64,000 nt of DNA. It comes from an uncultured Planctomycetota bacterium. Its GTDB lineage: Bacteria > Planctomycetota > Planctomycetia > Isosphaerales > Isosphaeraceae. The notes below the pieces were generated by a model. It did not search any database and was not told the DNA's origin. It saw nothing but the letters and a program-made list of their open reading frames with translations. Made by a program: the position numbers and the translations under genes. Of this stretch, positions 1-64,000 are shown in pieces (within the stretch, counting starts at the first letter, position 1; each line of letters starts with the position of its first letter). The stretch spans positions 5,856,001 to 5,920,000 of the forward strand of contig CAVTTN010000002.1 of assembly GCA_963737655.1 (NCBI GenBank), given 5' to 3'.

Positions 1-35
1 TCGCGCGGATTCTTCGCCACGGGAGGCCGCCGACC

Positions 36-875
36 ATGCCCTCGCCCGTGTTGCTCGCGATCAACTGCCAGCAGGACCGCAGCTACGCCAACCGCCAGAC
101 CCTCAGGGCGCTCTACGGCGACCGCTTCCCGGACCTCGTGTTCCTGGTCGGGTCAACCTGCCCGATCGACCCGGACTTCCCCACGATCGCCACCGACTGG
201 ACGCCTCGGCGGACCGACAACCTCTGCGCCTGCTGCGACCCGAGGTCCGACCGCCACCCCTCGGGCCGTCACGCCACCCATCCGCGACTGGTCCAACTCG
301 CCCGATATGCCGAGGAACACGGATATCAATCCGTCCTCTTCGTCGAGGACGACTGCCTCCTCGCCCCCTCCTGGACGCCCGAAACGGTCCTCGATCGCGG
401 CGAGGCGTTCGACGCCCTGGTCCCCTACCTCGGCTTCTGCGACCGCGACGACCCCTCCTGGTGCTGGACCAACCACCCCACCGGCTACCCCGCCTTCGAC
501 CGCGTGGCCGACCGCTTCGACCGCCCGAAAATGCTGAGGAATGCGTCGATCCACAACGGGGAGCCGGCCCCTCCGGTCCTCTACACGCCCCTATTCGGCG
601 GATTCGTGGATATCTTGATCTTCCGGGTCGAGACGCTCCGCAAGATCGCCCCGGACCTCACGCTTTTGCAAGACGTCTGGCACGAGATCGCGATCCCGAC
701 GGCCCTGATCCACCGAACGCCCCGGATCGGCCACCTCCCGGGCCTCCCCCTCTGGGGAGGCGACCGCAACCGCCCGTTCGCCGAACTCTTCGGCCTCCTG
801 AAGCGTCACGAATACGTTCATCCGATCAAATTATCGTATCTGTTGCAGGGCGAAGCGATATCCCTTTATCCGTAG
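36..875 (+). CDS. Hypothetical protein, possibly glycosyltransferase-like
   Basis: 279-aa ORF with GGAGG RBS and a LFVEDD acidic motif; family not confidently recognised. Confidence 0.5.
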   Translation: MPSPVLLAINCQQDRSYANRQTLRALYGDRFPDLVFLVGSTCPIDPDFPTIATDWTPRRTDNLCACCDPRSDRHPSGRHATHPRLVQLARYAEEHGYQSVLFVEDDCLLAPSWTPETVLDRGEAFDALVPYLGFCDRDDPSWCWTNHPTGYPAFDRVADRFDRPKMLRNASIHNGEPAPPVLYTPLFGGFVDILIFRVETLRKIAPDLTLLQDVWHEIAIPTALIHRTPRIGHLPGLPLWGGDRNRPFAELFGLLKRHEYVHPIKLSYLLQGEAISLYP

Positions 876-924
876 GGTGCACGCGATGCACCTACCACAG
901 CGGGCAACGCCCACCGACCGCGGT

Positions 925-1695
925 TCAAGGCCGGGGCCCCGACCAGTCCCAGCCGCCGAGCTCGCCGATCAGGTCGTGACGGGTCAGGTCGAAGTGCAAG
1001 GGGGTCACGGTGATGTATCCCTCGGAGAGGCTCGACACGTCGGTGTCGGGGCCGTCGAGGAAGTACGGCGGGGCATAGGTCAGCCAGTAATAGGTGCGCC
1101 CGCGAGGGTCCTTGCGGCGCTCGAACCCCTCGCCGTGGCGGCCGACGGCCATCGGCACCACGCGGACCCCCTTGGGCTCCCCTCGCGAGTGCGACGGCAG
1201 GTTCACGTTGAACAGGGAGCCGGCCGGCGGCTTGTTGGCGAGGATGCGCTCGATCACCCGGGCGGCCTGCTTCGCGGCGTGGGGATAGTCGAAGTGCTCG
1301 GCCAATTCCAGAGACACCGCGATGCTGGTGATCTTGAAGAACGACCCCTCGATGGCCGCCGCCACCGTGCCCGAATACAGGACGTTGATCCCGGCGTTCG
1401 CCCCCGAGTTGATCCCCGAGACGATCAGGTCGGGGGGGCGGGCCATGAGCTCCAGGACCGCGAGCTTCACGCAATCGGCCGGGCTCCCCTCGATCGAATA
1501 GCCGAGGGTCGAGCCGTCCTCCTCGTCCACGGTCTTGACGACCAGGGGGTCGAGGATGGTGATCGAGTGGCCCACGCCGCTCTGCTCCATCGCCGGGGCG
1601 ACGACCGAGACGTCGCCGAACCGGGCCAGCTCCTTGCGGAGGGCCCGCAAGCCGGGGGCGAACACGCCGTCGTCATTGGTCAGGAGGATATGCAC
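925..1695 (-). CDS. surE: 5'/3'-nucleotidase SurE
   Basis: Motifs ILLTNDDG, GSPADCV, SGINSGANAG, YSGTVAAA, YITVTPLHFDLT; probable GTG start at 1695. Confidence 0.95.
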   Translation of the reverse strand: MHILLTNDDGVFAPGLRALRKELARFGDVSVVAPAMEQSGVGHSITILDPLVVKTVDEEDGSTLGYSIEGSPADCVKLAVLELMARPPDLIVSGINSGANAGINVLYSGTVAAAIEGSFFKITSIAVSLELAEHFDYPHAAKQAARVIERILANKPPAGSLFNVNLPSHSRGEPKGVRVVPMAVGRHGEGFERRKDPRGRTYYWLTYAPPYFLDGPDTDVSSLSEGYITVTPLHFDLTRHDLIGELGGWDWSGPRP

Positions 1696-1933
1696 GGGGC
1701 GGCTCGCCGAAAGGGCCAAGGAAGAGGGGACCGCGACCTCTCGGGCGATGGTAAGGCCCGGCGCAGGCCCCGTCAACCGAGGGCCCCCAGGGCCGGAGGG
1801 GGGACCTCTGATCCAAAGGCCGATCGGCCGGGGGTGCCGCCTCAGGATTCCCAGGAGGAGGCCCTCCCCTCCCGAGTCGCTCGCTCCCCGGTCCATCGCC
1901 CCTGCCGAGACAGGGCCGGACGGCCCCGCTAGA

Positions 1934-2184
1934 ATGGGGCATGGAAACGATCCAGGCCCAACCCCAGACCCTGGGACAGCCTTCGGGCCGCGAGCCGCGC
2001 CGGACCGGGTCCGCATCGTGAGCACGCCCGGGACGTGCGGCGGGAGGCCGCGGATCGACGGCCGCCGGATCACGGTCGAGGACGTCGCGACCTGGCACGA
2101 GCGATCGGGCCTCAGCCCCGACGAGATCGTCTCCGCCCACCCGGGCCTGTCGCTCTCCGACGTCCACGCGGCCCTCGCCTACTA
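1934..2184 (+). pseudogene. DUF433-family antitoxin-like gene, 3' end cut by a transposase fragment
   Basis: IVSTPGTCGGRPRIDGRRITVEDV...PGLSLSDVHAALAYY, then runs into the antisense IS fragment. Confidence 0.75.
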
Positions 2185-2376
2185 CTTAGTGCGGTCGACG
2201 ACCATCGGCTTGCCGTCAGCGTCGAAGTGGCCCAGCGCCTCGGCGGTGGCGGCGACGTCGGCCTCGTTGAAGTGCGGCCCTATAGCCTCCTCGGCGTCGA
2301 GCATCGAGTCGCGGTAGGGGACCTCGACCTGGACGGTAAAGCCGGTCTCGGTGCAGGCGACGATCGTTGCCTTCAT
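2182..2376 (-). mobile_element. N-terminal transposase fragment, ISKra4-like
   Basis: MKATIVACTETGFTVQVEVPYRDSMLDAEEAI...FDADGKPM resembles ISKra4-type N-termini from recall; only about 64 aa. Confidence 0.55.
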
Positions 2377-2396
2377 AGCGCGATCACCGACCGCAG

Positions 2397-3608
2397 TCAC
2401 CCGGCAGGCCCGGGATCGATCACCGTATTCCAGGGCACGGACGGGATCGCTTTTCGGACCTCGTCCAGGTTACTTTCGGGGATTTCATATCCGTTCGCCT
2501 TGAGGGTCACCCTCTCCAAATTCGGCATCCCTCCCAACACTTTGAGTCCCTCGATGGTGATTCCCTGGTCGCCCGAATCGTAGTCCAGCTCCAGGAAGCG
2601 GAGGCGGCGGAGCCTGGCCAGGCCGGGCAGGATGTCGTCCTGCGTATTCTCGATGGACAGCCTTTCCAGGTTCGGCATCTCGTTGAGGACGTCCAGGACG
2701 TTGGCCTTGACAAATTTCTCGTATGTGTTTTCTTTGTTTTTATATCGATTGTCCATCGGTCTCCCAGTAATGATCAAGTGTTTGAGTTTGTGAAGCTTTG
2801 CGACATAAATCAGGTTGTTCCAATCCAGGTTCGTGCACGACACGTCGAGTCGCTCGAGCCTCGCCTGGGACGCCAGCACGGGCAGGATGGCGGGCCCGAC
2901 GTCCCCGCAGCCGGAGAGGCCAAGGACGCGGAGGGACGGCAGGGCCGGGAGGCCCGCGAGCTGGGAATCGGTGCATCGAACCTGATCCAGGACGAGTTCC
3001 TCGAGGGAATCCATCCCCCGGAGTGCGCGCAGGCAGTCCCCGAGGTCCCGCGGGGACCCGACCAAGGCCCGCCCGGACGCGCCGATCGACAATCGGCGCA
3101 ATCGGGTGACCTTGCCGAGGGACGCGATCAGCCCCGGCCTCCTCAGCTCCTGGATGTCCACTTCCTTCAGCCGCGGCAGTCGGGACAGGGGGGAGAGGTC
3201 CGGTTCCTCCGGGGACGTCGGCTTGATGTGCAGCGTCTCCAGCTCGAGGAAATTGTCGGAGATTTTATCAATGTGATCGCACGACATAATTATACAATCT
3301 TTTGATTCATAAAAGTATTCGACTCCGAGCAAATCGACGAGCCACCCCGGGAAGGGAGGGGCCGAATACCTGATCGGGCTAGATCTCGGGTATGAACTGA
3401 TAAGTCGACCATTCCATCGCTGCACCAGGGTGACAAGGCCACCCGAACGACCGACGAGATCCCAGGCGTGTCGGATCCTGCGAGCCCGCCGAACCTCGAG
3501 GGCGATGAGGAGCCCCGCGAGGAGCACCGAGAGCAGGAAGGTACGAACACTTATGCGGAACCAACGCCGCAGCGATTTGAAGCCCCGCTTCGATACGGAG
3601 GTGTCCAT
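2397..3608 (-). CDS. Membrane-anchored leucine-rich-repeat protein
   Basis: N-terminal FRISVRTFLL plus TM helix; repeated LxxLxxLxL units (LPRLKEVDI, LPSLRVLGLSG, LRRLRFLELD). Confidence 0.8.
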   Translation of the reverse strand: MDTSVSKRGFKSLRRWFRISVRTFLLSVLLAGLLIALEVRRARRIRHAWDLVGRSGGLVTLVQRWNGRLISSYPRSSPIRYSAPPFPGWLVDLLGVEYFYESKDCIIMSCDHIDKISDNFLELETLHIKPTSPEEPDLSPLSRLPRLKEVDIQELRRPGLIASLGKVTRLRRLSIGASGRALVGSPRDLGDCLRALRGMDSLEELVLDQVRCTDSQLAGLPALPSLRVLGLSGCGDVGPAILPVLASQARLERLDVSCTNLDWNNLIYVAKLHKLKHLIITGRPMDNRYKNKENTYEKFVKANVLDVLNEMPNLERLSIENTQDDILPGLARLRRLRFLELDYDSGDQGITIEGLKVLGGMPNLERVTLKANGYEIPESNLDEVRKAIPSVPWNTVIDPGPAG

Positions 3609-3675
3609 GATCCGGCGTCCCCTCGCGCTCTGGGAATTCAAGCGTCTTGCACTGGAAGGAGCGGAGTCCTCGGCA

Positions 3676-3800
3676 GAAGAGAAAGGGGACGGAGCGAATT
3701 ATCGCAATTATTTACTCCGTCCCCTTTCTCTTCCCTCGTCCCCTTTCTCTTCCCTTACTCCGTCCCCTTTCTCTTCCCCCCGTCCCCTTTCTCTTCCCCC
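3676..3800. repeat. REP-like doublet GAAGAGAAAGGGGACGGAG with tandem CGTCCCCTTTCTCTTCCC copies
   Basis: Inverted pair 3676-3694/3715-3733 followed by direct repeats. Confidence 0.85.
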
Positions 3801-3897
3801 CAAGAAGAACATGAAGATCGTGTTTGACAAGGTTCTCCCCAAATGGAACTATCGAGCAGTTCCAAAGCCAACATGAAATCGGGAAGTTATTTGCGTC
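3801..3897 (+). mobile_element. C-terminal tip and right end of an ISAzo13-like transposase
   Basis: KKNMKIVFDKVLPKWNYRAVP* resembles ISAzo13 C-termini, followed by GGGAAGTTATTT end-like sequence. Confidence 0.55.
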
Positions 3898-4184
3898 CCG
3901 TTCCTTATGGGCCGAAAGGACCTCCTCAAGGACGCAAGTGAACGCTTTCACCGCCTTCGGGTGGGAGCTTCGGTGGGACGGACTCAGGCCCTGTTCCCAA
4001 CGAAGTTCGGCTTGAGGCGACCCATCCGAAAGGGGCTGTGCCCGGTTGGCCCCCACCCGAACGGGCTCGCGGCACCGACGGGAGACGGCCGACCACGCAG
4101 ATGACGATTGGCCATCTCAGTTAACGAAGGTAATCCCAGAACTTCCTCCTCAAATCCCTTCAACCCACCCAGAGGCATTGAACC

Positions 4185-4736
4185 ATGGAGACCGATCTTC
4201 GCAGGATCCTTACCAGGCTCGACGAGGCAGAAGCCGCTAATCGCCGCATGGCGAAGGGAAACACACATTTGAAGTATGCCACAATCTCTCTCGCGATCCT
4301 GATTTTGTTCATCCTTGTAGGAAGCACGCCGCGCCTCTGGGCCCAGGATAAGCAGAAGGCCAACAACGCTGAGCTGCGGTTCCGTTTCGGTTCGACGCTG
4401 GAGATCAACCGTGTCGACCTCCGTGCACTCACCTTGGTCGATGCTCAAGGCGACATTTGCGCCGCCATGCATTCCCCGACCGGCAAGCCGGCGTTTCTCC
4501 TCATGAACGGCGACGGCATCCCGGTCATGATGATCCTGAGACGAGGAGACATGGAGCCGGCCATCGTCTTCTACGATCGCGACGGCCACGATCCCTACGA
4601 GCTCCGGGTCAATCGCGACGGCGAGCCGAAGTTGGAATTGAGGAAGTTCCAGGATGTGCCAGGGCCCATCAAGCCGGAACCCGTCCCCCCTGGCTTCCCG
4701 ATCCCGGAGGGCAACAAACCCAAGGAAGGCAAATAA
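4185..4736 (+). CDS. Hypothetical membrane-anchored protein
   Basis: 183 aa; short coiled coil, TM helix, beta-rich domain; GAGG RBS. Confidence 0.6.
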   Translation: METDLRRILTRLDEAEAANRRMAKGNTHLKYATISLAILILFILVGSTPRLWAQDKQKANNAELRFRFGSTLEINRVDLRALTLVDAQGDICAAMHSPTGKPAFLLMNGDGIPVMMILRRGDMEPAIVFYDRDGHDPYELRVNRDGEPKLELRKFQDVPGPIKPEPVPPGFPIPEGNKPKEGK

Positions 4737-4913
4737 CGTAAGCTTTCAGCCGAATTCAGTTGATCTTGCAATCTGAGAGGCTATCCGGAAAGCTACGCAG
4801 CTTTATATTTCGGATATTTGAAAGGTATCCTCTTCCTCGATTCATCGGGGGCCAGGCGGAAAAGGGGTCAGGAGCCTATTGACGGCTTCGGGACTCCCGG
4901 ATCTCCTGGCCCC

Positions 4914-5053
4914 ATGCCACGCATCCCCCGCGCCGCCGAGACCGGCCTAGTCTACCATGCCCTCAACCGCGCCGTCGCACGCCTCGCCATCTTCCACCGC
5001 CCCGACGACTACGCCGCCTTCCTCCGCGTCCTCGCCCAAGCCGTCGCGACGCG
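4914..5053 (+). pseudogene. N-terminal fragment of a REP-associated tyrosine transposase (RAYT, Y1 HUH family)
   Basis: MPRIPR...LVYHALNRAVARLAIFHRPDDYAAFL; flanked by REP-like GGCGGAAAAGGGGTCAGGAGCC (4855-4876) and a REP doublet (5055-5106). Confidence 0.8.
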
Positions 5054-5293
5054 AGAGAAAGGGGACGGAGCAAATTGTCGCAATTATTTGCTCCGGCCCC
5101 TTTCTCGGATCCCCCTCGGTGGCGGAAAGGCGTTTCTCGAAATTGACTGGGAATCGGGTTCGGCGGGCCTTATAGTGCGCCTCGGGCTGGCCCTGTGCAT
5201 TGCCGGCCCGTGCCGCGGCGTCCGCGGCGCGATTCGGCCTCGAAGCGAGAGGCCGATCCGATCGGTCCGACTCTAGAAGAAAGGCGTTTCCCC

Positions 5294-6001
5294 ATGCGGC
5301 GTACCCTGTTACTCTGCGTCGGCCTCCTCGCGTCCCAGGGCGCGATGGCCAGGGCCGACATCTTCTTCACCCAGAATTTCGTCGCCGATTTCGAGTTCTC
5401 CCTGCCGCCCGGCTCGCCCCTGAATTCCGGTTCCACGACGGTCGGCCCCATCCCCTTCGAGGCCGTCGGCAGCCTGACGATCGGGGTCGATAACGCGCTG
5501 AACGACCCGAGCATGCCGACCTCGGTCGCGATCACGAGCTTCTCGGGCAACCTGATCGGCGTCGCTCCGTCGAATTTCTTGCCCTACTCGATCGACCCGA
5601 ACGTCAGCTTCGTCGGCGGGAGCCTGACGAACATCGTCCGCGACGGCTCCGGCCAGGTGACCTCGGCCGACGTGACCGGCCTGTCGGCCTACTGGGAGAT
5701 GTTCGCGCCGGGCATCCGGCTCTACGGCGACACCCCCCTGGTCTTCGACGGGCCCATCACCGGCCTGCCGTTCACGCCGGGGGACATCATCGCCGGGCCG
5801 GACCCGTTCAACGTCTACCTCGACACGGGCAAAGGCCCCGGGGGGGGCGATCCCCTCTTCGCGATCGGCCAGAACCGGACGCTGAGGGCCGTCCCCGAGC
5901 CGGCCAGCCTCGCCCTGTTCGGGATCGGCGCGTCCTCGCTCCTGGGCCTCGCCCGCCGGAATCGGAAGAGGGCCGAGGCGGCTCGTCAAGTCGCCCGATA
6001 A
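5294..6001 (+). CDS. PEP-CTERM sorting-domain protein
   Basis: Signal peptide ending ARA-D; C-terminal VPEPASLALFGIG...RRNRKR. Confidence 0.9.
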   Translation: MRRTLLLCVGLLASQGAMARADIFFTQNFVADFEFSLPPGSPLNSGSTTVGPIPFEAVGSLTIGVDNALNDPSMPTSVAITSFSGNLIGVAPSNFLPYSIDPNVSFVGGSLTNIVRDGSGQVTSADVTGLSAYWEMFAPGIRLYGDTPLVFDGPITGLPFTPGDIIAGPDPFNVYLDTGKGPGGGDPLFAIGQNRTLRAVPEPASLALFGIGASSLLGLARRNRKRAEAARQVAR

Positions 6002-6111
6002 CGGGGCCGGTTCCGTTCGAAGAGATTCCTGCCGGCCGATCGGGGGCAGCGAAACGACTTCTAGAGGAGGAACGCCCTCCATCCCGCCCGATCGGCCGGC
6101 AGGAATCCGAA

Positions 6112-6180
6112 TCATCTTTTCAAAGGCCCGCCTCTTCTCTGGGTAAACTTGCACATCCTCTTGCCGCGGACGGGCCTCAC
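6112..6180 (-). pseudogene. Degenerate HicA-like toxin remnant
   Basis: GTG overlaps the hicB-like stop; VRPVRGKRMCKFTQRRGGPLKR* resembles a HicA N-terminus and stops early. Confidence 0.45.
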
Positions 6181-6449
6181 GGCGTTGCCTCGCTCGGCAG
6201 CGGGCAGAAGAGGTCCCGGATCGCCCGATCTTTTTCGCGTTCGTGGGCCATGTCCAGGAGGGCCTCGGCGAGTTCGGCGGCCATCGCCCGGACCTCGTCG
6301 ATGTCCTCGCCCTGGGTGACGCATCCGGGGACCTCCGGGACGACGACCGAATCGCCCCCGTCCGGCTCCGGGAAGGCCAGCGCCTTGACGGTGACCTGGA
6401 CCTCGACAACGACAGGCACAATCGACCTCGATCCCTTCGTCGTGGCCAT
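6177..6449 (-). CDS. hicB: HicB-family antitoxin
   Basis: VVVPEVPGCVTQGEDIDEVRAMAAE motif. Confidence 0.8.
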   Translation of the reverse strand: MATTKGSRSIVPVVVEVQVTVKALAFPEPDGGDSVVVPEVPGCVTQGEDIDEVRAMAAELAEALLDMAHEREKDRAIRDLFCPLPSEATP

Positions 6450-6807
6450 GCTCGGGGTCTCCTGGTGGGGGCGATTGGAAGGGGTGATCCGATCCCGGTC
6501 CCTTCGGGCGAGTCGGCTGGCGTCACCGATCGCTCGGATCGTCTTCATCGTTCTGGCCTCGGGCGGAATCGGAAAGCCTGGACGCGAGTCTACCAAACTC
6601 GGGAATCGGCCGCCCCGGGCGAACCCTGGGATCGTCGGAATCGAAAAAAGTCAACAGGAACAGGATTGCTCCGCCGACCGATGAAGCTTAGGATAATGGA
6701 TGGATTGTATCAGACTCGGCGGCGGGCCTTTGGTTGGCCCCTCGGACCGGGCCGCCGGCCCCTGGCGGACGCCTTCTTCGGACGAGGCCCCGAAAGGAGT
6801 TCCGACC

Positions 6808-8757
6808 GTGCTGCGTGACGCGATCGACTGGATCTACGACCGTCACCCGCGGGTCGCCCGATGGCTGGGCGATCGGCTGGACCTCCAGGCCCCGGCCTGG
6901 GGCGTGAGCGTGGTCCTCCACGTGGGGCTGATCGGCGGCCTGGCGATGGTCGGCTATGCCGCCCACACCCAGCCGAAGCCGCCGGAGTTCCGCACCGAGG
7001 TCCTCAATACCGAGCTCTCCGACTTCGCCCGGCTCGACACCGCCGCGCTCCTGGAGATGGACAAGCCCACCCAGATGGCCCCGGTCGCCGGGTCGTTCGG
7101 GCCGAAGACCTCGGCCCTGATCGTCGCCGCCCCGCCCACCGATCGCCCGCCGCCGAAGCCCGCTCCCGATCTGGCCAACCCCGGGATCGCCAAGATCGCC
7201 TCGGTCGCCCTGCCCACGCCGACCCACCTGGATCGCAACGTCCAGATCCAGGGCTCGGGCGCCGAGCACGTCGGCAGCGTCGAGGGGGCCGTGGACCGGA
7301 TCGCCGTCGAGATCCTCCGCAAGATGGAGTCCGGCCACACCCTGGTCGTCTGGGCGTTCGACGCCTCCGGCTCGCTCGTCCCCGAGCGCGAACGGCTGGT
7401 CAAGTACATCGACGGCGTCTATACGCACGTCCTCCAGCTGGACAAGACCGGCTCGGCCGCCGACGACGGCCTGCTGACCGCCGTGGTCGCCTTCGGCAAG
7501 GATCGGAAGGTCCTCACCACCGAGCCGACGTCCGACCGCTCGGCGATCGCGGCGGCCATCGCCTCGGTCCCCCTGGACACCACGGGCGTCGAGAGCACGT
7601 TCACGACCATCGGCGACGTCGCCCGGAAGTACGGCAAGTTCTCCCGGGACAAGCAGCCGTATCACACCATGGTGATCGTGGTGACGGACGAAGTCGGCGA
7701 CGACGAGGAGCACCTGGAAGAGGCCATCGCCGCCGCCAACGCGGTCAAGATGCCGGTCTACGTGCTGGGCTCGCCGGCCCTCTTCGGCCGGATCGACGGC
7801 TACATGAACTACACCGACCCGAAATCCAAGCAGACGTACTACAATCTCCCCGTCAGGCAAGGGCCCGAGAGCGTCGCCCTGGAAGGCATCCGCCTGCCGT
7901 TCTGGTACGACGGCCCGCAGTACGACTTCCTCGACGCCGGGTTCGGCCCCTATGCCCTCTCCCGGATGGCCGGGGCGACCGGCGGGATCTACTTCGTGAC
8001 CCGGATGGGCGGCAACCGGATCACCTTCGACCCGGCCGGGATGCGCGAGTACAAGCCGGACTGGGTCAGCAAGGAGCAGTACATCGCGGCCGTGAACAAG
8101 CACGCGATCCGCCGGGCCGTGATGAGGGCGTCGGTGATCACCCAGCAGCAGCTCCCCGGCCAGCCCACGCTCTCTTTCCCCGCGGCCGACGGCCCCGAGT
8201 TCAAGGACGCGATGGGCCGCAGCCAGGAGGTCGTCGCGAGGATCCAGTACACGGTGGACGAGGCCCTGGGCGTGAGCGGGGCCGGCCCCCACGAGCCGAC
8301 GATCCTCTCGACGGTCAAGCTCCGCGACCACGAGACCTCCCGCCGCTGGCAGGCCCACTACGACCTGATCCGAGGGCGCCTCCTGGCCATGAAGAGCCGC
8401 TGCCTGGAATACAACACCGCCTGCGCCAAGATGAAGAAGGACGCGCCCAAATTCTCCAAGCCCACCTCCAACGGCTGGAGGCTCGTGCCCGACAAGGAAG
8501 TCCACCTGAAGGGCCGCGACCTGGCCGACGCGAAGGAGGCCCAGTCCCTCCTGGAGCGGGTCGTCAAGGACCACCCCGGCACCCCCTGGGCCTTGCTCGC
8601 CAGGCGCGAGCTGAAGGACCCGTTCGGATTCCGCTGGGAAGAGGTGACGGTCGCCCCCCGGGCCAAGATGAACGACAACGACGCCGAAGCGAAGAAGAAG
8701 AAGGCCCAGCCCAAGCCGGGCCCGGCCCCCAAGCCCGCCGAACTGCCCAAGCTCTGA
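6808..8757 (+). CDS. Membrane-anchored von Willebrand factor A domain protein
   Basis: PAWGVSVVLH TM segment; MIDAS-like FDASGS; VTDE; C-terminal RWQAHYDL and TPWA; AAGGAG RBS before GTG. Confidence 0.85.
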   Translation: MLRDAIDWIYDRHPRVARWLGDRLDLQAPAWGVSVVLHVGLIGGLAMVGYAAHTQPKPPEFRTEVLNTELSDFARLDTAALLEMDKPTQMAPVAGSFGPKTSALIVAAPPTDRPPPKPAPDLANPGIAKIASVALPTPTHLDRNVQIQGSGAEHVGSVEGAVDRIAVEILRKMESGHTLVVWAFDASGSLVPERERLVKYIDGVYTHVLQLDKTGSAADDGLLTAVVAFGKDRKVLTTEPTSDRSAIAAAIASVPLDTTGVESTFTTIGDVARKYGKFSRDKQPYHTMVIVVTDEVGDDEEHLEEAIAAANAVKMPVYVLGSPALFGRIDGYMNYTDPKSKQTYYNLPVRQGPESVALEGIRLPFWYDGPQYDFLDAGFGPYALSRMAGATGGIYFVTRMGGNRITFDPAGMREYKPDWVSKEQYIAAVNKHAIRRAVMRASVITQQQLPGQPTLSFPAADGPEFKDAMGRSQEVVARIQYTVDEALGVSGAGPHEPTILSTVKLRDHETSRRWQAHYDLIRGRLLAMKSRCLEYNTACAKMKKDAPKFSKPTSNGWRLVPDKEVHLKGRDLADAKEAQSLLERVVKDHPGTPWALLARRELKDPFGFRWEEVTVAPRAKMNDNDAEAKKKKAQPKPGPAPKPAELPKL

Positions 8758-8881
8758 GCCTCCGGGACGAGGGCCGCCGGCCTGGGGTTGCCGGCCGCCC
8801 CCTGCCCCGCCAAGATGGATCCATGCCCCCTTCGCGCTCGATGGGCCCCCTCCGCCCCTCTCTTCCCGGGGATGCTCCGCC

Positions 8882-11152
8882 ATGGCTGTGCACGCGCCTC
8901 CGTCGGATGACGGCATCTATGGCCTGGTCGACCTGTCCCACGACGCCCCGGCCGAGACCGACGGGGAGTCCGAAGGGACCGTGGAGACGACCGGCTCCGC
9001 CTCGTCGCCGGCATCGGCCCCGGTAGCGGCTCAGGCCCCGGCCCCCCCGTCGTCGCCGTCCCCGGCCGAGGCCCCGACGGCCCGCAAGGGCCTTTTCGGC
9101 CGGTTCCTCCGCAAGGACAAGGCCGCCGAACCCGCGCCAGGGACCGAGGCCGCCTCGTCCCAGGCGGACCCGAAGGCCCAGACTTCGTCTCCGCCCTCGC
9201 CCCCGCCCAAACCCGCCGAGCCCGCCGGCCCGAAGCTGAGGACCCGGAAGAAGAAGGCCCGGACCTTGCGGTACACGGCCCCGGCCTGGGTCGTCTCGGC
9301 CGTGATCCACGGCGGACTCCTCGGCTTCCTCGGCGTGGTCGCCATCACGGCCGAGGCCGTCCACAAGCCCCCTCAGATCGATTCCGCCCCGTTCGACCCG
9401 AAGCTCTCCGCCGGCCAGGCCGAGGAGCTCGTCCACATCTACGCGCCCCCCTCGGCCCAGGCGCGCGACCAGGCCGTCGGCGACGCCTCGGCCAGCTCCT
9501 CGGCCCCCGGGGCCGGCCTCGGCGTCGGCACCGGGCCGCCCTCGGCCACCCCTCGCGTGGGGATGAGCACCGCCGTGGGCGAGGGCCACAGCCTGCCCCA
9601 GGTCAAGGTCGTCGGCAACCTCTCCGGCCTCGCCATGCTGCCCAACATGCCGTCCAAGGACTTCGGCCTCGGCGGCTCCTCCGGCGGAGGGGGCGGCGGC
9701 GGGATCTCCGGCGACGTGACGATGGGCACCAAGGACGTCGGCGAGGCCCTGGACCAGCTCGCCCGCGAGATCCTCCGCCACCTCCAGGCCCACAAGCTCA
9801 CCGTCGTCTGGCTGTTCGACGAATCCGGCTCGATGAAGGACGACCAGAAGGCCATCAAGGACAAGTTCTCCCGGGTCTCCAGCGAGCTGAAGCTCAACGT
9901 GGACGCCGACAAGAAGTCCGCCGGGGCCCTGAACCACGCCGTGATCGGCTTCGGCGAGAACTACGACGACGACCAGGGCAAGCCCACGCCCGACGTCGAT
10001 CGCGTCGGCAAGGCCATCGACCGCCTCCGCGTCGATTCCAGCGGCACGGAGAACACCTGCCAGGCCATCACCCGGGTCGTCAACGACTACGCGAAGCTGA
10101 TCGGCAAGGACCGCCGCCTCCTGATCGTCCTGGTGACCGACGAATCGGGCGACGACGGCGACTATGTCGAGGAAGCCCGGACGGCCCTGGTGAGCCGGGG
10201 CGTCCCCCTCTACGTGATCGGCCGCCAGGCCCTCTTTGGCTACGACCGGGCCCACCTCCTCTACATCGACCCGGTGACCAAGGAGCACTACTGGCCCACC
10301 ATCAAGCGAGGCCCCGAGAGCGCCGCCAGGGAAACCCTCCAGGTGGACGGCCTCCACGACCGCTGGGACGAGCAGCCCTCGGGCTTCGCCCCGTATGAGC
10401 TCGCCCGGCTGGCGAAGGACTCCGGCGGCATCTATTTCCTCCTCCCCAGCGAGGAGAACATGAGGGTCCGCCAGCGCGAGAAGGCGTACTCCATGACCAT
10501 CCTGAAGGAGTACGTGCCGGACTACGAGTCCCGCGCCGCCTACTTCGCCGCGAGGGACAAGTCCGAGCTCCGCAAGGCGATCGCCGAGGTCATCGACCTG
10601 ACCTCCAAGGACTTCGTCCCCAGGCGCCACTACCCGGTGAACCCGCCGGAATGCCTCCAGGCGATCCTGGACGAGTTCCCCAAGTGCCGGGCGAGGCTCA
10701 CGGCCTGGGTCGAGGTCGAGAAGAGGCTCCGCAAGCTCCAGCCCCTGCGCGACCGCGAGCCCGACAAGCGCTGGCAGGCCCACTTCGACCTCATGCTGGC
10801 GCAGGTCGTCACCTATCAGGTCAAGATCTACGAGTACATGGCCTGCCTCGACGAGATGGTGGCCCTCCTGAAGAAGGACGCCCTGAAGCCCAGCAAGATG
10901 CCCGAGCCCGGCAAGCTGGACATCACCTGGGTGATCAACCACTCGACCGACCGCAAGGCCCCGAAGGCCGAGACCGACAAGAAGTACGCCGAGGCCAAGC
11001 ACCTCCTGGAGCTGGTGATCCAGAGGCACAAGAACACCCCCTGGGCCGACCTCGCCCAGGACGAATTCGCCCGGGGCTTCGGCTGCCAGAGGAACGAGGA
11101 GCACCACGGCCCCGGCTACGCCGAGAGGGCCAAGTACGTGCCCAAATACTGA
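8882..11152 (+). CDS. Membrane-anchored vWA domain protein, paralogue of the upstream gene
   Basis: PAWVVSAVIH, FDESGS, VTDE, RWQAHFDL, TPWA. Confidence 0.85.
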   Translation: MAVHAPPSDDGIYGLVDLSHDAPAETDGESEGTVETTGSASSPASAPVAAQAPAPPSSPSPAEAPTARKGLFGRFLRKDKAAEPAPGTEAASSQADPKAQTSSPPSPPPKPAEPAGPKLRTRKKKARTLRYTAPAWVVSAVIHGGLLGFLGVVAITAEAVHKPPQIDSAPFDPKLSAGQAEELVHIYAPPSAQARDQAVGDASASSSAPGAGLGVGTGPPSATPRVGMSTAVGEGHSLPQVKVVGNLSGLAMLPNMPSKDFGLGGSSGGGGGGGISGDVTMGTKDVGEALDQLAREILRHLQAHKLTVVWLFDESGSMKDDQKAIKDKFSRVSSELKLNVDADKKSAGALNHAVIGFGENYDDDQGKPTPDVDRVGKAIDRLRVDSSGTENTCQAITRVVNDYAKLIGKDRRLLIVLVTDESGDDGDYVEEARTALVSRGVPLYVIGRQALFGYDRAHLLYIDPVTKEHYWPTIKRGPESAARETLQVDGLHDRWDEQPSGFAPYELARLAKDSGGIYFLLPSEENMRVRQREKAYSMTILKEYVPDYESRAAYFAARDKSELRKAIAEVIDLTSKDFVPRRHYPVNPPECLQAILDEFPKCRARLTAWVEVEKRLRKLQPLRDREPDKRWQAHFDLMLAQVVTYQVKIYEYMACLDEMVALLKKDALKPSKMPEPGKLDITWVINHSTDRKAPKAETDKKYAEAKHLLELVIQRHKNTPWADLAQDEFARGFGCQRNEEHHGPGYAERAKYVPKY

Positions 11153-11818
11153 CGAAGGAACGATCCTGAAGCTGAATGGGGCGGGGCCTGGAGCCGACCG
11201 CGGAACACGCGGGCTTCAGGCCGGTCGGTGGCCCGGTCGAACCCAAGCCCGCGACAAGCCGAGACGCTCCGACGGATCACCCTCGGATCGCGCACGACGG
11301 TCCTTCGTCGGGCAGGCCCCGGCCGGCCGTCCCACGAGCCGGATTCCGTGAGGACTCAAGTGATTCGCTCAAGTCGCCATTTTTGGGTCTTGAATCTCCT
11401 GCTCATCCTGGTTGCTAGTCCAGGCTCGAGGGCCAACGGTCCTTCGGGGCGATTGCCGATTGTGCAAGCGCGCGACATTACAAAGGACGAGGCGATCGCG
11501 ATCGCCAGGGATTACCTGGTCAGGAAAAATCAATTGCCGGAAACATATACAAATATTAATTCACGCTGGAACAAGGAACGGATGATTTGGATTGTCATCT
11601 TCTCAAGGGAACCTCGCGCCCGGGGCGAGCAAAGATCGTACATGTCGATACTGAGGGGAAACCAAGGATGGGTCCCAGGCTCAAATGATCCAGGCGGGAC
11701 AGGAACGGCCGCGTCTCACCGGGGATGAGGACAGGTGGGTCTCGCTGGTCGTACTCGATTCATGCTGATTTGAAGATCGTTAATGATCGACTACGACCGT
11801 ACCCGTTCAACGTGTTCA

Positions 11819-11912
11819 AGGGCGGTTTTCGTAGGGTCCGCCCTTGCGCACTCCTTCGGGACCCGGCGCAATCGAAGAGGTCCGCAATAGCGGACCCTAC
11901 GAAAACCGCCCT
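11819..11912. repeat. GTAG-type REP doublet (REPIN-like)
   Basis: Perfect 23-bp inverted repeat AGGGCGGTTTTCGTAGGGTCCGC (11819-11841) and 11890-11912. Confidence 0.8.
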
Positions 11913-11989
11913 CGACCTCGCGAAACACGAACGTGTGATTATGGGCTCCGGTTCGGCCCGGGCCGTCCGGGGCGTTGGCGGATCGGCGG

Positions 11990-12808
11990 TCAGTGGGCGA
12001 TCCCGCCCATCCTCCTGAGGTCGGAGCCTTCGAGGAGGTCGATGTGCGGGCCGGGGACGTGGTGGTCCCGGGAGCGGAGCCATTTGTAGATCAGGGGGAC
12101 GAGCTCTCGGTTCAGGGCGTGGTAGCCTGCGGGGTTCAGGTGCAGCGTGTCCTGGGCGAAGTCGCGGCGGACCTCCTCGCGGTCGTTGAGGAGGGCGTGC
12201 GCGTCGAGGACCTCGACCCCGTCGGCGTCCATCCCGCGGATGAACTGGTTGACCTCCTCGACGGCCTCGCCGATGGCGGGCGACCAGAAGGGCTTGCGCT
12301 CGATCGGGACCGAGGAGTTCGGGAAGATCGTCGTGACGATCACGTCGGCCCCGATCTCCTGGAAGCGGGCGACCAGCTCCGCGATCCCCTCGCGGCAATT
12401 GTTCACCGTGAGGTCGCGCCGCCCGGGGAACAGGGGGATCGTCTTCAGGTCGTTGATCCCGACCTGGAGGATCGCCAGGTCGGGCGCGAGCGGGGCGGCG
12501 TGGAGGTCGAACCGGCTGAGGACCTGGGCCGTGGTCTGGCCGCTGATGCCCCGATTCACGAACTCGACGCCCTCGATGGTCGGGGGGATCCAGCCCACCG
12601 ACCGCGAGTCCCCGTAGAACATGATCCGGGGCCGCGATCGATCCCGCCTCTCCGCCGGGGCGGCCGCCGGGTAGTAGCGCGTGCCCAGGGGATCGATGCA
12701 TGTTATATTGTATCGCAAATAATATTTTTTCGCATGATGGAGCAACTTAAAATTAACGAAGACGGAAACCAACAAGATGACGACCAGGACAGCGAGCAGT
12801 CCATACAT
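11990..12808 (-). CDS. SGNH/GDSL hydrolase
   Basis: FYGDS, NRGISGQTT, GINDL and DTLHLN blocks; N-terminal TM. Confidence 0.9.
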   Translation of the reverse strand: MYGLLAVLVVILLVSVFVNFKLLHHAKKYYLRYNITCIDPLGTRYYPAAAPAERRDRSRPRIMFYGDSRSVGWIPPTIEGVEFVNRGISGQTTAQVLSRFDLHAAPLAPDLAILQVGINDLKTIPLFPGRRDLTVNNCREGIAELVARFQEIGADVIVTTIFPNSSVPIERKPFWSPAIGEAVEEVNQFIRGMDADGVEVLDAHALLNDREEVRRDFAQDTLHLNPAGYHALNRELVPLIYKWLRSRDHHVPGPHIDLLEGSDLRRMGGIAH

Positions 12809-13355
12809 TGCGGATGACTCCTGGTGGACTGAGGGCCGCGCCGTTGCGGTCATCGATTTCGATGAAAAACTGTAGACAATCCTCGTCTGTTGTACCATAT
12901 CTTTTCGCAAGATCGTCAAGACCTGTATGATGAGCCCAACATAAGGTTTCTGCATGCTGTAATGGCTCCTTGATAGGAGTTACGCCAAAGATTGCGTCGG
13001 AGCCGCCATTCCGGGGGGTGCCGTCGTCTCAGAAGGCCGATGTTCGGCGGGAACGAGTGTCACAAGGCGGGAAGGCGAGCCCGAGAGGCGGTGGGGCCAT
13101 CGCGGCAATCCGGGAGATGGGGCGGAAAGATCGAGGAAAGAATTCCCGAATCGCGCCGGGGCCGAGTCCCGAACGGGGCCGGCGAACCGTTCGCGACCGC
13201 GGCCGGAGGGATCGCCCGGAGGCGAGGTTCCCGGCCGTTGATGACCCCGGAGAGACTCGTCGGCGTCCCCGGGGTTTGATGGAGTAGGGGGGCCGCGGGC
13301 CGGCGGACCGGGTCGCGTCGTCTCCGGGGCGTTCGTGGAGGAGGAGGGATTCGTC

Positions 13356-14192
13356 ATGAGGGCCATCTGGGGCTGGGTGGGGGCGGGCCTGATCGTGGTC
13401 GGTGGCCTGCTGACGCCGTCGTCGGGGGCGTTCGGGGCCAGGGGCAAGGGGGGCGGGGGTCGGCCGGCAGCCCATCGGTCCGCGCCTCGGCCCCATCCGC
13501 CGTCTCGGAGCACCTATCGGCCGCCGAAGCCGCCGAGCCATCCCTCCCGGCCTCGGGCGGCGGCGCCCCGGCGGTCGGCCCCGAAGCCGGCCCATCATTC
13601 GAGCGTCCCGGCGAGCCGCCCGAAGGCCCATCCGTCGGCCTCGACGCCCCATCCGAGCCGGTCCGCCGCGACCCATTCGACGCGAGTCCGAACGGCCGGG
13701 CCGACGGCCCGCGCCCCTCGCTCGACGAGGACGACGACCGTCCGTCGTCCCTCCCGCCATCACCCCGGGCGTCGCTACACGCATCGGGGGGGCGTCCGGC
13801 TTTCCCGGGGGTGGGGCTATTCGCGACGCTACGCGGTGAGCAATGGGAACGTCCGGGCGATCGTCGGCCGGCTCCGGGCGACCCATTCCGGGCTCTCCCG
13901 GCTCGATCGAGACTACAACGGGCATCGCGCCCGGGCGATGCGTTCGATCCGGCGGGCCGTGAGGCTCCTGACCCACTCGTCCCGAGGGCTCCGGACCTCG
14001 ACGACCGGCCGGAGGGGGGGCGCGACGATGCCGCAGGCCCAGTCCGATACGATGATGAGGCGGGGCCTCCAGACGTTACGGGGTGTTCACGTCCAGATGA
14101 CGAGAAATGCTCTCATGTCGAGCCATAACGCGGCGAGGGCCTCGGTCCGCCGGGCGATCCGGGAGCTGGAGGTGGGCCTGCGGGTTCGTTGA
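13356..14192 (+). CDS. Secreted Arg/Pro/Ser-rich hypothetical protein
   Basis: Strong GGAGGAGG RBS, signal peptide, low-complexity linker, helical C-terminus (DYNGHRARAM). Confidence 0.6.
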   Translation: MRAIWGWVGAGLIVVGGLLTPSSGAFGARGKGGGGRPAAHRSAPRPHPPSRSTYRPPKPPSHPSRPRAAAPRRSAPKPAHHSSVPASRPKAHPSASTPHPSRSAATHSTRVRTAGPTARAPRSTRTTTVRRPSRHHPGRRYTHRGGVRLSRGWGYSRRYAVSNGNVRAIVGRLRATHSGLSRLDRDYNGHRARAMRSIRRAVRLLTHSSRGLRTSTTGRRGGATMPQAQSDTMMRRGLQTLRGVHVQMTRNALMSSHNAARASVRRAIRELEVGLRVR

Positions 14193-14210
14193 TCGCGACG
14201 AGGGGCGGGT

Positions 14211-14927
14211 TCAGGGCTTCGGAGGGGCCGGCTCGTCCTGGTCCTGGAGGCTCTTGGTGATGAGCCCGCCCCCCTCGGTGAGCTCGACGAAGTAGGATCG
14301 GCCCTTGATCTCGATCTCGGCTTCGAAGACGTGGCCGCCGATCCCGGTGGCCCGGGTGATCGGCCCGATCTTGCCCCCCTGGGCCTGCTCCTTGAAGGCG
14401 TGCTGGACGGCGTTGGGGCAGTGGGTCAGCTCGATCTCGTCCTCGGCGACGATCAGCATCTTCTCGACGAGCGTGCCGTTCTCGGCCACGACGATCGAGT
14501 ACTCCTTGCCGCCGAGCGAGACGATGGCCTCGAAGACGGGGACGCCGTACTTGAGGTCGCGGGCGACGGCGTCGAATTTGGCGTCCCTGGCCTCGCGCTT
14601 GAACGTCGCCTGGACGGCCGCCGGGCAGGCCGAGAACTTCACCTCCTCCTCGCCGACCTCCAGGCCCATTTCTGTGAGCATGCCTTCGGCATCGACATAA
14701 ATGCGATATTTCCGCCCGCCGAGCGTCGCGGACGCGTCGTAGCTGGTCCGTCCGTCCTCGACGATCTTCTCGATCGAGTCGAGCCGGCCGCCCCTGGTCT
14801 CGACCTCCAGCATCTTCTTCACGGCGGGCGGGCAATCGGCGAGCTTGATCGGGGTCGCGTCGTCGCCGAGGACCGAGAGCGTCAAGGCGAGGCCGAGCCA
14901 GGTCGCCAGGGCCGAGGATCGGGTCAT
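14211..14927 (-). CDS. Secreted PepSY-like repeat protein
   Basis: Three repeats beginning CPPAV, CPAAV and CPNAV; signal peptide. Confidence 0.7.
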   Translation of the reverse strand: MTRSSALATWLGLALTLSVLGDDATPIKLADCPPAVKKMLEVETRGGRLDSIEKIVEDGRTSYDASATLGGRKYRIYVDAEGMLTEMGLEVGEEEVKFSACPAAVQATFKREARDAKFDAVARDLKYGVPVFEAIVSLGGKEYSIVVAENGTLVEKMLIVAEDEIELTHCPNAVQHAFKEQAQGGKIGPITRATGIGGHVFEAEIEIKGRSYFVELTEGGGLITKSLQDQDEPAPPKP

Positions 14928-15007
14928 TCGAGGTCGCTCCCGGGTTCGAGGACCATCGGATCGGGTCGGGATCGGAACGAGGAGGCCGGGCGTCCCGGGC
15001 TCGCGGC

Positions 15008-16198
15008 TCAATTCCCCGCCTTTTTCTTCGCCTCGGCGGCCTTGGCCGGGGCTTCGGCGGCCTTGGGCTCGGCCTTCTTGGCCGCGGCCGTCTCGACCAC
15101 GCCCTCGCTCTCGTACTGGACCGGGGTGAAGAGGAACCGCGGCTCCCAGTCGAGGACTCGGGCCTTGACCGGGTCGTCCAGGTACTTCATCAGCGTGGGC
15201 GCGACCTTGGGGATGAACTGGAGGAGCTTGGTGCCGTGGAGCGAGGATTCGACGTAGGAAACCTTGCTCCTCTGGTGCCGCTCGACGATCGGCTGGGCGG
15301 CCTTCACCGCGTCGACCGAGGGGCCATCCCGGTCTCCGCAGAGCAGCAGGATCGGGATTCTCGGGGCGATCGGCGGGAGGAGCTGCTGGAGCTTCAGGCC
15401 CTGGGAATCGACCACGGGCGAGAGCAGGGCCAGCCCCGAGAGGTCGCCGATCCGGCCCTCCGACGACACCGCCGCGCCCGGCGTGGCGGCCCAGGCGGCG
15501 ACGAGGTTCGCGCCGTCGCCGATGGCGATCACGCCGAGCTTCGCCAGGTTCAGCTCCTCGCGGTTGTGACGATCGACGAGGAAGAGGTAGACCGATTGGA
15601 GGTCGGCGGTCATGGCCCGCCACTGCTCGGCCCCGGGCTCGTGCCGGGGGTTGCGGCCGTGGCCCCGGAGGTCGGGCACGATCACGGCGTACCCCTGTTC
15701 CTGGAGGGTCTCGGCCATCCCCTTGCCCTTGAGCTCCTCCAGGGGCTCGGAGAAGTCCTTGCCCGATCGGCCGGCGCCCCGGTCGTGGATCAGGAGGACG
15801 ACCGGGGCGGTCCTCCGGGTCCTGGCCGGGTAATAGTCGACGGCCAGGGGGGCGCCGTCGGCCCCGGCGATCCTCATCTGGAAGTGGAACGGCCAGGTCG
15901 GCGGCGCGAGCGGGACGGCGGCCGGGGCGTTGTCGGCCTTGGCCATGTTGCCGCCGGCCTTCCTCAGCGGATCGCCGGCGTTGGGCCGACCCTTCTTCGG
16001 AGGCGCCCCGGCCGGCGCCACCGGGCCCTTCTTCTTGCCGGCCGGCTTGGCCTTCTCGGCCTTGGCCGCCCCCTTGGGGTCGGGCTCGGGCGGCTGGTCC
16101 TGGGCCGAGACGAGCCCGAGGCCCAGGGTGAGCATCAACGAGGCCCCCGCCGAGGCCAGGAGGCCCATCGTCCTCGGGCCGATCAGGGATCGTCGCAT
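15008..16198 (-). CDS. Secreted alpha/beta-hydrolase-fold protein
   Basis: PVVLLIHD and PDLRGHG; nucleophile-elbow position reads AIGDG (non-canonical). Confidence 0.8.
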   Translation of the reverse strand: MRRSLIGPRTMGLLASAGASLMLTLGLGLVSAQDQPPEPDPKGAAKAEKAKPAGKKKGPVAPAGAPPKKGRPNAGDPLRKAGGNMAKADNAPAAVPLAPPTWPFHFQMRIAGADGAPLAVDYYPARTRRTAPVVLLIHDRGAGRSGKDFSEPLEELKGKGMAETLQEQGYAVIVPDLRGHGRNPRHEPGAEQWRAMTADLQSVYLFLVDRHNREELNLAKLGVIAIGDGANLVAAWAATPGAAVSSEGRIGDLSGLALLSPVVDSQGLKLQQLLPPIAPRIPILLLCGDRDGPSVDAVKAAQPIVERHQRSKVSYVESSLHGTKLLQFIPKVAPTLMKYLDDPVKARVLDWEPRFLFTPVQYESEGVVETAAAKKAEPKAAEAPAKAAEAKKKAGN

Positions 16199-16359
16199 CG
16201 GGCCTCGCCTCCCCTCTCGCAGACCTCCGCCCCCCGGAACAAGGGCGACTCCCTCCATCGTAAGGCCCCCCGACGGCCCCGACAAGCGCCGGAGCCGGCC
16301 CGACTCGGGCAATCCGGCAACTTCTCCGCTACAATCGATCCGAGAGGGGAGGCCCGGCC

Positions 16360-17169
16360 ATGATCGCCCTGATCGAATCGAAGAAGGAAGAACTCTTCGA
16401 CCCCTGCCGCCGCCACGGGGTCAAGACGCTGGAGCTCTTCGGCTCGGCCCTCTCCGACCGCTTCGACACGGAGGCCAGCGACCTGGATTTCCTCGTCGAA
16501 TACGGCCCTGAAAGGGAATCGCTTCGAGATTACTTCGACTTCAAGTTCGCCCTCGAAGACCTCTTCGGGAGGGACGTCGACCTCATCGACGCCGGAGCGA
16601 TCCGCAACCCCTATTTCCTCGAAGCGATCGCGGGGGAGCGGACGCGAGTCTATGCCGACGGACCCGGCGGAGCCTGCCCCTCCCCGGCCCGGTCGGGTCG
16701 TCGCGTCGTGACCACGCCCGCGAACGGCCTTCCGCTTCGGGCCCTCCAACGGCTGTGGGACATCCAGCAGGCCGCGCTCCGGCTGGCGAGCTTTGCCGAG
16801 TCGGGGCCGCCGTCGACCGATCGGGGCCAGGCGATCCTCCGTGCCGCCGCGGAGGGGCAGATCCTCGCCCTCGGCCGGGCCCTGGCGAGGGGGGATGAGG
16901 AATTGCCCGCCCTCCCGTTCCGGGACACGCGATCGCTCGCGAAAGTCCGGGAGGCGCTGACCCTGGACGCTTCGACCGTCGGCGATGCGACGATCTGGGA
17001 GGCCGTGGGCGACGACCTGCCCCCTCTCCTGGCCGAGGTCGAGGCCCGGCTTTCGGGCGATCCCCTCGCAGCTCCCGAGGGGAGGGCGTCGCCTCCCGCC
17101 GAATCCGGGGCGACCGGAGGTCCCGTCGGGTTCAGGAAATGCACAGTCTTTCCTGCGTCCTCGGCCTGA
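16360..17169 (+). CDS. Minimal nucleotidyltransferase fused to a degenerate DUF86/HEPN-like domain
   Basis: LFGSALS...SDLDFLV...VDL...NPYF, then RLWDIQQAA...VGDATIWEAVGDDLPPL in the same frame. Confidence 0.7.
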   Translation: MIALIESKKEELFDPCRRHGVKTLELFGSALSDRFDTEASDLDFLVEYGPERESLRDYFDFKFALEDLFGRDVDLIDAGAIRNPYFLEAIAGERTRVYADGPGGACPSPARSGRRVVTTPANGLPLRALQRLWDIQQAALRLASFAESGPPSTDRGQAILRAAAEGQILALGRALARGDEELPALPFRDTRSLAKVREALTLDASTVGDATIWEAVGDDLPPLLAEVEARLSGDPLAAPEGRASPPAESGATGGPVGFRKCTVFPASSA

Positions 17170-17244
17170 CGGCTTCCCTGATCACGTCGGAGAAGGTCCC
17201 ACTCCGATCCCTCCTCTTCCCCTCAATCCCCGCGAGTCGCACCC

Positions 17245-19086
17245 ATGCCCGAATCCTCATCCTCCCCCGCCCTGCCCCGTCGCGAGTTCCTCCGCCGGGC
17301 CGCCGCCGCCTCGGTCGCCGTCCCCTTGCTGGCGTCTTCCGAGGCCCTGGGCGCGACCGCCCAGCGGGAGGCCGACGCCTTCCTCGCGAAATATGTCGAT
17401 GGCTGGCTCCCCCTCGAAGCCGCCGCCAATCAGGCGTCGTGGACCGCCTTGACCGACGTGACCGAGGCCCACACCGCCGCCCAGGTCGCGAAGAACCAGG
17501 CCCTCAACGAGTTCGTCGGCTCTCGCGAGGTCATCGACGGCGTCAAGTCCCTGCTCGCCCGCCGGGCCGAGCTCTCGGACCTGACCGTCCGCCAGCTCGA
17601 AAAGGCCCGCCTCCGCGCCGCCGAGGCCCCGGGCACCATCCCCGAAATCGTCAAGGAACGGACCGAGGCCGAGGCCCGCCAATCCGCCGTCCAGGACGGC
17701 TACACCTTCTTCATGGCCCGGGGCGCCCAGGGAGGCCCCGTCTCGGCCAACGAGATCGACGGCGTCCTCGTCGGGTCTCGCGACCTGCCGGAGAGGCTCG
17801 GGGCGTGGGCTGCGTCCAAGACGATCGGCCAGGCGCTCCGGCCGGGCCTCTTGAAGCTCCGCGACCTCCGCAACCGCGCGGCCCGCGAGCTCGGCTTCGA
17901 CGACTTCTTCGCCTTGCAGGTCGCCGACTACGGGATGACCACCGCCGAGATGATCGCCCTGTGCGACGGCTTCGTGGCGCAGGTCAAGCCCCTGTATGAA
18001 CAGCTCCACACCTGGGCCAAGCACGAGCTCGCCCGCCGCTACAAGGCCGACGCCCCCGACGGCAAGATCCCCGCCCACTGGCTCCCCAACCGCTGGGGCC
18101 AGAACTGGCCGGGCCTGGTCGAGGGCGTGGACATGGACGCCCCGTTCCAGGGCAAGACCAAGGAGTACATCACCGAGCAGGCCGAACGGTTCTACACCTC
18201 TTTGGGATTCCCCCCCCTGCCCCGATCCTTCTACGAGAAGAGCGACCTCTACCCGCCCGACCCCAAGTCCAACCGCAAGAAGAACTCGCACGCCAGCGCC
18301 TGGCACGTCGATCTGAAGCAGGACGTCCGCAGCCTGATGAGCATCGAGCCCGACTCCCGATGGTTCGGCACCGCCCACCACGAACTCGGCCATATTTACT
18401 ATTACATCAGCTATTCCACACCCCAGGTCCCGTACCTCCTCCGGGGCGGCGCCAATCGCGCCTTCCACGAAGGCATCGGCGACCTGATCGGCGTGGCGGC
18501 CGGCCAGAAGCCGTACTTGAAGCAGATGGGCCTGCTCACGCCCGAGGCCGAGAAGGCCGACACCGTCACCTACCTCCTCGACGCCGCACTCGACCGCTCG
18601 ATCACCTTCATCCCCTTCTCCGCCGGGACCATGACGAGGTTCGAGCGCGACTTCTACGCCGGGAGCATCCAGCCCGACGCCCTGAACGCCGCCTGGTGGC
18701 AGATCGTCGGGCAATACCAGGGGATCGCCCCGCCGATCGACCGGCCCGAGCACCTCTGCGACGCCGCCACCAAGACCCACATCAACGACGACCCGGCGCA
18801 ATACTACGACTACGCCATCGGGACCGTCCTGAAGTTCCAGCTCCACGACCACATCGCCCGCGAAATCCTCAAGCAAGACCCCCGCGAGTGCAATTACTAC
18901 GGGAACAAGAAGGTCGGCGACTTCCTCTCAGGAATCCTCGGCCTCGGGGCCACGAAAGACTGGAACACCGTCCTCCGAGACGCCACCGGCTCGGGCCTCT
19001 CCGCCGCGCCCATGGTCGCCTACTTCGAGCCGCTCAAGGCGTGGCTGGAGCAGAAGAACCAGGGCCGCAAAATCGGCTGGGGCTGA
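17245..19086 (+). CDS. M2-family metallopeptidase (peptidyl-dipeptidase A, ACE-like), Tat-exported
   Basis: PRREFL Tat motif; HASAW; HHELGH; GANRAFHEGIGD; LKFQLHD; YFEPL. Confidence 0.92.
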   Translation: MPESSSSPALPRREFLRRAAAASVAVPLLASSEALGATAQREADAFLAKYVDGWLPLEAAANQASWTALTDVTEAHTAAQVAKNQALNEFVGSREVIDGVKSLLARRAELSDLTVRQLEKARLRAAEAPGTIPEIVKERTEAEARQSAVQDGYTFFMARGAQGGPVSANEIDGVLVGSRDLPERLGAWAASKTIGQALRPGLLKLRDLRNRAARELGFDDFFALQVADYGMTTAEMIALCDGFVAQVKPLYEQLHTWAKHELARRYKADAPDGKIPAHWLPNRWGQNWPGLVEGVDMDAPFQGKTKEYITEQAERFYTSLGFPPLPRSFYEKSDLYPPDPKSNRKKNSHASAWHVDLKQDVRSLMSIEPDSRWFGTAHHELGHIYYYISYSTPQVPYLLRGGANRAFHEGIGDLIGVAAGQKPYLKQMGLLTPEAEKADTVTYLLDAALDRSITFIPFSAGTMTRFERDFYAGSIQPDALNAAWWQIVGQYQGIAPPIDRPEHLCDAATKTHINDDPAQYYDYAIGTVLKFQLHDHIAREILKQDPRECNYYGNKKVGDFLSGILGLGATKDWNTVLRDATGSGLSAAPMVAYFEPLKAWLEQKNQGRKIGWG

Positions 19087-19937
19087 GCAGATCACCGGCC
19101 GGGTGGCATGCTTACGTCCGCGTAAGCATGTCTTCCTGCGACGCCCGCGCGGACATGCCCACCCAAACGCATGCATGTCTCCGCATGTTGTCCCGGAGGG
19201 TCCAGGCCCCAAACCAGGGGCCTCGGACCGTCCCCCGGGGGCATCCGATCACAAACCGAAGGGCGGATCACGGCAGACCTCCGAACCACGACCCGCACCA
19301 AGGCCGGAACCCCCGGCCCCAAGCGAGTCACCTTGCTCAAAACCATCGCGACCAACGCCCCCGACGATCACCCAATCCCAAAAATCGAACGGCGGCCCGA
19401 GAAACCACACGCCCTCGAAGGCCCTCGACCACGACCCGGGACTGCGCCGATTCGGACAGAAAACGAGCAAAAAGGCCCCGAAACCCCCTCGACGCAACTC
19501 CAGGAAGGGCCAGGACTTGAACGTGATACGAACAAAAAACTCAAATATGAGGATCGGACCCGCGTGCGCAGTCGCTGCGCGCTCGGAAACAGCCTGAAAA
19601 CCGCCGTTCCCGACGTTTCTCGGGAAAAAGTGTCGTCAACTTCCCCGAAAGTGTCGTCAACTTTCCCCCAACATCTGCGCTCACGCATCTCTAATTTCCT
19701 TCAAATCCACAGCGTCGAACAAATTTTCAAGATTCGCAGATTCGCACACCAGAACATCGGCAAGCTACCACTCTCAACTGCGACCCCCCTCTCCCGCGAC
19801 GACACTTCGGAGGGCAAGCCGCGGGCCGCCGTCATCGACGCAAGAACACCCCACCAAACTCCCCTTTCCCCCATCTTTCTCCGTGAATTTCGCAAATTAC
19901 CCCAAAGCTCCAAATTTCCCAAACCAACAGGAACAAG

Positions 19938-20335
19938 GAATCCTGCGAGGCCCCCTGCGCTCCGGGGGACGACCCGATCGAGACGCAACCGAGGAGGCCG
20001 CGACGCTCGTCGATTAGACCGCATCCACAGATTTATGAAAAATCAAATCTCGATTATATCAGCCTTGAACCGGCGGGTCGGCAAGGGCCGCCGATCTCCA
20101 AATTCGGGGTAACTCAGCTCGCACGTTGCCCCGGCTTTCTGATTTCCCGGCGGAGCACGCGGCGGGGATAACCCAGAGCACCCAGAACGCCAGGAAGGAA
20201 CCGGACCACCGGCCGAATCGAATCCAGGAGGAAAAAATCCAAGAAATTTCTTGCGGGGCGAGTTCCTCGCCGGCAAGATGAAAATCCGGCTCAGGATTAT
20301 ACGTCACTTTCGATGTCTACTTCATGTTAGGCGGA
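19938..20335 (+). repeat. Array leader copy A ending in an attI-like site (GTTAGGC 20326-20332)
   Basis: Direct paralogue of 28449-28910; ends CACTTTCGATGTCTACTTCATGTTAGGCGG just before the first cassette; no attC hairpin upstream. Confidence 0.65.
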
Positions 20336-20605
20336 ACGCCGCGAGGGTTGCCGGCGCTTGACGAGGCGGTTACGCTCGATGGCGCGTCGTGAGCTCGCTC
20401 GGCGACCGGTCGTCGAGCGCAACAGTCGCGCGGCCCGCGTCCCGGGATCGGGGGTGGCGTCCCGTCTAACTCCCGGTAGGCGGAACGGTCGTTCCGCCTA
20501 GCCATTCGGCGTTGAAGTGGATTGCTCGCGGGCCTTCCGTATCGGTCATATGCGCATGTGACGATGTATTTAATTCCTCATTAGCCGAAGTGAGGCCCGA
20601 CGACC

Positions 20606-20917
20606 ATGGCTCTAACGGCTTGCCCGGAGTGCGGGCGAGAGGTGTCCGACCGTGCCCCAACCTGCCCTCAGTGCGGGTGCCCGATCGCCAGCGCGACGCC
20701 CCGACCTCCCACCGCACCACCTCCAGCCCCGCGAACTCCCACACAACCACCTCAGGCCGCGCAGACGCATACCCGCAGCCAGGAGGTCGGCTCCTTCGAC
20801 AAGAGCTTCGGTAACGCGGCCGGGACCAGGCTCGGGTGCATGGCTGTGGGTGGGATCATACTTGCCATCTTATTCGTGTTCATAATGATTATCGCCGCCA
20901 TAGCCAACAGCCGGTAG
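20606..20917 (+). CDS. Cassette gene: zinc-ribbon plus TM protein
   Basis: CPECGREVSDRAPTCPQCG; C-terminal TM helix. Confidence 0.8.
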   Translation: MALTACPECGREVSDRAPTCPQCGCPIASATPRPPTAPPPAPRTPTQPPQAAQTHTRSQEVGSFDKSFGNAAGTRLGCMAVGGIILAILFVFIMIIAAIANSR

Positions 20918-20973
20918 AGTCGGCCCGACGAAAAGGAGACGGGATGGAATGCCATCGTCACGAGTCGGCCGCC

Positions 20974-21353
20974 TCTTCGTGAACTCTTTGGCTGGGAACG
21001 GCCATCGACGCGCGACACTACCCCAACCCCAGGCTTTGTGGCCGGGCAGCGGCGAGGTCCGGGTAGCAAACCGACGGATTCAAGAGCGGCGGACGAGGCG
21101 CGGGCCGAGAGGGGAGTCGGTTACGCTTGCAGTCTCTTCGACGGGAACATCCCCGCGAGTCGGCTCGCGGGGCGTCGCCAATGACCGGATCACGACCTCT
21201 CGGGCCAGGCTAACCTACGGGCAGGGAGCACCAAGGTGGAGACGGCCGGGAGGCCCGCGCCACACTCAGGCTACGCCGCGCCGGGTCGGCGGGCAAGTCG
21301 TCCCCGACCCCCGTTCACGCCCCGTCGGGAGCGGACGAAGGCCGCAGGATGGT
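20974..21353. mobile_element. 380-bp attC-inserted element, copy 1
   Basis: TCTTCGTGAACTC...CCGCAGGATGGT between CGCC and TAAC of the attC R'' box. Confidence 0.9.
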
Positions 21354-21449
21354 TAACCTCGCGCTGCAGCGGACCCGCACCGCCGCGACGGTTATCGTGC
21401 TATCATGGCTTACTCGGCGGTGCGGGTCCGCTGAGCTTTGGCGTTAGGC
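21354..21449 (+). other. attC site (R'' split by the element)
   Basis: TAAC-CTC-GCGCTGCAGCGGACCCGCACCGCCG...CGGCGGTGCGGGTCCGCTGAGC-GTTAGGC; extra G in L''. Confidence 0.9.
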
Positions 21450-21564
21450 GGCGGAGAACACCCCGTCGTCGCGTCGTGCCTGAAACCTCCTATCATCACG
21501 TCGAAGCTCCCCCGATCAGGCTCGCAACACCGGTCGGGAGTGAACGGCGGGAGTCGATCGCGCC

Positions 21565-21930
21565 ATGGAGAATGCCTCGCACTACCGCGATGATCCCAGG
21601 CGATTAGAGGCCGCTGAGCTGTTGGGCACATTGTTCTCATCGGCTCCGCGTCCGGCGGCGGAAATCCTGACCATCGCGAGGAAGCTGGAGGGCCATGACG
21701 GGGTCGGGTTCTTCAAGTTGCCGGTCCCCTATTTCATCAAATCGAATGGTATCGTGCTTAAGTCCGGATTAAACTCGATGAGGGGCGCGGTGAGTTCGCT
21801 CATAGCCGATCTAGAGGCGATGGACCCAGCGGCACTCGTCGTCGTCGATATCGACGCCAGTGCCCTGGGCGGTGGCCTGGCACCTGAAGAGCCGGTGCCA
21901 CCCGACAGCCGACCGGACGCCTCTTCGTGA
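21565..21930 (+). CDS. Cassette gene: hypothetical protein
   Basis: 121-aa ORF between attC sites; its stop codon lies inside element copy 2. Confidence 0.55.
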   Translation: MENASHYRDDPRRLEAAELLGTLFSSAPRPAAEILTIARKLEGHDGVGFFKLPVPYFIKSNGIVLKSGLNSMRGAVSSLIADLEAMDPAALVVVDIDASALGGGLAPEEPVPPDSRPDASS

Positions 21931-22301
21931 ACTCTTTGGCTGGGAACGGCCATCGACGCGCGACACTACCCCAACCCCAGGCTTTGTGGCCGGGCAGCGG
22001 CGAGGTCCGGGTAGCAAACCGACGGATTCAAGAGCGGCGGACGAGGCGCGGGCCGAGAGGGGAGTCGGTTACGCTTGCAGTCTCTTCGACGGGAACATCC
22101 CCGCGAGTCGGCTCGCGGGGCGTCGCCAATGACCGGATCACGACCTCTCGGGCCAGGCTAACCTACGGGCAGGGAGCACCAAGGTGGAGACGGCCGGGAG
22201 GCCCGCGCCACACTCAGGCTACGCCGCGCCGGGTCGGCGGGCAAGTCGTCCCCGACCCCCGTTCACGCCCCGTCGGGAGCGGACGAAGGCCGCAGGATGG
22301 T
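21922..22301. mobile_element. 380-bp attC-inserted element, copy 2
   Basis: Identical to copy 1 as read. Confidence 0.9.
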
Positions 22302-22398
22302 TAACCTCGCGCTGCAGCGGACCCCGCACCGCCGCGGCGCCTTCTCTGTTATCCTGCCCCTCTCGGCGGTGCGGGTCCGCTGAGCTTAGGTGTTAGGC
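22302..22398 (+). other. attC site
   Basis: TAAC...imperfect hairpin...GTTAGGC (22392-22398). Confidence 0.9.
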
Positions 22399-22450
22399 GG
22401 CTCCAAAGAACCTCTGGCGTTATCGCCACCCTCGAAGTGGAGATTCAGCG

Positions 22451-23125
22451 ATGAGGAATCGAACAACGTCGCTATTTGTCAGTCTGGTCGTGATGGCCTC
22501 AGCCAGTGGCGCCAAGGGCGACCTACTTATCAACCCAGGGGCCGAGACGGGCGACCTGACCGGCTGGACCAAGGGCGGGGTCTCGAACCCGTTCGTCGAC
22601 AACGGGTCCTTCGACCCGGGCATCAATCCTCACTCCGGTCGCTTCGATTTCGTCGGCGGCACGGGCGCGTTCGGGACGCTCACCCAGAACGTCTCCTTGG
22701 CCGGCGCTCCGGGAGTTACCGACGCCCAGATCGATAGCGGGATCGTCTCTGCTCAGGTATCCTTCTGGGAGCAGGGACTCAACCAAGGCCCCACCAGCGA
22801 TAACGGCTTCGTCTCGCTCACCTTCCGTGACGCGAACAACTCGGTGTTGGGCACCGTCTCTACTCCAGTGATCGATTCTCACGACCTGACCTGGGAGAAC
22901 TTCACCGGGAGCTTCGCGGTCCTGGCTGGCACTCGTTCTATCGATTACACGATGAACTTCACGCGCCATGTCGGCAGCGATAACGATGCATTTTTCGACG
23001 ACAACAGCCTCACGGTCTCGGTTAATTCCGTGCCGGAGCCGACCAGTCTCTTTATGTTGGGGTCCGGTGCTCTGGCGGTTCTCGGCTACGCCCGGCGGCG
23101 AAGGGTGCAGACCGCCTCTTCGTGA
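22451..23125 (+). CDS. Cassette gene: PEP-CTERM protein
   Basis: Signal peptide; LLINPGAETGDLTGW; VPEPTSLFMLGSG...RRRR. Confidence 0.9.
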   Translation: MRNRTTSLFVSLVVMASASGAKGDLLINPGAETGDLTGWTKGGVSNPFVDNGSFDPGINPHSGRFDFVGGTGAFGTLTQNVSLAGAPGVTDAQIDSGIVSAQVSFWEQGLNQGPTSDNGFVSLTFRDANNSVLGTVSTPVIDSHDLTWENFTGSFAVLAGTRSIDYTMNFTRHVGSDNDAFFDDNSLTVSVNSVPEPTSLFMLGSGALAVLGYARRRRVQTASS

Positions 23126-23496
23126 ACTCTTTGGCTGGGAACGGCCATCGACGCGCGACACTACCCCAACCCCAGGCTTTGTGGCCGGGCAGCGGCGAGG
23201 TCCGGGTAGCAAACCGACGGATTCAAGAGCGGCGGACGAGGCGCGGGCCGAGAGGGGAGTCGGTTACGCTTGCAGTCTCTTCGACGGGAACATCCCCGCG
23301 AGTCGGCTCGCGGGGCGTCGCCAATGACCGGATCACGACCTCTCGGGCCAGGCTAACCTACGGGCAGGGAGCACCAAGGTGGAGACGGCCGGGAGGCCCG
23401 CGCCACACTCAGGCTACGCCGCGCCGGGTCGGCGGGCAAGTCGTCCCCGACCCCCGTTCACGCCCCGTCGGGAGCGGACGAAGGCCGCAGGATGGT
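23117..23496. mobile_element. 380-bp attC-inserted element, copy 3
   Basis: Identical to copy 1 as read. Confidence 0.9.
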
Positions 23497-23593
23497 TAAC
23501 CTCGCGCTGCAGCGGACCCCGCACCGCCGCGGCGCTCACTCTGCTATCATGGCTCACTCGGCGGTGCGGGTCCGCTGAGCTTTGTTGTTAGGC
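23497..23593 (+). other. attC site
   Basis: TAAC...hairpin...GTTAGGC (23587-23593). Confidence 0.9.
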
Positions 23594-23615
23594 GGCGGGG
23601 TTAGGGGGGTCGTCG

Positions 23616-23981
23616 ATGCATGCGGGTCACCCCGAACCGACGGAGCGTTGGGGAGCGGTCCCCGAGTGGTACGCCGCTTTCGCTTCGGAGCGGCACTGGG
23701 AGTTTCTCACTCCCATGGTCGGCTTCACGCGATGGGTCGGCTCCTTGCCCATCGCCGCTATGCTGTATCCGCACACATCGCACGAATACCTTTGCGTGCA
23801 ACTGCGGCCCGGGCATCTTCCCGACGAGCCATTGGTCTTCGCATGCGTGCGCCCCGACGGTCAGTTCGAGTGCGGGCTCCAAGGGTGCAAGGGACAACTT
23901 CTGTCGTGTCGTACCAGCCCGATCGAGTCGGCTCACGATGCGTTCGCTTCGGCCCTCATCGGGTTGGGCCTCGTGGCCTGA
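23616..23981 (+). CDS. Cassette gene: hypothetical protein
   Basis: 121-aa ORF starting about 20 bp after attC and filling the cassette. Confidence 0.6.
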   Translation: MHAGHPEPTERWGAVPEWYAAFASERHWEFLTPMVGFTRWVGSLPIAAMLYPHTSHEYLCVQLRPGHLPDEPLVFACVRPDGQFECGLQGCKGQLLSCRTSPIESAHDAFASALIGLGLVA

Positions 23982-24007
23982 TCCACCCGGCATCGGTCGA
24001 CGCCGCC

Positions 24008-24387
24008 TCTTCGTGAACTCTTTGGCTTGGAACGGCCATCGACGCGCGACACTACCCCAACCCCAGGCTTTGTGGCCGGGCAGCGGCGAGGTCCGGGTAG
24101 CAAACCGACGGATTCAAGAGCGGCGGACGAGGCGCGGGCCGAGAGGGGAGTCGGTTACGCTTGCAGTCTCTTCGACGGGAACATCCCCGCGAGTCGGCTC
24201 GCGGGGCGTCGCCAATGACCGGATCACGACCTCTCGGGCCAGGCTAACCTACGGGCAGGGAGCACCAAGGTGGAGACGGCCGGGAGGCCCGCGCCACACT
24301 CAGGCTACGCCGCGCCGGGTCGGCGGGCAAGTCGTCCCCGACCCCCGTTCACGCCCCGTCGGGAGCGGACGAAGGCCGCAGGATGGT
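24008..24387. mobile_element. 380-bp attC-inserted element, copy 4
   Basis: One substitution (G>T at 24028) relative to the other copies. Confidence 0.9.
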
Positions 24388-24484
24388 TAACCTCGCGCTG
24401 CAGCGGACCCGGCCCGCCGCGGCGCTTTCTGGTAATATCAAGGTCAATCTCGGCGGGCCGGTCCGCTGAGCTTTGTCGTTAGGC
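24388..24484 (+). other. attC site
   Basis: TAAC...GGACCCGGCCCGCCG/CGGCGGGCCGGTCC...GTTAGGC (24478-24484). Confidence 0.9.
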
Positions 24485-24501
24485 GGCGGAGGGCTACGGA
24501 G

Positions 24502-25398
24502 TTGAAGCGTGAAGCGCGACTCAACGAGACTATAGACGCAATCCTTGAGGATTTCATTGCGATCGGGTCGCCTCGTGCTGGTGCGCTGCTCAGCAACGAT
24601 GCTGATCCTGAATTCATCCGGGGTGTTCAGGCTGCGATTGTTTCGCTTGAAATGGGAATTTCATTATCTTATGCTGAAAAGCGATACGTCCCACCAGCAG
24701 GCCCAATCGTCCTCCCAAAACGGTACATCTTGTTTCAAGGCGCTTATCGTACCGCCGTTGATCATGTTAGTCGCATAAAGAAAAAGTGGAGACAGCGACC
24801 CGATGAGGAGCAGATTTGCAGTGTTGGCGGTATCGTGTTCTCAAATGTTGCTCTTCGGCGAGTGGAGGGCACCTTCCGCGCGGCGGGTCTATTGTTTCGA
24901 ATAGGATATATGCTCGAAGCCCGAGCAGTTGCACGAACTATTTTGGAACAAGTAGCGTGGTCTTATGCAGTCCGCGACATTATTGATTTTGATCAAGCAT
25001 CTAAATTGAGTCCTACAAAATGTATTTCGGAGTTAAAGAAATTGCTGCCTTACGTTGGGCGGCTTTATGGGGATTTAAGTGAAGAGACGCACCTAGGGTT
25101 GGAAGAGCATGGTCGCTTCCTGCGTATTGAGGGAAATACCTCGAAAGTGCTTTTTTGTCATGGCGAAGATAGTTGGGAGAGCGGGCTAGTTTTGTTGAAT
25201 TTGGCAGACATCTGGGCTGTTGTCTTTGAATGCTCCCAGCGAGCATTCGTGTTGCAGCCGGAATGCTGGTCCGCGAAAATCAACGGCTTCGAGCTCAACA
25301 AAGATCGCCCTATGGTCAAGACCATCGAAGAATACTACGCCGACGCCGATGGAATAGCTGAGATGGCGGCCGATCTCAGGGATAATGCGGACGCCTAA
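24502..25398 (+). CDS. Cassette gene: AT-richer hypothetical protein, DUF5677/HEPN-like
   Basis: GGAGG RBS and TTG start; ARAVARTILE and YGDLSEETH motifs; ends GCC TAA (R''), remainder of attC lost. Confidence 0.65.
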   Translation: MKREARLNETIDAILEDFIAIGSPRAGALLSNDADPEFIRGVQAAIVSLEMGISLSYAEKRYVPPAGPIVLPKRYILFQGAYRTAVDHVSRIKKKWRQRPDEEQICSVGGIVFSNVALRRVEGTFRAAGLLFRIGYMLEARAVARTILEQVAWSYAVRDIIDFDQASKLSPTKCISELKKLLPYVGRLYGDLSEETHLGLEEHGRFLRIEGNTSKVLFCHGEDSWESGLVLLNLADIWAVVFECSQRAFVLQPECWSAKINGFELNKDRPMVKTIEEYYADADGIAEMAADLRDNADA

Positions 25399-25787
25399 AG
25401 GCGGAAAAGGGGACGAAGGCGGAAAAGGGGACGGAGGGAATTAGGGGCGGAAAAGGCGGAAAAGGGGACGGAGGGAATTAGGGGCGGAAAAGGGGTCAGG
25501 AGCCGAAAACGGGTTTATTTAGGCGCAGTTTCGGCTCCTGACCCCTTTTCCGCCCTCGTTTTCGGCTCCTGACCCCTTTTCCGCCTTTGACCCCTTTTCC
25601 GCCTTGACCCCTTTTCCGCCTCCCCGCAAATCCGGGGATTCTGCGCCACTTTCGATGTCTACTTCATGTGGGGCGGAAAAGGGGACGGTGGGAATAAACA
25701 AGATTAATACAACCTATTTATTCCCTCCGTCCCCTTTTCCGCCCCCCCGTCCCCTTTTCCGCCCCCCGTCCCCTTTTCCGCCCCCCG
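25399..25787. repeat. Cluster of GGCGGAAAAGGGG(AC/TC) REP-like repeats enclosing an attI-like fragment
   Basis: Many direct and inverted copies; 25621-25668 matches the leader end at 28857-28903. Confidence 0.85.
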
Positions 25788-25850
25788 AAGGATGCTGTTG
25801 CGATTGAGTACGAGCAACGCTTTATCGATTCGTGCAGTTGAGCCGAGCGA

Positions 25851-27815
25851 TTACTCACCCCGGGAACCACCCGGCGCCCAGTTTCCGGCGAATTTGCCGG
25901 CCCGCAAGTCCGGCAACAACTTCAGGATGCAGTCTCCCGGGATGACCATACCTCCGTGCGGACCGGGCCTGGCGATCGTGACCCCGATCGCACGCCCGGT
26001 GAGATCTACGATGGGACCCCCGCACTCGTAGGTAAAGAACGGCACGGCGCACTCGATCACCGTGGGAAAGTCGTCCGCCCGATAGTTGGTGTCGCCGTAA
26101 CGCGTTTCCGGCGCCAGGGGGAGCAACAGATCCATCATCGTGCCGCCCCTCTCGAGGCGGACCGGCACGACGTCCCCTGCCCGTCGGTGCTTGACCGCTT
26201 CCAGGACGTCGGCTTCGGCCTGAACTGAGCGGCCGTCGATGCTACGCAGGAGATCGTGTGGCTTGATGCCGGCGGAATCGGCCAGGCCGAAGGCACCCGT
26301 AACGCGATAGACGGTCGCTCGGGGTAGGCCGAACGCGGCTCGCAGCGAGTAACCACCGATCGGCCGCGGGATTCCGTGGATTTTCGGGCGCCCGGCGGGT
26401 ATCCGCAACGGCAGGGTCTCGGTCGGACGGACCGGCGCAGCGAGATCGCGACGCGGTACGCTGACCACGCCGACGGCCAGCGGCTGCTCGGTGCCGACGG
26501 CCGTCAGGAGCGTCCCGAGCGGGGGATCGAAGTCATCGGCCCACCGCACCGGCTCCAGGCCCGACGCCGGCACCGTGAGCAAGGCCAGGTCGAATGCCGG
26601 GTCGACGCCGGCGACCCGTGCGGACACGACCTTGCCATCCGGGAGGCGGCACGTCGGCCGGTTGGGCAGTTCACTCGCCTTCGTGACCACCCATCCGTCG
26701 GCGGCGACGACCGTGCCCAGGGCGACGGCGACCCCCTCGTTCAGCACGACGACTACGCTGGGGCGAGTCGGCTCCGCGATCGACCGGTATCGAGCCAACG
26801 TCGCGGAGCCCTGGGAGTAGTCCGCCTGTTGGAGACGTGCGCTGGCAAGAAATTCGCCGTCGGTCCTGGCGACGCCCCCTTTGCCGGGCGGAGAGATCTC
26901 TCCGCTTCGCATCGTGTCCATCAGGGAGTCGATGAGCTTGCTCCCCGCGACTTGCCACAGGCCGAATCCGCCGCGACGCTGGAAGCCGGCGTCAAGATCA
27001 CGCCCGAGCGCCAGCCGTCCGTCGTTGCGATGCACGATCCCCAGCAACTTTCCGTCGAGGTCGAAGAAAGGGCCGCCCGAGTCGCCGCCGGCCACCATGC
27101 AATCAGTGGCAAAAAATTCCGCCGTCCCGCCGATCACGCGGCCGAGGCGCACGGGAGCGGATCGGTCCTTGCGGTATCCGAGCGGGTGGCCGATCTTGAG
27201 GACCCAGTCGCCCGCCTCGACCGGGGCCGTGGCGCTGAGCGGCACGTGCGGGTACGGACCGGGCTCGAGCAACCGCAGGAGAGAGAGGTCATAATCGCGA
27301 TTCGCGCCCAGCAGTTCGGCGGGGCACTCGCTGCCGTCGTGGAGGATGACCGTCGTCCTCTCGCCCGCCTTGCCGGACGGCCTGTCCGCCTGATTCGCCG
27401 CGTGGTGTCCATCCTCGGAAGGCTTCTCGTGGCTGACGTGCCACTGCGACAGGACGACCCCGTCGGCGGTGATGATCACCCCGGAGGCATGGTCCTGGTG
27501 TCGCCCCACCTTCGATGGCTTCTTGTAGGGATTCTTCACGGCAACGACGGACGGGAGAACCGCCCGGGCCGACCTGCGGACCCGTTCCTCCAGTTGCGTG
27601 AGGTCGCCCGCCTCACGCCGGACGGTCGGACCGACGCCGCGGTCGTATCCGACCACATCGTCCGCCTGGTCCGGCAAGTAAGTCATCCAGAGACGGATGG
27701 CCAGCCAGCCAGAGAAGACGGCGATGATGAACAATGAGATATAAGAAACTCGCGTTCGCCAGGTGCGACGGGAGCCGACGGCGGTGGTTGCGGGCCAGGC
27801 GGGCACCATTCGCAT
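25851..27815 (-). CDS. Trypsin-like (S1C) serine protease with two protease domains and a PDZ domain
   Basis: TM; SGVIITADGVVLSQWH; DLSLL; GDSGGP; second domain TKASEL...ECGGP; PDZ (AGIKPHDLLRSIDG). Confidence 0.85.
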   Translation of the reverse strand: MRMVPAWPATTAVGSRRTWRTRVSYISLFIIAVFSGWLAIRLWMTYLPDQADDVVGYDRGVGPTVRREAGDLTQLEERVRRSARAVLPSVVAVKNPYKKPSKVGRHQDHASGVIITADGVVLSQWHVSHEKPSEDGHHAANQADRPSGKAGERTTVILHDGSECPAELLGANRDYDLSLLRLLEPGPYPHVPLSATAPVEAGDWVLKIGHPLGYRKDRSAPVRLGRVIGGTAEFFATDCMVAGGDSGGPFFDLDGKLLGIVHRNDGRLALGRDLDAGFQRRGGFGLWQVAGSKLIDSLMDTMRSGEISPPGKGGVARTDGEFLASARLQQADYSQGSATLARYRSIAEPTRPSVVVVLNEGVAVALGTVVAADGWVVTKASELPNRPTCRLPDGKVVSARVAGVDPAFDLALLTVPASGLEPVRWADDFDPPLGTLLTAVGTEQPLAVGVVSVPRRDLAAPVRPTETLPLRIPAGRPKIHGIPRPIGGYSLRAAFGLPRATVYRVTGAFGLADSAGIKPHDLLRSIDGRSVQAEADVLEAVKHRRAGDVVPVRLERGGTMMDLLLPLAPETRYGDTNYRADDFPTVIECAVPFFTYECGGPIVDLTGRAIGVTIARPGPHGGMVIPGDCILKLLPDLRAGKFAGNWAPGGSRGE

Positions 27816-27945
27816 CGGGGCATCTCCTCCGGGGAGGCCGTCGCCATCCGATTAAAGTCACTGGCCATAGGCTTGACGTGGGACGACGCTCGATTCTACC
27901 GGAATTCTACAATTGTCGGAATGCTCTCCTCCCAACCGAGTGAGG

Positions 27946-28255
27946 TCAGGTGTCGTAGGCCCCGCTCATGTTCAGCAGCCGGAGGATGCGACGTTGCAGG
28001 CGGCTCAACTTCGTAGTCAAGACCACCGCCGGGCGCCGGCCCGCTGACAACTCATGCCGCTGCACCTCCTCGAACAGGTCGATCACTTTCCGCGCCGTCG
28101 GCCGCCGACACGCTCGACCCTCCGGGTACAACGGCAGGCTCTCGATCCCCGCGCTTCCCATCGCTCGTCTCAGCTCCCGCTCCAGGAGCGACTCCACCAG
28201 CAAAGCCCAGAAAAAGACGCAGAGCAACGCCTGAATCCGGCTCACCTCCTTCAGG
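27946..28255 (-). mobile_element. C-terminal transposase fragment, IS1634-like
   Basis: LKEVSRIQALLCVFFWALLVESLLERELRRAM...LPLYPEGR...LQRRILRLL; 5' part replaced by REP repeats. Confidence 0.7.
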
Positions 28256-28444
28256 CGGAAAGGGGGACGAGGCGGAAAGGGGGACGCGAGGCGGAAAGGG
28301 GGACGGAGGGAATTATGAGCTTTCCGAGCCACTGAAGGCCGCCTCCCCGTGGGGACGGAAAAGGGGTCAGGGGACGGAAAAGGGGTCAGGAGCCGAAAAT
28401 GGATTTATTTAGGCCCATTTTCGGCTCCTGACCCCTTTTCCGCC
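28253..28444. repeat. REP-like repeat cluster with inverted doublet
   Basis: GGCGGAAAGGGGGAC x3; GGAAAAGGGGTCAGGAGCCGAAAATGG...CCATTTTCGGCTCCTGACCCCTTTTCC. Confidence 0.85.
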
Positions 28445-28448
28445 CAAA

Positions 28449-28910
28449 GAATCCTGCGAGGCCCCCTGCGCTCCGGGGGACGACCCGATCGAGACGCAAC
28501 CGAGGAGGCCGCGACGATCGTCCATTAGAACGAATCTACAGGTACAGAAAGAATCAAATATCGATTACGTCGGCCCCGAACCGGTGGGTCGGCAAGGTCC
28601 CCCGATCTCCGAATTCGGGGTAACCCAGCTCGCACGTTGCCCCAGTTTTCTGATTTCCCGGCGGAGCACGCGGCGAGGATAACCCAGAGCACCCAGAACG
28701 CCAGGAAGGAACCGGACCACCGGCCGGATCGAATCCAGGAGGAAAAAATCCAAGAAATCCCTTGCGAGGCGAGTTCCCCGCCGGCAAAATCAAAATCCGC
28801 CTCAGGATTATACGTGCTAAACGACGTGATAAGTCACGTCGTTTAGCACGTATAATCCCGCAAATTCGGGGATTCTGCGTCACTTTCGATGTCTGCTTCA
28901 TGTTAGGCGG
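28449..28910 (+). repeat. Array leader copy B ending in an attI-like site (GTTAGGC 28902-28908)
   Basis: Paralogue of 19938-20335, with an extra palindrome. Confidence 0.65.
28805..28858. promoter_or_regulatory. Perfect 25-bp-arm palindrome with TATAAT on both strands
   Basis: GGATTATACGTGCTAAACGACGTGA-TAAG-TCACGTCGTTTAGCACGTATAATCC. Confidence 0.55.
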
Positions 28911-29054
28911 GCTTCGACTCGAACGACCGGACTGCCCGGCGCAGCCGGCACCGGTCGGGAAGTGTCGCAACCCAGGGGACCTCGGTAGAATCGATCGAGG
29001 TCGGTCGGCGATCTTCGAATCCCGGGGAGGGGCGTGATGGGAGTGTCGCACCCG

Positions 29055-30044
29055 ATGAAACGGATCGTCCAGACATCCACGATGGTCGCATTGCTGGCCG
29101 TGGCCGGTAGGCCGGCTCGGGCCGACATGGCGACCTACGCATTCGCGCTCAACAACGCGGGGGTGACCGTCGGTGCCTATTACGACGAATCGAGCACCGT
29201 CCCCTACTATGGTCACGGCTTCCTCTATTCCGGCGGCCAGTACACGACTCTCGACGACCCCCTGGCGGCCTACGGCACGGAGGCGACCTCGATCAACAAC
29301 TCCGGTCAGGTTGTGGGAAATTATTTTGATGGCTCTGGCAAGTCACAGGACTTCCTCTATTCGGGGGGGATGTTCACCACGCTCAACCTCCCCTTCGGGA
29401 CGATCCGGAGCACCCAGGCGCTGGGGATCAACGACTCCTCGGCGATCGTGGGCTACTACGAAGACGGCTCGCGGGTCTATCACGGCTTCCTCTCCTCCGG
29501 GGGGGCCTATTCCACGATCGACGTCCCCGGCGCGAGCTTCACGGTCACGGCCGGGATCAACAACGCCGGCCAGATCGTGGGCAGTTTCGACGACGCCACC
29601 GGGGGCCACGGCTTCCTTTACTCCGGCGGGATCTTCACCGCGCTGGACGACCCCTTAGGAGTGAACGGCACGGTCGCTTCGGGGATCAATAATCTGGGCC
29701 AGATCGTCGGCTACTACACGGACAGCTCGAACAAGGCCCACGGCTTCATCGAGTCGGGCGGCCAGTACACCACGATTGACTATCCCGGCGGAATCAACGG
29801 CTCGTTCGCGAATGGGATCAACGACTCCGGATCGGTCGCCGGCTATTTCTACGACGACACGAACGGATTTCTGTATGCCAACGGGTCGTTTACCGTGCTC
29901 TCGGTGCCGGAGCCGTCGTCGCTCTTGCATTTCATGACCGCGTCGCTGGTCGGTCTCGGCGGGCTGATCCATCGTGGCCTGGCGGGACGCGGAAAAGGGG
30001 ACGGCGGAAATTGTGGGCCTGCCGAGTCGCCGAAGATCGCCTAA
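29055..30044 (+). CDS. Cassette gene: extracellular HAF-like repeat PEP-CTERM protein
   Basis: Repeats GINNxGQIVG...HGFLYSGG; VPEPSS; ends GCC TAA of a truncated attC (30039-30049). Confidence 0.9.
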   Translation: MKRIVQTSTMVALLAVAGRPARADMATYAFALNNAGVTVGAYYDESSTVPYYGHGFLYSGGQYTTLDDPLAAYGTEATSINNSGQVVGNYFDGSGKSQDFLYSGGMFTTLNLPFGTIRSTQALGINDSSAIVGYYEDGSRVYHGFLSSGGAYSTIDVPGASFTVTAGINNAGQIVGSFDDATGGHGFLYSGGIFTALDDPLGVNGTVASGINNLGQIVGYYTDSSNKAHGFIESGGQYTTIDYPGGINGSFANGINDSGSVAGYFYDDTNGFLYANGSFTVLSVPEPSSLLHFMTASLVGLGGLIHRGLAGRGKGDGGNCGPAESPKIA

Positions 30045-30201
30045 CCTCGAGGCGGAAAAGGGGACGGAGGGAATTCTGAGCTTTCCGAGCCACTGAAGGC
30101 CGCCCCCACGGGGAGGCGACCTCTGCATGGCGCTTCCCTCGGCCGGGCGCTTCGTCTAGAGTGATCCCGACTCGGGGGCGGTCCGCAGACGAGAGGAACC
30201 C

Positions 30202-30588
30202 ATGCCCTTATTCGATGACGCCCCTCCCACGGACCATGCCGGCGGAGGCGGGAGCCGCTTCGATCCCATCAAAGTGCGGACTCGGCCGGCCTCCCGCCAG
30301 GAGCGGTATGTGAGCGGGGTCCTCCTGGCGTTCGGCTCGCTCGCCCTGTCGATGTGCGTTCAACAGACGTGGGCCCACGACTTCCGGGCCCCGAACAGCG
30401 GCTGGCGGCTATTCGGGATGTACCTGGTCCCGGCCGTCCTCTTTGCCCTCGCCCTCCATCAGAGGAGGGCCCGCCGCGTGATCGGGTCTGTTTCGGAGGA
30501 GGAGGGGGATGGCGACGGGAGGCGAGGAAAGGGGTCAGGAGCGAGGCGAGGAAAGGGGTCAGGAGCCGATTTTGGCGGGCGGGTCTGA
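30202..30588 (+). CDS. Hypothetical two-TM protein, C-terminus running into REP repeats
   Basis: GAGG RBS; two hydrophobic segments; RGKGSG tail encoded by the repeats. Confidence 0.45.
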   Translation: MPLFDDAPPTDHAGGGGSRFDPIKVRTRPASRQERYVSGVLLAFGSLALSMCVQQTWAHDFRAPNSGWRLFGMYLVPAVLFALALHQRRARRVIGSVSEEEGDGDGRRGKGSGARRGKGSGADFGGRV

Positions 30589-30666
30589 GAATCGGCTCCT
30601 GACCCCTTTCCGCCTCCCGGGCGGCGGAAGACAGGTTACGTCCATTCCGATCTTGGAGGTTAGAAC

Positions 30667-30897
30667 ATGAGCGCGGAACCAACTCGGTGTACCAAGTGCA
30701 ACGGCGAGATGGAGCAGGGGTTCCTCTTCGAGTCCGAGGGTCACAGTCTCGACACCTGGGTCGAGGGGACGCCGGAGAAGTCTTGGTGGGGGGGCGCGAA
30801 GGTTCCGAAGGAAAAGCGCATGCCGGTGGGCACCTTCCGGTGTTCGGTGTGCGGATTCTTGGAATCCTATGCGCGGCCAGAGTTCGGCACGAATTAA
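30667..30897 (+). CDS. Cassette gene: small zinc-ribbon protein (DUF6487-like)
   Basis: CTKCNGEMEQGF...W.EG.P...FRCSVCGFLESYA; GGAGG RBS. Confidence 0.8.
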   Translation: MSAEPTRCTKCNGEMEQGFLFESEGHSLDTWVEGTPEKSWWGGAKVPKEKRMPVGTFRCSVCGFLESYARPEFGTN

Positions 30898-30978
30898 CGC
30901 CGCATCGCCCGTAGAGAGACAAATGGGGTCAGTTCAATAGGTCGGCCCAGTTACCCATTCAGGCCGGGCCGAGACGCC

Positions 30979-31358
30979 TCTTCGTGAACTCTTTGGCTGG
31001 GAACGGCCATCGACGCGCGACACTACCCCAACCCCAGGCTTTGTGGCCGGGCAGCGGCGAGGTCCGGGTAGCAAACCGACGGATTCAAGAGCGGCGGACG
31101 AGGCGCGGGCCGAGAGGGGAGTCGGTTACGCTTGCAGTCTCTTCGACGGGAACATCCCCGCGAGTCGGCTCGCGGGGCGTCGCCAATGACCGGATCACGA
31201 CCTCTCGGGCCAGGCTAACCTACGGGCAGGGAGCACCAAGGTGGAGACGGCCGGGAGGCCCGCGCCACACTCAGGCTACGCCGCGCCGGGTCGGCGGGCA
31301 AGTCGTCCCCGACCCCCGTTCACGCCCCGTCGGGAGCGGACGAAGGCCGCAGGATGGT
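30979..31358. mobile_element. 380-bp attC-inserted element, copy 5
   Basis: Identical to copy 1 as read. Confidence 0.9.
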
Positions 31359-31456
31359 TAACCTCGCGCTGCAGCGGACCCCGGCCACGGGCCGCGTTTT
31401 TTCTGATCTCGAGCTCACTGTTCCGTGGCCGGGTCCGCTGAACTTGGTCGTTAGGC
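31359..31456 (+). other. attC site
   Basis: TAAC...CCGGCCACGG/CCGTGGCCGG...GTTAGGC (31450-31456). Confidence 0.9.
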
Positions 31457-31636
31457 GGCGTCGAGCGACGGCCCCCGATGAACTCGAAGTCGTCTTCGGC
31501 TAGAGGCCGGGTGCATGAGTCAACGGGCGGCCACTTCCTCAGGAAGAATAAACTGATACCTTATTCCCCCTATTCCCCTGCAAGCATGACCTCCTGCGAA
31601 TGAGCCGAGCCGAGACGGAAAAGCTCTGGAGGAACA

Positions 31637-32689
31637 ATGCGTTCTTTCCTCTTCGCCCTGATCCCGGGCCTCTTCCTGGCCGACTCCTCGCGGGCCGATG
31701 ATCCGCCCGGGCCGCCGCCGCTGAAGATCGCCGGTACGCAAATCCAGACCCTCGATGGGAAGGCCGTGCGCCTGCGAGGTGTCAATCTCCCCGGCCTGAT
31801 GTGGGGCGAGAGGGCACACCTTGGGTCGTCGATCCGCGTCGCTACCGAAGAGTGGGGCGCCAACATCATCCGGGTGTGCCTGTCGCCGGATCTCTGGTAT
31901 GGCAAGGCGAAGGGGGACAAGGACGGAGGCGCAGGCTACCGTAAGACCGTGCATGCCGTCGTCGACCAGGTAGCCGCCCGGCACTGCTACGTGATCCTCG
32001 TCCTGACCTGGTACGGGGATGCCCGGTGGGGCGAGAACCATGTCTCGCATCACAAGATGCCCGACGACGATAGCGTCGCGTTCTGGGCCGACCTGGCGAC
32101 GGCCTTCGCCCACCAACCGGCCGTCCTTTTCGGCCTCTACAACGAGCCATGGGGCGTCCCCTGGCAAGTCTGGCGCAACGGCGGCACGGTCACGGAAGGG
32201 AACGATAAGGTCCCCGGTGACAGGCGCGAGTACCACACCCCCGGCCTGCAAAAGCTCGTCGACGTCTGCCGCTCCAAGGGGGCACGGAACCTGATCGTCG
32301 CCGGCGGCCTGGATTGGGCCTACGACCTGACCGGCATCGCCGAGGGGTTTGCCCTGAAAGACCCGAAGGGGCACGGCGTGGTGTACGATACACACATGTA
32401 TTCCGGGAAAAAATGGCACATGCGCAATGGCAAGAAGGATTGGGAATGGGACCGCGTGGTGCTGTCAGGGGGCGGGAAGTATCCGGTCATCATCGGCGAG
32501 TTCGGCGACGACGCGGCGGAATTCAATGCGAAGGTCCTGGAGTTCGCCGCCGAGCACGATCTCCCCTGGATCGCATGGAGTTTCCACCCCAGCGCCAAAC
32601 CCTGCCTGATCAAGGACTGGAACTACGTGCCGACGAACATCGGCCGGCAGGTGAAGGACGCCCTTAAAAAGGCACCCGGCACGAGGTGA
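31637..32689 (+). CDS. Cassette gene: glycoside hydrolase family 5 (cellulase-like)
   Basis: LRGVN, GANIIRV, YNEP (acid/base), HMY, IIGEFG (nucleophile), WIAWSF; signal peptide. Confidence 0.9.
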   Translation: MRSFLFALIPGLFLADSSRADDPPGPPPLKIAGTQIQTLDGKAVRLRGVNLPGLMWGERAHLGSSIRVATEEWGANIIRVCLSPDLWYGKAKGDKDGGAGYRKTVHAVVDQVAARHCYVILVLTWYGDARWGENHVSHHKMPDDDSVAFWADLATAFAHQPAVLFGLYNEPWGVPWQVWRNGGTVTEGNDKVPGDRREYHTPGLQKLVDVCRSKGARNLIVAGGLDWAYDLTGIAEGFALKDPKGHGVVYDTHMYSGKKWHMRNGKKDWEWDRVVLSGGGKYPVIIGEFGDDAAEFNAKVLEFAAEHDLPWIAWSFHPSAKPCLIKDWNYVPTNIGRQVKDALKKAPGTR

Positions 32690-32785
32690 GCCGAAGGGAC
32701 GAAGTTCGGGCCGTTGACGCGGGAAGAGGGGACGGCGGGAAATGGGGACGGCGGGAATTACGAGGTTACTGTATCGTCCAAGATC

Positions 32786-32885
32786 GCCTAACCTCGCGCA
32801 GCCGCGGACCCCGCACCGCCGCGGCGCTTTCTGTGTTATCATCGCCTTCTCGGCGGTGCGGGTCCGCTGAGCTTGGTCGTTAGGC
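32786..32885 (+). other. attC site, not interrupted
   Basis: GCCTAAC...hairpin...GTTAGGC. Confidence 0.9.
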
Positions 32886-32891
32886 GGCTCG

Positions 32892-33521
32892 ATGCCGAAT
32901 CAAATCTCCCACCCCATTCCCTCGACGGGAGGCGTTCTCTTCCCCGAGGATCTGGCTGACCTGGGCGGCCGGCTTGTCGCCGGTCGGGCCGAGTTGATTT
33001 CGTTGCGCGGCGATCGCGGCGTAGGTTGCCTCACCTCTGTCGAGAGCCGACTGACTTGGCTTGATGACTTCGAGATCTTTGTCTTTCAAGTCCTTGCGGA
33101 TGGAACTCGGAAGGCTATCCGCAAGGCCACGAGTGAGGACTTTGAGGAGTTTCGTGATCCGATCCGGATTCAGGGCGAGGGGGTTCCGATCTGCATCTGG
33201 CTCGATCCGGTAAACCCGGGCTATTGGCCCAAGATCGAGCTGCACGACGGTCAAGAAGTCCTCATCGGTAGAGGTCCTCACTGCCATGTCGTCCTCACTG
33301 TAGACACCGTCGGGAAAACGCACTGCTCCATCTCGCATCGCGATGGTGTCACGGTGGTCGAGGATTTTGGCACGAGGTACGGGGTTTCCGTGAATGGCCT
33401 GCGCATCGATCGGGCGAGTCTCGCCCCGGGCGACCTGGTCGGGATCGGCGGGGTCGAAGTCGGGGTCGGCGGGGTAGAATATGTCGTGCGAGGACGCCAC
33501 AACGAACTGGCCGACGCCTAA
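32892..33521 (+). CDS. Cassette gene: FHA-domain protein
   Basis: VLIGRGPHCHVVL...VGKTHCSI...EDFGTRYGVSVNG...LAPGD; stop TAA within R''. Confidence 0.75.
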   Translation: MPNQISHPIPSTGGVLFPEDLADLGGRLVAGRAELISLRGDRGVGCLTSVESRLTWLDDFEIFVFQVLADGTRKAIRKATSEDFEEFRDPIRIQGEGVPICIWLDPVNPGYWPKIELHDGQEVLIGRGPHCHVVLTVDTVGKTHCSISHRDGVTVVEDFGTRYGVSVNGLRIDRASLAPGDLVGIGGVEVGVGGVEYVVRGRHNELADA

Positions 33522-33615
33522 CCTCGCGCAGCCGCGGACCCCGCACCGCCGCGGCGCTTTCTGTGTTATCATCGCCTTCTCGGCGGTGCGGGTCCACTGA
33601 GCTTATGCGTTAGAC
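33516..33615 (+). other. attC site, not interrupted
   Basis: GCCTAAC...GTTAGAC; near-identical to 32786-32885. Confidence 0.9.
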
Positions 33616-33633
33616 GGCTCGTTCGGAGGCGTT

Positions 33634-33999
33634 ATGATCCAGGGCTTACGGACGGCCATCTACCCCGTCGGGGACATCATCGAAGGCAGGTCGTGGTATC
33701 GCCGCGTGCTCGACTGCGAGCCCTACTTTGATGAGCCGTTCTACGTCGGGTTCTCGGTCGGCGGGTTCGAATTGGGGCTGGTCCCCGACGGCGTACCGAG
33801 CCCCGACGGCGTCCATGCCTTCTGGGGCGTTCCGAACGCGGCGGCGGAACTGGACCGCCTCGCGGGACTCGGGGCCGTCGTCTAGGAGCCGGTCAAGGAC
33901 GTCGGGGGAGGCATCAAGGTGGCGTCCGTGAAGGACCCGTTCGGGAATGTCTTCGGAGTCATCGAGAACCCGCACTTCGACCCCAAGGAAGTGCGATAA
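33634..33999 (+). pseudogene. Cassette gene: VOC/glyoxalase protein with internal TAG
   Basis: MIQGLRTAIYPV...FELGL...GAVV*EPVKDVGGGIKVASVKDPFGNVFGVIEN; in-frame stop at 33883-33885. Confidence 0.85.
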
Positions 34000-34003
34000 C
34001 GCC

Positions 34004-34103
34004 GCCTGACCTCGCGCAGCCGCGGACCCCGCACCGCCGCCGAGCTCACCCTGAGATCAAGCTTCACTCGGCGGTGCGGGTTTGCTGAGCTCCGTCGTTA
34101 GGC
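34004..34103 (+). other. attC site with mutated R'' (GCCTGAC)
   Basis: Hairpin arms conserved; GTTAGGC 34097-34103. Confidence 0.8.
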
Positions 34104-34122
34104 GGCTCTGTTCGGAGGCGGT

Positions 34123-34653
34123 ATGGGGGCGGCGATCGCCTTTGTGACGTGCCTAGCGTGCTCCCTCGTCCTGATCCCTGTCCACGAGTTGGGCCACTAC
34201 CTGGCGGGCTGGGCGGCGGGGCTTCCGCGGCACGATATGCGCATCAGGCTGCTGGCCTTCCCCCAGTTCGTCGCCCTGCGGCACGAGGGGGCGTGGGCAT
34301 CGCCGAGGGAGCATGGGGAGGACTACGCCGCGATGTGCCAGCATCCGACCACCCCAGGGCGGATCTTCCTCTTCACGGCGGGTGGCTTCCTGCTCGAAAC
34401 CGCACTCGCCGCAACCTTCGGCGGCGTGGCGCTATCGCTGGGCTATCCCGGGCTGACCCTGGTGATCGTCGGGATGTCGCTCGGCATGAACGCCGTCTAT
34501 GTCCTCGTGATGGACCTGCCCTGGGCCTTGAAATTCGGCCACCCGTGCGGTGATATGACGGGGCTTTGGTGGACGGCGAAGCTGCCCGCTACGATCCTGG
34601 CCGCCGCTCTGCTGGGCATTCGGGGCGGCCTCCTCTTGCGGGCGATCGGTTAG
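34123..34653 (+). CDS. Cassette gene: membrane zinc-metalloprotease-like protein
   Basis: VHELGH (HExxH) in TM context, AGG and PCGD motifs; stop codon falls inside the IS66-type end. Confidence 0.7.
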   Translation: MGAAIAFVTCLACSLVLIPVHELGHYLAGWAAGLPRHDMRIRLLAFPQFVALRHEGAWASPREHGEDYAAMCQHPTTPGRIFLFTAGGFLLETALAATFGGVALSLGYPGLTLVIVGMSLGMNAVYVLVMDLPWALKFGHPCGDMTGLWWTAKLPATILAAALLGIRGGLLLRAIG

Positions 34654-34907
34654 CGTCCGAGATTCCCAGTTGCCGCGCGGTGTGGCTGAATCGGGTTGGT
34701 CGTTCACGAGCGGAGATGGCTTCCTTGACCGCATTCCGATGCGCATGTGCACTCTAATCGCGTTCGGCCTGACGCCAAGACCATGGGCATGTCCTTGGAC
34801 GACCTGGCTCATTGCTTTGGCTGATCGGCCCGAGTTCGCTTGGTCATGGCCAGCGGTTTGAACGCCTTTGTCAACGCACGTGTTCATTTCTAGGGCGGGA
34901 GCTATCC

Positions 34908-35606
34908 ATGAACCTCTACGTCGGCACCAGTGGCTATTCGTGCAAGCCCTGGAAGGGCACGTCTTATCCCGAGGATCTGCCGGTTTGGCAGATGCTCCGC
35001 TTTTACGGCGAGCGGTTTCGTACGGTCGAGATCAACAGCACGTTCTACGGCATGCCCAAGGTTTCGATCCTGGAGGGCTGGGCAGGCGCGGTCCCCACCG
35101 ATTTCCAATTCGTGCTCAAGGCGCCCAAGGAGATCACGCATGTGCGGAAGCTCCACGACGCGGGCGATTTGGTGTCGCGATGGCTCGAAGTCGCCGGAGC
35201 CTTGTCAGAGCATCAGGGGCCGATGTTGTTCCAATTGCCGCCGACGTCGAAGAAGGACATGCCGCGGCTGCGTGCGTTTCTTGCGCTGCTGCGATCGCAT
35301 CGGGGCGTGGCGTTCGAGTTCCGTCATCCGTCGCGGTTCGACGACGAGGTCCTGGGACTGCTTCGCGATCATCGCGCGGCCCTCTGCGTCGCCGATGCCG
35401 AGGGTGAGCTCGACGTTCCCTGGGTGGCGACCGCGGATTGGGGCTATCTGCGGTTGCGGCGGCCCGACTACGGCGACGCGGAACTGAAGACCTGGGTGAA
35501 GCGGGTCCAGGGACAAGGCTGGGGGAGTGCGTTCGTGTTCATCAAGCACGAGGATGAAGGCAAGGGGCCACGGCTGGCGCGGCGATTCATGGAGCTGGCC
35601 GCGTAG
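34908..35606 (+). CDS. DUF72 family protein
   Basis: YVGTSGY, VEINSTFY, LKAPKEITH, LFQLPP, FEFRHPS, YLRLR. Confidence 0.92.
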   Translation: MNLYVGTSGYSCKPWKGTSYPEDLPVWQMLRFYGERFRTVEINSTFYGMPKVSILEGWAGAVPTDFQFVLKAPKEITHVRKLHDAGDLVSRWLEVAGALSEHQGPMLFQLPPTSKKDMPRLRAFLALLRSHRGVAFEFRHPSRFDDEVLGLLRDHRAALCVADAEGELDVPWVATADWGYLRLRRPDYGDAELKTWVKRVQGQGWGSAFVFIKHEDEGKGPRLARRFMELAA

Positions 35607-35633
35607 GGCGTCCGTTTGGACTCGAGGTGCCCG

Positions 35634-35750
35634 AGTTGGTTCCTGGGCAAAGGCGGTGATCACCAAGCCGGAAAGCCCATCGAAGCCCTTGCGGAGATCG
35701 GTGGCCGGAGTGTGGAGGAACACGCGGACGGAATGAGGCAGGCTGATCAT
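35634..35750 (-). pseudogene. tnpB: IS66 TnpB fragment
   Basis: MISLPHSVRVFLHTPATDLRKGFDGLSGLV, then truncated. Confidence 0.85.
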
Positions 35751-36115
35751 CGCGAGCCTCCGTGGTCGGTTTTGGCCCGTGCCACGGCGCGGACGAGGCG
35801 GCAGGCCAAGCGGGCGTTCGCGGTGGGGATCCGAAGGCGGATTCCATTGGGAAGGTCGGCCTCGATGGGCACCGGCCCAGCAACGGTAAGGTCCGAGACA
35901 CGAACAGCGACCGGGACGAGAACCGGCGGCACGGGCACGGTGCGACAACGATCCGCCAGTTCGACGAGCCGAAGGCGGCGTTTCCAAGAATGAAACGAAG
36001 CCACCGAGAGCCGTTCCTGGTCGCAGAACCGACCGATCGTCAAACCGCTGACGCCTTGCCGGCGAACGCGATCGCGCCAAAGCCCATGGAGCTCAAGGTT
36101 GGGGGTTCTCGCCAA
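35747..36115 (-). CDS. tnpA: IS66 accessory protein TnpA
   Basis: WRDRVRRQGVSGLTIGRFC...SFHSWKRRL...IEADLPNGIRLRI; ATGA overlap with tnpB. Confidence 0.85.
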   Translation of the reverse strand: MARTPNLELHGLWRDRVRRQGVSGLTIGRFCDQERLSVASFHSWKRRLRLVELADRCRTVPVPPVLVPVAVRVSDLTVAGPVPIEADLPNGIRLRIPTANARLACRLVRAVARAKTDHGGSR

Positions 36116-36204
36116 GGAGTGGACTCCTGAGAAGGGACGTACGGATCCGCCTCCCAGGCGAACAGACCCCGCAAGGATGGTTATCTCGGACGCTTACGGC
36201 GATC

Positions 36205-36304
36205 GCCCAACCCGGCGCTGCAGCGGACCCCACCCGGCGCGACGGTTTGTGCTACGATCGAAGGTCGCTCGGGCGGGCGGGTTCGCGGAGCTTTGGCGGT
36301 AGCG
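36205..36304 (+). other. Degenerate attC site
   Basis: GCCCAAC-CCG-GCGCTGCAGCGG...GCGGAGC...GGTAGCG (GTT changed to GGT). Confidence 0.7.
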
Positions 36305-36315
36305 GTAGGAGGCGT

Positions 36316-36777
36316 ATGCGACGCTTCATCATACGGCGGCTTGCGGTCGCGGCGATCGGCCTCTTCGTGGCCGCCGTCGCCCTGCTCGCCGCATCGTTTC
36401 ACCCCGATTGGCCGTCGCACCCCCTTCAACTCGCCCACGACCGATGGGGCAACGGCATCGCCTACGTGCAAGTCGCGGGCGGGCGCGCCAGCCTCTTCAG
36501 CGAGATCGACTTCGACTCGGCCGACTCTCCCAAACCTTATGTCGCCAACCCTCGAACCATCGTCGCGCCGAAGGTGACGAAGCACTATCAGTTCGCTCTC
36601 CCGGGGTTGAACTTCCAGTTCTGCCGGTTCGCCGAAGGGCCGCCGACCTGGTCGCTCGGCCTCTCGTTGGCGATCCCCGCAGGCCTCTCGCTGATCGTCG
36701 CCCTTTTTCTCATCCGTCGATTGCGAGGCCGTCGGCCGCGGGATACCGTGGCCCACGACGGGGCCGCCTCTTCGTGA
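36316..36777 (+). CDS. Cassette gene: hypothetical two-TM protein
   Basis: AGGAGG RBS; stop codon inside element copy 6. Confidence 0.7.
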   Translation: MRRFIIRRLAVAAIGLFVAAVALLAASFHPDWPSHPLQLAHDRWGNGIAYVQVAGGRASLFSEIDFDSADSPKPYVANPRTIVAPKVTKHYQFALPGLNFQFCRFAEGPPTWSLGLSLAIPAGLSLIVALFLIRRLRGRRPRDTVAHDGAASS

Positions 36778-37148
36778 ACTCTTTGGCTGGGAACGGCCAT
36801 CGACGCGCGACACTACCCCAACCCCAGGCTTTGTGGCCGGGCAGCGGCGAGGTCCGGGTAGCAAACCGACGGATTCAAGAGCGGCGGACGAGGCGCGGGC
36901 CGAGAGGGGAGTCGGTTACGCTTGCAGTCTCTTCGACGGGAACATCCCCGCGAGTCGGCTCGCGGGGCGTCGCCAATGACCGGATCACGACCTCTCGGGC
37001 CAGGCTAACCTACGGGCAGGGAGCACCAAGGTGGAGACGGCCGGGAGGCCCGCGCCACACTCAGGCTACGCCGCGCCGGGTCGGCGGGCAAGTCGTCCCC
37101 GACCCCCGTTCACGCCCCGTCGGGAGCGGACGAAGGCCGCAGGATGGT
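36769..37148. mobile_element. 380-bp attC-inserted element, copy 6
   Basis: Identical to copy 1 as read. Confidence 0.9.
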
Positions 37149-37246
37149 TAACCTCGCGCTGCAGCGGGCCCCGAACCGCCGCGGTGCCCGTGCTTCGAGT
37201 CGAAGTTTGCTCGGCGGTGCGTGGCCGCTGAGCTTGGTCGTTAGGC
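37149..37246 (+). other. attC site
   Basis: TAAC...CCGCTGAGC...GTTAGGC (37240-37246). Confidence 0.85.
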
Positions 37247-37261
37247 CACGGGGGCATTCGC

Positions 37262-37744
37262 ATGGACTACGTTGTCCGCCTCGAACAGCTCGGCAGTGTT
37301 CCGCTTGCGGTGGTGCGCCGTCGCGCGGCGCGTGATGAACTCTCCAAGGTCGTCCCGGAGGGCTGCGGGACCGTGTGGAATGCCCTCCGGTCGCGGCGCG
37401 TGCCCGGAGCGGGTCGGCATGTCGCGGTCTACCTGGACGATCAAATCCACCTTGAAGTGGGCGTCGAGCTGGACGCCCCGTTCGCCGGGTCGGGCGAGGT
37501 CGTCGGCTCGGCAACCCCATCCGGCGCCGTGGCCACGACGACCCATTACGGGCCTTACGGGCGACTCAACGAAGCCCATGAGGCCCTTCGTCTCTGGTGC
37601 GAGGACCATGGGTATGCGTTGGCCGGCCCGAATTGGGAGGTCTACGGTCACTGGAAGGAGGAATGGGACGGCGAGCCGTCAAGAATCACCACCGAGGTCC
37701 ACTACCTGCTCGCCGCGGGCGGGGATTCGGCCGCCTCTCCGTGA
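37262..37744 (+). CDS. Cassette gene: GyrI-like effector-binding protein
   Basis: VATTTHYGPYGRLNEAHEALRLWC...GPNWEVY...TEVHYLL. Confidence 0.88.
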   Translation: MDYVVRLEQLGSVPLAVVRRRAARDELSKVVPEGCGTVWNALRSRRVPGAGRHVAVYLDDQIHLEVGVELDAPFAGSGEVVGSATPSGAVATTTHYGPYGRLNEAHEALRLWCEDHGYALAGPNWEVYGHWKEEWDGEPSRITTEVHYLLAAGGDSAASP

Positions 37745-37819
37745 ACCGGGCACGGATTTGTGCCTTCAGGGATTGATGATGTGTTCGAGTGATGGAGGAT
37801 CGGCATCGGGTGGGCCGGA

Positions 37820-39067
37820 TCAGCTCGCCGCCTTCCGCCCCAGGGCCACGCTCAGGGCGATCCATGCCAGGCAGAGGGGCACCACCAGGGCCATCCCGGC
37901 CGACCCGGGCAGCGCGGCCAGGGGGGCGTAGATCCAGGCCCCGAGGGCGTCTCCGGCCCGGTAGACGGCCGTGTCGATGAGCGTCTTGGCCCCGAGCCCG
38001 CTGCCTCGGCGGGCCGAGGCGTAGAGGATCTCCCGGGTCGGCCGGGCGACCGCGTAATCGGTGGCCCTCCGGGCGACCTGGAACGCCAGGAGGACGCCGA
38101 GCGAGGGCCTGGCCCCCAGCGCCACGAAGCCGATCAGGGTGACCATCGGCAGGAGGGCCGCCGAGCCTCCCACCCCCAGGGTCGCGAGGATTCGGCCGGT
38201 CAGCAACACCTGGACGGCCAGCCCCGCGAGGTTCACCAGCAAGTCGATCCGGGCGAAGAACGCGGTGCGGTCGGCCGGGTCGGCGAACGTGGCCTCGACG
38301 ATCCGGGCCTGCTCCAGATAGACGCATGCGGACGTGATCGTGAACAAGAAGACGTTCCCCGCCAGGCCCATCAGGAAGGGCGAGGCGAGCGTTCGCCCCG
38401 GGCGGCCGGGACTTGGAGGGATCGGCTCGGGGCGCTCGGCCCCGCCGTCGCGGACGGCCCTCCTCGCCGCGAACAGGGCGATTTCGAGGAACGCGATGGC
38501 CGCGATCAGGAGGTTCATCGGGCCGACCCGGGGCGCCAGGCCCGCCGCGACCGCCGACCCGCAGATCGCGCCGAGCGTCCCCCCGGCGGCGAGGAACCCG
38601 AAGAGACGGCGGGCCTGGTCGGGCCGGAACCTCGCCGCCATCGCCCCCCAGACGACCGACACCACGAACAGGTTGTAGACGCTCGCCCAGACGAAGAACG
38701 ACCGCGCCACCCACGGCATGATGGTCGCCGGCAGGAGCCTCGGCACGACGAGGAAAAGGAGCAGATTCGCCTGCAAGAGCCGGTAGAGCGGGCGGAGCGA
38801 CGGCCTCCCGTCCTTCTTCCCTAGCCGCGAGGCCACGGCGGCGACGGCCAGCATCGCCACGAGCGTCCCGAGGAACATCCCCGGCAGGTTCTTGACCCCG
38901 CCGGCCACCCCCATCTCGTCGCGGACCGGCCGGATCGCGTAATTGCCGGCGAGGAGGCCGAAGAAGTCCAGGAACGACCAGAGGAGGGTGGGGATTTCGT
39001 CGTCGCGGACGTCCACCAGCCGCTTCAAGGCCCGCGAGACCGTCGCCGGCACGCCTGACGTCGCCAT
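37820..39067 (-). CDS. MFS / NTP-NDP exchange (AAA/TLC-like) transporter
   Basis: YAIRPVRDEMG, FFVWASVYNLFVVS, RPTREILY, KTLIDTAVYRAGD. Confidence 0.85.
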   Translation of the reverse strand: MATSGVPATVSRALKRLVDVRDDEIPTLLWSFLDFFGLLAGNYAIRPVRDEMGVAGGVKNLPGMFLGTLVAMLAVAAVASRLGKKDGRPSLRPLYRLLQANLLLFLVVPRLLPATIMPWVARSFFVWASVYNLFVVSVVWGAMAARFRPDQARRLFGFLAAGGTLGAICGSAVAAGLAPRVGPMNLLIAAIAFLEIALFAARRAVRDGGAERPEPIPPSPGRPGRTLASPFLMGLAGNVFLFTITSACVYLEQARIVEATFADPADRTAFFARIDLLVNLAGLAVQVLLTGRILATLGVGGSAALLPMVTLIGFVALGARPSLGVLLAFQVARRATDYAVARPTREILYASARRGSGLGAKTLIDTAVYRAGDALGAWIYAPLAALPGSAGMALVVPLCLAWIALSVALGRKAAS

Positions 39068-39110
39068 GCCTCGCGATCGGGAGGGCGGCCCATCGACGGA
39101 TCGGCCCATT

Positions 39111-40220
39111 TCAGGCACCCGACTTGAGCTTTGCCAGCAGGATCGCCTCGCGGTCGGGCTTCAGGCCGGCGCGGAGCCTGGATTGGCGTTCCTCGGGCAG
39201 CGTCCTGAACCATTCGAGCGTGGCCTTCGCCGTGTCGAGGATCGGCCGGAACGTCAGGCCCGCTTTCGTCGCCCGGGCGTTGGAGACCTTGTGGAAGCCG
39301 AGCGAATCGCCCCGGGCCGGCACCCAGACCGGCATGTCGCTCCAGGGCTGGACCTTGTTCTCGTCCAGGAATGCGGGCGACGCCCAGACGAACTTCGCGT
39401 CGCTCCCGGAGGCCTCCTTGCAGGCGTCGAGCATCGCGCCCATCGTCAAGGGATGCTCGGGCGACGGGCCGGTGGCGTTGAAGACGCCGGTGGCGTTCGC
39501 CTCGATCAGCTTGACGAGGAACTCGCCGAGGTCGCGGACGTCGATCAACTGGACCTGGTCGGCCGGAGTCCCCGGGGCGAGGACGTCGCCCCCCTTCGCG
39601 ACCCTCGCCGGCCAGTAGGTGAAGCGGTCGCTGGGGTCGTCGGGGCCGACGATCAGGCCGGGGCGGACGACCGCCACCTTGCCCGGCATCGCCTTCTCGG
39701 CGGCCTGTTCCGACAGCGCCTTGAGGGGCCCGAAGGTCCGGCCGTCGATGGTCTCGGTCGCCGTGTCCTCGATCGTGCCGACCTTCGCCGTCTCGTCGGT
39801 CCCGGGCTTGCTTGTGTCGGCATAGACCGAAATCGAAGAGATGTAGACGTACTGGCCCAGGTTCGGCGCCAGGAGTTCGGCCGAGGCGCGGACGATCCTC
39901 GGGACGTTGCCCGAGGTGTCCACGGCGGCGTCCCACTTGCGTCCTTCGAGGGCCTTGAGGTCGCCGTCGCGGTCGCCCCGGAGCTTCTCCACGCCGGGGA
40001 AGAGGTCGGGCCGGGTCTTCCCCCGGTTGAAGAGGGTCACCGAATGCCCGCGCTTCATCGCGAATTCGACGACCTGGGGGCCGAGGAAGCCGGTCCCGCC
40101 GAGCATCAGGATGGACTTCTTCGCGGGCTTCCCGGCCGGCTCGTCGGCGATCAGCGAGGCCGCCCCGAGGGCCATCGGGGCGGCGGCGAAGGTCCGCAGG
40201 AAGGTTCGTCGGGAGGCCAT
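39111..40220 (-). CDS. NAD-dependent epimerase/dehydratase with Tat signal
   Basis: SRRTFL; LGGTGFLG; YISSISVY; RPGLIVGP; IDVRDL. Confidence 0.9.
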   Translation of the reverse strand: MASRRTFLRTFAAAPMALGAASLIADEPAGKPAKKSILMLGGTGFLGPQVVEFAMKRGHSVTLFNRGKTRPDLFPGVEKLRGDRDGDLKALEGRKWDAAVDTSGNVPRIVRASAELLAPNLGQYVYISSISVYADTSKPGTDETAKVGTIEDTATETIDGRTFGPLKALSEQAAEKAMPGKVAVVRPGLIVGPDDPSDRFTYWPARVAKGGDVLAPGTPADQVQLIDVRDLGEFLVKLIEANATGVFNATGPSPEHPLTMGAMLDACKEASGSDAKFVWASPAFLDENKVQPWSDMPVWVPARGDSLGFHKVSNARATKAGLTFRPILDTAKATLEWFRTLPEERQSRLRAGLKPDREAILLAKLKSGA

Positions 40221-40377
40221 CGCGGTTCCTCTTCCTCAACCCGAGGAGAATTCGAAGGTCCGGGTCTCGATGAGGATAGTGCCGCGGCGCCCGGTTTTCT
40301 TACGATTTTCTCCGGATCGCCCCGGATTTGCTCCCGAAAGGGGGCCGGCGCCCCGGCCCCTTCTCCGGCGAATCCGA

Positions 40378-41517
40378 TCAGCGGGCCTCGGCCACGGCGC
40401 GGACGGCGCCGACGAGGTCGCCCTTGACGGTCGTCTTGAACCGGACGACCTTGCCCTCGCGCTCGACCTTCGCGGCCTTCACGCCCTGCTCGGCCAGGTC
40501 GATCAGGCGGAGGAAGGCCGGCTGGTCCTGGACCTCCTTGCGGACGAGCTTCAGGCCCTCGCCCGAGGCGTTCTGGGCCAGGGTCAGCACGGCATCCACG
40601 GTCTTCTGGACGGCCGAGGCGGCGGCCTCGTCGGCGCAGACGTTCTCCGAGGCGATCGTCAGCCCTCCGGTGCCGTCGACGGCGACGACCAGGCCCTCGA
40701 CCTTCTCCCAGAGCGGGGTGAGCGGCGAGGCCATGGCGAGGATCGCGGCGGCCTCGTCCCCCCCGGCCTGGACGGCCAGGTTGGACTGGCTGCGGAGCCA
40801 CGCCATGTCCACCGCGACGACCGCGTGGCCGACGATCGGCTGGCCCGCGCCGGTCCGCCACTTCGGCCCCTGGCCGGCCGGGGCCGGAGCATTCAGGAAT
40901 TTCTTGAGCGAGGCCTCGGAGGCGACGACGACCGTGCGGTCGTCGGGCTGATAGAAGGCCAGGCCCAGGGTGTCCTTGTCGCCGCCCAGGGGGGCCATCC
41001 GGTAATAGTCCTTGCCGTCGCCGGAGACCTTCGTCGAGTAGATCCCGGTCGCCGCGGCCAGGGCCTTCCATTCGCGGGGCTTGTTCGTGCGGACGATCAG
41101 GGCGCCGATGTCCAGCAGCGCCTTCTCGTTGCCCGAGGCGATCGCCGGGGCGAGCTCTCGGCCGAGGAGGACCACGGCGACCTGCTCGACCGACTCGGGC
41201 TCGGCGATGTCCAGGATCGTCTTGACCTCGGGCTGGCGGGCGAACTCGTCGTAGATCGCCTTGAGCTCGGGCAGCTTCATGAGGTCCGCCGGGCGGAAGG
41301 CGAACACGGCCGGCGCGTCGGCCGGGACCAACGACAGGTCGATCGTCGGCGGGGGCGTCGCCGGGGCCTCGACGGCCGGCGCCGGCGGCGGGGCCGGCTT
41401 CGGCTCCTGCCCGGTCGTCCGGCCCGCCCCGCCGGCCACCAGAGACAGCACCAGGCCCGCCAGGGCCAGGATCAGGGCCTCTCGACCGTACTTCGCGCCA
41501 TCCATCACGCGCTTCAT
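40378..41517 (-). CDS. Secreted hypothetical protein
   Basis: GGAGG RBS, signal/TM segment, IDLSLVPADA domain start. Confidence 0.65.
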   Translation of the reverse strand: MKRVMDGAKYGREALILALAGLVLSLVAGGAGRTTGQEPKPAPPPAPAVEAPATPPPTIDLSLVPADAPAVFAFRPADLMKLPELKAIYDEFARQPEVKTILDIAEPESVEQVAVVLLGRELAPAIASGNEKALLDIGALIVRTNKPREWKALAAATGIYSTKVSGDGKDYYRMAPLGGDKDTLGLAFYQPDDRTVVVASEASLKKFLNAPAPAGQGPKWRTGAGQPIVGHAVVAVDMAWLRSQSNLAVQAGGDEAAAILAMASPLTPLWEKVEGLVVAVDGTGGLTIASENVCADEAAASAVQKTVDAVLTLAQNASGEGLKLVRKEVQDQPAFLRLIDLAEQGVKAAKVEREGKVVRFKTTVKGDLVGAVRAVAEAR

Positions 41518-41623
41518 CGCGAACCCTCCTGTTGCGACCCAAAGTGCCGGCGACCGGCCGGGCGGACCTCCTCCGCGCGCACCTCGCCCGGCCCGAGACC
41601 ATACGCCGGAGGGTCGGGTCCGG

Positions 41624-43114
41624 TCAATCCGAATCCCTTCGGCCGGCCGGCTCCGGGGCGACCGCCTCGGGACGGCCGATGACCGCCGGGGCCGGGTCCG
41701 GCGCCTCGGCCCGGGGCAGGCGGACGACGAATCGGCTGCCCCGGCCCGGCTCGCTCTCGGAGCCGATCGTCCCGCCGTGGGCCGAGGCGATCCGCCGGGC
41801 GACGGCCAGTCCCAGCCCGACCCCGGCTCGGCCGAGCCGGCGGGCCGATTCGGCCCGATAGAACGGCTCGAAGACGCGAGCGAGGTCCCCGACCGCGATC
41901 CCGCAGCCGCGGTCCTCGACCGACAGCGCCACGGCGCCGGGCTCGCTCCAGGCGCGGACGAGGATCGGGGTGCCCGGCCCGCTGTACTTGCACGCGTTCT
42001 CCAGCAGGTTGTCCAGCAACTGGCCGAGCAGAGGCCGGTGGGCCCGGGTCCAGGGCGGTTCCCCGTCGCCGGCCTCCAGGCGGATGTCGGCCGCCCGCTC
42101 GTGGGCCGACCAGGCGAGCAGGTGGCCTGCGGCCCAGGCGGCCAGGTCGAGGCGTTCGAGGTCGGGCAGCCCGGCCTCGGCGTCGGACCGGGCGAGGAAC
42201 AGCAGGGCCTCGACGACCCGCCAGAGCCGGTCGGCGTCGTCGTGGAGCTGGTCCAGGACCCCCTCATGCTCCTCGACCGTCCGGCGGCGTCGGCGGGCGA
42301 CCTCGATCGCGGCGATCAGGGCGGCCAGAGGGGTCCGCAGCTGATGAGAGGCCTGGCCGGTGAATTGCCTCTGCCGCTCCAGCGCCACGTGGAGGCGGTC
42401 GAGGAGGCCGTTGAAGCTGCCGGCGAAGTCCTCCAGCTCGTCGCGGGTCCCCGGGCTGGGCAGGCGGCCCTCGTCGAAGGGCATGGCGCGGGCCGACTCG
42501 GCCATCAGGGTCAGCGGGGCGAGGGCCCGTCTCGCGAAATGGCGGCCGATCACCGCGGCGAGCCCCCAGAGGCCCAGCGAGATCAGCGGGAGGATGGCCG
42601 CCAGCCAGCGGATTTCGGCCTCCACCGGCTCGATCGAGGCCCACGCCGACAGCACGCGAGGCGAGCCGTCGCGGCCCGGAGGCCCGTGGCGACGCTCCTC
42701 GCCCCGCGGCCCGCGAGGCCCGCCCGGAGGAGGGCCCGGAGGCGGGCCCGGGGGCGGGCCTCCGCCGATCTTCCTCGCGAGGATGCGCCAACGACGGCCG
42801 TCGGGCCCCTCGATCGTCGTCGGCACGTCCACCGCCAAAGGCCGGAGGTCGCGGCCGTCGAGGACCATCGTTTGCCAGTCGTCGCCCGGCCTGGATTCGA
42901 CCCTCCGGCCCGACTCCTCGTAGATGGCCCAGGAGACGCGGCCTCGCGGGGCCTCTCGGCGTTCGGGGAAGTGGTCCAGGGTCGTCTCCAGCTCCTGGTC
43001 CAGGGCGAGGCGCAGGCGCAGGCCGGCGACGTAATACAGGGTCGCGGAGAACCCGCCGAGGGCCATCGCCAGCGCCACGAGGAAGGCGACCGAGACTCGG
43101 GAGACCAGGCTCAT
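41624..43114 (-). CDS. Sensor histidine kinase
   Basis: HAMP; ASHQLRTPL; NLLENACKY; DRGCG; FEPFYR; GLGL. Confidence 0.93.
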   Translation of the reverse strand: MSLVSRVSVAFLVALAMALGGFSATLYYVAGLRLRLALDQELETTLDHFPERREAPRGRVSWAIYEESGRRVESRPGDDWQTMVLDGRDLRPLAVDVPTTIEGPDGRRWRILARKIGGGPPPGPPPGPPPGGPRGPRGEERRHGPPGRDGSPRVLSAWASIEPVEAEIRWLAAILPLISLGLWGLAAVIGRHFARRALAPLTLMAESARAMPFDEGRLPSPGTRDELEDFAGSFNGLLDRLHVALERQRQFTGQASHQLRTPLAALIAAIEVARRRRRTVEEHEGVLDQLHDDADRLWRVVEALLFLARSDAEAGLPDLERLDLAAWAAGHLLAWSAHERAADIRLEAGDGEPPWTRAHRPLLGQLLDNLLENACKYSGPGTPILVRAWSEPGAVALSVEDRGCGIAVGDLARVFEPFYRAESARRLGRAGVGLGLAVARRIASAHGGTIGSESEPGRGSRFVVRLPRAEAPDPAPAVIGRPEAVAPEPAGRRDSD

Positions 43115-43812
43115 GGGGCCTCCTCGACCGCGGGATGGGGCGGGTCGCCCAGCAGGTAGCCCCGGCCTCGGACCGTCTGGATCAGCCGAGGCCCCTGCGC
43201 CTCCAAAGCCCGGCGAAGCTCCTTGACGTGGACGTCCAGCGTGTTCGAGACGAAGTCGTAGGCCTCGCCCCAGACGTGCCCGTAGATCCGCGATCGCGAC
43301 AGGACTTCCCCGGGATGCCGGAGGAAGAAGACGAGCAAGGCCAGCTCCTTGGTCGTGAGGTTCAGGGCCTGGCCGGCTCGCTCGGCCTTCTGCTCCGCCA
43401 GGTCCACCCGCACGTCGCGATAGGAGAGCGTCGCGACCTGGACCGGCCGGCCCCGGCGGATCAGGGCCCGGGCCCGGGCGAGCAGCTCGTCGAAGGCGAA
43501 CGGCTTGCACAGATAGTCGTCGGCCCCGCCGTCCAGGCCGCGGACCCGGTCGCTCACGGCGTCTCTGGCCGTGAGGAACAGCGCGGGCGTCGTCCCGCCC
43601 TGGCGGCGATGGCCGCCCAGGACCTCCAGCCCGTCCAGGCCGGGCAGCCACCAGTCGAGGATCACGAGGTCCCATTCGGCGGCCCGGAGCGAGCCCAGGG
43701 CCGCGAGGCCGTCGGCGGCATGAGCGACGGTGAAGCCCTCGTCCGACAGACCTTCGACGATCGATCGGGCGAGGCTCGCGTCGTCCTCGACGACCAGGAC
43801 CCGCTTTCCCAT
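43111..43812 (-). CDS. OmpR-family response regulator
   Basis: VLVVEDD, ILDWWLP, GADDYLCKPF, IQTVRGRGY. Confidence 0.95.
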   Translation of the reverse strand: MGKRVLVVEDDASLARSIVEGLSDEGFTVAHAADGLAALGSLRAAEWDLVILDWWLPGLDGLEVLGGHRRQGGTTPALFLTARDAVSDRVRGLDGGADDYLCKPFAFDELLARARALIRRGRPVQVATLSYRDVRVDLAEQKAERAGQALNLTTKELALLVFFLRHPGEVLSRSRIYGHVWGEAYDFVSNTLDVHVKELRRALEAQGPRLIQTVRGRGYLLGDPPHPAVEEAP

Positions 43813-44198
43813 GGAATCCCATCGCCCCGCGAGAGGCCATCGCCGATCACCGCCGGAAAGCACCGACCTCTCCCATTAAATCACGGCCCGATGATCGGTG
43901 GGAGGCGAGTCCGCCGAAGGGCGCGGATTTCCTCGGGGATCGAGGATCGGGCGCGAGTCCCCCGTCGGGGCCGCGATGATGAAACGGATTTTAGGGTTTC
44001 TCGACGCCCGAACCAGGGGCGCGAACGCTACCATCTCGGGGAAGACGGTTCGCGCACGACGGTCCTTCGTCGGGCGGGCCTCGGCCTGCCCGACGAGGGC
44101 GTGATCCCCGGAATTCGGCCTCGGGCCGTGCCTCTGCGTCCCTGGATGCCTGCTCCGCAATCTTCCCGTCAGAGCTCCCAAGAACAGGAGAGCGTCGG

Positions 44199-45652
44199 AT
44201 GAACAGACCTGCCATTCTCACCCTGACGGCCTCGGCGGGCGCGTTGTCGCTCGGGTTGCTGGCGATCCACCTCGGCTCGGCCGCTCCTCGGGCCACGGCC
44301 CAGGCCTCGGGGCCCGCCCGGACCTGCTCACCTCGCCGAAGGAGGCCGACGTCGTGGACGCCGCCGAGGCGTTCCTGGCCTCGCTGACCCCGGAGCAGCG
44401 CGCGATCGCCCAGGTCGAGCTCACGCCGAAGCTCGCCGTCCGCTGGACGAACTTCCCGGGCGGGTCCAACGTGCGCAACGGCGTCTTCTATCGAGACCTC
44501 AAGCCCAACCAGGTCGCGGCGGCCCTGAAGGTCGCCCGGGTCGCCCTGGGCGAGGAGGGCTTCGCCCGATACCAGGAAGTCCGCGCGGCCGACGACGCCT
44601 TCGCCAAAGGGCGAGGCGGTCGGGGCCCGGGCGGCCCCGGCGGTCCGGGAGGAGGTCCTGGCGGTCCGGGCGGAGGCCCCGGCGGTCCTGGCGGACGCCC
44701 TGGCGGTCCCGGTGGACCGGACGGGCCTGGTGGCCCTGGCGGAGGTCCGGGTGGACCGGACGGCCCTGGCGGGCCCGGCGGTCCCGGCGGCCTGTTCGAG
44801 CAGTCCGACGCGAACAAGGATGGCAAGCTGAGCCGGGCCGAGGCCCAGGGCCCGCTCCTCGACATGTTCGCCGAGATCGACACGAACAAGGACGGCTTCA
44901 TCAGCCGCGAGGAGGACATGGCGTTCCTCCGCCAGCGAGGCCCCGGCGGTCCGGGTGGCGGGCCGCAACGCAAGGGCGGTGGTCCGGGCGGTCCCGGCGG
45001 TCCGGGAGGTCCCGGAGGCGGGTTCAACTTCGGGTCGGAAAACTACATGATCGCGTTCCTGGGCAAGCCGTCGAAGACCTCGCCCTGGATCTTGCAACTG
45101 GGCGGGCACCACCTCGCCATCAACCTCTTCTACAAGGGCACGACCGGCGCCGCGACCCCTTACCACGTCGCCGCCCAGCCGACGGTGTGGAAGGATGAGC
45201 AGGGCAAGACCCACGAGCCGCTCTTCCCGATGCGCGAGGCGCTGCAAGGCCTGCTCGCCTCCCTCTCGCCCGAGCAGGCGAAGCGGGCGAAGCTCGACGC
45301 GAGGTTCAACGACGTCTACGTCGGCCCCGGCAAGGACGGCAAGTTCCCCGCCAAGAGCGAGGGCGTCCCCGTCTCCGAGCTCTCCGACGCCTCGAAGGCG
45401 CTCGTCCGCAAGGCCATCGCCGCCTGGACCGATGACAGCCCCCAGGGCGCCGAGTACCGCAAGATCTACGACGCGGACCTCGACCGGGTGAAGGTCTCCT
45501 ATTCGGGGACGACGAAAGTGGGCGATCGGGGCGACTACGTCCGCATCGACGGCCCTCGCGTCTGGATCGAATTCGCCGTCCAGGGCAGCGACCACGTCCA
45601 CACCATCTGGCGGGACCGCCTGACCGATTACGGGGCCGAATTCTCCTTCTGA
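44199..45652 (+). CDS. DUF3500 protein with GGP repeats and EF-hand insertion; N-terminal frameshift
   Basis: Signal peptide in ORF 44199-44387, body in ORF 44354-45652; WTNFP, GGHHLAIN, YVRIDGPRVWIEF, HVHTIWRD...DYG. Confidence 0.8.
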
Positions 45653-45659
45653 GGCCACG

Positions 45660-46997
45660 ATGCGACGACTTCTCCCGGCCCTCCTCCTCCTGATCGCGGC
45701 GAGTTCGGCCCGGGCCCATCCCATGCCGAACTCGGCCATCGTGCTGCGCCTCCATCGCACCGAGATCGGCGCCGAATTGACCCTGCCGATCGGCGAGCTG
45801 GCCGTGGGCTGGGAGAAGCCGTTGCCCCTGGACTCCGCCCGGACGGTCCGGGAATTCGGCGAGGAACTCCGGGGCTACGTGCTCCAGCACGTCCACGCCT
45901 CGGCGCCCGACGGGCGGCCCTGGGCCGTCACCGTCCGCGAGTTGACCCCGATCGACGACGAACAGGGGCCCGACGTCCGGATCTCGCTGACGATGACCCC
46001 GCCGCCCGGCGCGCCCGCGGACCGGCTGACCTTCCATTACGATGGGATCTTCCACCACCTCGTCACCCATGAGGCGGTCGTCACCCTGGCGAGCGACTGG
46101 AGCCACGGCGTCCTCGGCGATCGGCCGATCCTCCTGGGGACGATGCGCGACACCAACGCCGCGATCGCCATCGACCGCTCCGGCGGGAGCTGGTTCCGGG
46201 GATTCGCCGCCATGTTCCGCCTCGGCACCCGCCACATCGCCGAGGGGACCGACCATCTCCTGTTCCTCCTCGCGCTGATCCTCCCCGCGCCTCTCGTCGC
46301 GACGGGCGGGCGCTGGGGCGGCTATGCCGGATGGAAGACCGCGTTCCGGAGGATCGTCAAGGTCGTGACCGCGTTCACCCTCGGTCACTCGGTCACCCTG
46401 GTGATCGGCGCGTTGGGATGGGTGCGCCTGCCCGGTGCATTCATCGAATCGGCCATCGCCGTCTCGATCCTGGTCTCGGCCGCGAATGCCCTGGTGCCGA
46501 TCTTCCGGGGCCGAGAAGCCTTCATCGCCGGGGGCTTCGGGCTGGTCCACGGCCTGGCGTTCGCGGCGACGCTGACCGGCTTCGGGCTCGACCCGGTGAC
46601 GATGGTTTCGAGCGTCCTGGGGTTCAATCTCGGGATCGAGGCCTTCCAGCTCCTGGTCATCCTGGCGGCGATGCCCTGGCTCGTGCTCCTGGCCCGCTCG
46701 CGCGTTTATGGGCCGTTCCGCATCGCCGGGGCCACGCTGACCGGCATCGCCGCCGTCGCCTGGCTTGCGGAGCGGGCCTTCGGCTGGGTCAACCCCGTCG
46801 TCCCCCTGGTCGAAGGGGTCGCGGCTCACGCCCTCTGGCTACTCGCGTCCCTGGCCGTCCTGGCCTGCGTCGCGTCGGGCACGACACGCCTCGGCCGGAT
46901 GCCCGCCGAATGCGGCGGCACTCCACGGTCTGGCGGTAGCGCATCAAGCCGACTCGCGGGGTGGGTGCCGATTCGGTCGAGCACGTCGCAAAGGTAG
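45660..46997 (+). CDS. HupE/UreJ family protein
   Basis: AHP N-terminus; HIAEGTDHLLFL; FTLGHSVTL; FGLVHGLAFA; FNLGIE. Confidence 0.9.
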   Translation: MRRLLPALLLLIAASSARAHPMPNSAIVLRLHRTEIGAELTLPIGELAVGWEKPLPLDSARTVREFGEELRGYVLQHVHASAPDGRPWAVTVRELTPIDDEQGPDVRISLTMTPPPGAPADRLTFHYDGIFHHLVTHEAVVTLASDWSHGVLGDRPILLGTMRDTNAAIAIDRSGGSWFRGFAAMFRLGTRHIAEGTDHLLFLLALILPAPLVATGGRWGGYAGWKTAFRRIVKVVTAFTLGHSVTLVIGALGWVRLPGAFIESAIAVSILVSAANALVPIFRGREAFIAGGFGLVHGLAFAATLTGFGLDPVTMVSSVLGFNLGIEAFQLLVILAAMPWLVLLARSRVYGPFRIAGATLTGIAAVAWLAERAFGWVNPVVPLVEGVAAHALWLLASLAVLACVASGTTRLGRMPAECGGTPRSGGSASSRLAGWVPIRSSTSQR

Positions 46998-47254
46998 GCC
47001 AACGCCCCGCGGCCCAACGGTCGGCACGATGCGAGGCCAGGCCTCCAAATGAGCAAGTCGCCCCGGCCGGTACGACCGGGCATAAACGATCGCTTCGCCA
47101 GCCAAGCGATTCCGTCGCACCTTCGCGGCCTCGCCGTCCATCCACGCCCAGGACGAATCTCGCCAAGCCGCCACCAGGACCACCCGCGAAACCCCATTGC
47201 ATGCCCGACCCAACGGCTGTAAACTCCTTCTGAGCGGTAAAACACCTCAAAATC

Positions 47255-47326
<72 letters not shown>

Positions 47327-47438
47327 CTGTCGGAAATCGTTAGTGCCGAAGCGGTTACGCTTACCCTCCGACGGTCGGAGGCGCGGCCGGATGCCTTCCG
47401 AAGTGAGTACGGTACTCACTTCCCGGGAGAACCGACCC

Positions 47439-48716
47439 GTGCCCCGCAAGCCCCGCGTCCCCTCCTACCGCCGCCACAAGGGCCGCAACCTGGCCGTCGT
47501 GGTCATCCAGGGCCGCTCCCACTACCTCGGCCCCTGGAACTCCCCCGAGAGCCGGGCCGAGTACGCCCGGGTCGTCCGCGAGTGGGCCGCCCGCCAGGGC
47601 CAATCCCCTCCCCCTCGCGCCGCCCGCGAGGGCGGCCCGGCCCCCGACCCCACGGTCGACGAGGTGCTGGTGGCGTTCCTCCGGCACGCCGCCGTCCACT
47701 ACCGCGACCGCGACGGCCGGCCGACCCGGGAATTCGAGAACGTCCGCGAGGCGGTCAAGCCGCTCCGCCGGCTCTACGGCCACACCCCGGCCGCGGACTT
47801 CGGCCCGCTGGCCCTGCACGCGGTCCGTGACGAGATGGTCGCCTCGGGCCTCGCCCGGACGACCGTCAACGCCCGGGTCGGCCGGGTCCGCCGGGCCTTC
47901 AAGTGGGCCGCCTCGGTGGAGATGGTCCCCGGCTCGGCGAGTCGGGCCCTGGAGGACGTCCAGGGCCTCCGCGCCGGTCGGACCGAGGCCCCCGAGACCG
48001 ACCCGGTGGAGGCCGTCCCGCTCGACCGGGTGGAGGCGACTTTGCCGCACCTGACGCCGACCGTGGCCGCGATGGTCCGGGTCCAGTTGCTCTCGGCCTG
48101 CCGGGCGGGCGAGGTCATGGCCATGACCACCCGCGAGATCGTCCCCGGGGAGCCGGCCTGGACGTCCCGCCCGGGCCGGCACAAGGGCACATGGCGGGGC
48201 AAGGGGAGGGTCGTGGCGCTGGGCCCCAGGGCCGTGGAGGCCCTCCGGCCGTTCCTCCGGCCCGACGAGCCGGACCGCCCGCTGTTCTCGCCGGCCGAGG
48301 CGACGGCCGCGTACCGGGCGGGACGGGCCGCCGCCCGGAGGACGAAGCGGACCCCCTCGGAGCTGGCCCGCCGGGCCGTCGGGGTGCCGAGCCGCCCGCC
48401 GGCCGACCGCTACGACCGCCGGGGGTATCGCCAGGCGATCGTGCGGGCCTGCGACCGCGCGTTCCCGCACCCGACGCTCTCGACGATCCCGGCCGACAGG
48501 CTCTCCCCCGAGCAACGCGCGGAGTTTGTGCAGTGGCGGGACCGTCACCGTTGGTCGCCGCTGCAGCTCCGCCACGCCGCGGCGACGGCGATCCGGGCGC
48601 GGTACGGGCTGGAGGCCGCCCAGGTCGTCCTGGGCCACGCCAAGGCCGACGTGACCCAGGTCTACGCCGAGCGGGACCTCACCCGGGCCGTCGCGGTCAT
48701 GGCCGAGTTCGGCTGA
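47439..48716 (+). CDS. Tyrosine recombinase / island integrase
   Basis: CRAGE, LRHAAAT, LGHAKADVTQVY catalytic motifs; directly after the tRNA. Confidence 0.92.
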   Translation: MPRKPRVPSYRRHKGRNLAVVVIQGRSHYLGPWNSPESRAEYARVVREWAARQGQSPPPRAAREGGPAPDPTVDEVLVAFLRHAAVHYRDRDGRPTREFENVREAVKPLRRLYGHTPAADFGPLALHAVRDEMVASGLARTTVNARVGRVRRAFKWAASVEMVPGSASRALEDVQGLRAGRTEAPETDPVEAVPLDRVEATLPHLTPTVAAMVRVQLLSACRAGEVMAMTTREIVPGEPAWTSRPGRHKGTWRGKGRVVALGPRAVEALRPFLRPDEPDRPLFSPAEATAAYRAGRAAARRTKRTPSELARRAVGVPSRPPADRYDRRGYRQAIVRACDRAFPHPTLSTIPADRLSPEQRAEFVQWRDRHRWSPLQLRHAAATAIRARYGLEAAQVVLGHAKADVTQVYAERDLTRAVAVMAEFG

Positions 48717-50024
48717 CGCCGGGCCGCTTCCCACGGGTGGGGACGGCCGTCGGCCGAGCGACGGGGTGGAAGCCGCTTCCACGCCGTCGCGGCCGAACGT
48801 CGGGTGCTCATGCTTGCTCTCCGAGGCGATTCGGCCTGCCCACGCCCGGGTCGGAAGTCCCACGACCACCTCCGCCGAGGGGCTCACCGGGGCGTCGACC
48901 GGCCGCGGGGCGGAAGCCGCTTCCACCCCGATCCCGGCGGCGCTGCTCCGGGACGCGGGGAGGAGGCCGTCGGGCCGCTGCTTCTCCGAGGCCCCCGGCG
49001 ATCGCCGCCCGGTGGGACCGGGCCCCGCACCCGGCTTGCCATCCGTGGCCGCGGTCCCGAATAATGGGGTCGTCCCCGCGTCGCGAGGGGGGGCGAGGAG
49101 GCGCACGCCCATGACGGACGAGGCGGCGGGCCGCGAGGCGTTCGAACGGTTCCGATCGGCGTACGAGGTCGGCGACCGGAGGCTCCGCTGGCCCATCGGC
49201 CCTCTGAGCCTCCGCCCCGCCGGCCGATCGCGGTTTGGCGACCGGCCCTCACCGGCCCTTCGGAATCGCCGCCGGACGGCCGCCGGCTCGGGGCCTGGCT
49301 CCGACGCCCCCGCCGTCGAGGCCGTGATGGATCTCGCCGAGGAAGCCGCACCGATCAGGCGAGACCGCATGGCGCGGCGGACCGGCGGACCGGCCCGACC
49401 GGACGCATGCGTCCGCCGCCGAGCCCCCGCCGTACGGGGCACCCGACCGAGCCGAGGCTGCGGGGTCGGGGCCCCGATTGCGAAGACATCGTGCCGGCCC
49501 TCGACCGGGTGCGTCGTTCGGTATGGCGGACCGGAGCCTGCAAGGCCGACTCCGGCACGCCATCGGAAGCGGACGTTCTCGACCGGAACCCGGTCATGGC
49601 CTTCACCTTTGGAGGAAGGCTCCGAGTCGTCCGCTCAAGCCTACCCACCGCTCGATGACTCCGGCCGTTGTGCGATTCCTTCTTTCCCTTGGCCCGGGTC
49701 TTCGGGCCGAGCCAAGGCCCCCGCCCGTGACGGTCAGCCGCTGTGGTCCGGCGGCAGGGCCGCCAGTCCTTCGAATTATTTCGGCACGGGGGGAGCCACG
49801 CCGTCGCTACCACTTTGATAGTACGTTGCCGTACCAGTCGCTGAAGAACGGCCAGGCGGCGATGGCGATCATCTCTACCAGCATGGCGTCCGCAACTTCC
49901 AGGTCCTGAGCACGGCGGGCACGAGTGGGCGGACTGGCGGCGGTACCTCCACCAGACCGCCCGGGTCATGTTCCCGGAGGACCGCAAGGATTGACGGTAA
50001 CATGGCCGCCGGCCGGGAGTTCCC

Positions 50025-50528
50025 ATGGTGAGCGGGCACGATCTGGCGAAGCGGCTCCGGGCCGCCTACCTGGCGCTGCACCGGCGGACGAACGCCGCGT
50101 TGGTCGAGTCCGGCGTCACGGCCGACCAGTTCGTCTTGCTCACGGCGCTGGCCGAGGGGGACGGCGTGACGCAGAAGGACCTGGTGGGCCGGACCGGCTC
50201 GGACCCGAACACGATCAGCGAGATGCTGGCCCGGCTGGAGAAGAAGGGGGTTGTCGCCCGCGAGCGGCACGCCGAGGATGGCCGGGCGCGGATCGTGACG
50301 CTGACGCCGTGCGGGCGGGGGGTGCAGGCCGGCCTCTGGGAGCGGACCGTACCGCTGCGTGCGGAGCTGGAGTCCCTCTTCTCGCCGGAGGGCCTGGGAC
50401 GCCTGACCCGCGGGCTCGGCCGCATCGCGACGGCGTTCGGCCCGCCCGCGACCGACCCGGCGGGCGGCCCCTCTCCCGAGGCCCTTCCGACGAGGCCGAC
50501 CGCCCGCACCGAGGCACCCGAGAGTTAG
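50025..50528 (+). CDS. MarR-family regulator
   Basis: TADQFVLL, TQKDL, LEKKGVVAR...DGRARIVTLT. Confidence 0.9.
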   Translation: MVSGHDLAKRLRAAYLALHRRTNAALVESGVTADQFVLLTALAEGDGVTQKDLVGRTGSDPNTISEMLARLEKKGVVARERHAEDGRARIVTLTPCGRGVQAGLWERTVPLRAELESLFSPEGLGRLTRGLGRIATAFGPPATDPAGGPSPEALPTRPTARTEAPES

Positions 50529-50603
50529 CCGTCGCCCGGTCGTGGAGTTCGCCTCCCACACATCGCCGTGACTTCCCTTCCCATCCGACGAGGACAAACC
50601 CGC

Positions 50604-51767
50604 ATGAGACCCGCCACCCGGATGCTCCTCACGGCGACGCTGCTCGCGGTCGCCCCGGCCGCGGCCCCCGCGCAGCAAGAGCGGCCCCGCGCCCCGACGG
50701 GGCCGGTGCGTTCGCCCGAGGTCGCGAAGGACGGCCGCGTCACCTTCCGCTTCCGGGCGCCGAATGCCCAGCGAGTGATGGTGGCCCGCGACGGCGCCCC
50801 GCCCTCGGCGATGGAGAAGGGCGAGCAGGGCGTCTGGACCCTGACGACCGACCCGCTGCCGCCGGACCTCTACCCCTACACCTTCAACGTCGACGGCACG
50901 ACGCTGGCCGACCCGGCCAACCCGCTCGTGAAGCCGATCGTGATGGGCGGGAATCAGAGCCTCGTCCACGTCCCCGGCGGCGACGACCTGAGCTGGGAGG
51001 TCCGCGACGTGCCCCGCGGGACGCTGCACCACCACTTCTACAAGTCCGCGATCGCCGGGGAGGGGCGAGACTATTACGTCTACACGCCGCCCGGCTATGA
51101 TCCGGTCGGCCAGGCCGACTATCCCGTCCTCTATCTCCTGCACGGCATCACCGACGACGCCAGCGCCTGGACGAACGCCGGCCGCGCGCATGTCATCCTC
51201 GACAACTTGATCGCCCAGGGGAAGGCGAAGCCGATGCTCGTGGTCATGCCGCTCGGGTACGCCTTCCCCGACGTCCCGCGGAACATCTTCAGCCAGGTGC
51301 GCGACCCATCTTCCTCGCGTCAGGCCATGGAGAAGTTCTCGGCCACGGTCCTCGACGAGCTGATCCCCGCGGTGGAGAAGGCCTACCGCGTCGCGAAGGG
51401 GCGCGACTCGCGGGCGATCGCCGGGCTCTCGATGGGCGGCGCCCAGTCCATTTATATCGGCCTGAACCACCCGGACCTGTTCGGTTGGGTCGGCTCCTTC
51501 AGCGGCGGGTTTGTCCTTTACAACAACGAATATGCCGGCTACTTCCCCAAGCTGGACGGGGACGGGGCGTCAAAGCCTCGGCTCGTCTGGCTGGCGTGCG
51601 GCAAGGAAGACTTCCTGATCGAGCCGCACCGCAAGTTCGAGGCGTGGCTCAAGGACAAGGGCGTGAAGTTCACCTCGAAGGAGACGCCCGGGGCCCACAC
51701 CTGGATGGTCTGGCGCCGCTACCTGACCGACCTGGCGCCCCTCCTGTTCCGCGACGCGAAGTCCTGA
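50604..51767 (+). CDS. Secreted esterase (N-terminal Ig/CBM48-like plus alpha/beta hydrolase)
   Basis: [24 protein letters not shown]. Confidence 0.9.
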   Translation: MRPATRMLLTATLLAVAPAAAPAQQERPRAPTGPVRSPEVAKDGRVTFRFRAPNAQRVMVARDGAPPSAMEKGEQGVWTLTTDPLPPDLYPYTFNVDGTTLADPANPLVKPIVMGGNQSLVHVPGGDDLSWEVRDVPRGTLHHHFYKSAIAGEGRDYYVYTPPGYDPVGQADYPVLYLLHGITDDASAWTNAGRAHVILDNLIAQGKAKPMLVVMPLGYAFPDVPRNIFSQVRDPSSSRQAMEKFSATVLDELIPAVEKAYRVAKGRDSRAIAGLSMGGAQSIYIGLNHPDLFGWVGSFSGGFVLYNNEYAGYFPKLDGDGASKPRLVWLACGKEDFLIEPHRKFEAWLKDKGVKFTSKETPGAHTWMVWRRYLTDLAPLLFRDAKS

Positions 51768-51806
51768 GTCGATCCCGCACGGTCCCATCAACCTCCGGAG
51801 GTCCAC

Positions 51807-53000
51807 ATGTTCTCCAGGCGATCCTCCCCGCTCGCCGCGTCCCTCGCCCTGGTCGCCCTGGCCGCCCTCGTCCCGACTCGGGCCTCGGCCCAGGCGCCGC
51901 AGCGACGGCCTACCCCGAACGACGGACTGAAGTCCACCGAGGTGGCGTCCGACAAGAAGGTGACTTTCCGCATCTACGCCCCGAAGGCCGACGACGTCTC
52001 CGTCGGCGGCGACTTCGGCCAGGGCGGCAAGATGACCAAGGATGAACAGGGCGTCTGGTCGCTGACCGTCGGCCCGCTCACGCCCGACTTCTACAGCTAT
52101 TCCTTCACGGTCGACGGCGTCCGCACCGTCGACCCGAAGAACGCGATGGTCAAGCAGGGCGTCTCCAGCCTCGACAGCATGTTCCTCGTCCCGGGCGACG
52201 AGGCCGAGTTCGAGGCGACGAGGGACGTGCCCCACGGCGAGGTCCGGGCCGTCTGGTACCGCTCGGGAACGCTGGACGAGCCCCGCCGGATGCACGTCTA
52301 CACGCCGCCCGGGTACGAGGGGGGCGACGCGAAGTACCCGGTCTTCTACCTCCTGCACGGCGGCGGCGACGAGGACAGCGGCTGGAGCACGATCGGCCGC
52401 GCCGGCTTCATCCTCGACAACCTGATCGCCGCCAAGAAAGCGGTCCCGATGCTCGTCGTCATGCCCAACGGCAGCCTCCCCCCGCCGAAGGACATGCCCG
52501 CCCGCCCGGCCCCCGGCGAGACCCCTTCGGCCGAGTTCCGCGCCGCGATGGAGAAGATGCAGAACCGCTTCACCGACGAACTGCGGAAGGAGGTCATCCC
52601 GGCGGTCGAGAAGACCTTCCGCGTCCAGGCCGGCCGCGAGAACCGAGCCCTGGCCGGCCTGTCGATGGGCGGCGGCCAGACCCTGCGCGTGCTCGTCACG
52701 CACCCCGAGGAGTTCGCCTACGTGGGGATCTGGAGCGCCGGCATCTTCGGCGGCAACGCCGAGGCATGGGAGAAGCAGAACGAGGACTTCCTCGCCGAGA
52801 AGGGCAAGGCCAACGGCGCGATCAAGCGCCTGGAGATCGTCGTCGGCGACCAGGACTTCGCGCAGCCGGGCTCGAAGGCCCTCGCCGAGATCCTCAAGAA
52901 GCGTGGGATCGATCATGACCTGCGGATCACCGGCGGCGGTCACACGTGGATCAACTGGCGCCACTACCTGAACGAGCTGGCGCCGAAGCTGTTCCGGTAG
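51807..53000 (+). CDS. Secreted esterase, tandem paralogue
   Basis: [26 protein letters not shown]. Confidence 0.9.
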
Positions 53001-53259
53001 GGATCGCCCGATCGATCCGGCCCGAGACGAGGCCATCGGTCCGGGAGGCGTCCGCGCGGCCCCGGTCCGATGGCATCGTCTCGGTGGCTCCGACGGCCTC
53101 CGCGCCGGCCGGCTCCCGAACGCGGAGGTCCTCCATGCCACGCGGCCTCGGTCCGGGATTCGGCCGACGTCGATGCCGGGGCGGGGCGGGGGCGAGCGAC
53201 GTCGTGCGATGGGCCCCGGACGGCCCGGCATGCCCCCGGCGATGGAGGCGGACCAATCG

Positions 53260-54558
53260 ATGCTCGCGACCCTGGGCCTGCTGACGATCCTCACGCTGCT
53301 GGCGGCCGTCCTCTCCCGGCGGATGTCGCCGCTGGTGGCGCTGATCGCGGTCCCGACGGCCGCCTCGCTCCTGGGCGGGTTCGGCCCGAAGACGGGCGCC
53401 TTCATGGTCGCCGGGATCCGCGAGGTCGCCCCCGTGGCGGGCATGTTCGTCTTCGCCATCCTCTACTTCGGCATCATGACCGACGCCGGCCTGCTCGACC
53501 CGATCATCGACCGCATCCTCCGCGTGGTCGGCTCCCGGCCGACGCGCATCGTCCCCGGCACGGCGCTGCTGGCCCTCCTGATCCACCTCGACGGCTCCGG
53601 CGCGGTGACCTTCCTGGTGACGATCCCGGCGATGCTGCCGGTGTACGATCGGCTCGGGATGGACCGGCGCATCCTCGCCGGGGTCGCCTCGCTGGCCGCG
53701 GGGGTGAACTTCCTCCCCTGGACGGGGCCCATGATCCGCGCCTCGGCGGCCCTGGGCATCCCCGCGTCCGACCTGTTCCGCCCCCTCGTCCCCGTCCAGG
53801 CGATCGGCCTGGCCTACGTCTTCGCGGTCGCCTACTGGCTCGGCCGACGCGAGGCGAGGCGGCTCGGGCTGGGCGATCGACCCGATTCCGCCCCGGCCGC
53901 CCGGCGCGAGCGGACGGAGGCGGAACGGGCCGTCCGACGGCCGAGGCTCTTCTGGGTGAACCTCGCCCTGACGATCGGCCTGATGGGGGCGATGGTGGCG
54001 GGGAGGCTAGAGCCCGTCGTGGGGTTCATGGCCGGGGTCGCCGTGGCGCTCGTCATCAACTATCCCGGCGCGGCCCTCCAGCGCGCCCGGGTCGAGGCGC
54101 ACGCCCCGGCCGCGCTCCTGATGGCGAGCATCCTCTTCGCCGCCGGCGCGTTCACCGGCATCATGCGGGGCACGGGCATGCTCGGCGCGATGGCACGGGC
54201 CTCCGTCCAGTTCCTGCCGGCGGAGCACGCCCACCACTTGCCGTTCTTGCTCGGGCTCGCCTCGATGCCGCTGAGCTTGCTGTTCGACCCGGACTCGTTC
54301 TACCTCGGGGTCCTGCCCGTGATGGCGGAGGCCGGCGTGTTGCGGGGGGTGGACCCATCCCAGCTCGCCCAGGCGGCGCTGCTGGGGCAGATGACCACCG
54401 GCTTCCCCGTCAGCCCGCTGACCCCGGCGACCTTCCTGGTCGTCGGCCTGGCGCGGATCGACCTGGCCGAGCATCAGCGGTTCGCCGTGCCTTACCTCCT
54501 CGGCGCGTCGGTCCTCATGACCTTCGCCTGCGTCGCCCTCGGCGTCTTCCCGTTCTGA
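53260..54558 (+). CDS. CitMHS-family citrate transporter
   Basis: [41 protein letters not shown]. Confidence 0.88.
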
Positions 54559-54590
54559 ACCCGGTCGGCCTCGCGGCCAGGAATGCTCCC

Positions 54591-55928
54591 ATGAAGACGG
54601 TCCGGATCGGCGCGGGCGCGGGGTACTCGGGCGACCGCATCGAGCCGGCGGTCGAGCTGGCCGAGCGGGGCGACCTCCGATACCTGGCCTTCGAGTGCCT
54701 GGCCGAGCGGACCATCGCCCTCGCGCAGCAGGCGAGGCTGCGGGACCCCGCCCTGGGGTGCGATCCTCTCCTGGAAGAGCGGATGGAGGCGGTCCTGCCC
54801 ACCTGCGCCCGCCAGGGCATCACCATCCTCACCAACATGGGGGCGGCCAATCCGCTCGCCGGCTCGGCCGTGATCAAGGAGGTCGCGCGACGCCGCGGCC
54901 TGGGCCGGCTGGTGATCGCCACGATCACCGGGGACGACATCCTGCCGGAGATCCTGCGCGGGGATTATGCCCTCCTGGAGACCGGCGAGCCCGTCGCCGC
55001 GCTCGCCGGTCGGCTGGTCTCGGCGAATGCGTACCTCGGCATTTCGCCCCTGCTGGAGGCCCTTGGTCGCGGGGCCGACGTCATCCTCACCGGCCGGGTG
55101 GCCGACCCGGCCCTGTTCCTCGCCCCGCTCGTCCACGAGTTCGGCTGGGGCCTGGACGACTGGGACCGGCTCGGCCAGGGGACGGTCGTCGGCCACCTGC
55201 TCGAATGCGCCGGCCAGGTCACCGGCGGCTACTTCGCCGACCTCGATCGCAAGCAGGTCCCCGACCTGGCGAGGCTCGGCTTCCCCCTGGCGGAGGTCGG
55301 CGAGGACGGCTCGGCCGTCATCACCAAGGTCCCCGGCTCGGGCGGACTCGTGACGCTCGCCACTTGCAAGGAGCAGCTTCTCTACGAGATCCACGACCCG
55401 GCCGCGTATCTCACGCCCGACGTGACGGCCGACTTCACCGGGGTCACCCTGACGGATGCGGGCCTCGACCGGGTCCTGGTTCGGGGCGGCACCGGCCGCG
55501 CCAGGCCCTCGCACCTCAAGGCGTCGGTGGGCTACCGCGACGGGTTCATCGGCGAGGGCCAGATCTCCTACGCCGGTCCCGACGCCGTGGCCCGCGGCCG
55601 GCTCGCGCTGGAGGTCGTCGCCCGGCGGCTGGAACTCGCCGGCGTGGCCGCCGAGGAGATCCGCTTCGACCTGATCGGTCTCGACGCCGTCCTGGGCCCG
55701 CGTGCGTCTGCCGCCGGCCATCCGTCGGAGGTCCGCGTGAGGGTGGTGGCCAGGACATCGACCCTGCGGGAAGCCGTCCGCATCGGGAACGAAGTGGAGG
55801 CGCTCTACACCAACGGGCCCGCCGCCGGGGGCGGCGTGACCCGATCGGCACGAGAGGTCATCGCGATGTCATCGACCCTCGTGCCCCGGGACCTGATCCG
55901 ACCGGTCGTCCATTACGAGGCCACCTGA
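54591..55928 (+). CDS. AtuA-family (DUF1446) protein
   Basis: GAGYSGDR, ECLAERT, NAYLG, GHLLEC, EQLLYE, YTNGPA. Confidence 0.92.
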   Translation: MKTVRIGAGAGYSGDRIEPAVELAERGDLRYLAFECLAERTIALAQQARLRDPALGCDPLLEERMEAVLPTCARQGITILTNMGAANPLAGSAVIKEVARRRGLGRLVIATITGDDILPEILRGDYALLETGEPVAALAGRLVSANAYLGISPLLEALGRGADVILTGRVADPALFLAPLVHEFGWGLDDWDRLGQGTVVGHLLECAGQVTGGYFADLDRKQVPDLARLGFPLAEVGEDGSAVITKVPGSGGLVTLATCKEQLLYEIHDPAAYLTPDVTADFTGVTLTDAGLDRVLVRGGTGRARPSHLKASVGYRDGFIGEGQISYAGPDAVARGRLALEVVARRLELAGVAAEEIRFDLIGLDAVLGPRASAAGHPSEVRVRVVARTSTLREAVRIGNEVEALYTNGPAAGGGVTRSAREVIAMSSTLVPRDLIRPVVHYEAT

Positions 55929-55929
55929 C

Positions 55930-56242
55930 ATGAAGCTCGGCACCCTGGCCCACGCCGCGCACCGGCGACAAGGGCGACACGTCCAACGTCTCGGTGATCG
56001 CCTTCGACCCGGCGGACTACCCCCACCTGGAGCGCCACGTCACGGCCGACCGCGTGCGCGCGCACTTCGCCGGGGTCGTCGCGGGCCAGGTCGTCCGCTA
56101 TGCGATGCCGAAGGTCGGGGCGCTGAACTTCGTCATGCACCGCGCCCTGGGAGGCGGGGTCACGCGGTCGCTGGCTCTGGACGCACACGGCAAGTGCCTC
56201 AGCTCGCTGATCCTCGACCTCGAGGTCTCCGATCGCGAATGA
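55930..56242 (+). pseudogene. AtuA-related small protein with a +1 frameshift
   Basis: MKLGTLAHA, then RTGDKGDTSNV...ALGGGVTRSLALDAHGK in the next frame (shift near 55955). Confidence 0.8.
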
Positions 56243-56475
56243 CGACTCCGACGGTTGGATCGATCGAAGACCGCCCGGATGGCTCCTCGCACCCGGGGAC
56301 CGGGCGAGGGCCCCCGAAGGAGAGTGTCCCGACGCGACACGCGATCGCTGAGAGTTGCACCGTCTCGGCGCTCATGGACGTGACCACCGGTCGCGGCATG
56401 GATACAATCGCTGCCCGCGGCGGGTGGCGGTCCGCGTCGGACGGCTCCCGTTGCGACACGACCCCGGAGGCGATC

Positions 56476-56736
56476 ATGAAGGCGATCCTCTCGATGGCGT
56501 TGGTCCTCGGGGCATGCAACCTGGCGGGCGCGGCGGACGACAAGGCGGCCGATCCGGTCGGGACGTGGCAGTGCAGTTACGAGATCGGCGGGCAGCAGCG
56601 GACGGCCACCCTGACGGTCAAGGAGGAGGGGGACGGGTACGTCGGGACCATGAGCTGGCCGGACCAGAAGGACGAGAAGGTCAAGAACCCGAAGTTCAAG
56701 GATGGGAAGTTGATGTTCTCCGCCGTGCGGAAGCTC
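56476..56736 (+). pseudogene. Secreted hypothetical protein truncated by IS
   Basis: Signal peptide; ADPVGTW; interrupted at GGTGGTGTCC. Confidence 0.6.
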
Positions 56737-57920
56737 GGTGGTGTCCGGTAGCCGTTGAAAAGGATTCTACCGATGGGTAGGCTGGTCGTCCAGGAGTTGA
56801 GCCACCTTCACGGACCGGCCCGCGACACGCCATGCCCACCGACGACCTCGCCCGCTTCTGCTGCCAGAACCCCGACTGCGACACCTACGGCCGGCGGGGC
56901 GAGGGGAACATCCTCGTCATCGACCGCTTCGGGAAGGCCCGCCACCGGCTGCTCTCCTGCCGGGACTGCAAGGCCCGCTTCTCCGAGTTCAAGGGGACGC
57001 CGTCCTTCAACTCCAAGCTGCCCCACGACAAGGTCCTGGCGGTCCTGGAGCACCTGGCCGAGGGCTGCGGCGTGCGGCAGACCGCCCGGCTGGTGGGGGT
57101 CGACAAGGACACCGTCACGCGGCTGGCCCTGCTCGCCGGTCGGCACGCCAAGGGCGCCGACGACGAGCTCGTCGGCTCTTCCCCCCGAGACCCGCGAGGT
57201 CCAGCTCGATGAGAAGTGGGCCTTCGTGGGCAAGAAGCAGAAGAATTGCGACCCGGGCGACCCAGCCGACGACGACCGCGGCGACGCCTGGGACTTCGTG
57301 GCCTACGACCCGGAGCATCGGTTGGTCCTGGCGGTGGTCCCCGGGGCGAGGACGGTCGAGAATGCCGAGGCGATCGTCGCCGAGGCCAAGGGACGGCTGG
57401 GCGGCCGGGCCCCGGACCTGATCACCAGCGATGAGTTCGCGGCCTACCCGAAGGCGATCGAGGCCGCGTTCAGCGAGCCGGTGCCGGCCCCGCGGAAGCG
57501 GAAGCCGGGACGGCCTCGGCTCCCGCCGAGACGTCGCCTGGCGGCCGGCCTGAACTACGCGACGGTCCACAAGCATCGCGAGAACAACCGGGTGGTCGCG
57601 GTCGAACGGCGGCAAGTCTTCGGGACCCAGGACGGCCTGGACGAGGCGCTGGGGCGATCCGCGGTCAGCTCCCGAGTGAACACGTCGTTCCTGGAGCGTC
57701 AGAACGGGTCCGACCGGGGCCGCAACGCGCGGAAGTGCCGCAAGACCTACCGGTTCAGCAAGGACTGGGGGGTCCACGAGGCGATGACGTACCTGACGAT
57801 GTACGGCGACAACTCCTGCTGGTGCGTGAGGACGCTGCGGATCAAGGACGCCAAGAGGCGTTGGCGGGTGCGAAGTCCGGCGATGGCCGCGAAGCTGACG
57901 GATCATGTGTGGACCTGGCG
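56737..57920 (+). mobile_element. IS1-family element with two overlapping frames; right end missing
   Basis: CQNPDC...CRDC plus HTH (56832-57212); second frame QLDEKWAFVGKK...ITSD...LERQN...FSK; TTCCCCCC at the junction. Confidence 0.75.
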
Positions 57921-58818
57921 AGATTCGTGCTCGGCTTCATCGCGATGCCCTCGTCGAGCGAAGCCCGGACTCGAAGGTCACCCTGCCGGCGGCGAGGCGA
58001 CCGAGGAGGCCGGGCGGGGTCGTGGCACCGGCCCCAAGTCGCTCCGTCATCGTCCTGTGGATTCGCGTTTTCGGCGACGGTGGCCCGGCCTCCGCTCGGC
58101 GGCCCAATCTCGCCATTTTACGTGCACTGTAGTACATTAACCAGGGCTCGGTCCTCAAGCTGCCGTGCGCCCGGGCCCGCCTCCCCGGGATCGCGAGGGT
58201 GATCGGGCCACGGCGTCGACCCTCGGCGGGGCATCGAAGGGCCCGAGGCCGCGACCGAACCGGTCCCGGGCGCTGTTCCCGCGGCGAGGCAGGAGGCCCT
58301 CCGGGGGCTTCCCGAGGCTTCGAGACCGGACGGCCGGTGTGGGCCGGGGATCGCTCCTGCGTGGAGCCGGGGCCGCCACACGCGATACTCGGAGGGATGG
58401 CCGATGCTGAGCCGACGATACGGCCGGGAGTGCCGCCGGGTGACCATGCACCGGCAGACCCGCGTGCCCCTCTCCGACGGGGCGAAGGTCCGCTTGCCGC
58501 CGGCGTGCGAGGACTGCCGGTCCCGCGACGAGCCGGCCCCGGCCCCCGAGGCGGCCCGGGGGCCGGCCGCTCCTGCCTCCTCGAGGGGAGGACCGTGAGC
58601 CTCGCCGGCCCGCCGATCGGGCCGCGTGGCCGGCCTCGGGCGTGGCCGCATCTCGGGCCGGCGGCGCCGGATCGGCCTCCTCGCCGACGGCCGCCGTCGT
58701 GCGGACGAGCGTCGACGGCCCGTGCGGGCGGGGCCCCGGGCCGCCGGACGCGGCGAGTCCCTCGCTCGCCCGACGCCGCCCGCCCCCCGGCCGGACGGGC
58801 CGTGGCGTGCCCTACGCG

Positions 58819-59877
58819 TCAACGGGTCCGGTGATAGCCGTTGCCGCGGCAGTGTCCGCAGGGCTTCCCGTCCTTGAGCGTGGTCCCGTCGCAGCCCAGG
58901 CACAGCTTCCACTGCATCGGCCCGGGCCGCTCGACGAACGACCGGATCGCGACGGCCTCGGGCGTGTCCCAGCCCGACTGCCCCTTCTTGACCAGGGCGG
59001 ACAGGTCCTTGAGGGTCTGGGCCATGGTCGGCAGGGCACGGGCCCGCCGGTACAGCAGGGCGGCCATTTGATAATTCTCCCGGGCCTGGCCCCTGAGCTT
59101 CGGGAGCAGGGGCAGCTCGGCCAGGTATTGCTCGTCGGACTTCTCGTCGTCCCGGACCACCACGGGGGCGGCCGGAGGGGACGCCGCTCCGACCTCCTCG
59201 GGGGTCGGGCCCGACGGGTCGATCGAGGCCTCGGGCCGCGGCTCCCGCGACCCGGCCGCAAGCCCCGGGGCCCGGCGGGGCGGGGGCCTCAGCGCCGCCT
59301 CGGGGCGGCCGCCCGCCCCCTCGAGCTGCTGGCGGACCTGGTTCACCAGCGTGTGCCCGACCCCGAGGTGGCGGGCGATCCGCCGATTCGACCACCCCGC
59401 CCACTCCGGGTCGGCGAGCAGGGTCAGGACCGCCTTGCGGAGGTCGGCGGAGGTCCGCCGCCGGCCCGACCGGTCGTGGGCGGCGTTGGCCGCGAGGCCG
59501 AAGAGCAGGGCCTCCCGCCTTCCCCCCGGCCGGAGCGTCGCCGCGATCGATGGCCGGCCCAGCCTCCGGGCCGCGGCGACCCGGTGGAAGCCGTCGGCCA
59601 GCCAGGCCCGGCCGTCGGCGTCGAAGAAAGCGGCGACCGGGGGGAAGGCGTCGCCTTGCCGCATGGCCTCGGCGTAGTTCTCCACCAGCCCGTCGTCCAC
59701 CTCGGCCCGGGCCGACATCCCCGGGTCGAGGACCAGCCTGCCGAGGGCCACCTCCCGGTCCTGACCCGGCCCGAAGTCCGGCGGGGCGTCGGGGTCCGCC
59801 GCCTCCACGCCCCCTCCCGGGACCGCCTCGCCCTCGAACACCGGACCTCCGTCTTTGGTCGCGACACCTCGTCGCAT
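58819..59877 (-). CDS. ParB-like N-terminal domain plus HTH plus C-terminal Zn-finger protein
   Basis: YAEAMRQGDAFPPV...LADGFHRVAAA; WSNRRIARHLGV; CLGCDG...CGHCRG. Confidence 0.75.
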   Translation of the reverse strand: MRRGVATKDGGPVFEGEAVPGGGVEAADPDAPPDFGPGQDREVALGRLVLDPGMSARAEVDDGLVENYAEAMRQGDAFPPVAAFFDADGRAWLADGFHRVAAARRLGRPSIAATLRPGGRREALLFGLAANAAHDRSGRRRTSADLRKAVLTLLADPEWAGWSNRRIARHLGVGHTLVNQVRQQLEGAGGRPEAALRPPPRRAPGLAAGSREPRPEASIDPSGPTPEEVGAASPPAAPVVVRDDEKSDEQYLAELPLLPKLRGQARENYQMAALLYRRARALPTMAQTLKDLSALVKKGQSGWDTPEAVAIRSFVERPGPMQWKLCLGCDGTTLKDGKPCGHCRGNGYHRTR

Positions 59878-60489
59878 CGCCTGCTCTCCCGGTTCGGAGG
59901 ACCCCCGAGGCCGGCCCGCCGTGGTGACGGTCCAGTACGCCGTGGTCGGGGCCCTCGCGACCGGACGCATGCTCGCCGATCGGGACGATGCGCGGCAGTG
60001 GACGGCCGGCGGATGGGGCGGCCGGGACGCCCCCCGAGGCCCCGCGGGGCGGAAGCCGCTTCCGGGGACCGGGGCCGCGACGGTCGGAGGTGGGCGGTCG
60101 GTCTCGGCGTGGGGGCCCCGGCCGTAGGGGCCAAGCCACGCCCCCCGGGCACGCCGGCGGGACGGCCGGCCGGCGGGCGAGGCCGGGGCCGGGGCCGACG
60201 AGACGGGCCGGGGCCGGGGCCGGGGCCGGGGGACGTCACCCCCCCGCCCGGCCGGGCGGGGCGGGTCGGAGGTCGTCCGCGGCCCGGGGGCCGTGCCGAG
60301 ACGCGGCGGGGCCGGGATCGTCGAAGCCCCCCGCCTCGGGTCGACAGCGACGACCGAACCGGCCGCCGAGCGGCGAGGCCCGCCCGGGCGGGGTCGGTCC
60401 CGAGGCACGCCCGAGTGGGAGGTCGGGCGGCGGCGAGGCGGTGGGTCCCCAGGTCGGTGGCGAACGATCCGTCTGTCCCTGAGGATCGA

Positions 60490-61892
60490 CTAACGCTCAC
60501 CATGGAGGGGATCATCCTCCGAATCGGAGGGAATCTGTCCTCCCAATGAACGTTTCGGGGTCTCTTGGGAGGGCTTCTCGCGGCGACCCCTGAGGAGGCG
60601 GGCGGCCACCGCGGCGGCCACCGCCTGGCCGGCGGGCGTCAGCGACCAGGTCGTCTCCCCGCCCTCGCGGCGGAACTCCAGCAGGCCGCCCTCGCGGAGG
60701 CGGTCCCGGGCGTCGCGGAGGGTCTTGGGCCGGTGGCCGGCCGCCCCGGCGCGGTCCTGGACCTCCCGGCTCGGCAGGGGGCGGCGGGCCAGCACGCCGA
60801 GGATCCAGTCCCCCGCCGCCGCGGTCTTCGGCGGCCTGGGCGGCGCCCCCGCGCCAGGTACCTCTCCGGGTCGATCGTCACGCGGGCCTTGCCCATCGAC
60901 AGGGCCTTGAGATTTCGGGGCGAGTGCTCCTCGAGCCATCGGGGCGGGCCCGCCGCGGCGGCCCGGGCCGCCATCGCCTCGAGCAGCGCCCGGGGCCGGC
61001 CGGGGCCGAGGCCGGGGGGCAGGCCGTCGAGCCAGTCGGCGACGTCGGCCTTCTCCGCCGGGGGAGGGAATGCCGGGTCGATGCCCGCCATGGCGTCGAG
61101 GTCGACGATGGTCACCGCGGCAGGCCGGGGGTTCGGTCGGCGGGCCTTGGCGACGACCGCCGCGGCCCACCGCCGCCCGGCCCTGTCGTGGTCGGGCACC
61201 ACGACGACCCGCCTGCCGGCCAGGGGCTGCAGGGTGGTCCGGCCGACGGCGTCGGCCCCGAAGGCGGGCGTCGTCGCGACCAGGCCGATCGCCCGGAGTC
61301 GGTCGGCGCACTGCTCGCCCTCGCAGACCCAGACCTCGTCGGCGGCCAGGACCTCGGGCAGGCCGTAGAGCGGGAGGCGCGCCCCGTTGGGCTGCTCGAG
61401 GGCCCATCGGCCGTCGGGGCGGCGGACGGCGGTCCGGAACTGCTTGGGGCCACCGTCGCGGGGGCGGAACCGGAGCACGGCGAAGTGCGGCGTGCCGTCG
61501 CGGCGGCGGTAGGGGTACGTCGCGACGTGGTCCCAGGGGCGGGTCCGCAGGACGTAGGCGAGGGCGTCCTCCAGGGTCGCGTTCAGCCGCCTACCCCGCC
61601 CGTGCGGCCCCGGGCGCGTCGAAGGCCGGGCGGCGGCCCATCGCGGCAGAGGCAGGCCGATCGCCGCGGCGACGTCCTCTCGCGGGCAGCCGGCGCGGCA
61701 ACGGCAGGTCACGCCGCGGTGGTCGTGGGTCACGGCGAGCGAGGGGCGACGGTCGGCGTGCGCCGGGCAGGTGCCCTCGTACTGGGGCCGGCCGCCGCGG
61801 CCCGGGGCCGCCGGCCGGAGCCTCCGGTCGCCGACCTCGTACGCCGATCGGGACCGCTCGAACGCCTCGCGGCCCGCCGCCTCGTCCGCCAT
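60490..61892 (-). CDS. Zn-finger/TOPRIM primase-like protein with frameshifted winged-helix tail
   Basis: CPAHADRRPSL...CRAGC; VCEGE; PDHDRAG; KADVADW; tail WILGVLA...SREVQ...KTLRDARDRL in frame 60490-61407. Confidence 0.75.
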
Positions 61893-62859
61893 GGGCGTGC
61901 GCCTCCTCGCCCCCCCTCGCGACGCGGGGACGACCCCATTCTTCGGGACCGCGGCCCCGGGACGGCAAGCCGGACGCGTAGCCTCTCTTCCTGCCGGACG
62001 GCGACCTCCGCGGGGGCGCCGAGGATCGGCGAGCCGACCGCCTCCGCCCTGCGTACCGGAGGGGCCGTGCCGGGATCGGGGTGGACGCGGCGTCCACGCC
62101 CGGGGAGGCTACACGTCATCGATCTCGGCGTCGCTCTCCAGTCGGTGGTACCCGGCCGGGGGCGTGGCGTCGTCCTCGTCGGGGCCCTCGCCGAGGGTGA
62201 TGATGTAGCCGGCCGGGCCGGCCTCGGTGATGTCCTCGGCCCGGCTCATCTCGTCGTCAGGGCAGGAGCCGGGGGCGTTCGGGTCGTCAACGCTCATGTT
62301 CGGCCACCTCCGCCGGGTAGGCTCGTCCGGACTCTTCGGGGCCTCGGGAGTCGGCGGGAATACCTCTCCCCGGCCCTCCCGGATTCTACGCCACCCGATG
62401 GCCCCGCCCCCGGGCCCCCGACCCGAACTCGGGCCTCGACCGATGGGGGCGGAGCGAGCGGCCGTGGACGCCGCGTCCACGCGCGGCGGGGCGGCCGGGT
62501 CGTGGAGAACCCACGCCACCGGGCGTCAGGGTCCCTGTGGCCGCTTCGCGAGCCGATCGCCTGCCCCGAGGGCCGGCGACCGGCAAGAACCCTGAAATCG
62601 CTCCCGGGCCGCGCCCTCGCCGTGCCCCGACAACGCACGGGCCTTGGCGCATCGGCGGACCGACAAACGCCTGGCGTCGCCCGGTCGGCGGCGTTAGGAT
62701 TCGGCGGGCGACGGGAATACGCTCTCGACGACGGGGCCTCCCGGCTCGTCGTGCGTCGGCGTCCCCGGCCCCTTGACCGAACCCCAGGTCCCGAGGCGAT
62801 GCCGCCTCGGCGGGGACCGAGCGATGAGGTTCAACAGGCGCCCGCTCAATCAGTGCCGA

Positions 62860-64000
62860 TGACCTGCCCCCGAATTCTGGTCCAGGGGTTATGAGAGTGC
62901 GGGGTTAGGGATCGTCACGGCCTCGGCCGGGGGGAGCGGAGCGACCCCCGGCTTGATCTGGGCCGCTGCGTACTCCGCCGGGGTCCGATTCCCCAGCGAG
63001 CGATGCGGCCTCCGGTGGTTGTAGTCCAGGCGATGATCTTCGAGGATCATCTTCGCCTCCTTCAGCGTCTCGAACGTCTCTCGGTCCAGCAGCTCGTCCC
63101 TCAGCCGGCTGTTGAACGTCTCGCTGTAGGCGTTCTCCCACGGGCTCCCCGGGGCGATGTACAAGGTCTTCGCCCCACGGCCGGCCAGCCAGCCCCTCGC
63201 CGCCTCGGCGATGAACTCCGGCCCGTTATCGCCGCGGATGAACTCCGGCTCGCCCCGGACCTCGAACAGGGACTCCAGGGTAGATACCACATCCTTCGCC
63301 GTCAGGTGCCGCTCGACCTCGATCGTCAGGCATTCCCTCGTGTACTCATCGACGATCGGCAGCATCTTCAGGCCCCTCCCGTCGGCGGTCTGGTCGTGGA
63401 TGAAGTCGTAGCTCCAGACGTGGTCGGGTCGCTCGGATCGCCGACGGGTGCAGCCGTTCTCGCTCTGCCCCAGACGGCGACGTTTCCTCCGGATCTGCGG
63501 CACCTTGAGGCCTCCTCGACGCCAGAGCCGATGCACCCGCTTGAGGTTGACCGACCACCCCTGCCGCACGAGCAGGGCCTTGATCCGACGGTAACCGTAG
63601 CGGGGGTTCCCTCGGGCCAACTCCCTGATCCGCAACAACAACTCTCCCTCTGGTCCTCGTTCGGTCCCGATGTACCGCCGGGTCGATCGGGGCACGCCCA
63701 GGGCCCGACAAGCCCGACGCTCGGAGATCTTGAACGAGGCCATCGCACGGGCGACGGCTTCCCGCCTCCGGGTCGGGCTCGACGAGTTTCCCCGGGCGGC
63801 CTCCTTGAGGATCGCCTTGTCCAGGGCCAGGTCGGCCACCAGGGCCTTGAGCCGGGCGTTCTCCTTCTCCAGCTCCTTGAGGCGTTTCATCTCGTCGGAT
63901 TTGATGCCGCCGAACTGGCTCCGCCAGCGGTAGTAGGTGTTCTCGGCGATGCCCAGGGCCTTGCAGATCTCGGGGACGGCGACTCCCTTGGCCAACTCGT
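62860..64000 (-). mobile_element. IS3-family element (IS407-like), continues past the window end
   Basis: OrfA (RLKELEKENARLK) and OrfB (YGYRRI, WSYDF, DNGPEF, PWENAYSE, YNHRRPH); end TGACCTGCCCC at 62860. Confidence 0.93.

What the first reader, a model, noticed from the sequence alone, without database searches (positions are those of the whole stretch)
20974..37746. Six copies of a 380-bp non-coding element inserted at one nucleotide of integron attC sites
Seen: copies at 20974-21353, 21922-22301, 23117-23496, 24008-24387, 30979-31358 and 36769-37148 are identical as read, except G>T at 24028. All have the same orientation and are flanked by CGCC on the left and TAACCTCGCGCTGCAGCGG on the right. 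Removing the element restores GCCTAAC, the R'' box that pairs with GTTAGGC and occurs intact at 32786 and 33516. The boundary is ambiguous by one T. There is no target duplication, no terminal IR and no recognisable ORF. Known: attC sites are targeted by IS1111-attC elements (IS110 family) and by group IIC-attC introns, which are typically larger and encode a recombinase or RT; this element lacks GTGYG and domain V. Inference: a recently active, non-autonomous, site- and orientation-specific attC parasite mobilised in trans, possibly a new family.
Basis: partly seen in the sequence, partly recalled or inferred. Interest (0 to 1): 0.93.

Follow-up and report, generated by a model that had tools for sequence, protein, structure and literature searches.

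The report
Guide-RNA-only IS110 parasite of integron sites
The 380-base repeat is a stripped-down jumping element that has lost its enzyme gene but appears to have kept its own guide RNA, and it most likely borrows the enzyme of a related full-size element to insert itself at one exact base of the sites bacteria use to shuffle gene cassettes.

Summary
Confirmed. The six copies are exact except G>T at 24028. The genome holds 28, all at one base of the attC R'' box. One cassette also occurs empty and 100% identical.

The element is a non-autonomous IS110 derivative: both IS ends plus a bridge-RNA-like module on the minus strand, without the recombinase gene. Six intact and two truncated 1.8-kb IS110 elements occupy the same attC base.

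The mini's 7-nt target guide equals the attC sequence. All 35 filled profile-detected sites match it, against 18 of 44 empty ones. Its donor guide equals its own end and differs from the helper's at the same two positions as the ends. The RNA core is conserved between species.

The non-coding end lies upstream and the enzyme is 450 aa, so this is IS110-type, not IS1111-attC. MITEPpu9 is the published precedent. This scan reported transposase-less IS110 minis on other DNA before.

Not found in the searches made: an RNA-retaining mini with its own donor guide, and a second attC-targeting IS110 lineage. Expression and trans-mobilisation are inferred, not shown.

The parts
20974..21353 (-). mini-IS110 copy 1 (IS sense = minus strand; boundary ambiguous by one shared T/A)
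21922..22301 (-). mini-IS110 copy 2
23117..23496 (-). mini-IS110 copy 3
24008..24387 (-). mini-IS110 copy 4 (G>T at 24028)
30979..31358 (-). mini-IS110 copy 5
36769..37148 (-). mini-IS110 copy 6
21096..21248 (-). two-lobed bridge-RNA-like core (copy 1), homologous to the non-coding end upstream of IS110 recombinases
   Evidence: 12 of 149 sites differ from the G003 mini against 52 of 228 in the rest, p=1.4e-4
21210..21216 (-). target guide AGGTTAG = bottom strand of attC R'' plus the next bases
   Evidence: filled against empty sites
21134..21140 (-). donor guide CGAAGAG = the element's own right end (helper: CGGGGAG, equal to the helper's end)
20974..21095 (-). right end (RE) of the IS; its first 71 nt are 75% identical to the RE of a truncated recombinase-bearing element in G002
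21249..21353 (-). left end (LE) of the IS, 5' of the RNA core
20979..20984 (.). sub-terminal inverted repeat, RE arm GTGAAC (contains the TGA that ends upstream cassette ORFs)
21313..21318 (.). sub-terminal inverted repeat, LE arm GTTCAC
21241..21259 (.). 19-nt patch identical to the resident helper, absent from the old copies and from G003 (likely gene conversion)
21354..21449 (+). attC (filled), from TAAC to R' GTTAGGC
22302..22398 (+). attC (filled)
23497..23593 (+). attC (filled)
24388..24484 (+). attC (filled)
31359..31456 (+). attC (filled)
37149..37246 (+). attC (filled)
32786..32885 (+). attC (empty, guide-matching); bottom-strand hairpin z -3.8 with the R box paired
33516..33615 (+). 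attC (empty, guide-matching)
34004..34103 (+). attC (empty, one mismatch to the guide)
36205..36304 (+). attC (empty, degenerate, two mismatches to the guide)
20294..20334 (+). copy of the attI-like sequence found beside the genome's only intI (C2:6778244-6778284); heads the first array
28870..28910 (+). second attI-like copy heading the second array

Best explanation
A non-autonomous IS110-family element made by deleting the recombinase gene from an IS110-type insertion sequence, leaving left end, bridge RNA and right end. Shown in sequence: the ends, the RNA homology, a target guide equal to the attC R'' sequence, a donor guide equal to its own end, precise insertion without duplication, and an intact helper at the same base. 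Inferred from IS110 biology: a minus-strand transcript yields a bridge RNA. That RNA loads the resident 450-aa IS110 recombinase in trans. The donor guide directs excision or copying of the 380-bp unit as a circle. The target guide directs its insertion into the outer edge of attC, antisense to the cassettes. The insertion leaves TAAC and the attC stem intact and supplies an in-frame TGA two codons in, so the cost to cassettes is probably low.
For: PF01548 found 8 matches in the genome: 7 in this family and 1 in another IS110. Six intact helper copies (1784-1802 bp) and two truncated ones share the mini's junction. All six encode 450 aa with D24, E67, D105, D108 and S337; NF033542 scores 251 bits against a cut-off of 140; the enzyme aligns with IS621. 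Mini positions 126-286 are 75% identical to the helper's upstream end. Donor guide and end change together, AA in the mini and GG in the helper. Across 47 distinct elements each donor guide equals its own end and each target guide its own flank; this holds in multi-copy families whose ends are fixed by flank divergence alone. Filled attC 35 of 35 match the guide, empty 18 of 44; deduplicated 33 of 33 against 17 of 35, p=4e-7. Guides are intact in 28 of 28 copies, in G003 and in the part covered by X4. The core is conserved against the flanks. Six of 17 consensus pairs show two-sided changes, 0 of 500 shuffles. The young lineage carries a helper-identical 19-nt patch.
Against: There are no expression data, no circle and no trans-mobilisation test. 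No sigma-70-like promoter was found in the element or across the end-to-end junction (best 7 of 12). Only one guide per lobe is clear. The second-half guides show weak, phylogenetically non-independent signal across the clade and fit the mini poorly. Junction selection used guide matches and is partly circular, and 6 rows were dropped before the count of 47. The shared core is one base, not the usual two. No intact element with the mini's own end was found in 121 genomes, and G000 is 87.7% complete, so the true helper is not proven.
Confidence: 0.72

Rival explanations
1. It has the same IS110 origin, but the mini's RNA is idle and it moves passively with the helper's recombinase and the helper's bridge RNA, as an ends-only MITE.
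For: The helper has the same target guide. Its donor guide differs from the mini's end at two G positions that could pair as rG-dT wobbles (inference). No promoter was found.
Against: The RNA core is three times more conserved than the ends between species while it differs from the helper. The donor guide stays matched to the mini's own end in all 28 copies and in G003.
Confidence: 0.2
2. It is self-guided but mobilised by a cognate parent recombinase that is unassembled or recently lost, not by the resident sister element.
For: G002 holds two truncated elements with the mini-type end, one with a recombinase fragment 68% identical to the helper. The genome is 87.7% complete.
Against: No such gene is in the 7.6-Mb contig. 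Fifteen identical copies lie interleaved with intact helpers. The young lineage carries a helper-identical patch.
Confidence: 0.06
3. The copies multiplied mainly by IntI cassette shuffling or duplication of attC sites that already carried the element.
For: Two pairs of copies share their left flank. The genome has an intact IntI.
Against: There are 26 distinct left flanks and 33 distinct filled attC bodies. An identical empty allele exists.
Confidence: 0.02

Closest known systems
MITEPpu9 / ssr9 of ISPpu9, Pseudomonas putida (PMC12288879: abstract, passages and first part of Discussion read; PMC8450116: passages)
   Same: Non-autonomous IS110-family unit with ends like the parent's, same target class as the parent, carries a non-coding region, proposed to use the transposase in trans; circles were detected there.
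   Different: It targets REP, not attC, and has 8 copies against 28 here. In the passages read Ssr9 is treated as a regulator and is not assigned target or donor guides, although it pairs with the antisense RNA of the 5'-UTR and so may be a comparable bridge-RNA copy. Here the donor guide matches the mini's own end and not the helper's.
IS1111-attC group (ISKpn4, ISPst6, ISPa21, ISPa25; passages of PMC11187229 and PMC3001079; the 2008-2009 primary papers were not read)
   Same: [quoted passage not shown]
   Different: Those are autonomous, with the non-coding region downstream and 330-350-aa enzymes. Here the region is upstream, the enzyme is 450 aa and the inverted repeat only 6 bp. Whether the base of insertion is the same was not checked.
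IS621-type bridge RNA (PMC11208160 passages; PMC13626964 abstract)
   Same: Upstream two-lobed RNA with separate target and donor guides; the two bases after the target guide covary with the donor end, handshake-like (36 of 47); no target duplication.
   Different: Only one 7-nt guide per lobe is clear, and it lies on the 3' side of the loop. The shared core is one base. The element lacks the enzyme gene.
Group IIC-attC introns (PMC3001079 passages)
   Same: Insert into the bottom strand of attC, opposite to cassette transcription.
   Different: No intron ends and no Rfam match; homology is to IS110 ends.

Membership tests
IS110 family, autonomous | encodes DEDD plus Tnp recombinase | tested here: not met
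   The mini has no such ORF. The helper has it: PF01548 and PF02371, NF033542.
non-autonomous IS110 (MITEPpu9-like) | both ends homologous to an autonomous IS110, no transposase, multiple dispersed copies | tested here: met
non-autonomous IS110 (MITEPpu9-like) | same target and position as the autonomous element, no duplication | tested here: met
non-autonomous IS110 (MITEPpu9-like) | circular intermediate, transposase-dependent movement in trans | not testable with these tools
   Contigs of 4 runs showed no end-to-end joint, which proves nothing.
bridge RNA | guide matching the target and guide matching the donor, covarying across relatives | tested here: met
   target preference
bridge RNA | two guides per loop (left and right) | tested here: inconclusive
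   Weak clade-wide signal at one offset per lobe, poor fit in mini and helper.
bridge RNA | conserved two-lobed structure | tested here: met
   17 pairs, 98.5% of cells paired, 6 with two-sided change; the structure was derived from the same alignment.
bridge RNA | expressed and bound by the recombinase | not testable with these tools
   No RNA holder listed.
IS1111-attC | inserts near the 5' end of attC, antisense | tested here: met
IS1111-attC | long non-coding region downstream of tnp; enzyme 330-350 aa (PMC11187229) | tested here: not met
   Helper: about 290 nt upstream carrying the guides, 450 aa.
IS1111-attC | monophyly with ISKpn4, ISPst6, ISPa21 | not tested
   Reference sequences were not fetched and no tree was built.
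group IIC-attC intron | intron 5' motif, domain V/VI, RT-encoding parent | tested here: not met
   No Rfam match in the element; the 3 RT matches lie away from the attC arrays.
classical MITE | terminal inverted repeats and target duplication | tested here: not met
integron attC (target) | R''/R' boxes, bottom-strand hairpin, one per cassette, array behind intI and attI | tested here: met
   Hairpin z -2.6 to -6.8 in 5 of 5 folded; the same repeat follows intI (475 bits) and an attI-like site at C2:6.778 Mb.
integron attC (target) | recombined by IntI | not testable with these tools
   Needs an assay, for empty and for filled sites.

The most novel reading that the evidence does not exclude
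A natural guide-RNA parasite. The mini expresses its own bridge RNA, loads a non-cognate sister recombinase and reprogrammes it to move only the mini: its donor guide mismatches the helper's end, while the helper's guide could still wobble-pair with the mini's. It has thereby outlived its parent, outnumbers the intact helper 28 to 6, and with the helper fills 35 of 88 profile-detected attC sites while leaving them usable. Such RNA-retaining minis arise repeatedly (independent cases in G014 and G067), within a widespread IS110-type clade that targets attC separately from IS1111-attC.
Probability: 0.5. Interest if true: 0.78.

Novelty: new variant of a known kind. Interest (0 to 1): 0.63.

Why it matters
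It would be a natural case of a bridge RNA travelling without its enzyme and steering a borrowed recombinase through its own donor guide. That makes cross-reactivity and orthogonality between bridge RNAs and non-cognate recombinases directly testable with a natural pair. It also points to a second lineage of RNA-guided attC parasites, a heavy load on chromosomal cassette arrays, and a 380-bp natural cargo frame that addresses integron sites. Surveys that take only sequences next to a recombinase gene (as in the passages read of 10.64898/2026.10.21.760802) would miss such elements.

Tried and rejected
Folding the single copy gave no excess structure. Rfam gave 4 chance-level matches, none inside the element. 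A group II intron or RT helper was rejected. IntI as mobiliser was rejected: the junction is in R'', not at the R' crossover (position recalled), and the homology is to IS110. Plasmid collection: no DNA match to the mini; protein relatives are under 60% identical and annotated only as IS110 family transposase. Metagenome pattern scan: 120 stretches, 80 fetched. None showed a both-ended mini: 19 lacked a recombinase hit, 10 of these were read, and the other 9 had under 270 nt downstream. The search for an intact parent with the mini's end found 10 of 121 genomes with the pattern; outside G000 and G003 there were only two truncated G002 elements and apparently chance matches. Promoter scans were negative. 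No RNA holder was listed. Runs X1-X3 cover only the attC part. Second-half guides were not established. Literature searches found no paper on an IS110-type attC-targeting element or on a bridge-RNA-only element with its own donor guide. The library lacks most subscription papers, ISfinder could not be searched, and supplements were not read (those of bioRxiv preprints are closed); any of these may list such elements. In 10.64898/2026.08.14.744561 and 10.64898/2026.10.21.760802 the terms attC and non-autonomous do not occur in the main text.
Full report
Observation. The six copies, their coordinates, flanks and the single G>T are as stated. The window lies in a 7.6-Mb contig that holds 28 full-length copies, 15 of them identical. 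All are followed by TAACCT, and 26 of 28 left flanks are distinct. One cassette occurs both filled (C2:1971064) and empty (C2:6787841-6787940, 100 of 100 identical), so insertion is precise and makes no duplication. A relative of 83% sits at the same base in G003, with one full and three partial hits. Contigs of soil run X4 show a relative with a new left flank and the same right junction.

The target is attC. The repeat has R'' and R' boxes and a bottom-strand hairpin (z -2.6 to -6.8 in 5 of 5 folded). It separates small unrelated genes. It also follows the genome's only integron integrase (TIGR02249, 475 bits) and an attI-like sequence, whose copies head the two arrays in this window. The window arrays have no integrase nearby. 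A profile seeded with the window's ten sites found 88 hits: 27 with the mini, 8 with the helper, 44 empty and anchored, 2 with another left context and 7 not anchored.

The helper. Positions 126-286 of the mini are 75% identical to the non-coding end upstream of an IS110 recombinase on the minus strand. That element (six copies of 1784-1802 bp, two truncated) has the same two junctions in attC. All six full copies encode 450 aa with D24, E67, D105, D108 and S337. The role of these residues is taken from the alignment with IS621 and from recall. The family call is NF033542, 251 bits against 140. The mini is left end plus RNA module plus right end with the gene cut out. Its right end is closer to a truncated recombinase-bearing element of G002 (75% over 71 nt; fragment 68% identical to the helper) than to the helper's, so it descends from a sister lineage. 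No intact member of that lineage was found in 121 genomes searched.

The RNA module. On the minus strand it has two lobes of the form TGGYG...CCCGN-guide. The first guide, AGGTTAG (21210-21216), equals the attC bottom strand at the junction. The second, CGAAGAG (21134-21140), equals the mini's own end. The helper has CGGGGAG, and its end carries the same two changes; I predicted this before seeing the end.

Guides across relatives. Among 79 genome loci and 80 metagenome loci, 66 gave both junctions and 49 distinct RNAs. I dropped 6 with doubtful left junctions and added 4 of our own. In these 47, mean matches were 5.8 of 6 (target) and 6 of 6 (donor), against 3.4 and 4.2 for swapped guides. 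That selection used the guides and is partly circular. The same holds, however, in multi-copy families whose ends are set by flank divergence, and at least ten different donor guides each match their own end.

Guides within this genome. All 35 filled sites match the target guide, against 18 of 44 empty ones; after de-duplication 33 of 33 against 17 of 35, p=4e-7. Both guides are intact in 28 of 28 copies. Between G000 and G003 the core differs at 12 of 149 sites and the rest at 52 of 228, p=1.4e-4. The consensus fold has 17 pairs, 6 with two-sided changes. The two bases after the target guide covary with the donor end (36 of 47 at the second base), like handshake guides.

Results against the reading. 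The single sequence folds no better than shuffles. Second-half guides are weak across the clade and fit the mini poorly. No promoter consensus was found. Only one base is shared at the two junctions.

Mechanism. The anatomy, guides, precise insertion and an intact helper are shown. The rest is inferred from IS110 biology (PMC11208160 and PMC11187229, passages; PMC13626964 and 10.64898/2026.08.31.748434, abstracts): transcription of the minus strand, loading of the helper enzyme, release of a circle, and guided insertion. The last of these papers reports that donor recognition alone suffices for excision and that the donor site is left intact, which would suit a self-guided element that multiplies.

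Link to the helper, and cost to the host. The amplified young lineage carries 19 nt identical to the helper where old copies and G003 differ, which suggests exchange with the resident helper. By base-pairing logic the mini's donor guide mismatches the helper's end, while the helper's guide could wobble-pair with the mini's; this asymmetry is inference. Insertion leaves TAAC and the stem of attC. In 21 of 36 insertions an upstream ORF of 70 codons or more that would have ended at the R'' TAA now ends at a TGA two codons into the element. That TGA belongs to the sub-terminal repeat, which non-attC relatives also have, so it is probably fortunate rather than evolved.

Wider picture. Of 49 metagenomic relatives with a GTTA-type guide and enough flank, 12 have an attC-like hairpin at the junction, against 0 of 49 control positions. 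So attC targeting extends beyond this genus. An RNA model matched 21 of 61 family genomes. Of 28 loci examined, G014 has two 488-489-nt enzyme-less, both-ended elements with matching guides. G067 has three copies of a unit of about 480 nt beside five full elements. Their targets were not tested as attC. RNA-retaining minis have thus arisen at least three times. The host taxon was not determined.

Comparison. It works like an IS110 bridge-RNA element. It is not an autonomous member, not IS1111-attC (non-coding end upstream, 450 aa against 330-350; no tree built), not a group IIC intron and not a classical MITE. The closest published case is MITEPpu9 (PMC12288879; PMC8450116), a non-autonomous IS110 unit at REP sites whose RNA is described as regulatory. 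Three earlier notes of this scan describe transposase-less IS110 minis in other genomes; I did not check them. Seven literature searches did not find an IS110-type attC element or a mini with its own donor guide. ISfinder, most subscription papers and supplements were not seen.

Verdict. Real, recently amplified and well explained as a non-autonomous IS110 derivative; a new variant of a known kind. Confidence is about 0.97 in the IS110 origin and 0.72 in self-guided mobilisation by the resident helper. Interest 0.63.

Noticed in passing
L280 and L300 (G014:C6, G014:C40): Two 488-489-nt enzyme-less IS110 minis with target guide GGGTTAG and donor guide TGGGGAG matching their junctions; one flank looks like a REP-type palindrome.
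   Followed up: partly
L305, L306, L307 (G067:C1): Three copies of an enzyme-less unit of about 480 nt sharing ends with five full IS110 elements; similar enzyme-less left ends in G005, G013 and G023 without a right end found.
   Followed up: partly
window 19934-20305 and 28445-28815: Repeat of about 370 nt (91% identical) ahead of each array, partly similar to the region upstream of intI; a third copy at C2:1121563-1121928.
   Followed up: partly
window 25387-25786, 28259-28445, 29985-30118, 30520-30615, 32720-32760, 3667-3805: Short purine-rich inverted and tandem repeats (GGCGGAAAAGGGGAC type). The same kind of sequence stands at the break points of the two truncated helpers and of a truncated attC.
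   Followed up: no
window 34650-36200: A stretch without attC inside the array, with short repeats recalled as IS66-like ends near 34652, 35605 and 36190; 36171-36184 resembles the mini's end by 13 nt, probably chance.
   Followed up: no
L001 (G000:C2:4847135-4848600): A second, distant IS110 element with a weak match to the same RNA model, inserted in a copy of the attI-like sequence at the head of an array.
   Followed up: no
L061: Tandem insertion: a second left end follows the right end of a full element after a few bases.
   Followed up: no
G000:C2:1975837-1976216: Mosaic mini: young-type right part, old-type left end, showing recombination among copies.
   Followed up: yes
window 48907-49187 and 61816-62100: Inverted pair of a repeat of about 290 nt with six copies in the genome, 80-87% identical.
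   Followed up: no
G000:C2:4298601 and 819744: Two attC sites whose R'' reads GGTTAAC as in filled sites but with no element upstream; the first could be a deletion scar.
   Followed up: partly

Follow-up and report, generated by a model that had tools for sequence, protein, structure and literature searches.

Bridge RNAs of the IS110 group are known from IS621 (Durrant et al. 2024, PMC11208160). In the accessible text of that study, the RNA lies ahead of a DEDD/serine recombinase gene, within the non-coding left end, the target loop precedes the donor loop, a dinucleotide core (CT on one strand) is included in the guides and relatives are naturally reprogrammed. A transposase-less IS110-family module with an RNA gene has also been described, that is, MITEPpu9/ssr9, the companion of ISPpu9 in Pseudomonas putida (PMC12288879). 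According to the accessible part of that paper, MITEPpu9 has AG at the crossover, is moved by its partner's transposase, is at times found in tandem, has ends with one to three mismatches from those of its parent and targets REP sequences in numbers close to the parent's (8 vs 7); Ssr9 is discussed there as a regulator and is not shown to be a guide.

The IS1111-attC elements (ISKpn4, ISPst6, and ISPa25) are RNA-guided to one fixed attC position each and are autonomous, with the RNA downstream of a transposase of 330-350 aa (Siddiquee et al. 2024, PMC11187229, accessible text). In the case of ISPpu10, an IS110 element targets hairpin-forming repeats (10.64898/2026.03.19.712850, accessible text). 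The accessible part of one survey covers recombinase-adjacent RNAs only and makes no mention of non-autonomous or orphan elements or of attC (10.64898/2026.10.21.760802), and the reverse case, recombinases without RNA, is treated in the accessible part of another report (10.64898/2026.08.14.744561). Bridge RNAs, attC-targeting IS1111 elements and a transposase-less IS110 module with an RNA gene are already known. In the main texts of the mostly open-access literature searched, neither a gene-less element with a covarying, helper-mismatched donor guide nor an IS110 element with an upstream RNA at attC was found.

The window, that is, the whole 64,000-nucleotide stretch of DNA analysed, contains copies of a short, gene-less element inserted in attC sites. 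As judged from sequence comparison, this element very probably makes its own bridge RNA, loads the recombinase of a long relative in trans and inserts at attC. Its clade resembles IS621 in the placement of the RNA in the long form, the order of the loops, the dinucleotide core within the guides and the natural reprogramming among relatives. It differs in having a short form without recombinase, in one guide per loop bearing most of the signal (5 nt plus core, a second donor guide not being found), and in the core, which is AG in the element's direction. With MITEPpu9 the short element shares the absence of a transposase, the RNA gene, the AG crossover and the tandem arrangement seen in one relative (L129, below). 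In contrast to MITEPpu9, it targets attC, outnumbers the long element 28 to 8, has a guide shown by covariation and has a donor code that differs from the helper's. Compared with the IS1111-attC elements, the guide region is upstream of a gene for a 450-aa protein and a long downstream non-coding region is not found; this upstream placement indicates that attC targeting was reached separately from the IS1111 elements.

Anatomy, copies, and long relatives of the short element

The short element is 380 bp long, and the insertion point of copy 1 lies between CT and AACCT. The window has six copies (table 1), which differ by one base in all; the genome as a whole has 28 full copies, and 15 of these are identical to each other. 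The element is located in the R'' box of attC, in orientation opposite to the cassette genes. Eight longer elements occupy the same attC position; six of them measure 1784 or 1802 bp, and the other two have lost internal parts. All 36 insertions are at the same attC core.

The insertion takes place at a short core without target duplication. In the 36 insertions, one core base is common to both sides, and an empty twin site restores the target exactly; for instance, one cassette end was found both occupied (C2:1971065) and empty (C2:6787902). The core differs at its second base between the two junctions, with AA at the left and AG at the right in the element's direction, in all 36 insertions and in the near clade. 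This difference may mark the site of strand exchange. More distant relatives have AG at both junctions.

Table 1. Features of the short element and of the surrounding attC sites (positions in the window)
Feature	Position	Strand	Remark
Short element, copy 1 (380 bp, without transposase)	20975-21354	-	left end 21354 and right end 20975 in the element's direction
Short element, copy 2	21923-22302	-	
Short element, copy 3	23118-23497	-	
Short element, copy 4	24009-24388	-	one differing base
Short element, copy 5	30980-31359	-	
Short element, copy 6	36770-37149	-	
CT core of the target at the insertion point	20973-20974	+	AG in the element's direction; all 36 insertions
Rest of the interrupted attC	21355-21449	+	target, not element
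Subterminal 6-bp motif	20979-20984		inverted partner 21313-21318; conserved in long relatives
Promoter-like pair, by eye	21268-21296	-	-35-like 21291-21296, 17 nt, -10-like 21268-21273
Predicted bridge RNA, about 165 nt	21097-21261	-	10-bp terminal stem, 21252-21261 with 21097-21106; putative ends
Opposite strand of the target loop, weaker guide for the other flank	21233-21243	-	21234-21239 fits the commonest flank 5/6
Main target guide, 5 programmable nt and 2 core nt	21210-21216	-	complementary to CTAACCT, + strand of attC
5' arm of the long-range helix enclosing the donor loop	21196-21203	-	pairs with 21105-21112; 5/7 pairs changed on both sides
Opposite strand of the donor loop	21180-21190	-	no significant left-end match in the family
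Central hairpin of the donor loop (9 bp)	21151-21172	-	length variable among homologues
Donor guide, matching the element's own right end and core	21134-21140	-	covariation with the end
Mirror of the right end	21145-21152	+	overlaps a scaffold helix; unsupported as guide
13-nt match to attC	21046-21058	+	outside the predicted RNA; unsupported as guide
Empty attC	32786-32885	+	perfect 7-nt guide match
Empty attC	33516-33615	+	perfect 7-nt guide match
Empty attC	34004-34103	+	mismatch beside the core
Empty attC	36205-36304	+	two guide mismatches, one in the core

The six full long copies encode, on the minus strand, a 450-aa IS110 recombinase (P0001), which matches NF033542 IS110 at 251 bits (cut-off 140) as well as PF01548 (DEDD) and PF02371 (Transposase_20). 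The residues D-E-D-D and S, whose roles we take to be those of IS621, are in place in 6/6 of these copies, and the likeness of P0001 to IS621 is distant (E 5e-11). Upstream of the recombinase gene, the non-coding end has 75% identity with nt 128-288 of the short element, and the tips of both ends are common to the short and the long elements. Due to this homology, the short element, which encodes no recombinase, is regarded as a gene-less IS110 relative read on the minus strand. The long form is an IS110-family recombinase element and the short form is its non-autonomous derivative. The latter is MITE-like, with no mobility genes, many near-identical copies and ends related to, though not identical with, those of its long partner.

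In the genome, no kinds of IS110 genes were found besides the P0001 type and one other, 34% identical to it (G000:C2:4847084-4848526, with a fragment at 287101-287583), which is in or near attC clusters. Head-to-tail tandems of long clade elements, with few bases between them, are seen in L221, L231, and L135 (G481 and a named record).

The sole subterminal inverted motif of the short element is of 6 bp, at distances of 4 and 36 nt from the two ends, where 7-17 bp are the criterion for IS1111-attC elements. The promoter-like pair has equal spacing in three short elements but lies below the threshold of the sigma-70 scan, which found no promoter. The Rfam scan of 20900-21500 gave weak hairpin matches on the attC only and nothing that explains the element.

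Guides and structure of the predicted bridge RNA

An earlier reading of the window from its letters alone (hereafter, the sequence-only reading) had listed internal matches of copy 1 at 21046-21058, 21134-21140, 21145-21152, and 21208-21216 and the 9-bp hairpin at 21151-21172, all of them correctly placed. It had treated the flanking attC sequence as target rather than element, which agrees with seven empty sites that carry in full both the 7-mer CTAACCT and the 12-mer of attC matched by the 13-nt segment. It had allowed that the two shorter matches (21208-21216 and 21134-21140) could be due to chance, and had named covariation with the flanking attC among homologues as the check.

For the comparison, 205 loci with a related recombinase were gathered; 107 of them have the target-loop anchor, 59 also have the left-end anchor and 54 were kept. 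Five loci with ambiguous or distant junctions were left out of the target test, the junctions were placed without use of the guide and one locus was taken per distinct guide. The bases equivalent to 21212-21216 match the insertion flank at 68/70 positions (14 distinct guides), compared with 23.2 +/- 5.0 and a maximum of 46 in 20,000 shuffles. The match at 21208-21216 thus covaries with the target in homologues. At the three positions beyond the guide, 10/42 match versus 9.3 when shuffled, and 23 of the 27 distinct guide-flank pairs are perfect. All 36 insertions carry the 7-nt guide match. In distant loci (<58% protein identity), the target guide was located upstream in 11/28 only, and the result is therefore firm for the near clade only. 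Within that clade, the target-binding loop covaries with its target in the manner of IS110 bridge RNAs.

The opposite strand of the target loop shows a weaker signal for the other flank (76/164 vs 41.1 +/- 5.7 and 70/164 vs 45.9 +/- 5.0 in 41 rows), which is split over two neighboring registers of the five tested. This second target guide sits before the hairpin, and none was seen by eye after it.

In the case of the donor guide, the bases equivalent to 21136-21140 occur in 10 forms in the recombinase loci. Nine of the 10 forms recur downstream of the gene, where a common end motif precedes every one of them (1.3 +/- 1.1 when shuffled), and the short element adds an eleventh form, matched by its own end. 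The match at 21134-21140 was thus also found to covary, here with the element end. The short donor guide differs from that of the resident long element at 2/5 positions, and the element end differs likewise. In the short relative of L129, guide and end have changed together once more. Both guides are intact in 28/28 short copies. A second donor guide against the left end was not significant in 27 rows (best p 0.096); significant covariation of the donor loop with the junction was seen on one side.

In both loops alike, an 11-nt strand leads to a hairpin, which is followed by CCCG, a single base, the guide and finally the core. The sequence-only reading had noted that the order of its matches is unlike the canonical layout of IS621. 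This is so on the plus strand, but on the minus strand the target loop comes first and the donor loop follows. With the core taken as CT on the plus strand, the two target strands fall in the order described for IS621 (PMC11208160, accessible text).

The fold of 21093-21262 (a 170-nt core) has a z of -3.54, with 0/200 shuffles as good, and for the whole element the minus-strand fold does not surpass that of shuffles (z -0.65). A five-helix structure, on an alignment of 34 rows, has 89.1% of the cells paired, versus 36-62% in slid controls, and the terminal stem is present in homologues. Two-sided changes occur in 10 of the 22 structural pairs, with half of the pairs invariant or varying on one side. 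The structure is drawn from the same sequences and six pairs depart often, so that these values are support and not proof; RNAalifold recovered the target loop only. A structured non-coding RNA region thus seems to lie at the element end upstream of the gene, as in the IS110 group.

In the short elements of G003 (147/165 vs 71/102, p 1.4e-4) and L129 (129/165 vs 64/102, p 0.0075), conservation is higher over the RNA part than within the right end's interior, and the comparison is not significant in two diverged copies of the genome itself, G000 (p 0.08 and 0.14). One RNA run (share 0.06) gave a single 175-nt contig of a relative, which is less than 90% alike over 21156-21297 and carries no information on strand or ends.

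In close autonomous relatives, a C-rich stretch just past the donor guide (window 21118-21124) is able to fold back on the guide, and it is lost in both short families. When 16 close autonomous relatives are compared with 6 short sequences, sequestration of the donor guide by a nearby hairpin is the stronger in the former (p 0.0008); over all 44 sequences p is 0.17, and the comparison is confounded by G-rich guides and kinship.

Occupancy of the attC sites

The attC pattern search gave 72 rows, of which 71 were scored (C2:4298600 was left out, its left side being unresolved); two insertions with a truncated attC are outside this table. There are 34 occupied and 37 empty sites. The 7-mer is present in 34/34 occupied and 15/37 empty sites, that is, occupancy is 34/49 with the 7-mer and 0/22 without it. 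The exact 12-mer is found in 25/34 occupied and 10/37 empty sites, and over all insertions in 25/36 (22/28 short and 3/8 long). Given the 7-mer, the 12-mer is commoner in occupied sites (25/34 vs 7/15, p 0.10). Duplicated cassettes inflate these counts, the empty sites representing 14 contexts with and 14 without the 7-mer.

According to the sequence-only reading, only attC sites that match the element are occupied and the unoccupied ones are escape variants. In the window, the exact 12-mer is indeed present at all six occupied sites and at none of the four intact empty ones. Genome-wide the rule breaks down, with 11/36 insertions lacking the 12-mer and 10/37 empty sites carrying it. Escape is plausible when it is defined by the short guide, as shown by the absence of insertions from sites without the 7-mer, but not when it is defined by the 12-mer. 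Two of the four supposed escape sites (32786 and 33516; such coordinates give the start of a site, which precedes the 12-mer by about 5 nt) have a perfect 7-mer.

Another 41 genomic 7-mer sites, a few of them attC-like, are empty, and the guide alone is therefore insufficient for the preference for attC. The attC hairpin or the loss of insertions in genes may add selectivity to that of the 7-9 paired bases, and the second target guide could contribute. Stem-loop-assisted targeting, as in the accessible description of ISPpu10 (10.64898/2026.03.19.712850), is a possible explanation; however, hairpin energy does not distinguish the 7-mer sites that are occupied here from those that are empty (p 0.26). 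Stem mismatches did not separate them significantly either (27/34 vs 8/15, p 0.09).

At least seven attC clusters are present in G000:C2 (near 284-291, 1673-1682, 1970-1987, 4673-4675, 4849-4851, 5877-5893, and 6778-6793 kb), one of which adjoins an integron integrase. This gene (TIGR02249, 474.6 bits, cut-off 265) is beside another genomic array, outside the window. One small cassette, which has an AACCC site, is present many times over, in no case with an insertion. At C2:4298600 (minus strand), the attC is preceded by a few bases like the end of the short element, with no body, and is possibly a remnant. Purine-rich short repeats of the GGAAAAGGGG type interrupt the array (window 25387-25790, 28259-28450, 29985-30120, 30544-30576, and 32688-32760); an attC is cut short by them at about 30043, as are a long element and a second attC in other parts of the genome. 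These may be a mobile repeat or an assembly artefact. A two-copy repeat of at least 300 nt and 91% identity, unrelated to the element, is located at 19934-20233 and 28445-28744.

Mobilization, competing explanations, and origin

In the proposed sequence of events, an IS110-family insertion sequence would have lost its recombinase gene and kept both ends and the bridge RNA. This RNA, presumably transcribed from the minus strand, would bind the recombinase of the long element in trans. Copying or excision would yield the short element as a circle closed at the core, which would then insert into the R'' box of attC at the CT core, its direction being opposite to that of the cassette genes. A nucleic-acid guide encoded in the element had already been proposed in the sequence-only reading. 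It is supported here as an IS110-type guide by the covariation with target and element end and by the related recombinase-coding element in the same genome, but not by the 13-nt match that was its lead evidence.

The short element might instead be an ends-only miniature, moved by both the recombinase and the RNA of the long element, with its own RNA region a passive remnant. The target guide is common to the short and long elements, so that the target site cannot distinguish the two possibilities, and IS110 guides tolerate some mismatches, donor-side half matches being able to drive excision (10.64898/2026.08.31.748434, accessible part). Moreover, in G002 the end type of the short family adjoins a recombinase remnant of 66 codons, and the match between guide and end may thus be inherited from a lost parent. 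Nevertheless, the short end mismatches the donor guide of the helper at two of the five positions read by the guide and its own donor guide is changed to match, which makes its own RNA the most likely one to move it. The second joint change of guide and end within the short lineage (L129), the better conservation of the RNA part than of the rest and the absence of the short end type from all 172 recombinase loci also argue against a passive remnant, which is considered unlikely. Mobilization by its own bridge RNA and a borrowed recombinase is the preferred explanation. It is very unlikely that the 13-nt segment acts as a further guide and adds to the specificity for attC. The segment is kept in 24/28 short copies, with two more changed at the bulged base only, its conservation (11/13 in G003 and 10/13 in L129) is slightly above that of its surroundings (70% and 63%), and the 12-mer is commoner in occupied 7-mer sites, as given above. 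However, a match of at least 12 nt with one bulge or mismatch to the 40-nt target window is reached in 30 of 300 dinucleotide shuffles, and the segment lies about 40 nt past the 3' end of the predicted RNA. It is absent from the two long copies searched, while 8/8 long copies use the same attC position; the two remaining short copies have a common version with a further mismatch and sit at different sites, and 6/28 short copies are in sites without the 12-mer. The match of 21145-21152 to the right end is not supported as a guide either: it is borderline (75 vs 69.4 +/- 3.1, p 0.05, 21 rows), and the segment is altered in two diverged copies whose element end is unchanged.

Spread of the copies mainly through integrase-driven cassette duplication or gene conversion, and not by their own insertion, would agree with the integron integrase of the genome and with two pairs of copies that have the same cassette flank. 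It is exceedingly improbable, given the 34 distinct left flanks among 36 insertions and the cassette end that exists with and without the element. An ORF-less intron of the group IIC-attC type, whose exon-binding sites would be the internal matches, would be similar in size to the short element, but the GUGCG and AY termini of the group II consensus are absent, by eye, from the element ends on either strand. Such introns reportedly insert in attC opposite to the cassette (PMC3001079). No group II family was found in Rfam at E up to 10 and the homology of the short element is to IS110 ends, so that an intron has hardly any likelihood at all.

A further-reaching reading of the short element is offered only tentatively and is rather doubtful as a whole. 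In this, it would be an RNA-autonomous but protein-dependent parasite with a private donor code, whose own promoter drives a bridge RNA that captures the helper recombinase for an end unreadable by the helper's RNA. Without the hairpin in which close autonomous relatives bury their donor guide, it might outcompete and damp the helper and fill about half of the attCs, thus restraining cassette shuffling genome-wide, and guide-keeping miniatures would have arisen at least twice in the clade.

The locus is a natural test case of a bridge RNA that would hijack the recombinase of another element in trans with its own donor code. Such use of a helper bears on copy-number control in IS110 elements and on orthogonal donor-guide pairs for bridge editing. 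The clade offers a natural series of 14 reprogrammed target guides, together with 11 donor guides (10 from recombinase loci and the short one), on a compact scaffold. It also provides a case in which an IS110-group, and not an IS1111, element reaches attC, with 34/71 scored attCs occupied in one genome, and this occupation may change the shuffling of integron cassettes.

The G002 end beside the recombinase remnant suggests that the private donor code may stem from a lost sister element, and at an assembly completeness of 87.7% a closer parent could have been missed. A 13-base end pattern gave mostly single, chance-level matches across 121 genomes of the family; among 32 end-pattern loci examined, the RNA region was present in the known G003 copy only. 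A viral-contig match to the pattern was rejected as chance.

The short family is also present in G003, of the same genus, with one full and three cut copies. At L129:1815-2215, a short relative of 391 bp and 74% identity is placed in tandem directly behind a long element. The junction of this tandem has the predicted form of a circle junction, and the target guide of the short relative has 2-3 extra bases. A second gene-less family, of about 481-489 bp, has an ordinary donor end and the whole RNA region kept (L243 in G014 and L245 in G476), with guide-flank matches of 5/5 and 4/5. In a tree of 26 RNA regions (the set at 58% and above plus two outgroups), a single origin of the five short sequences is rejected (p-AU 0.004). 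Where carriers of the near clade are named, the label is mostly Planctomycetota.
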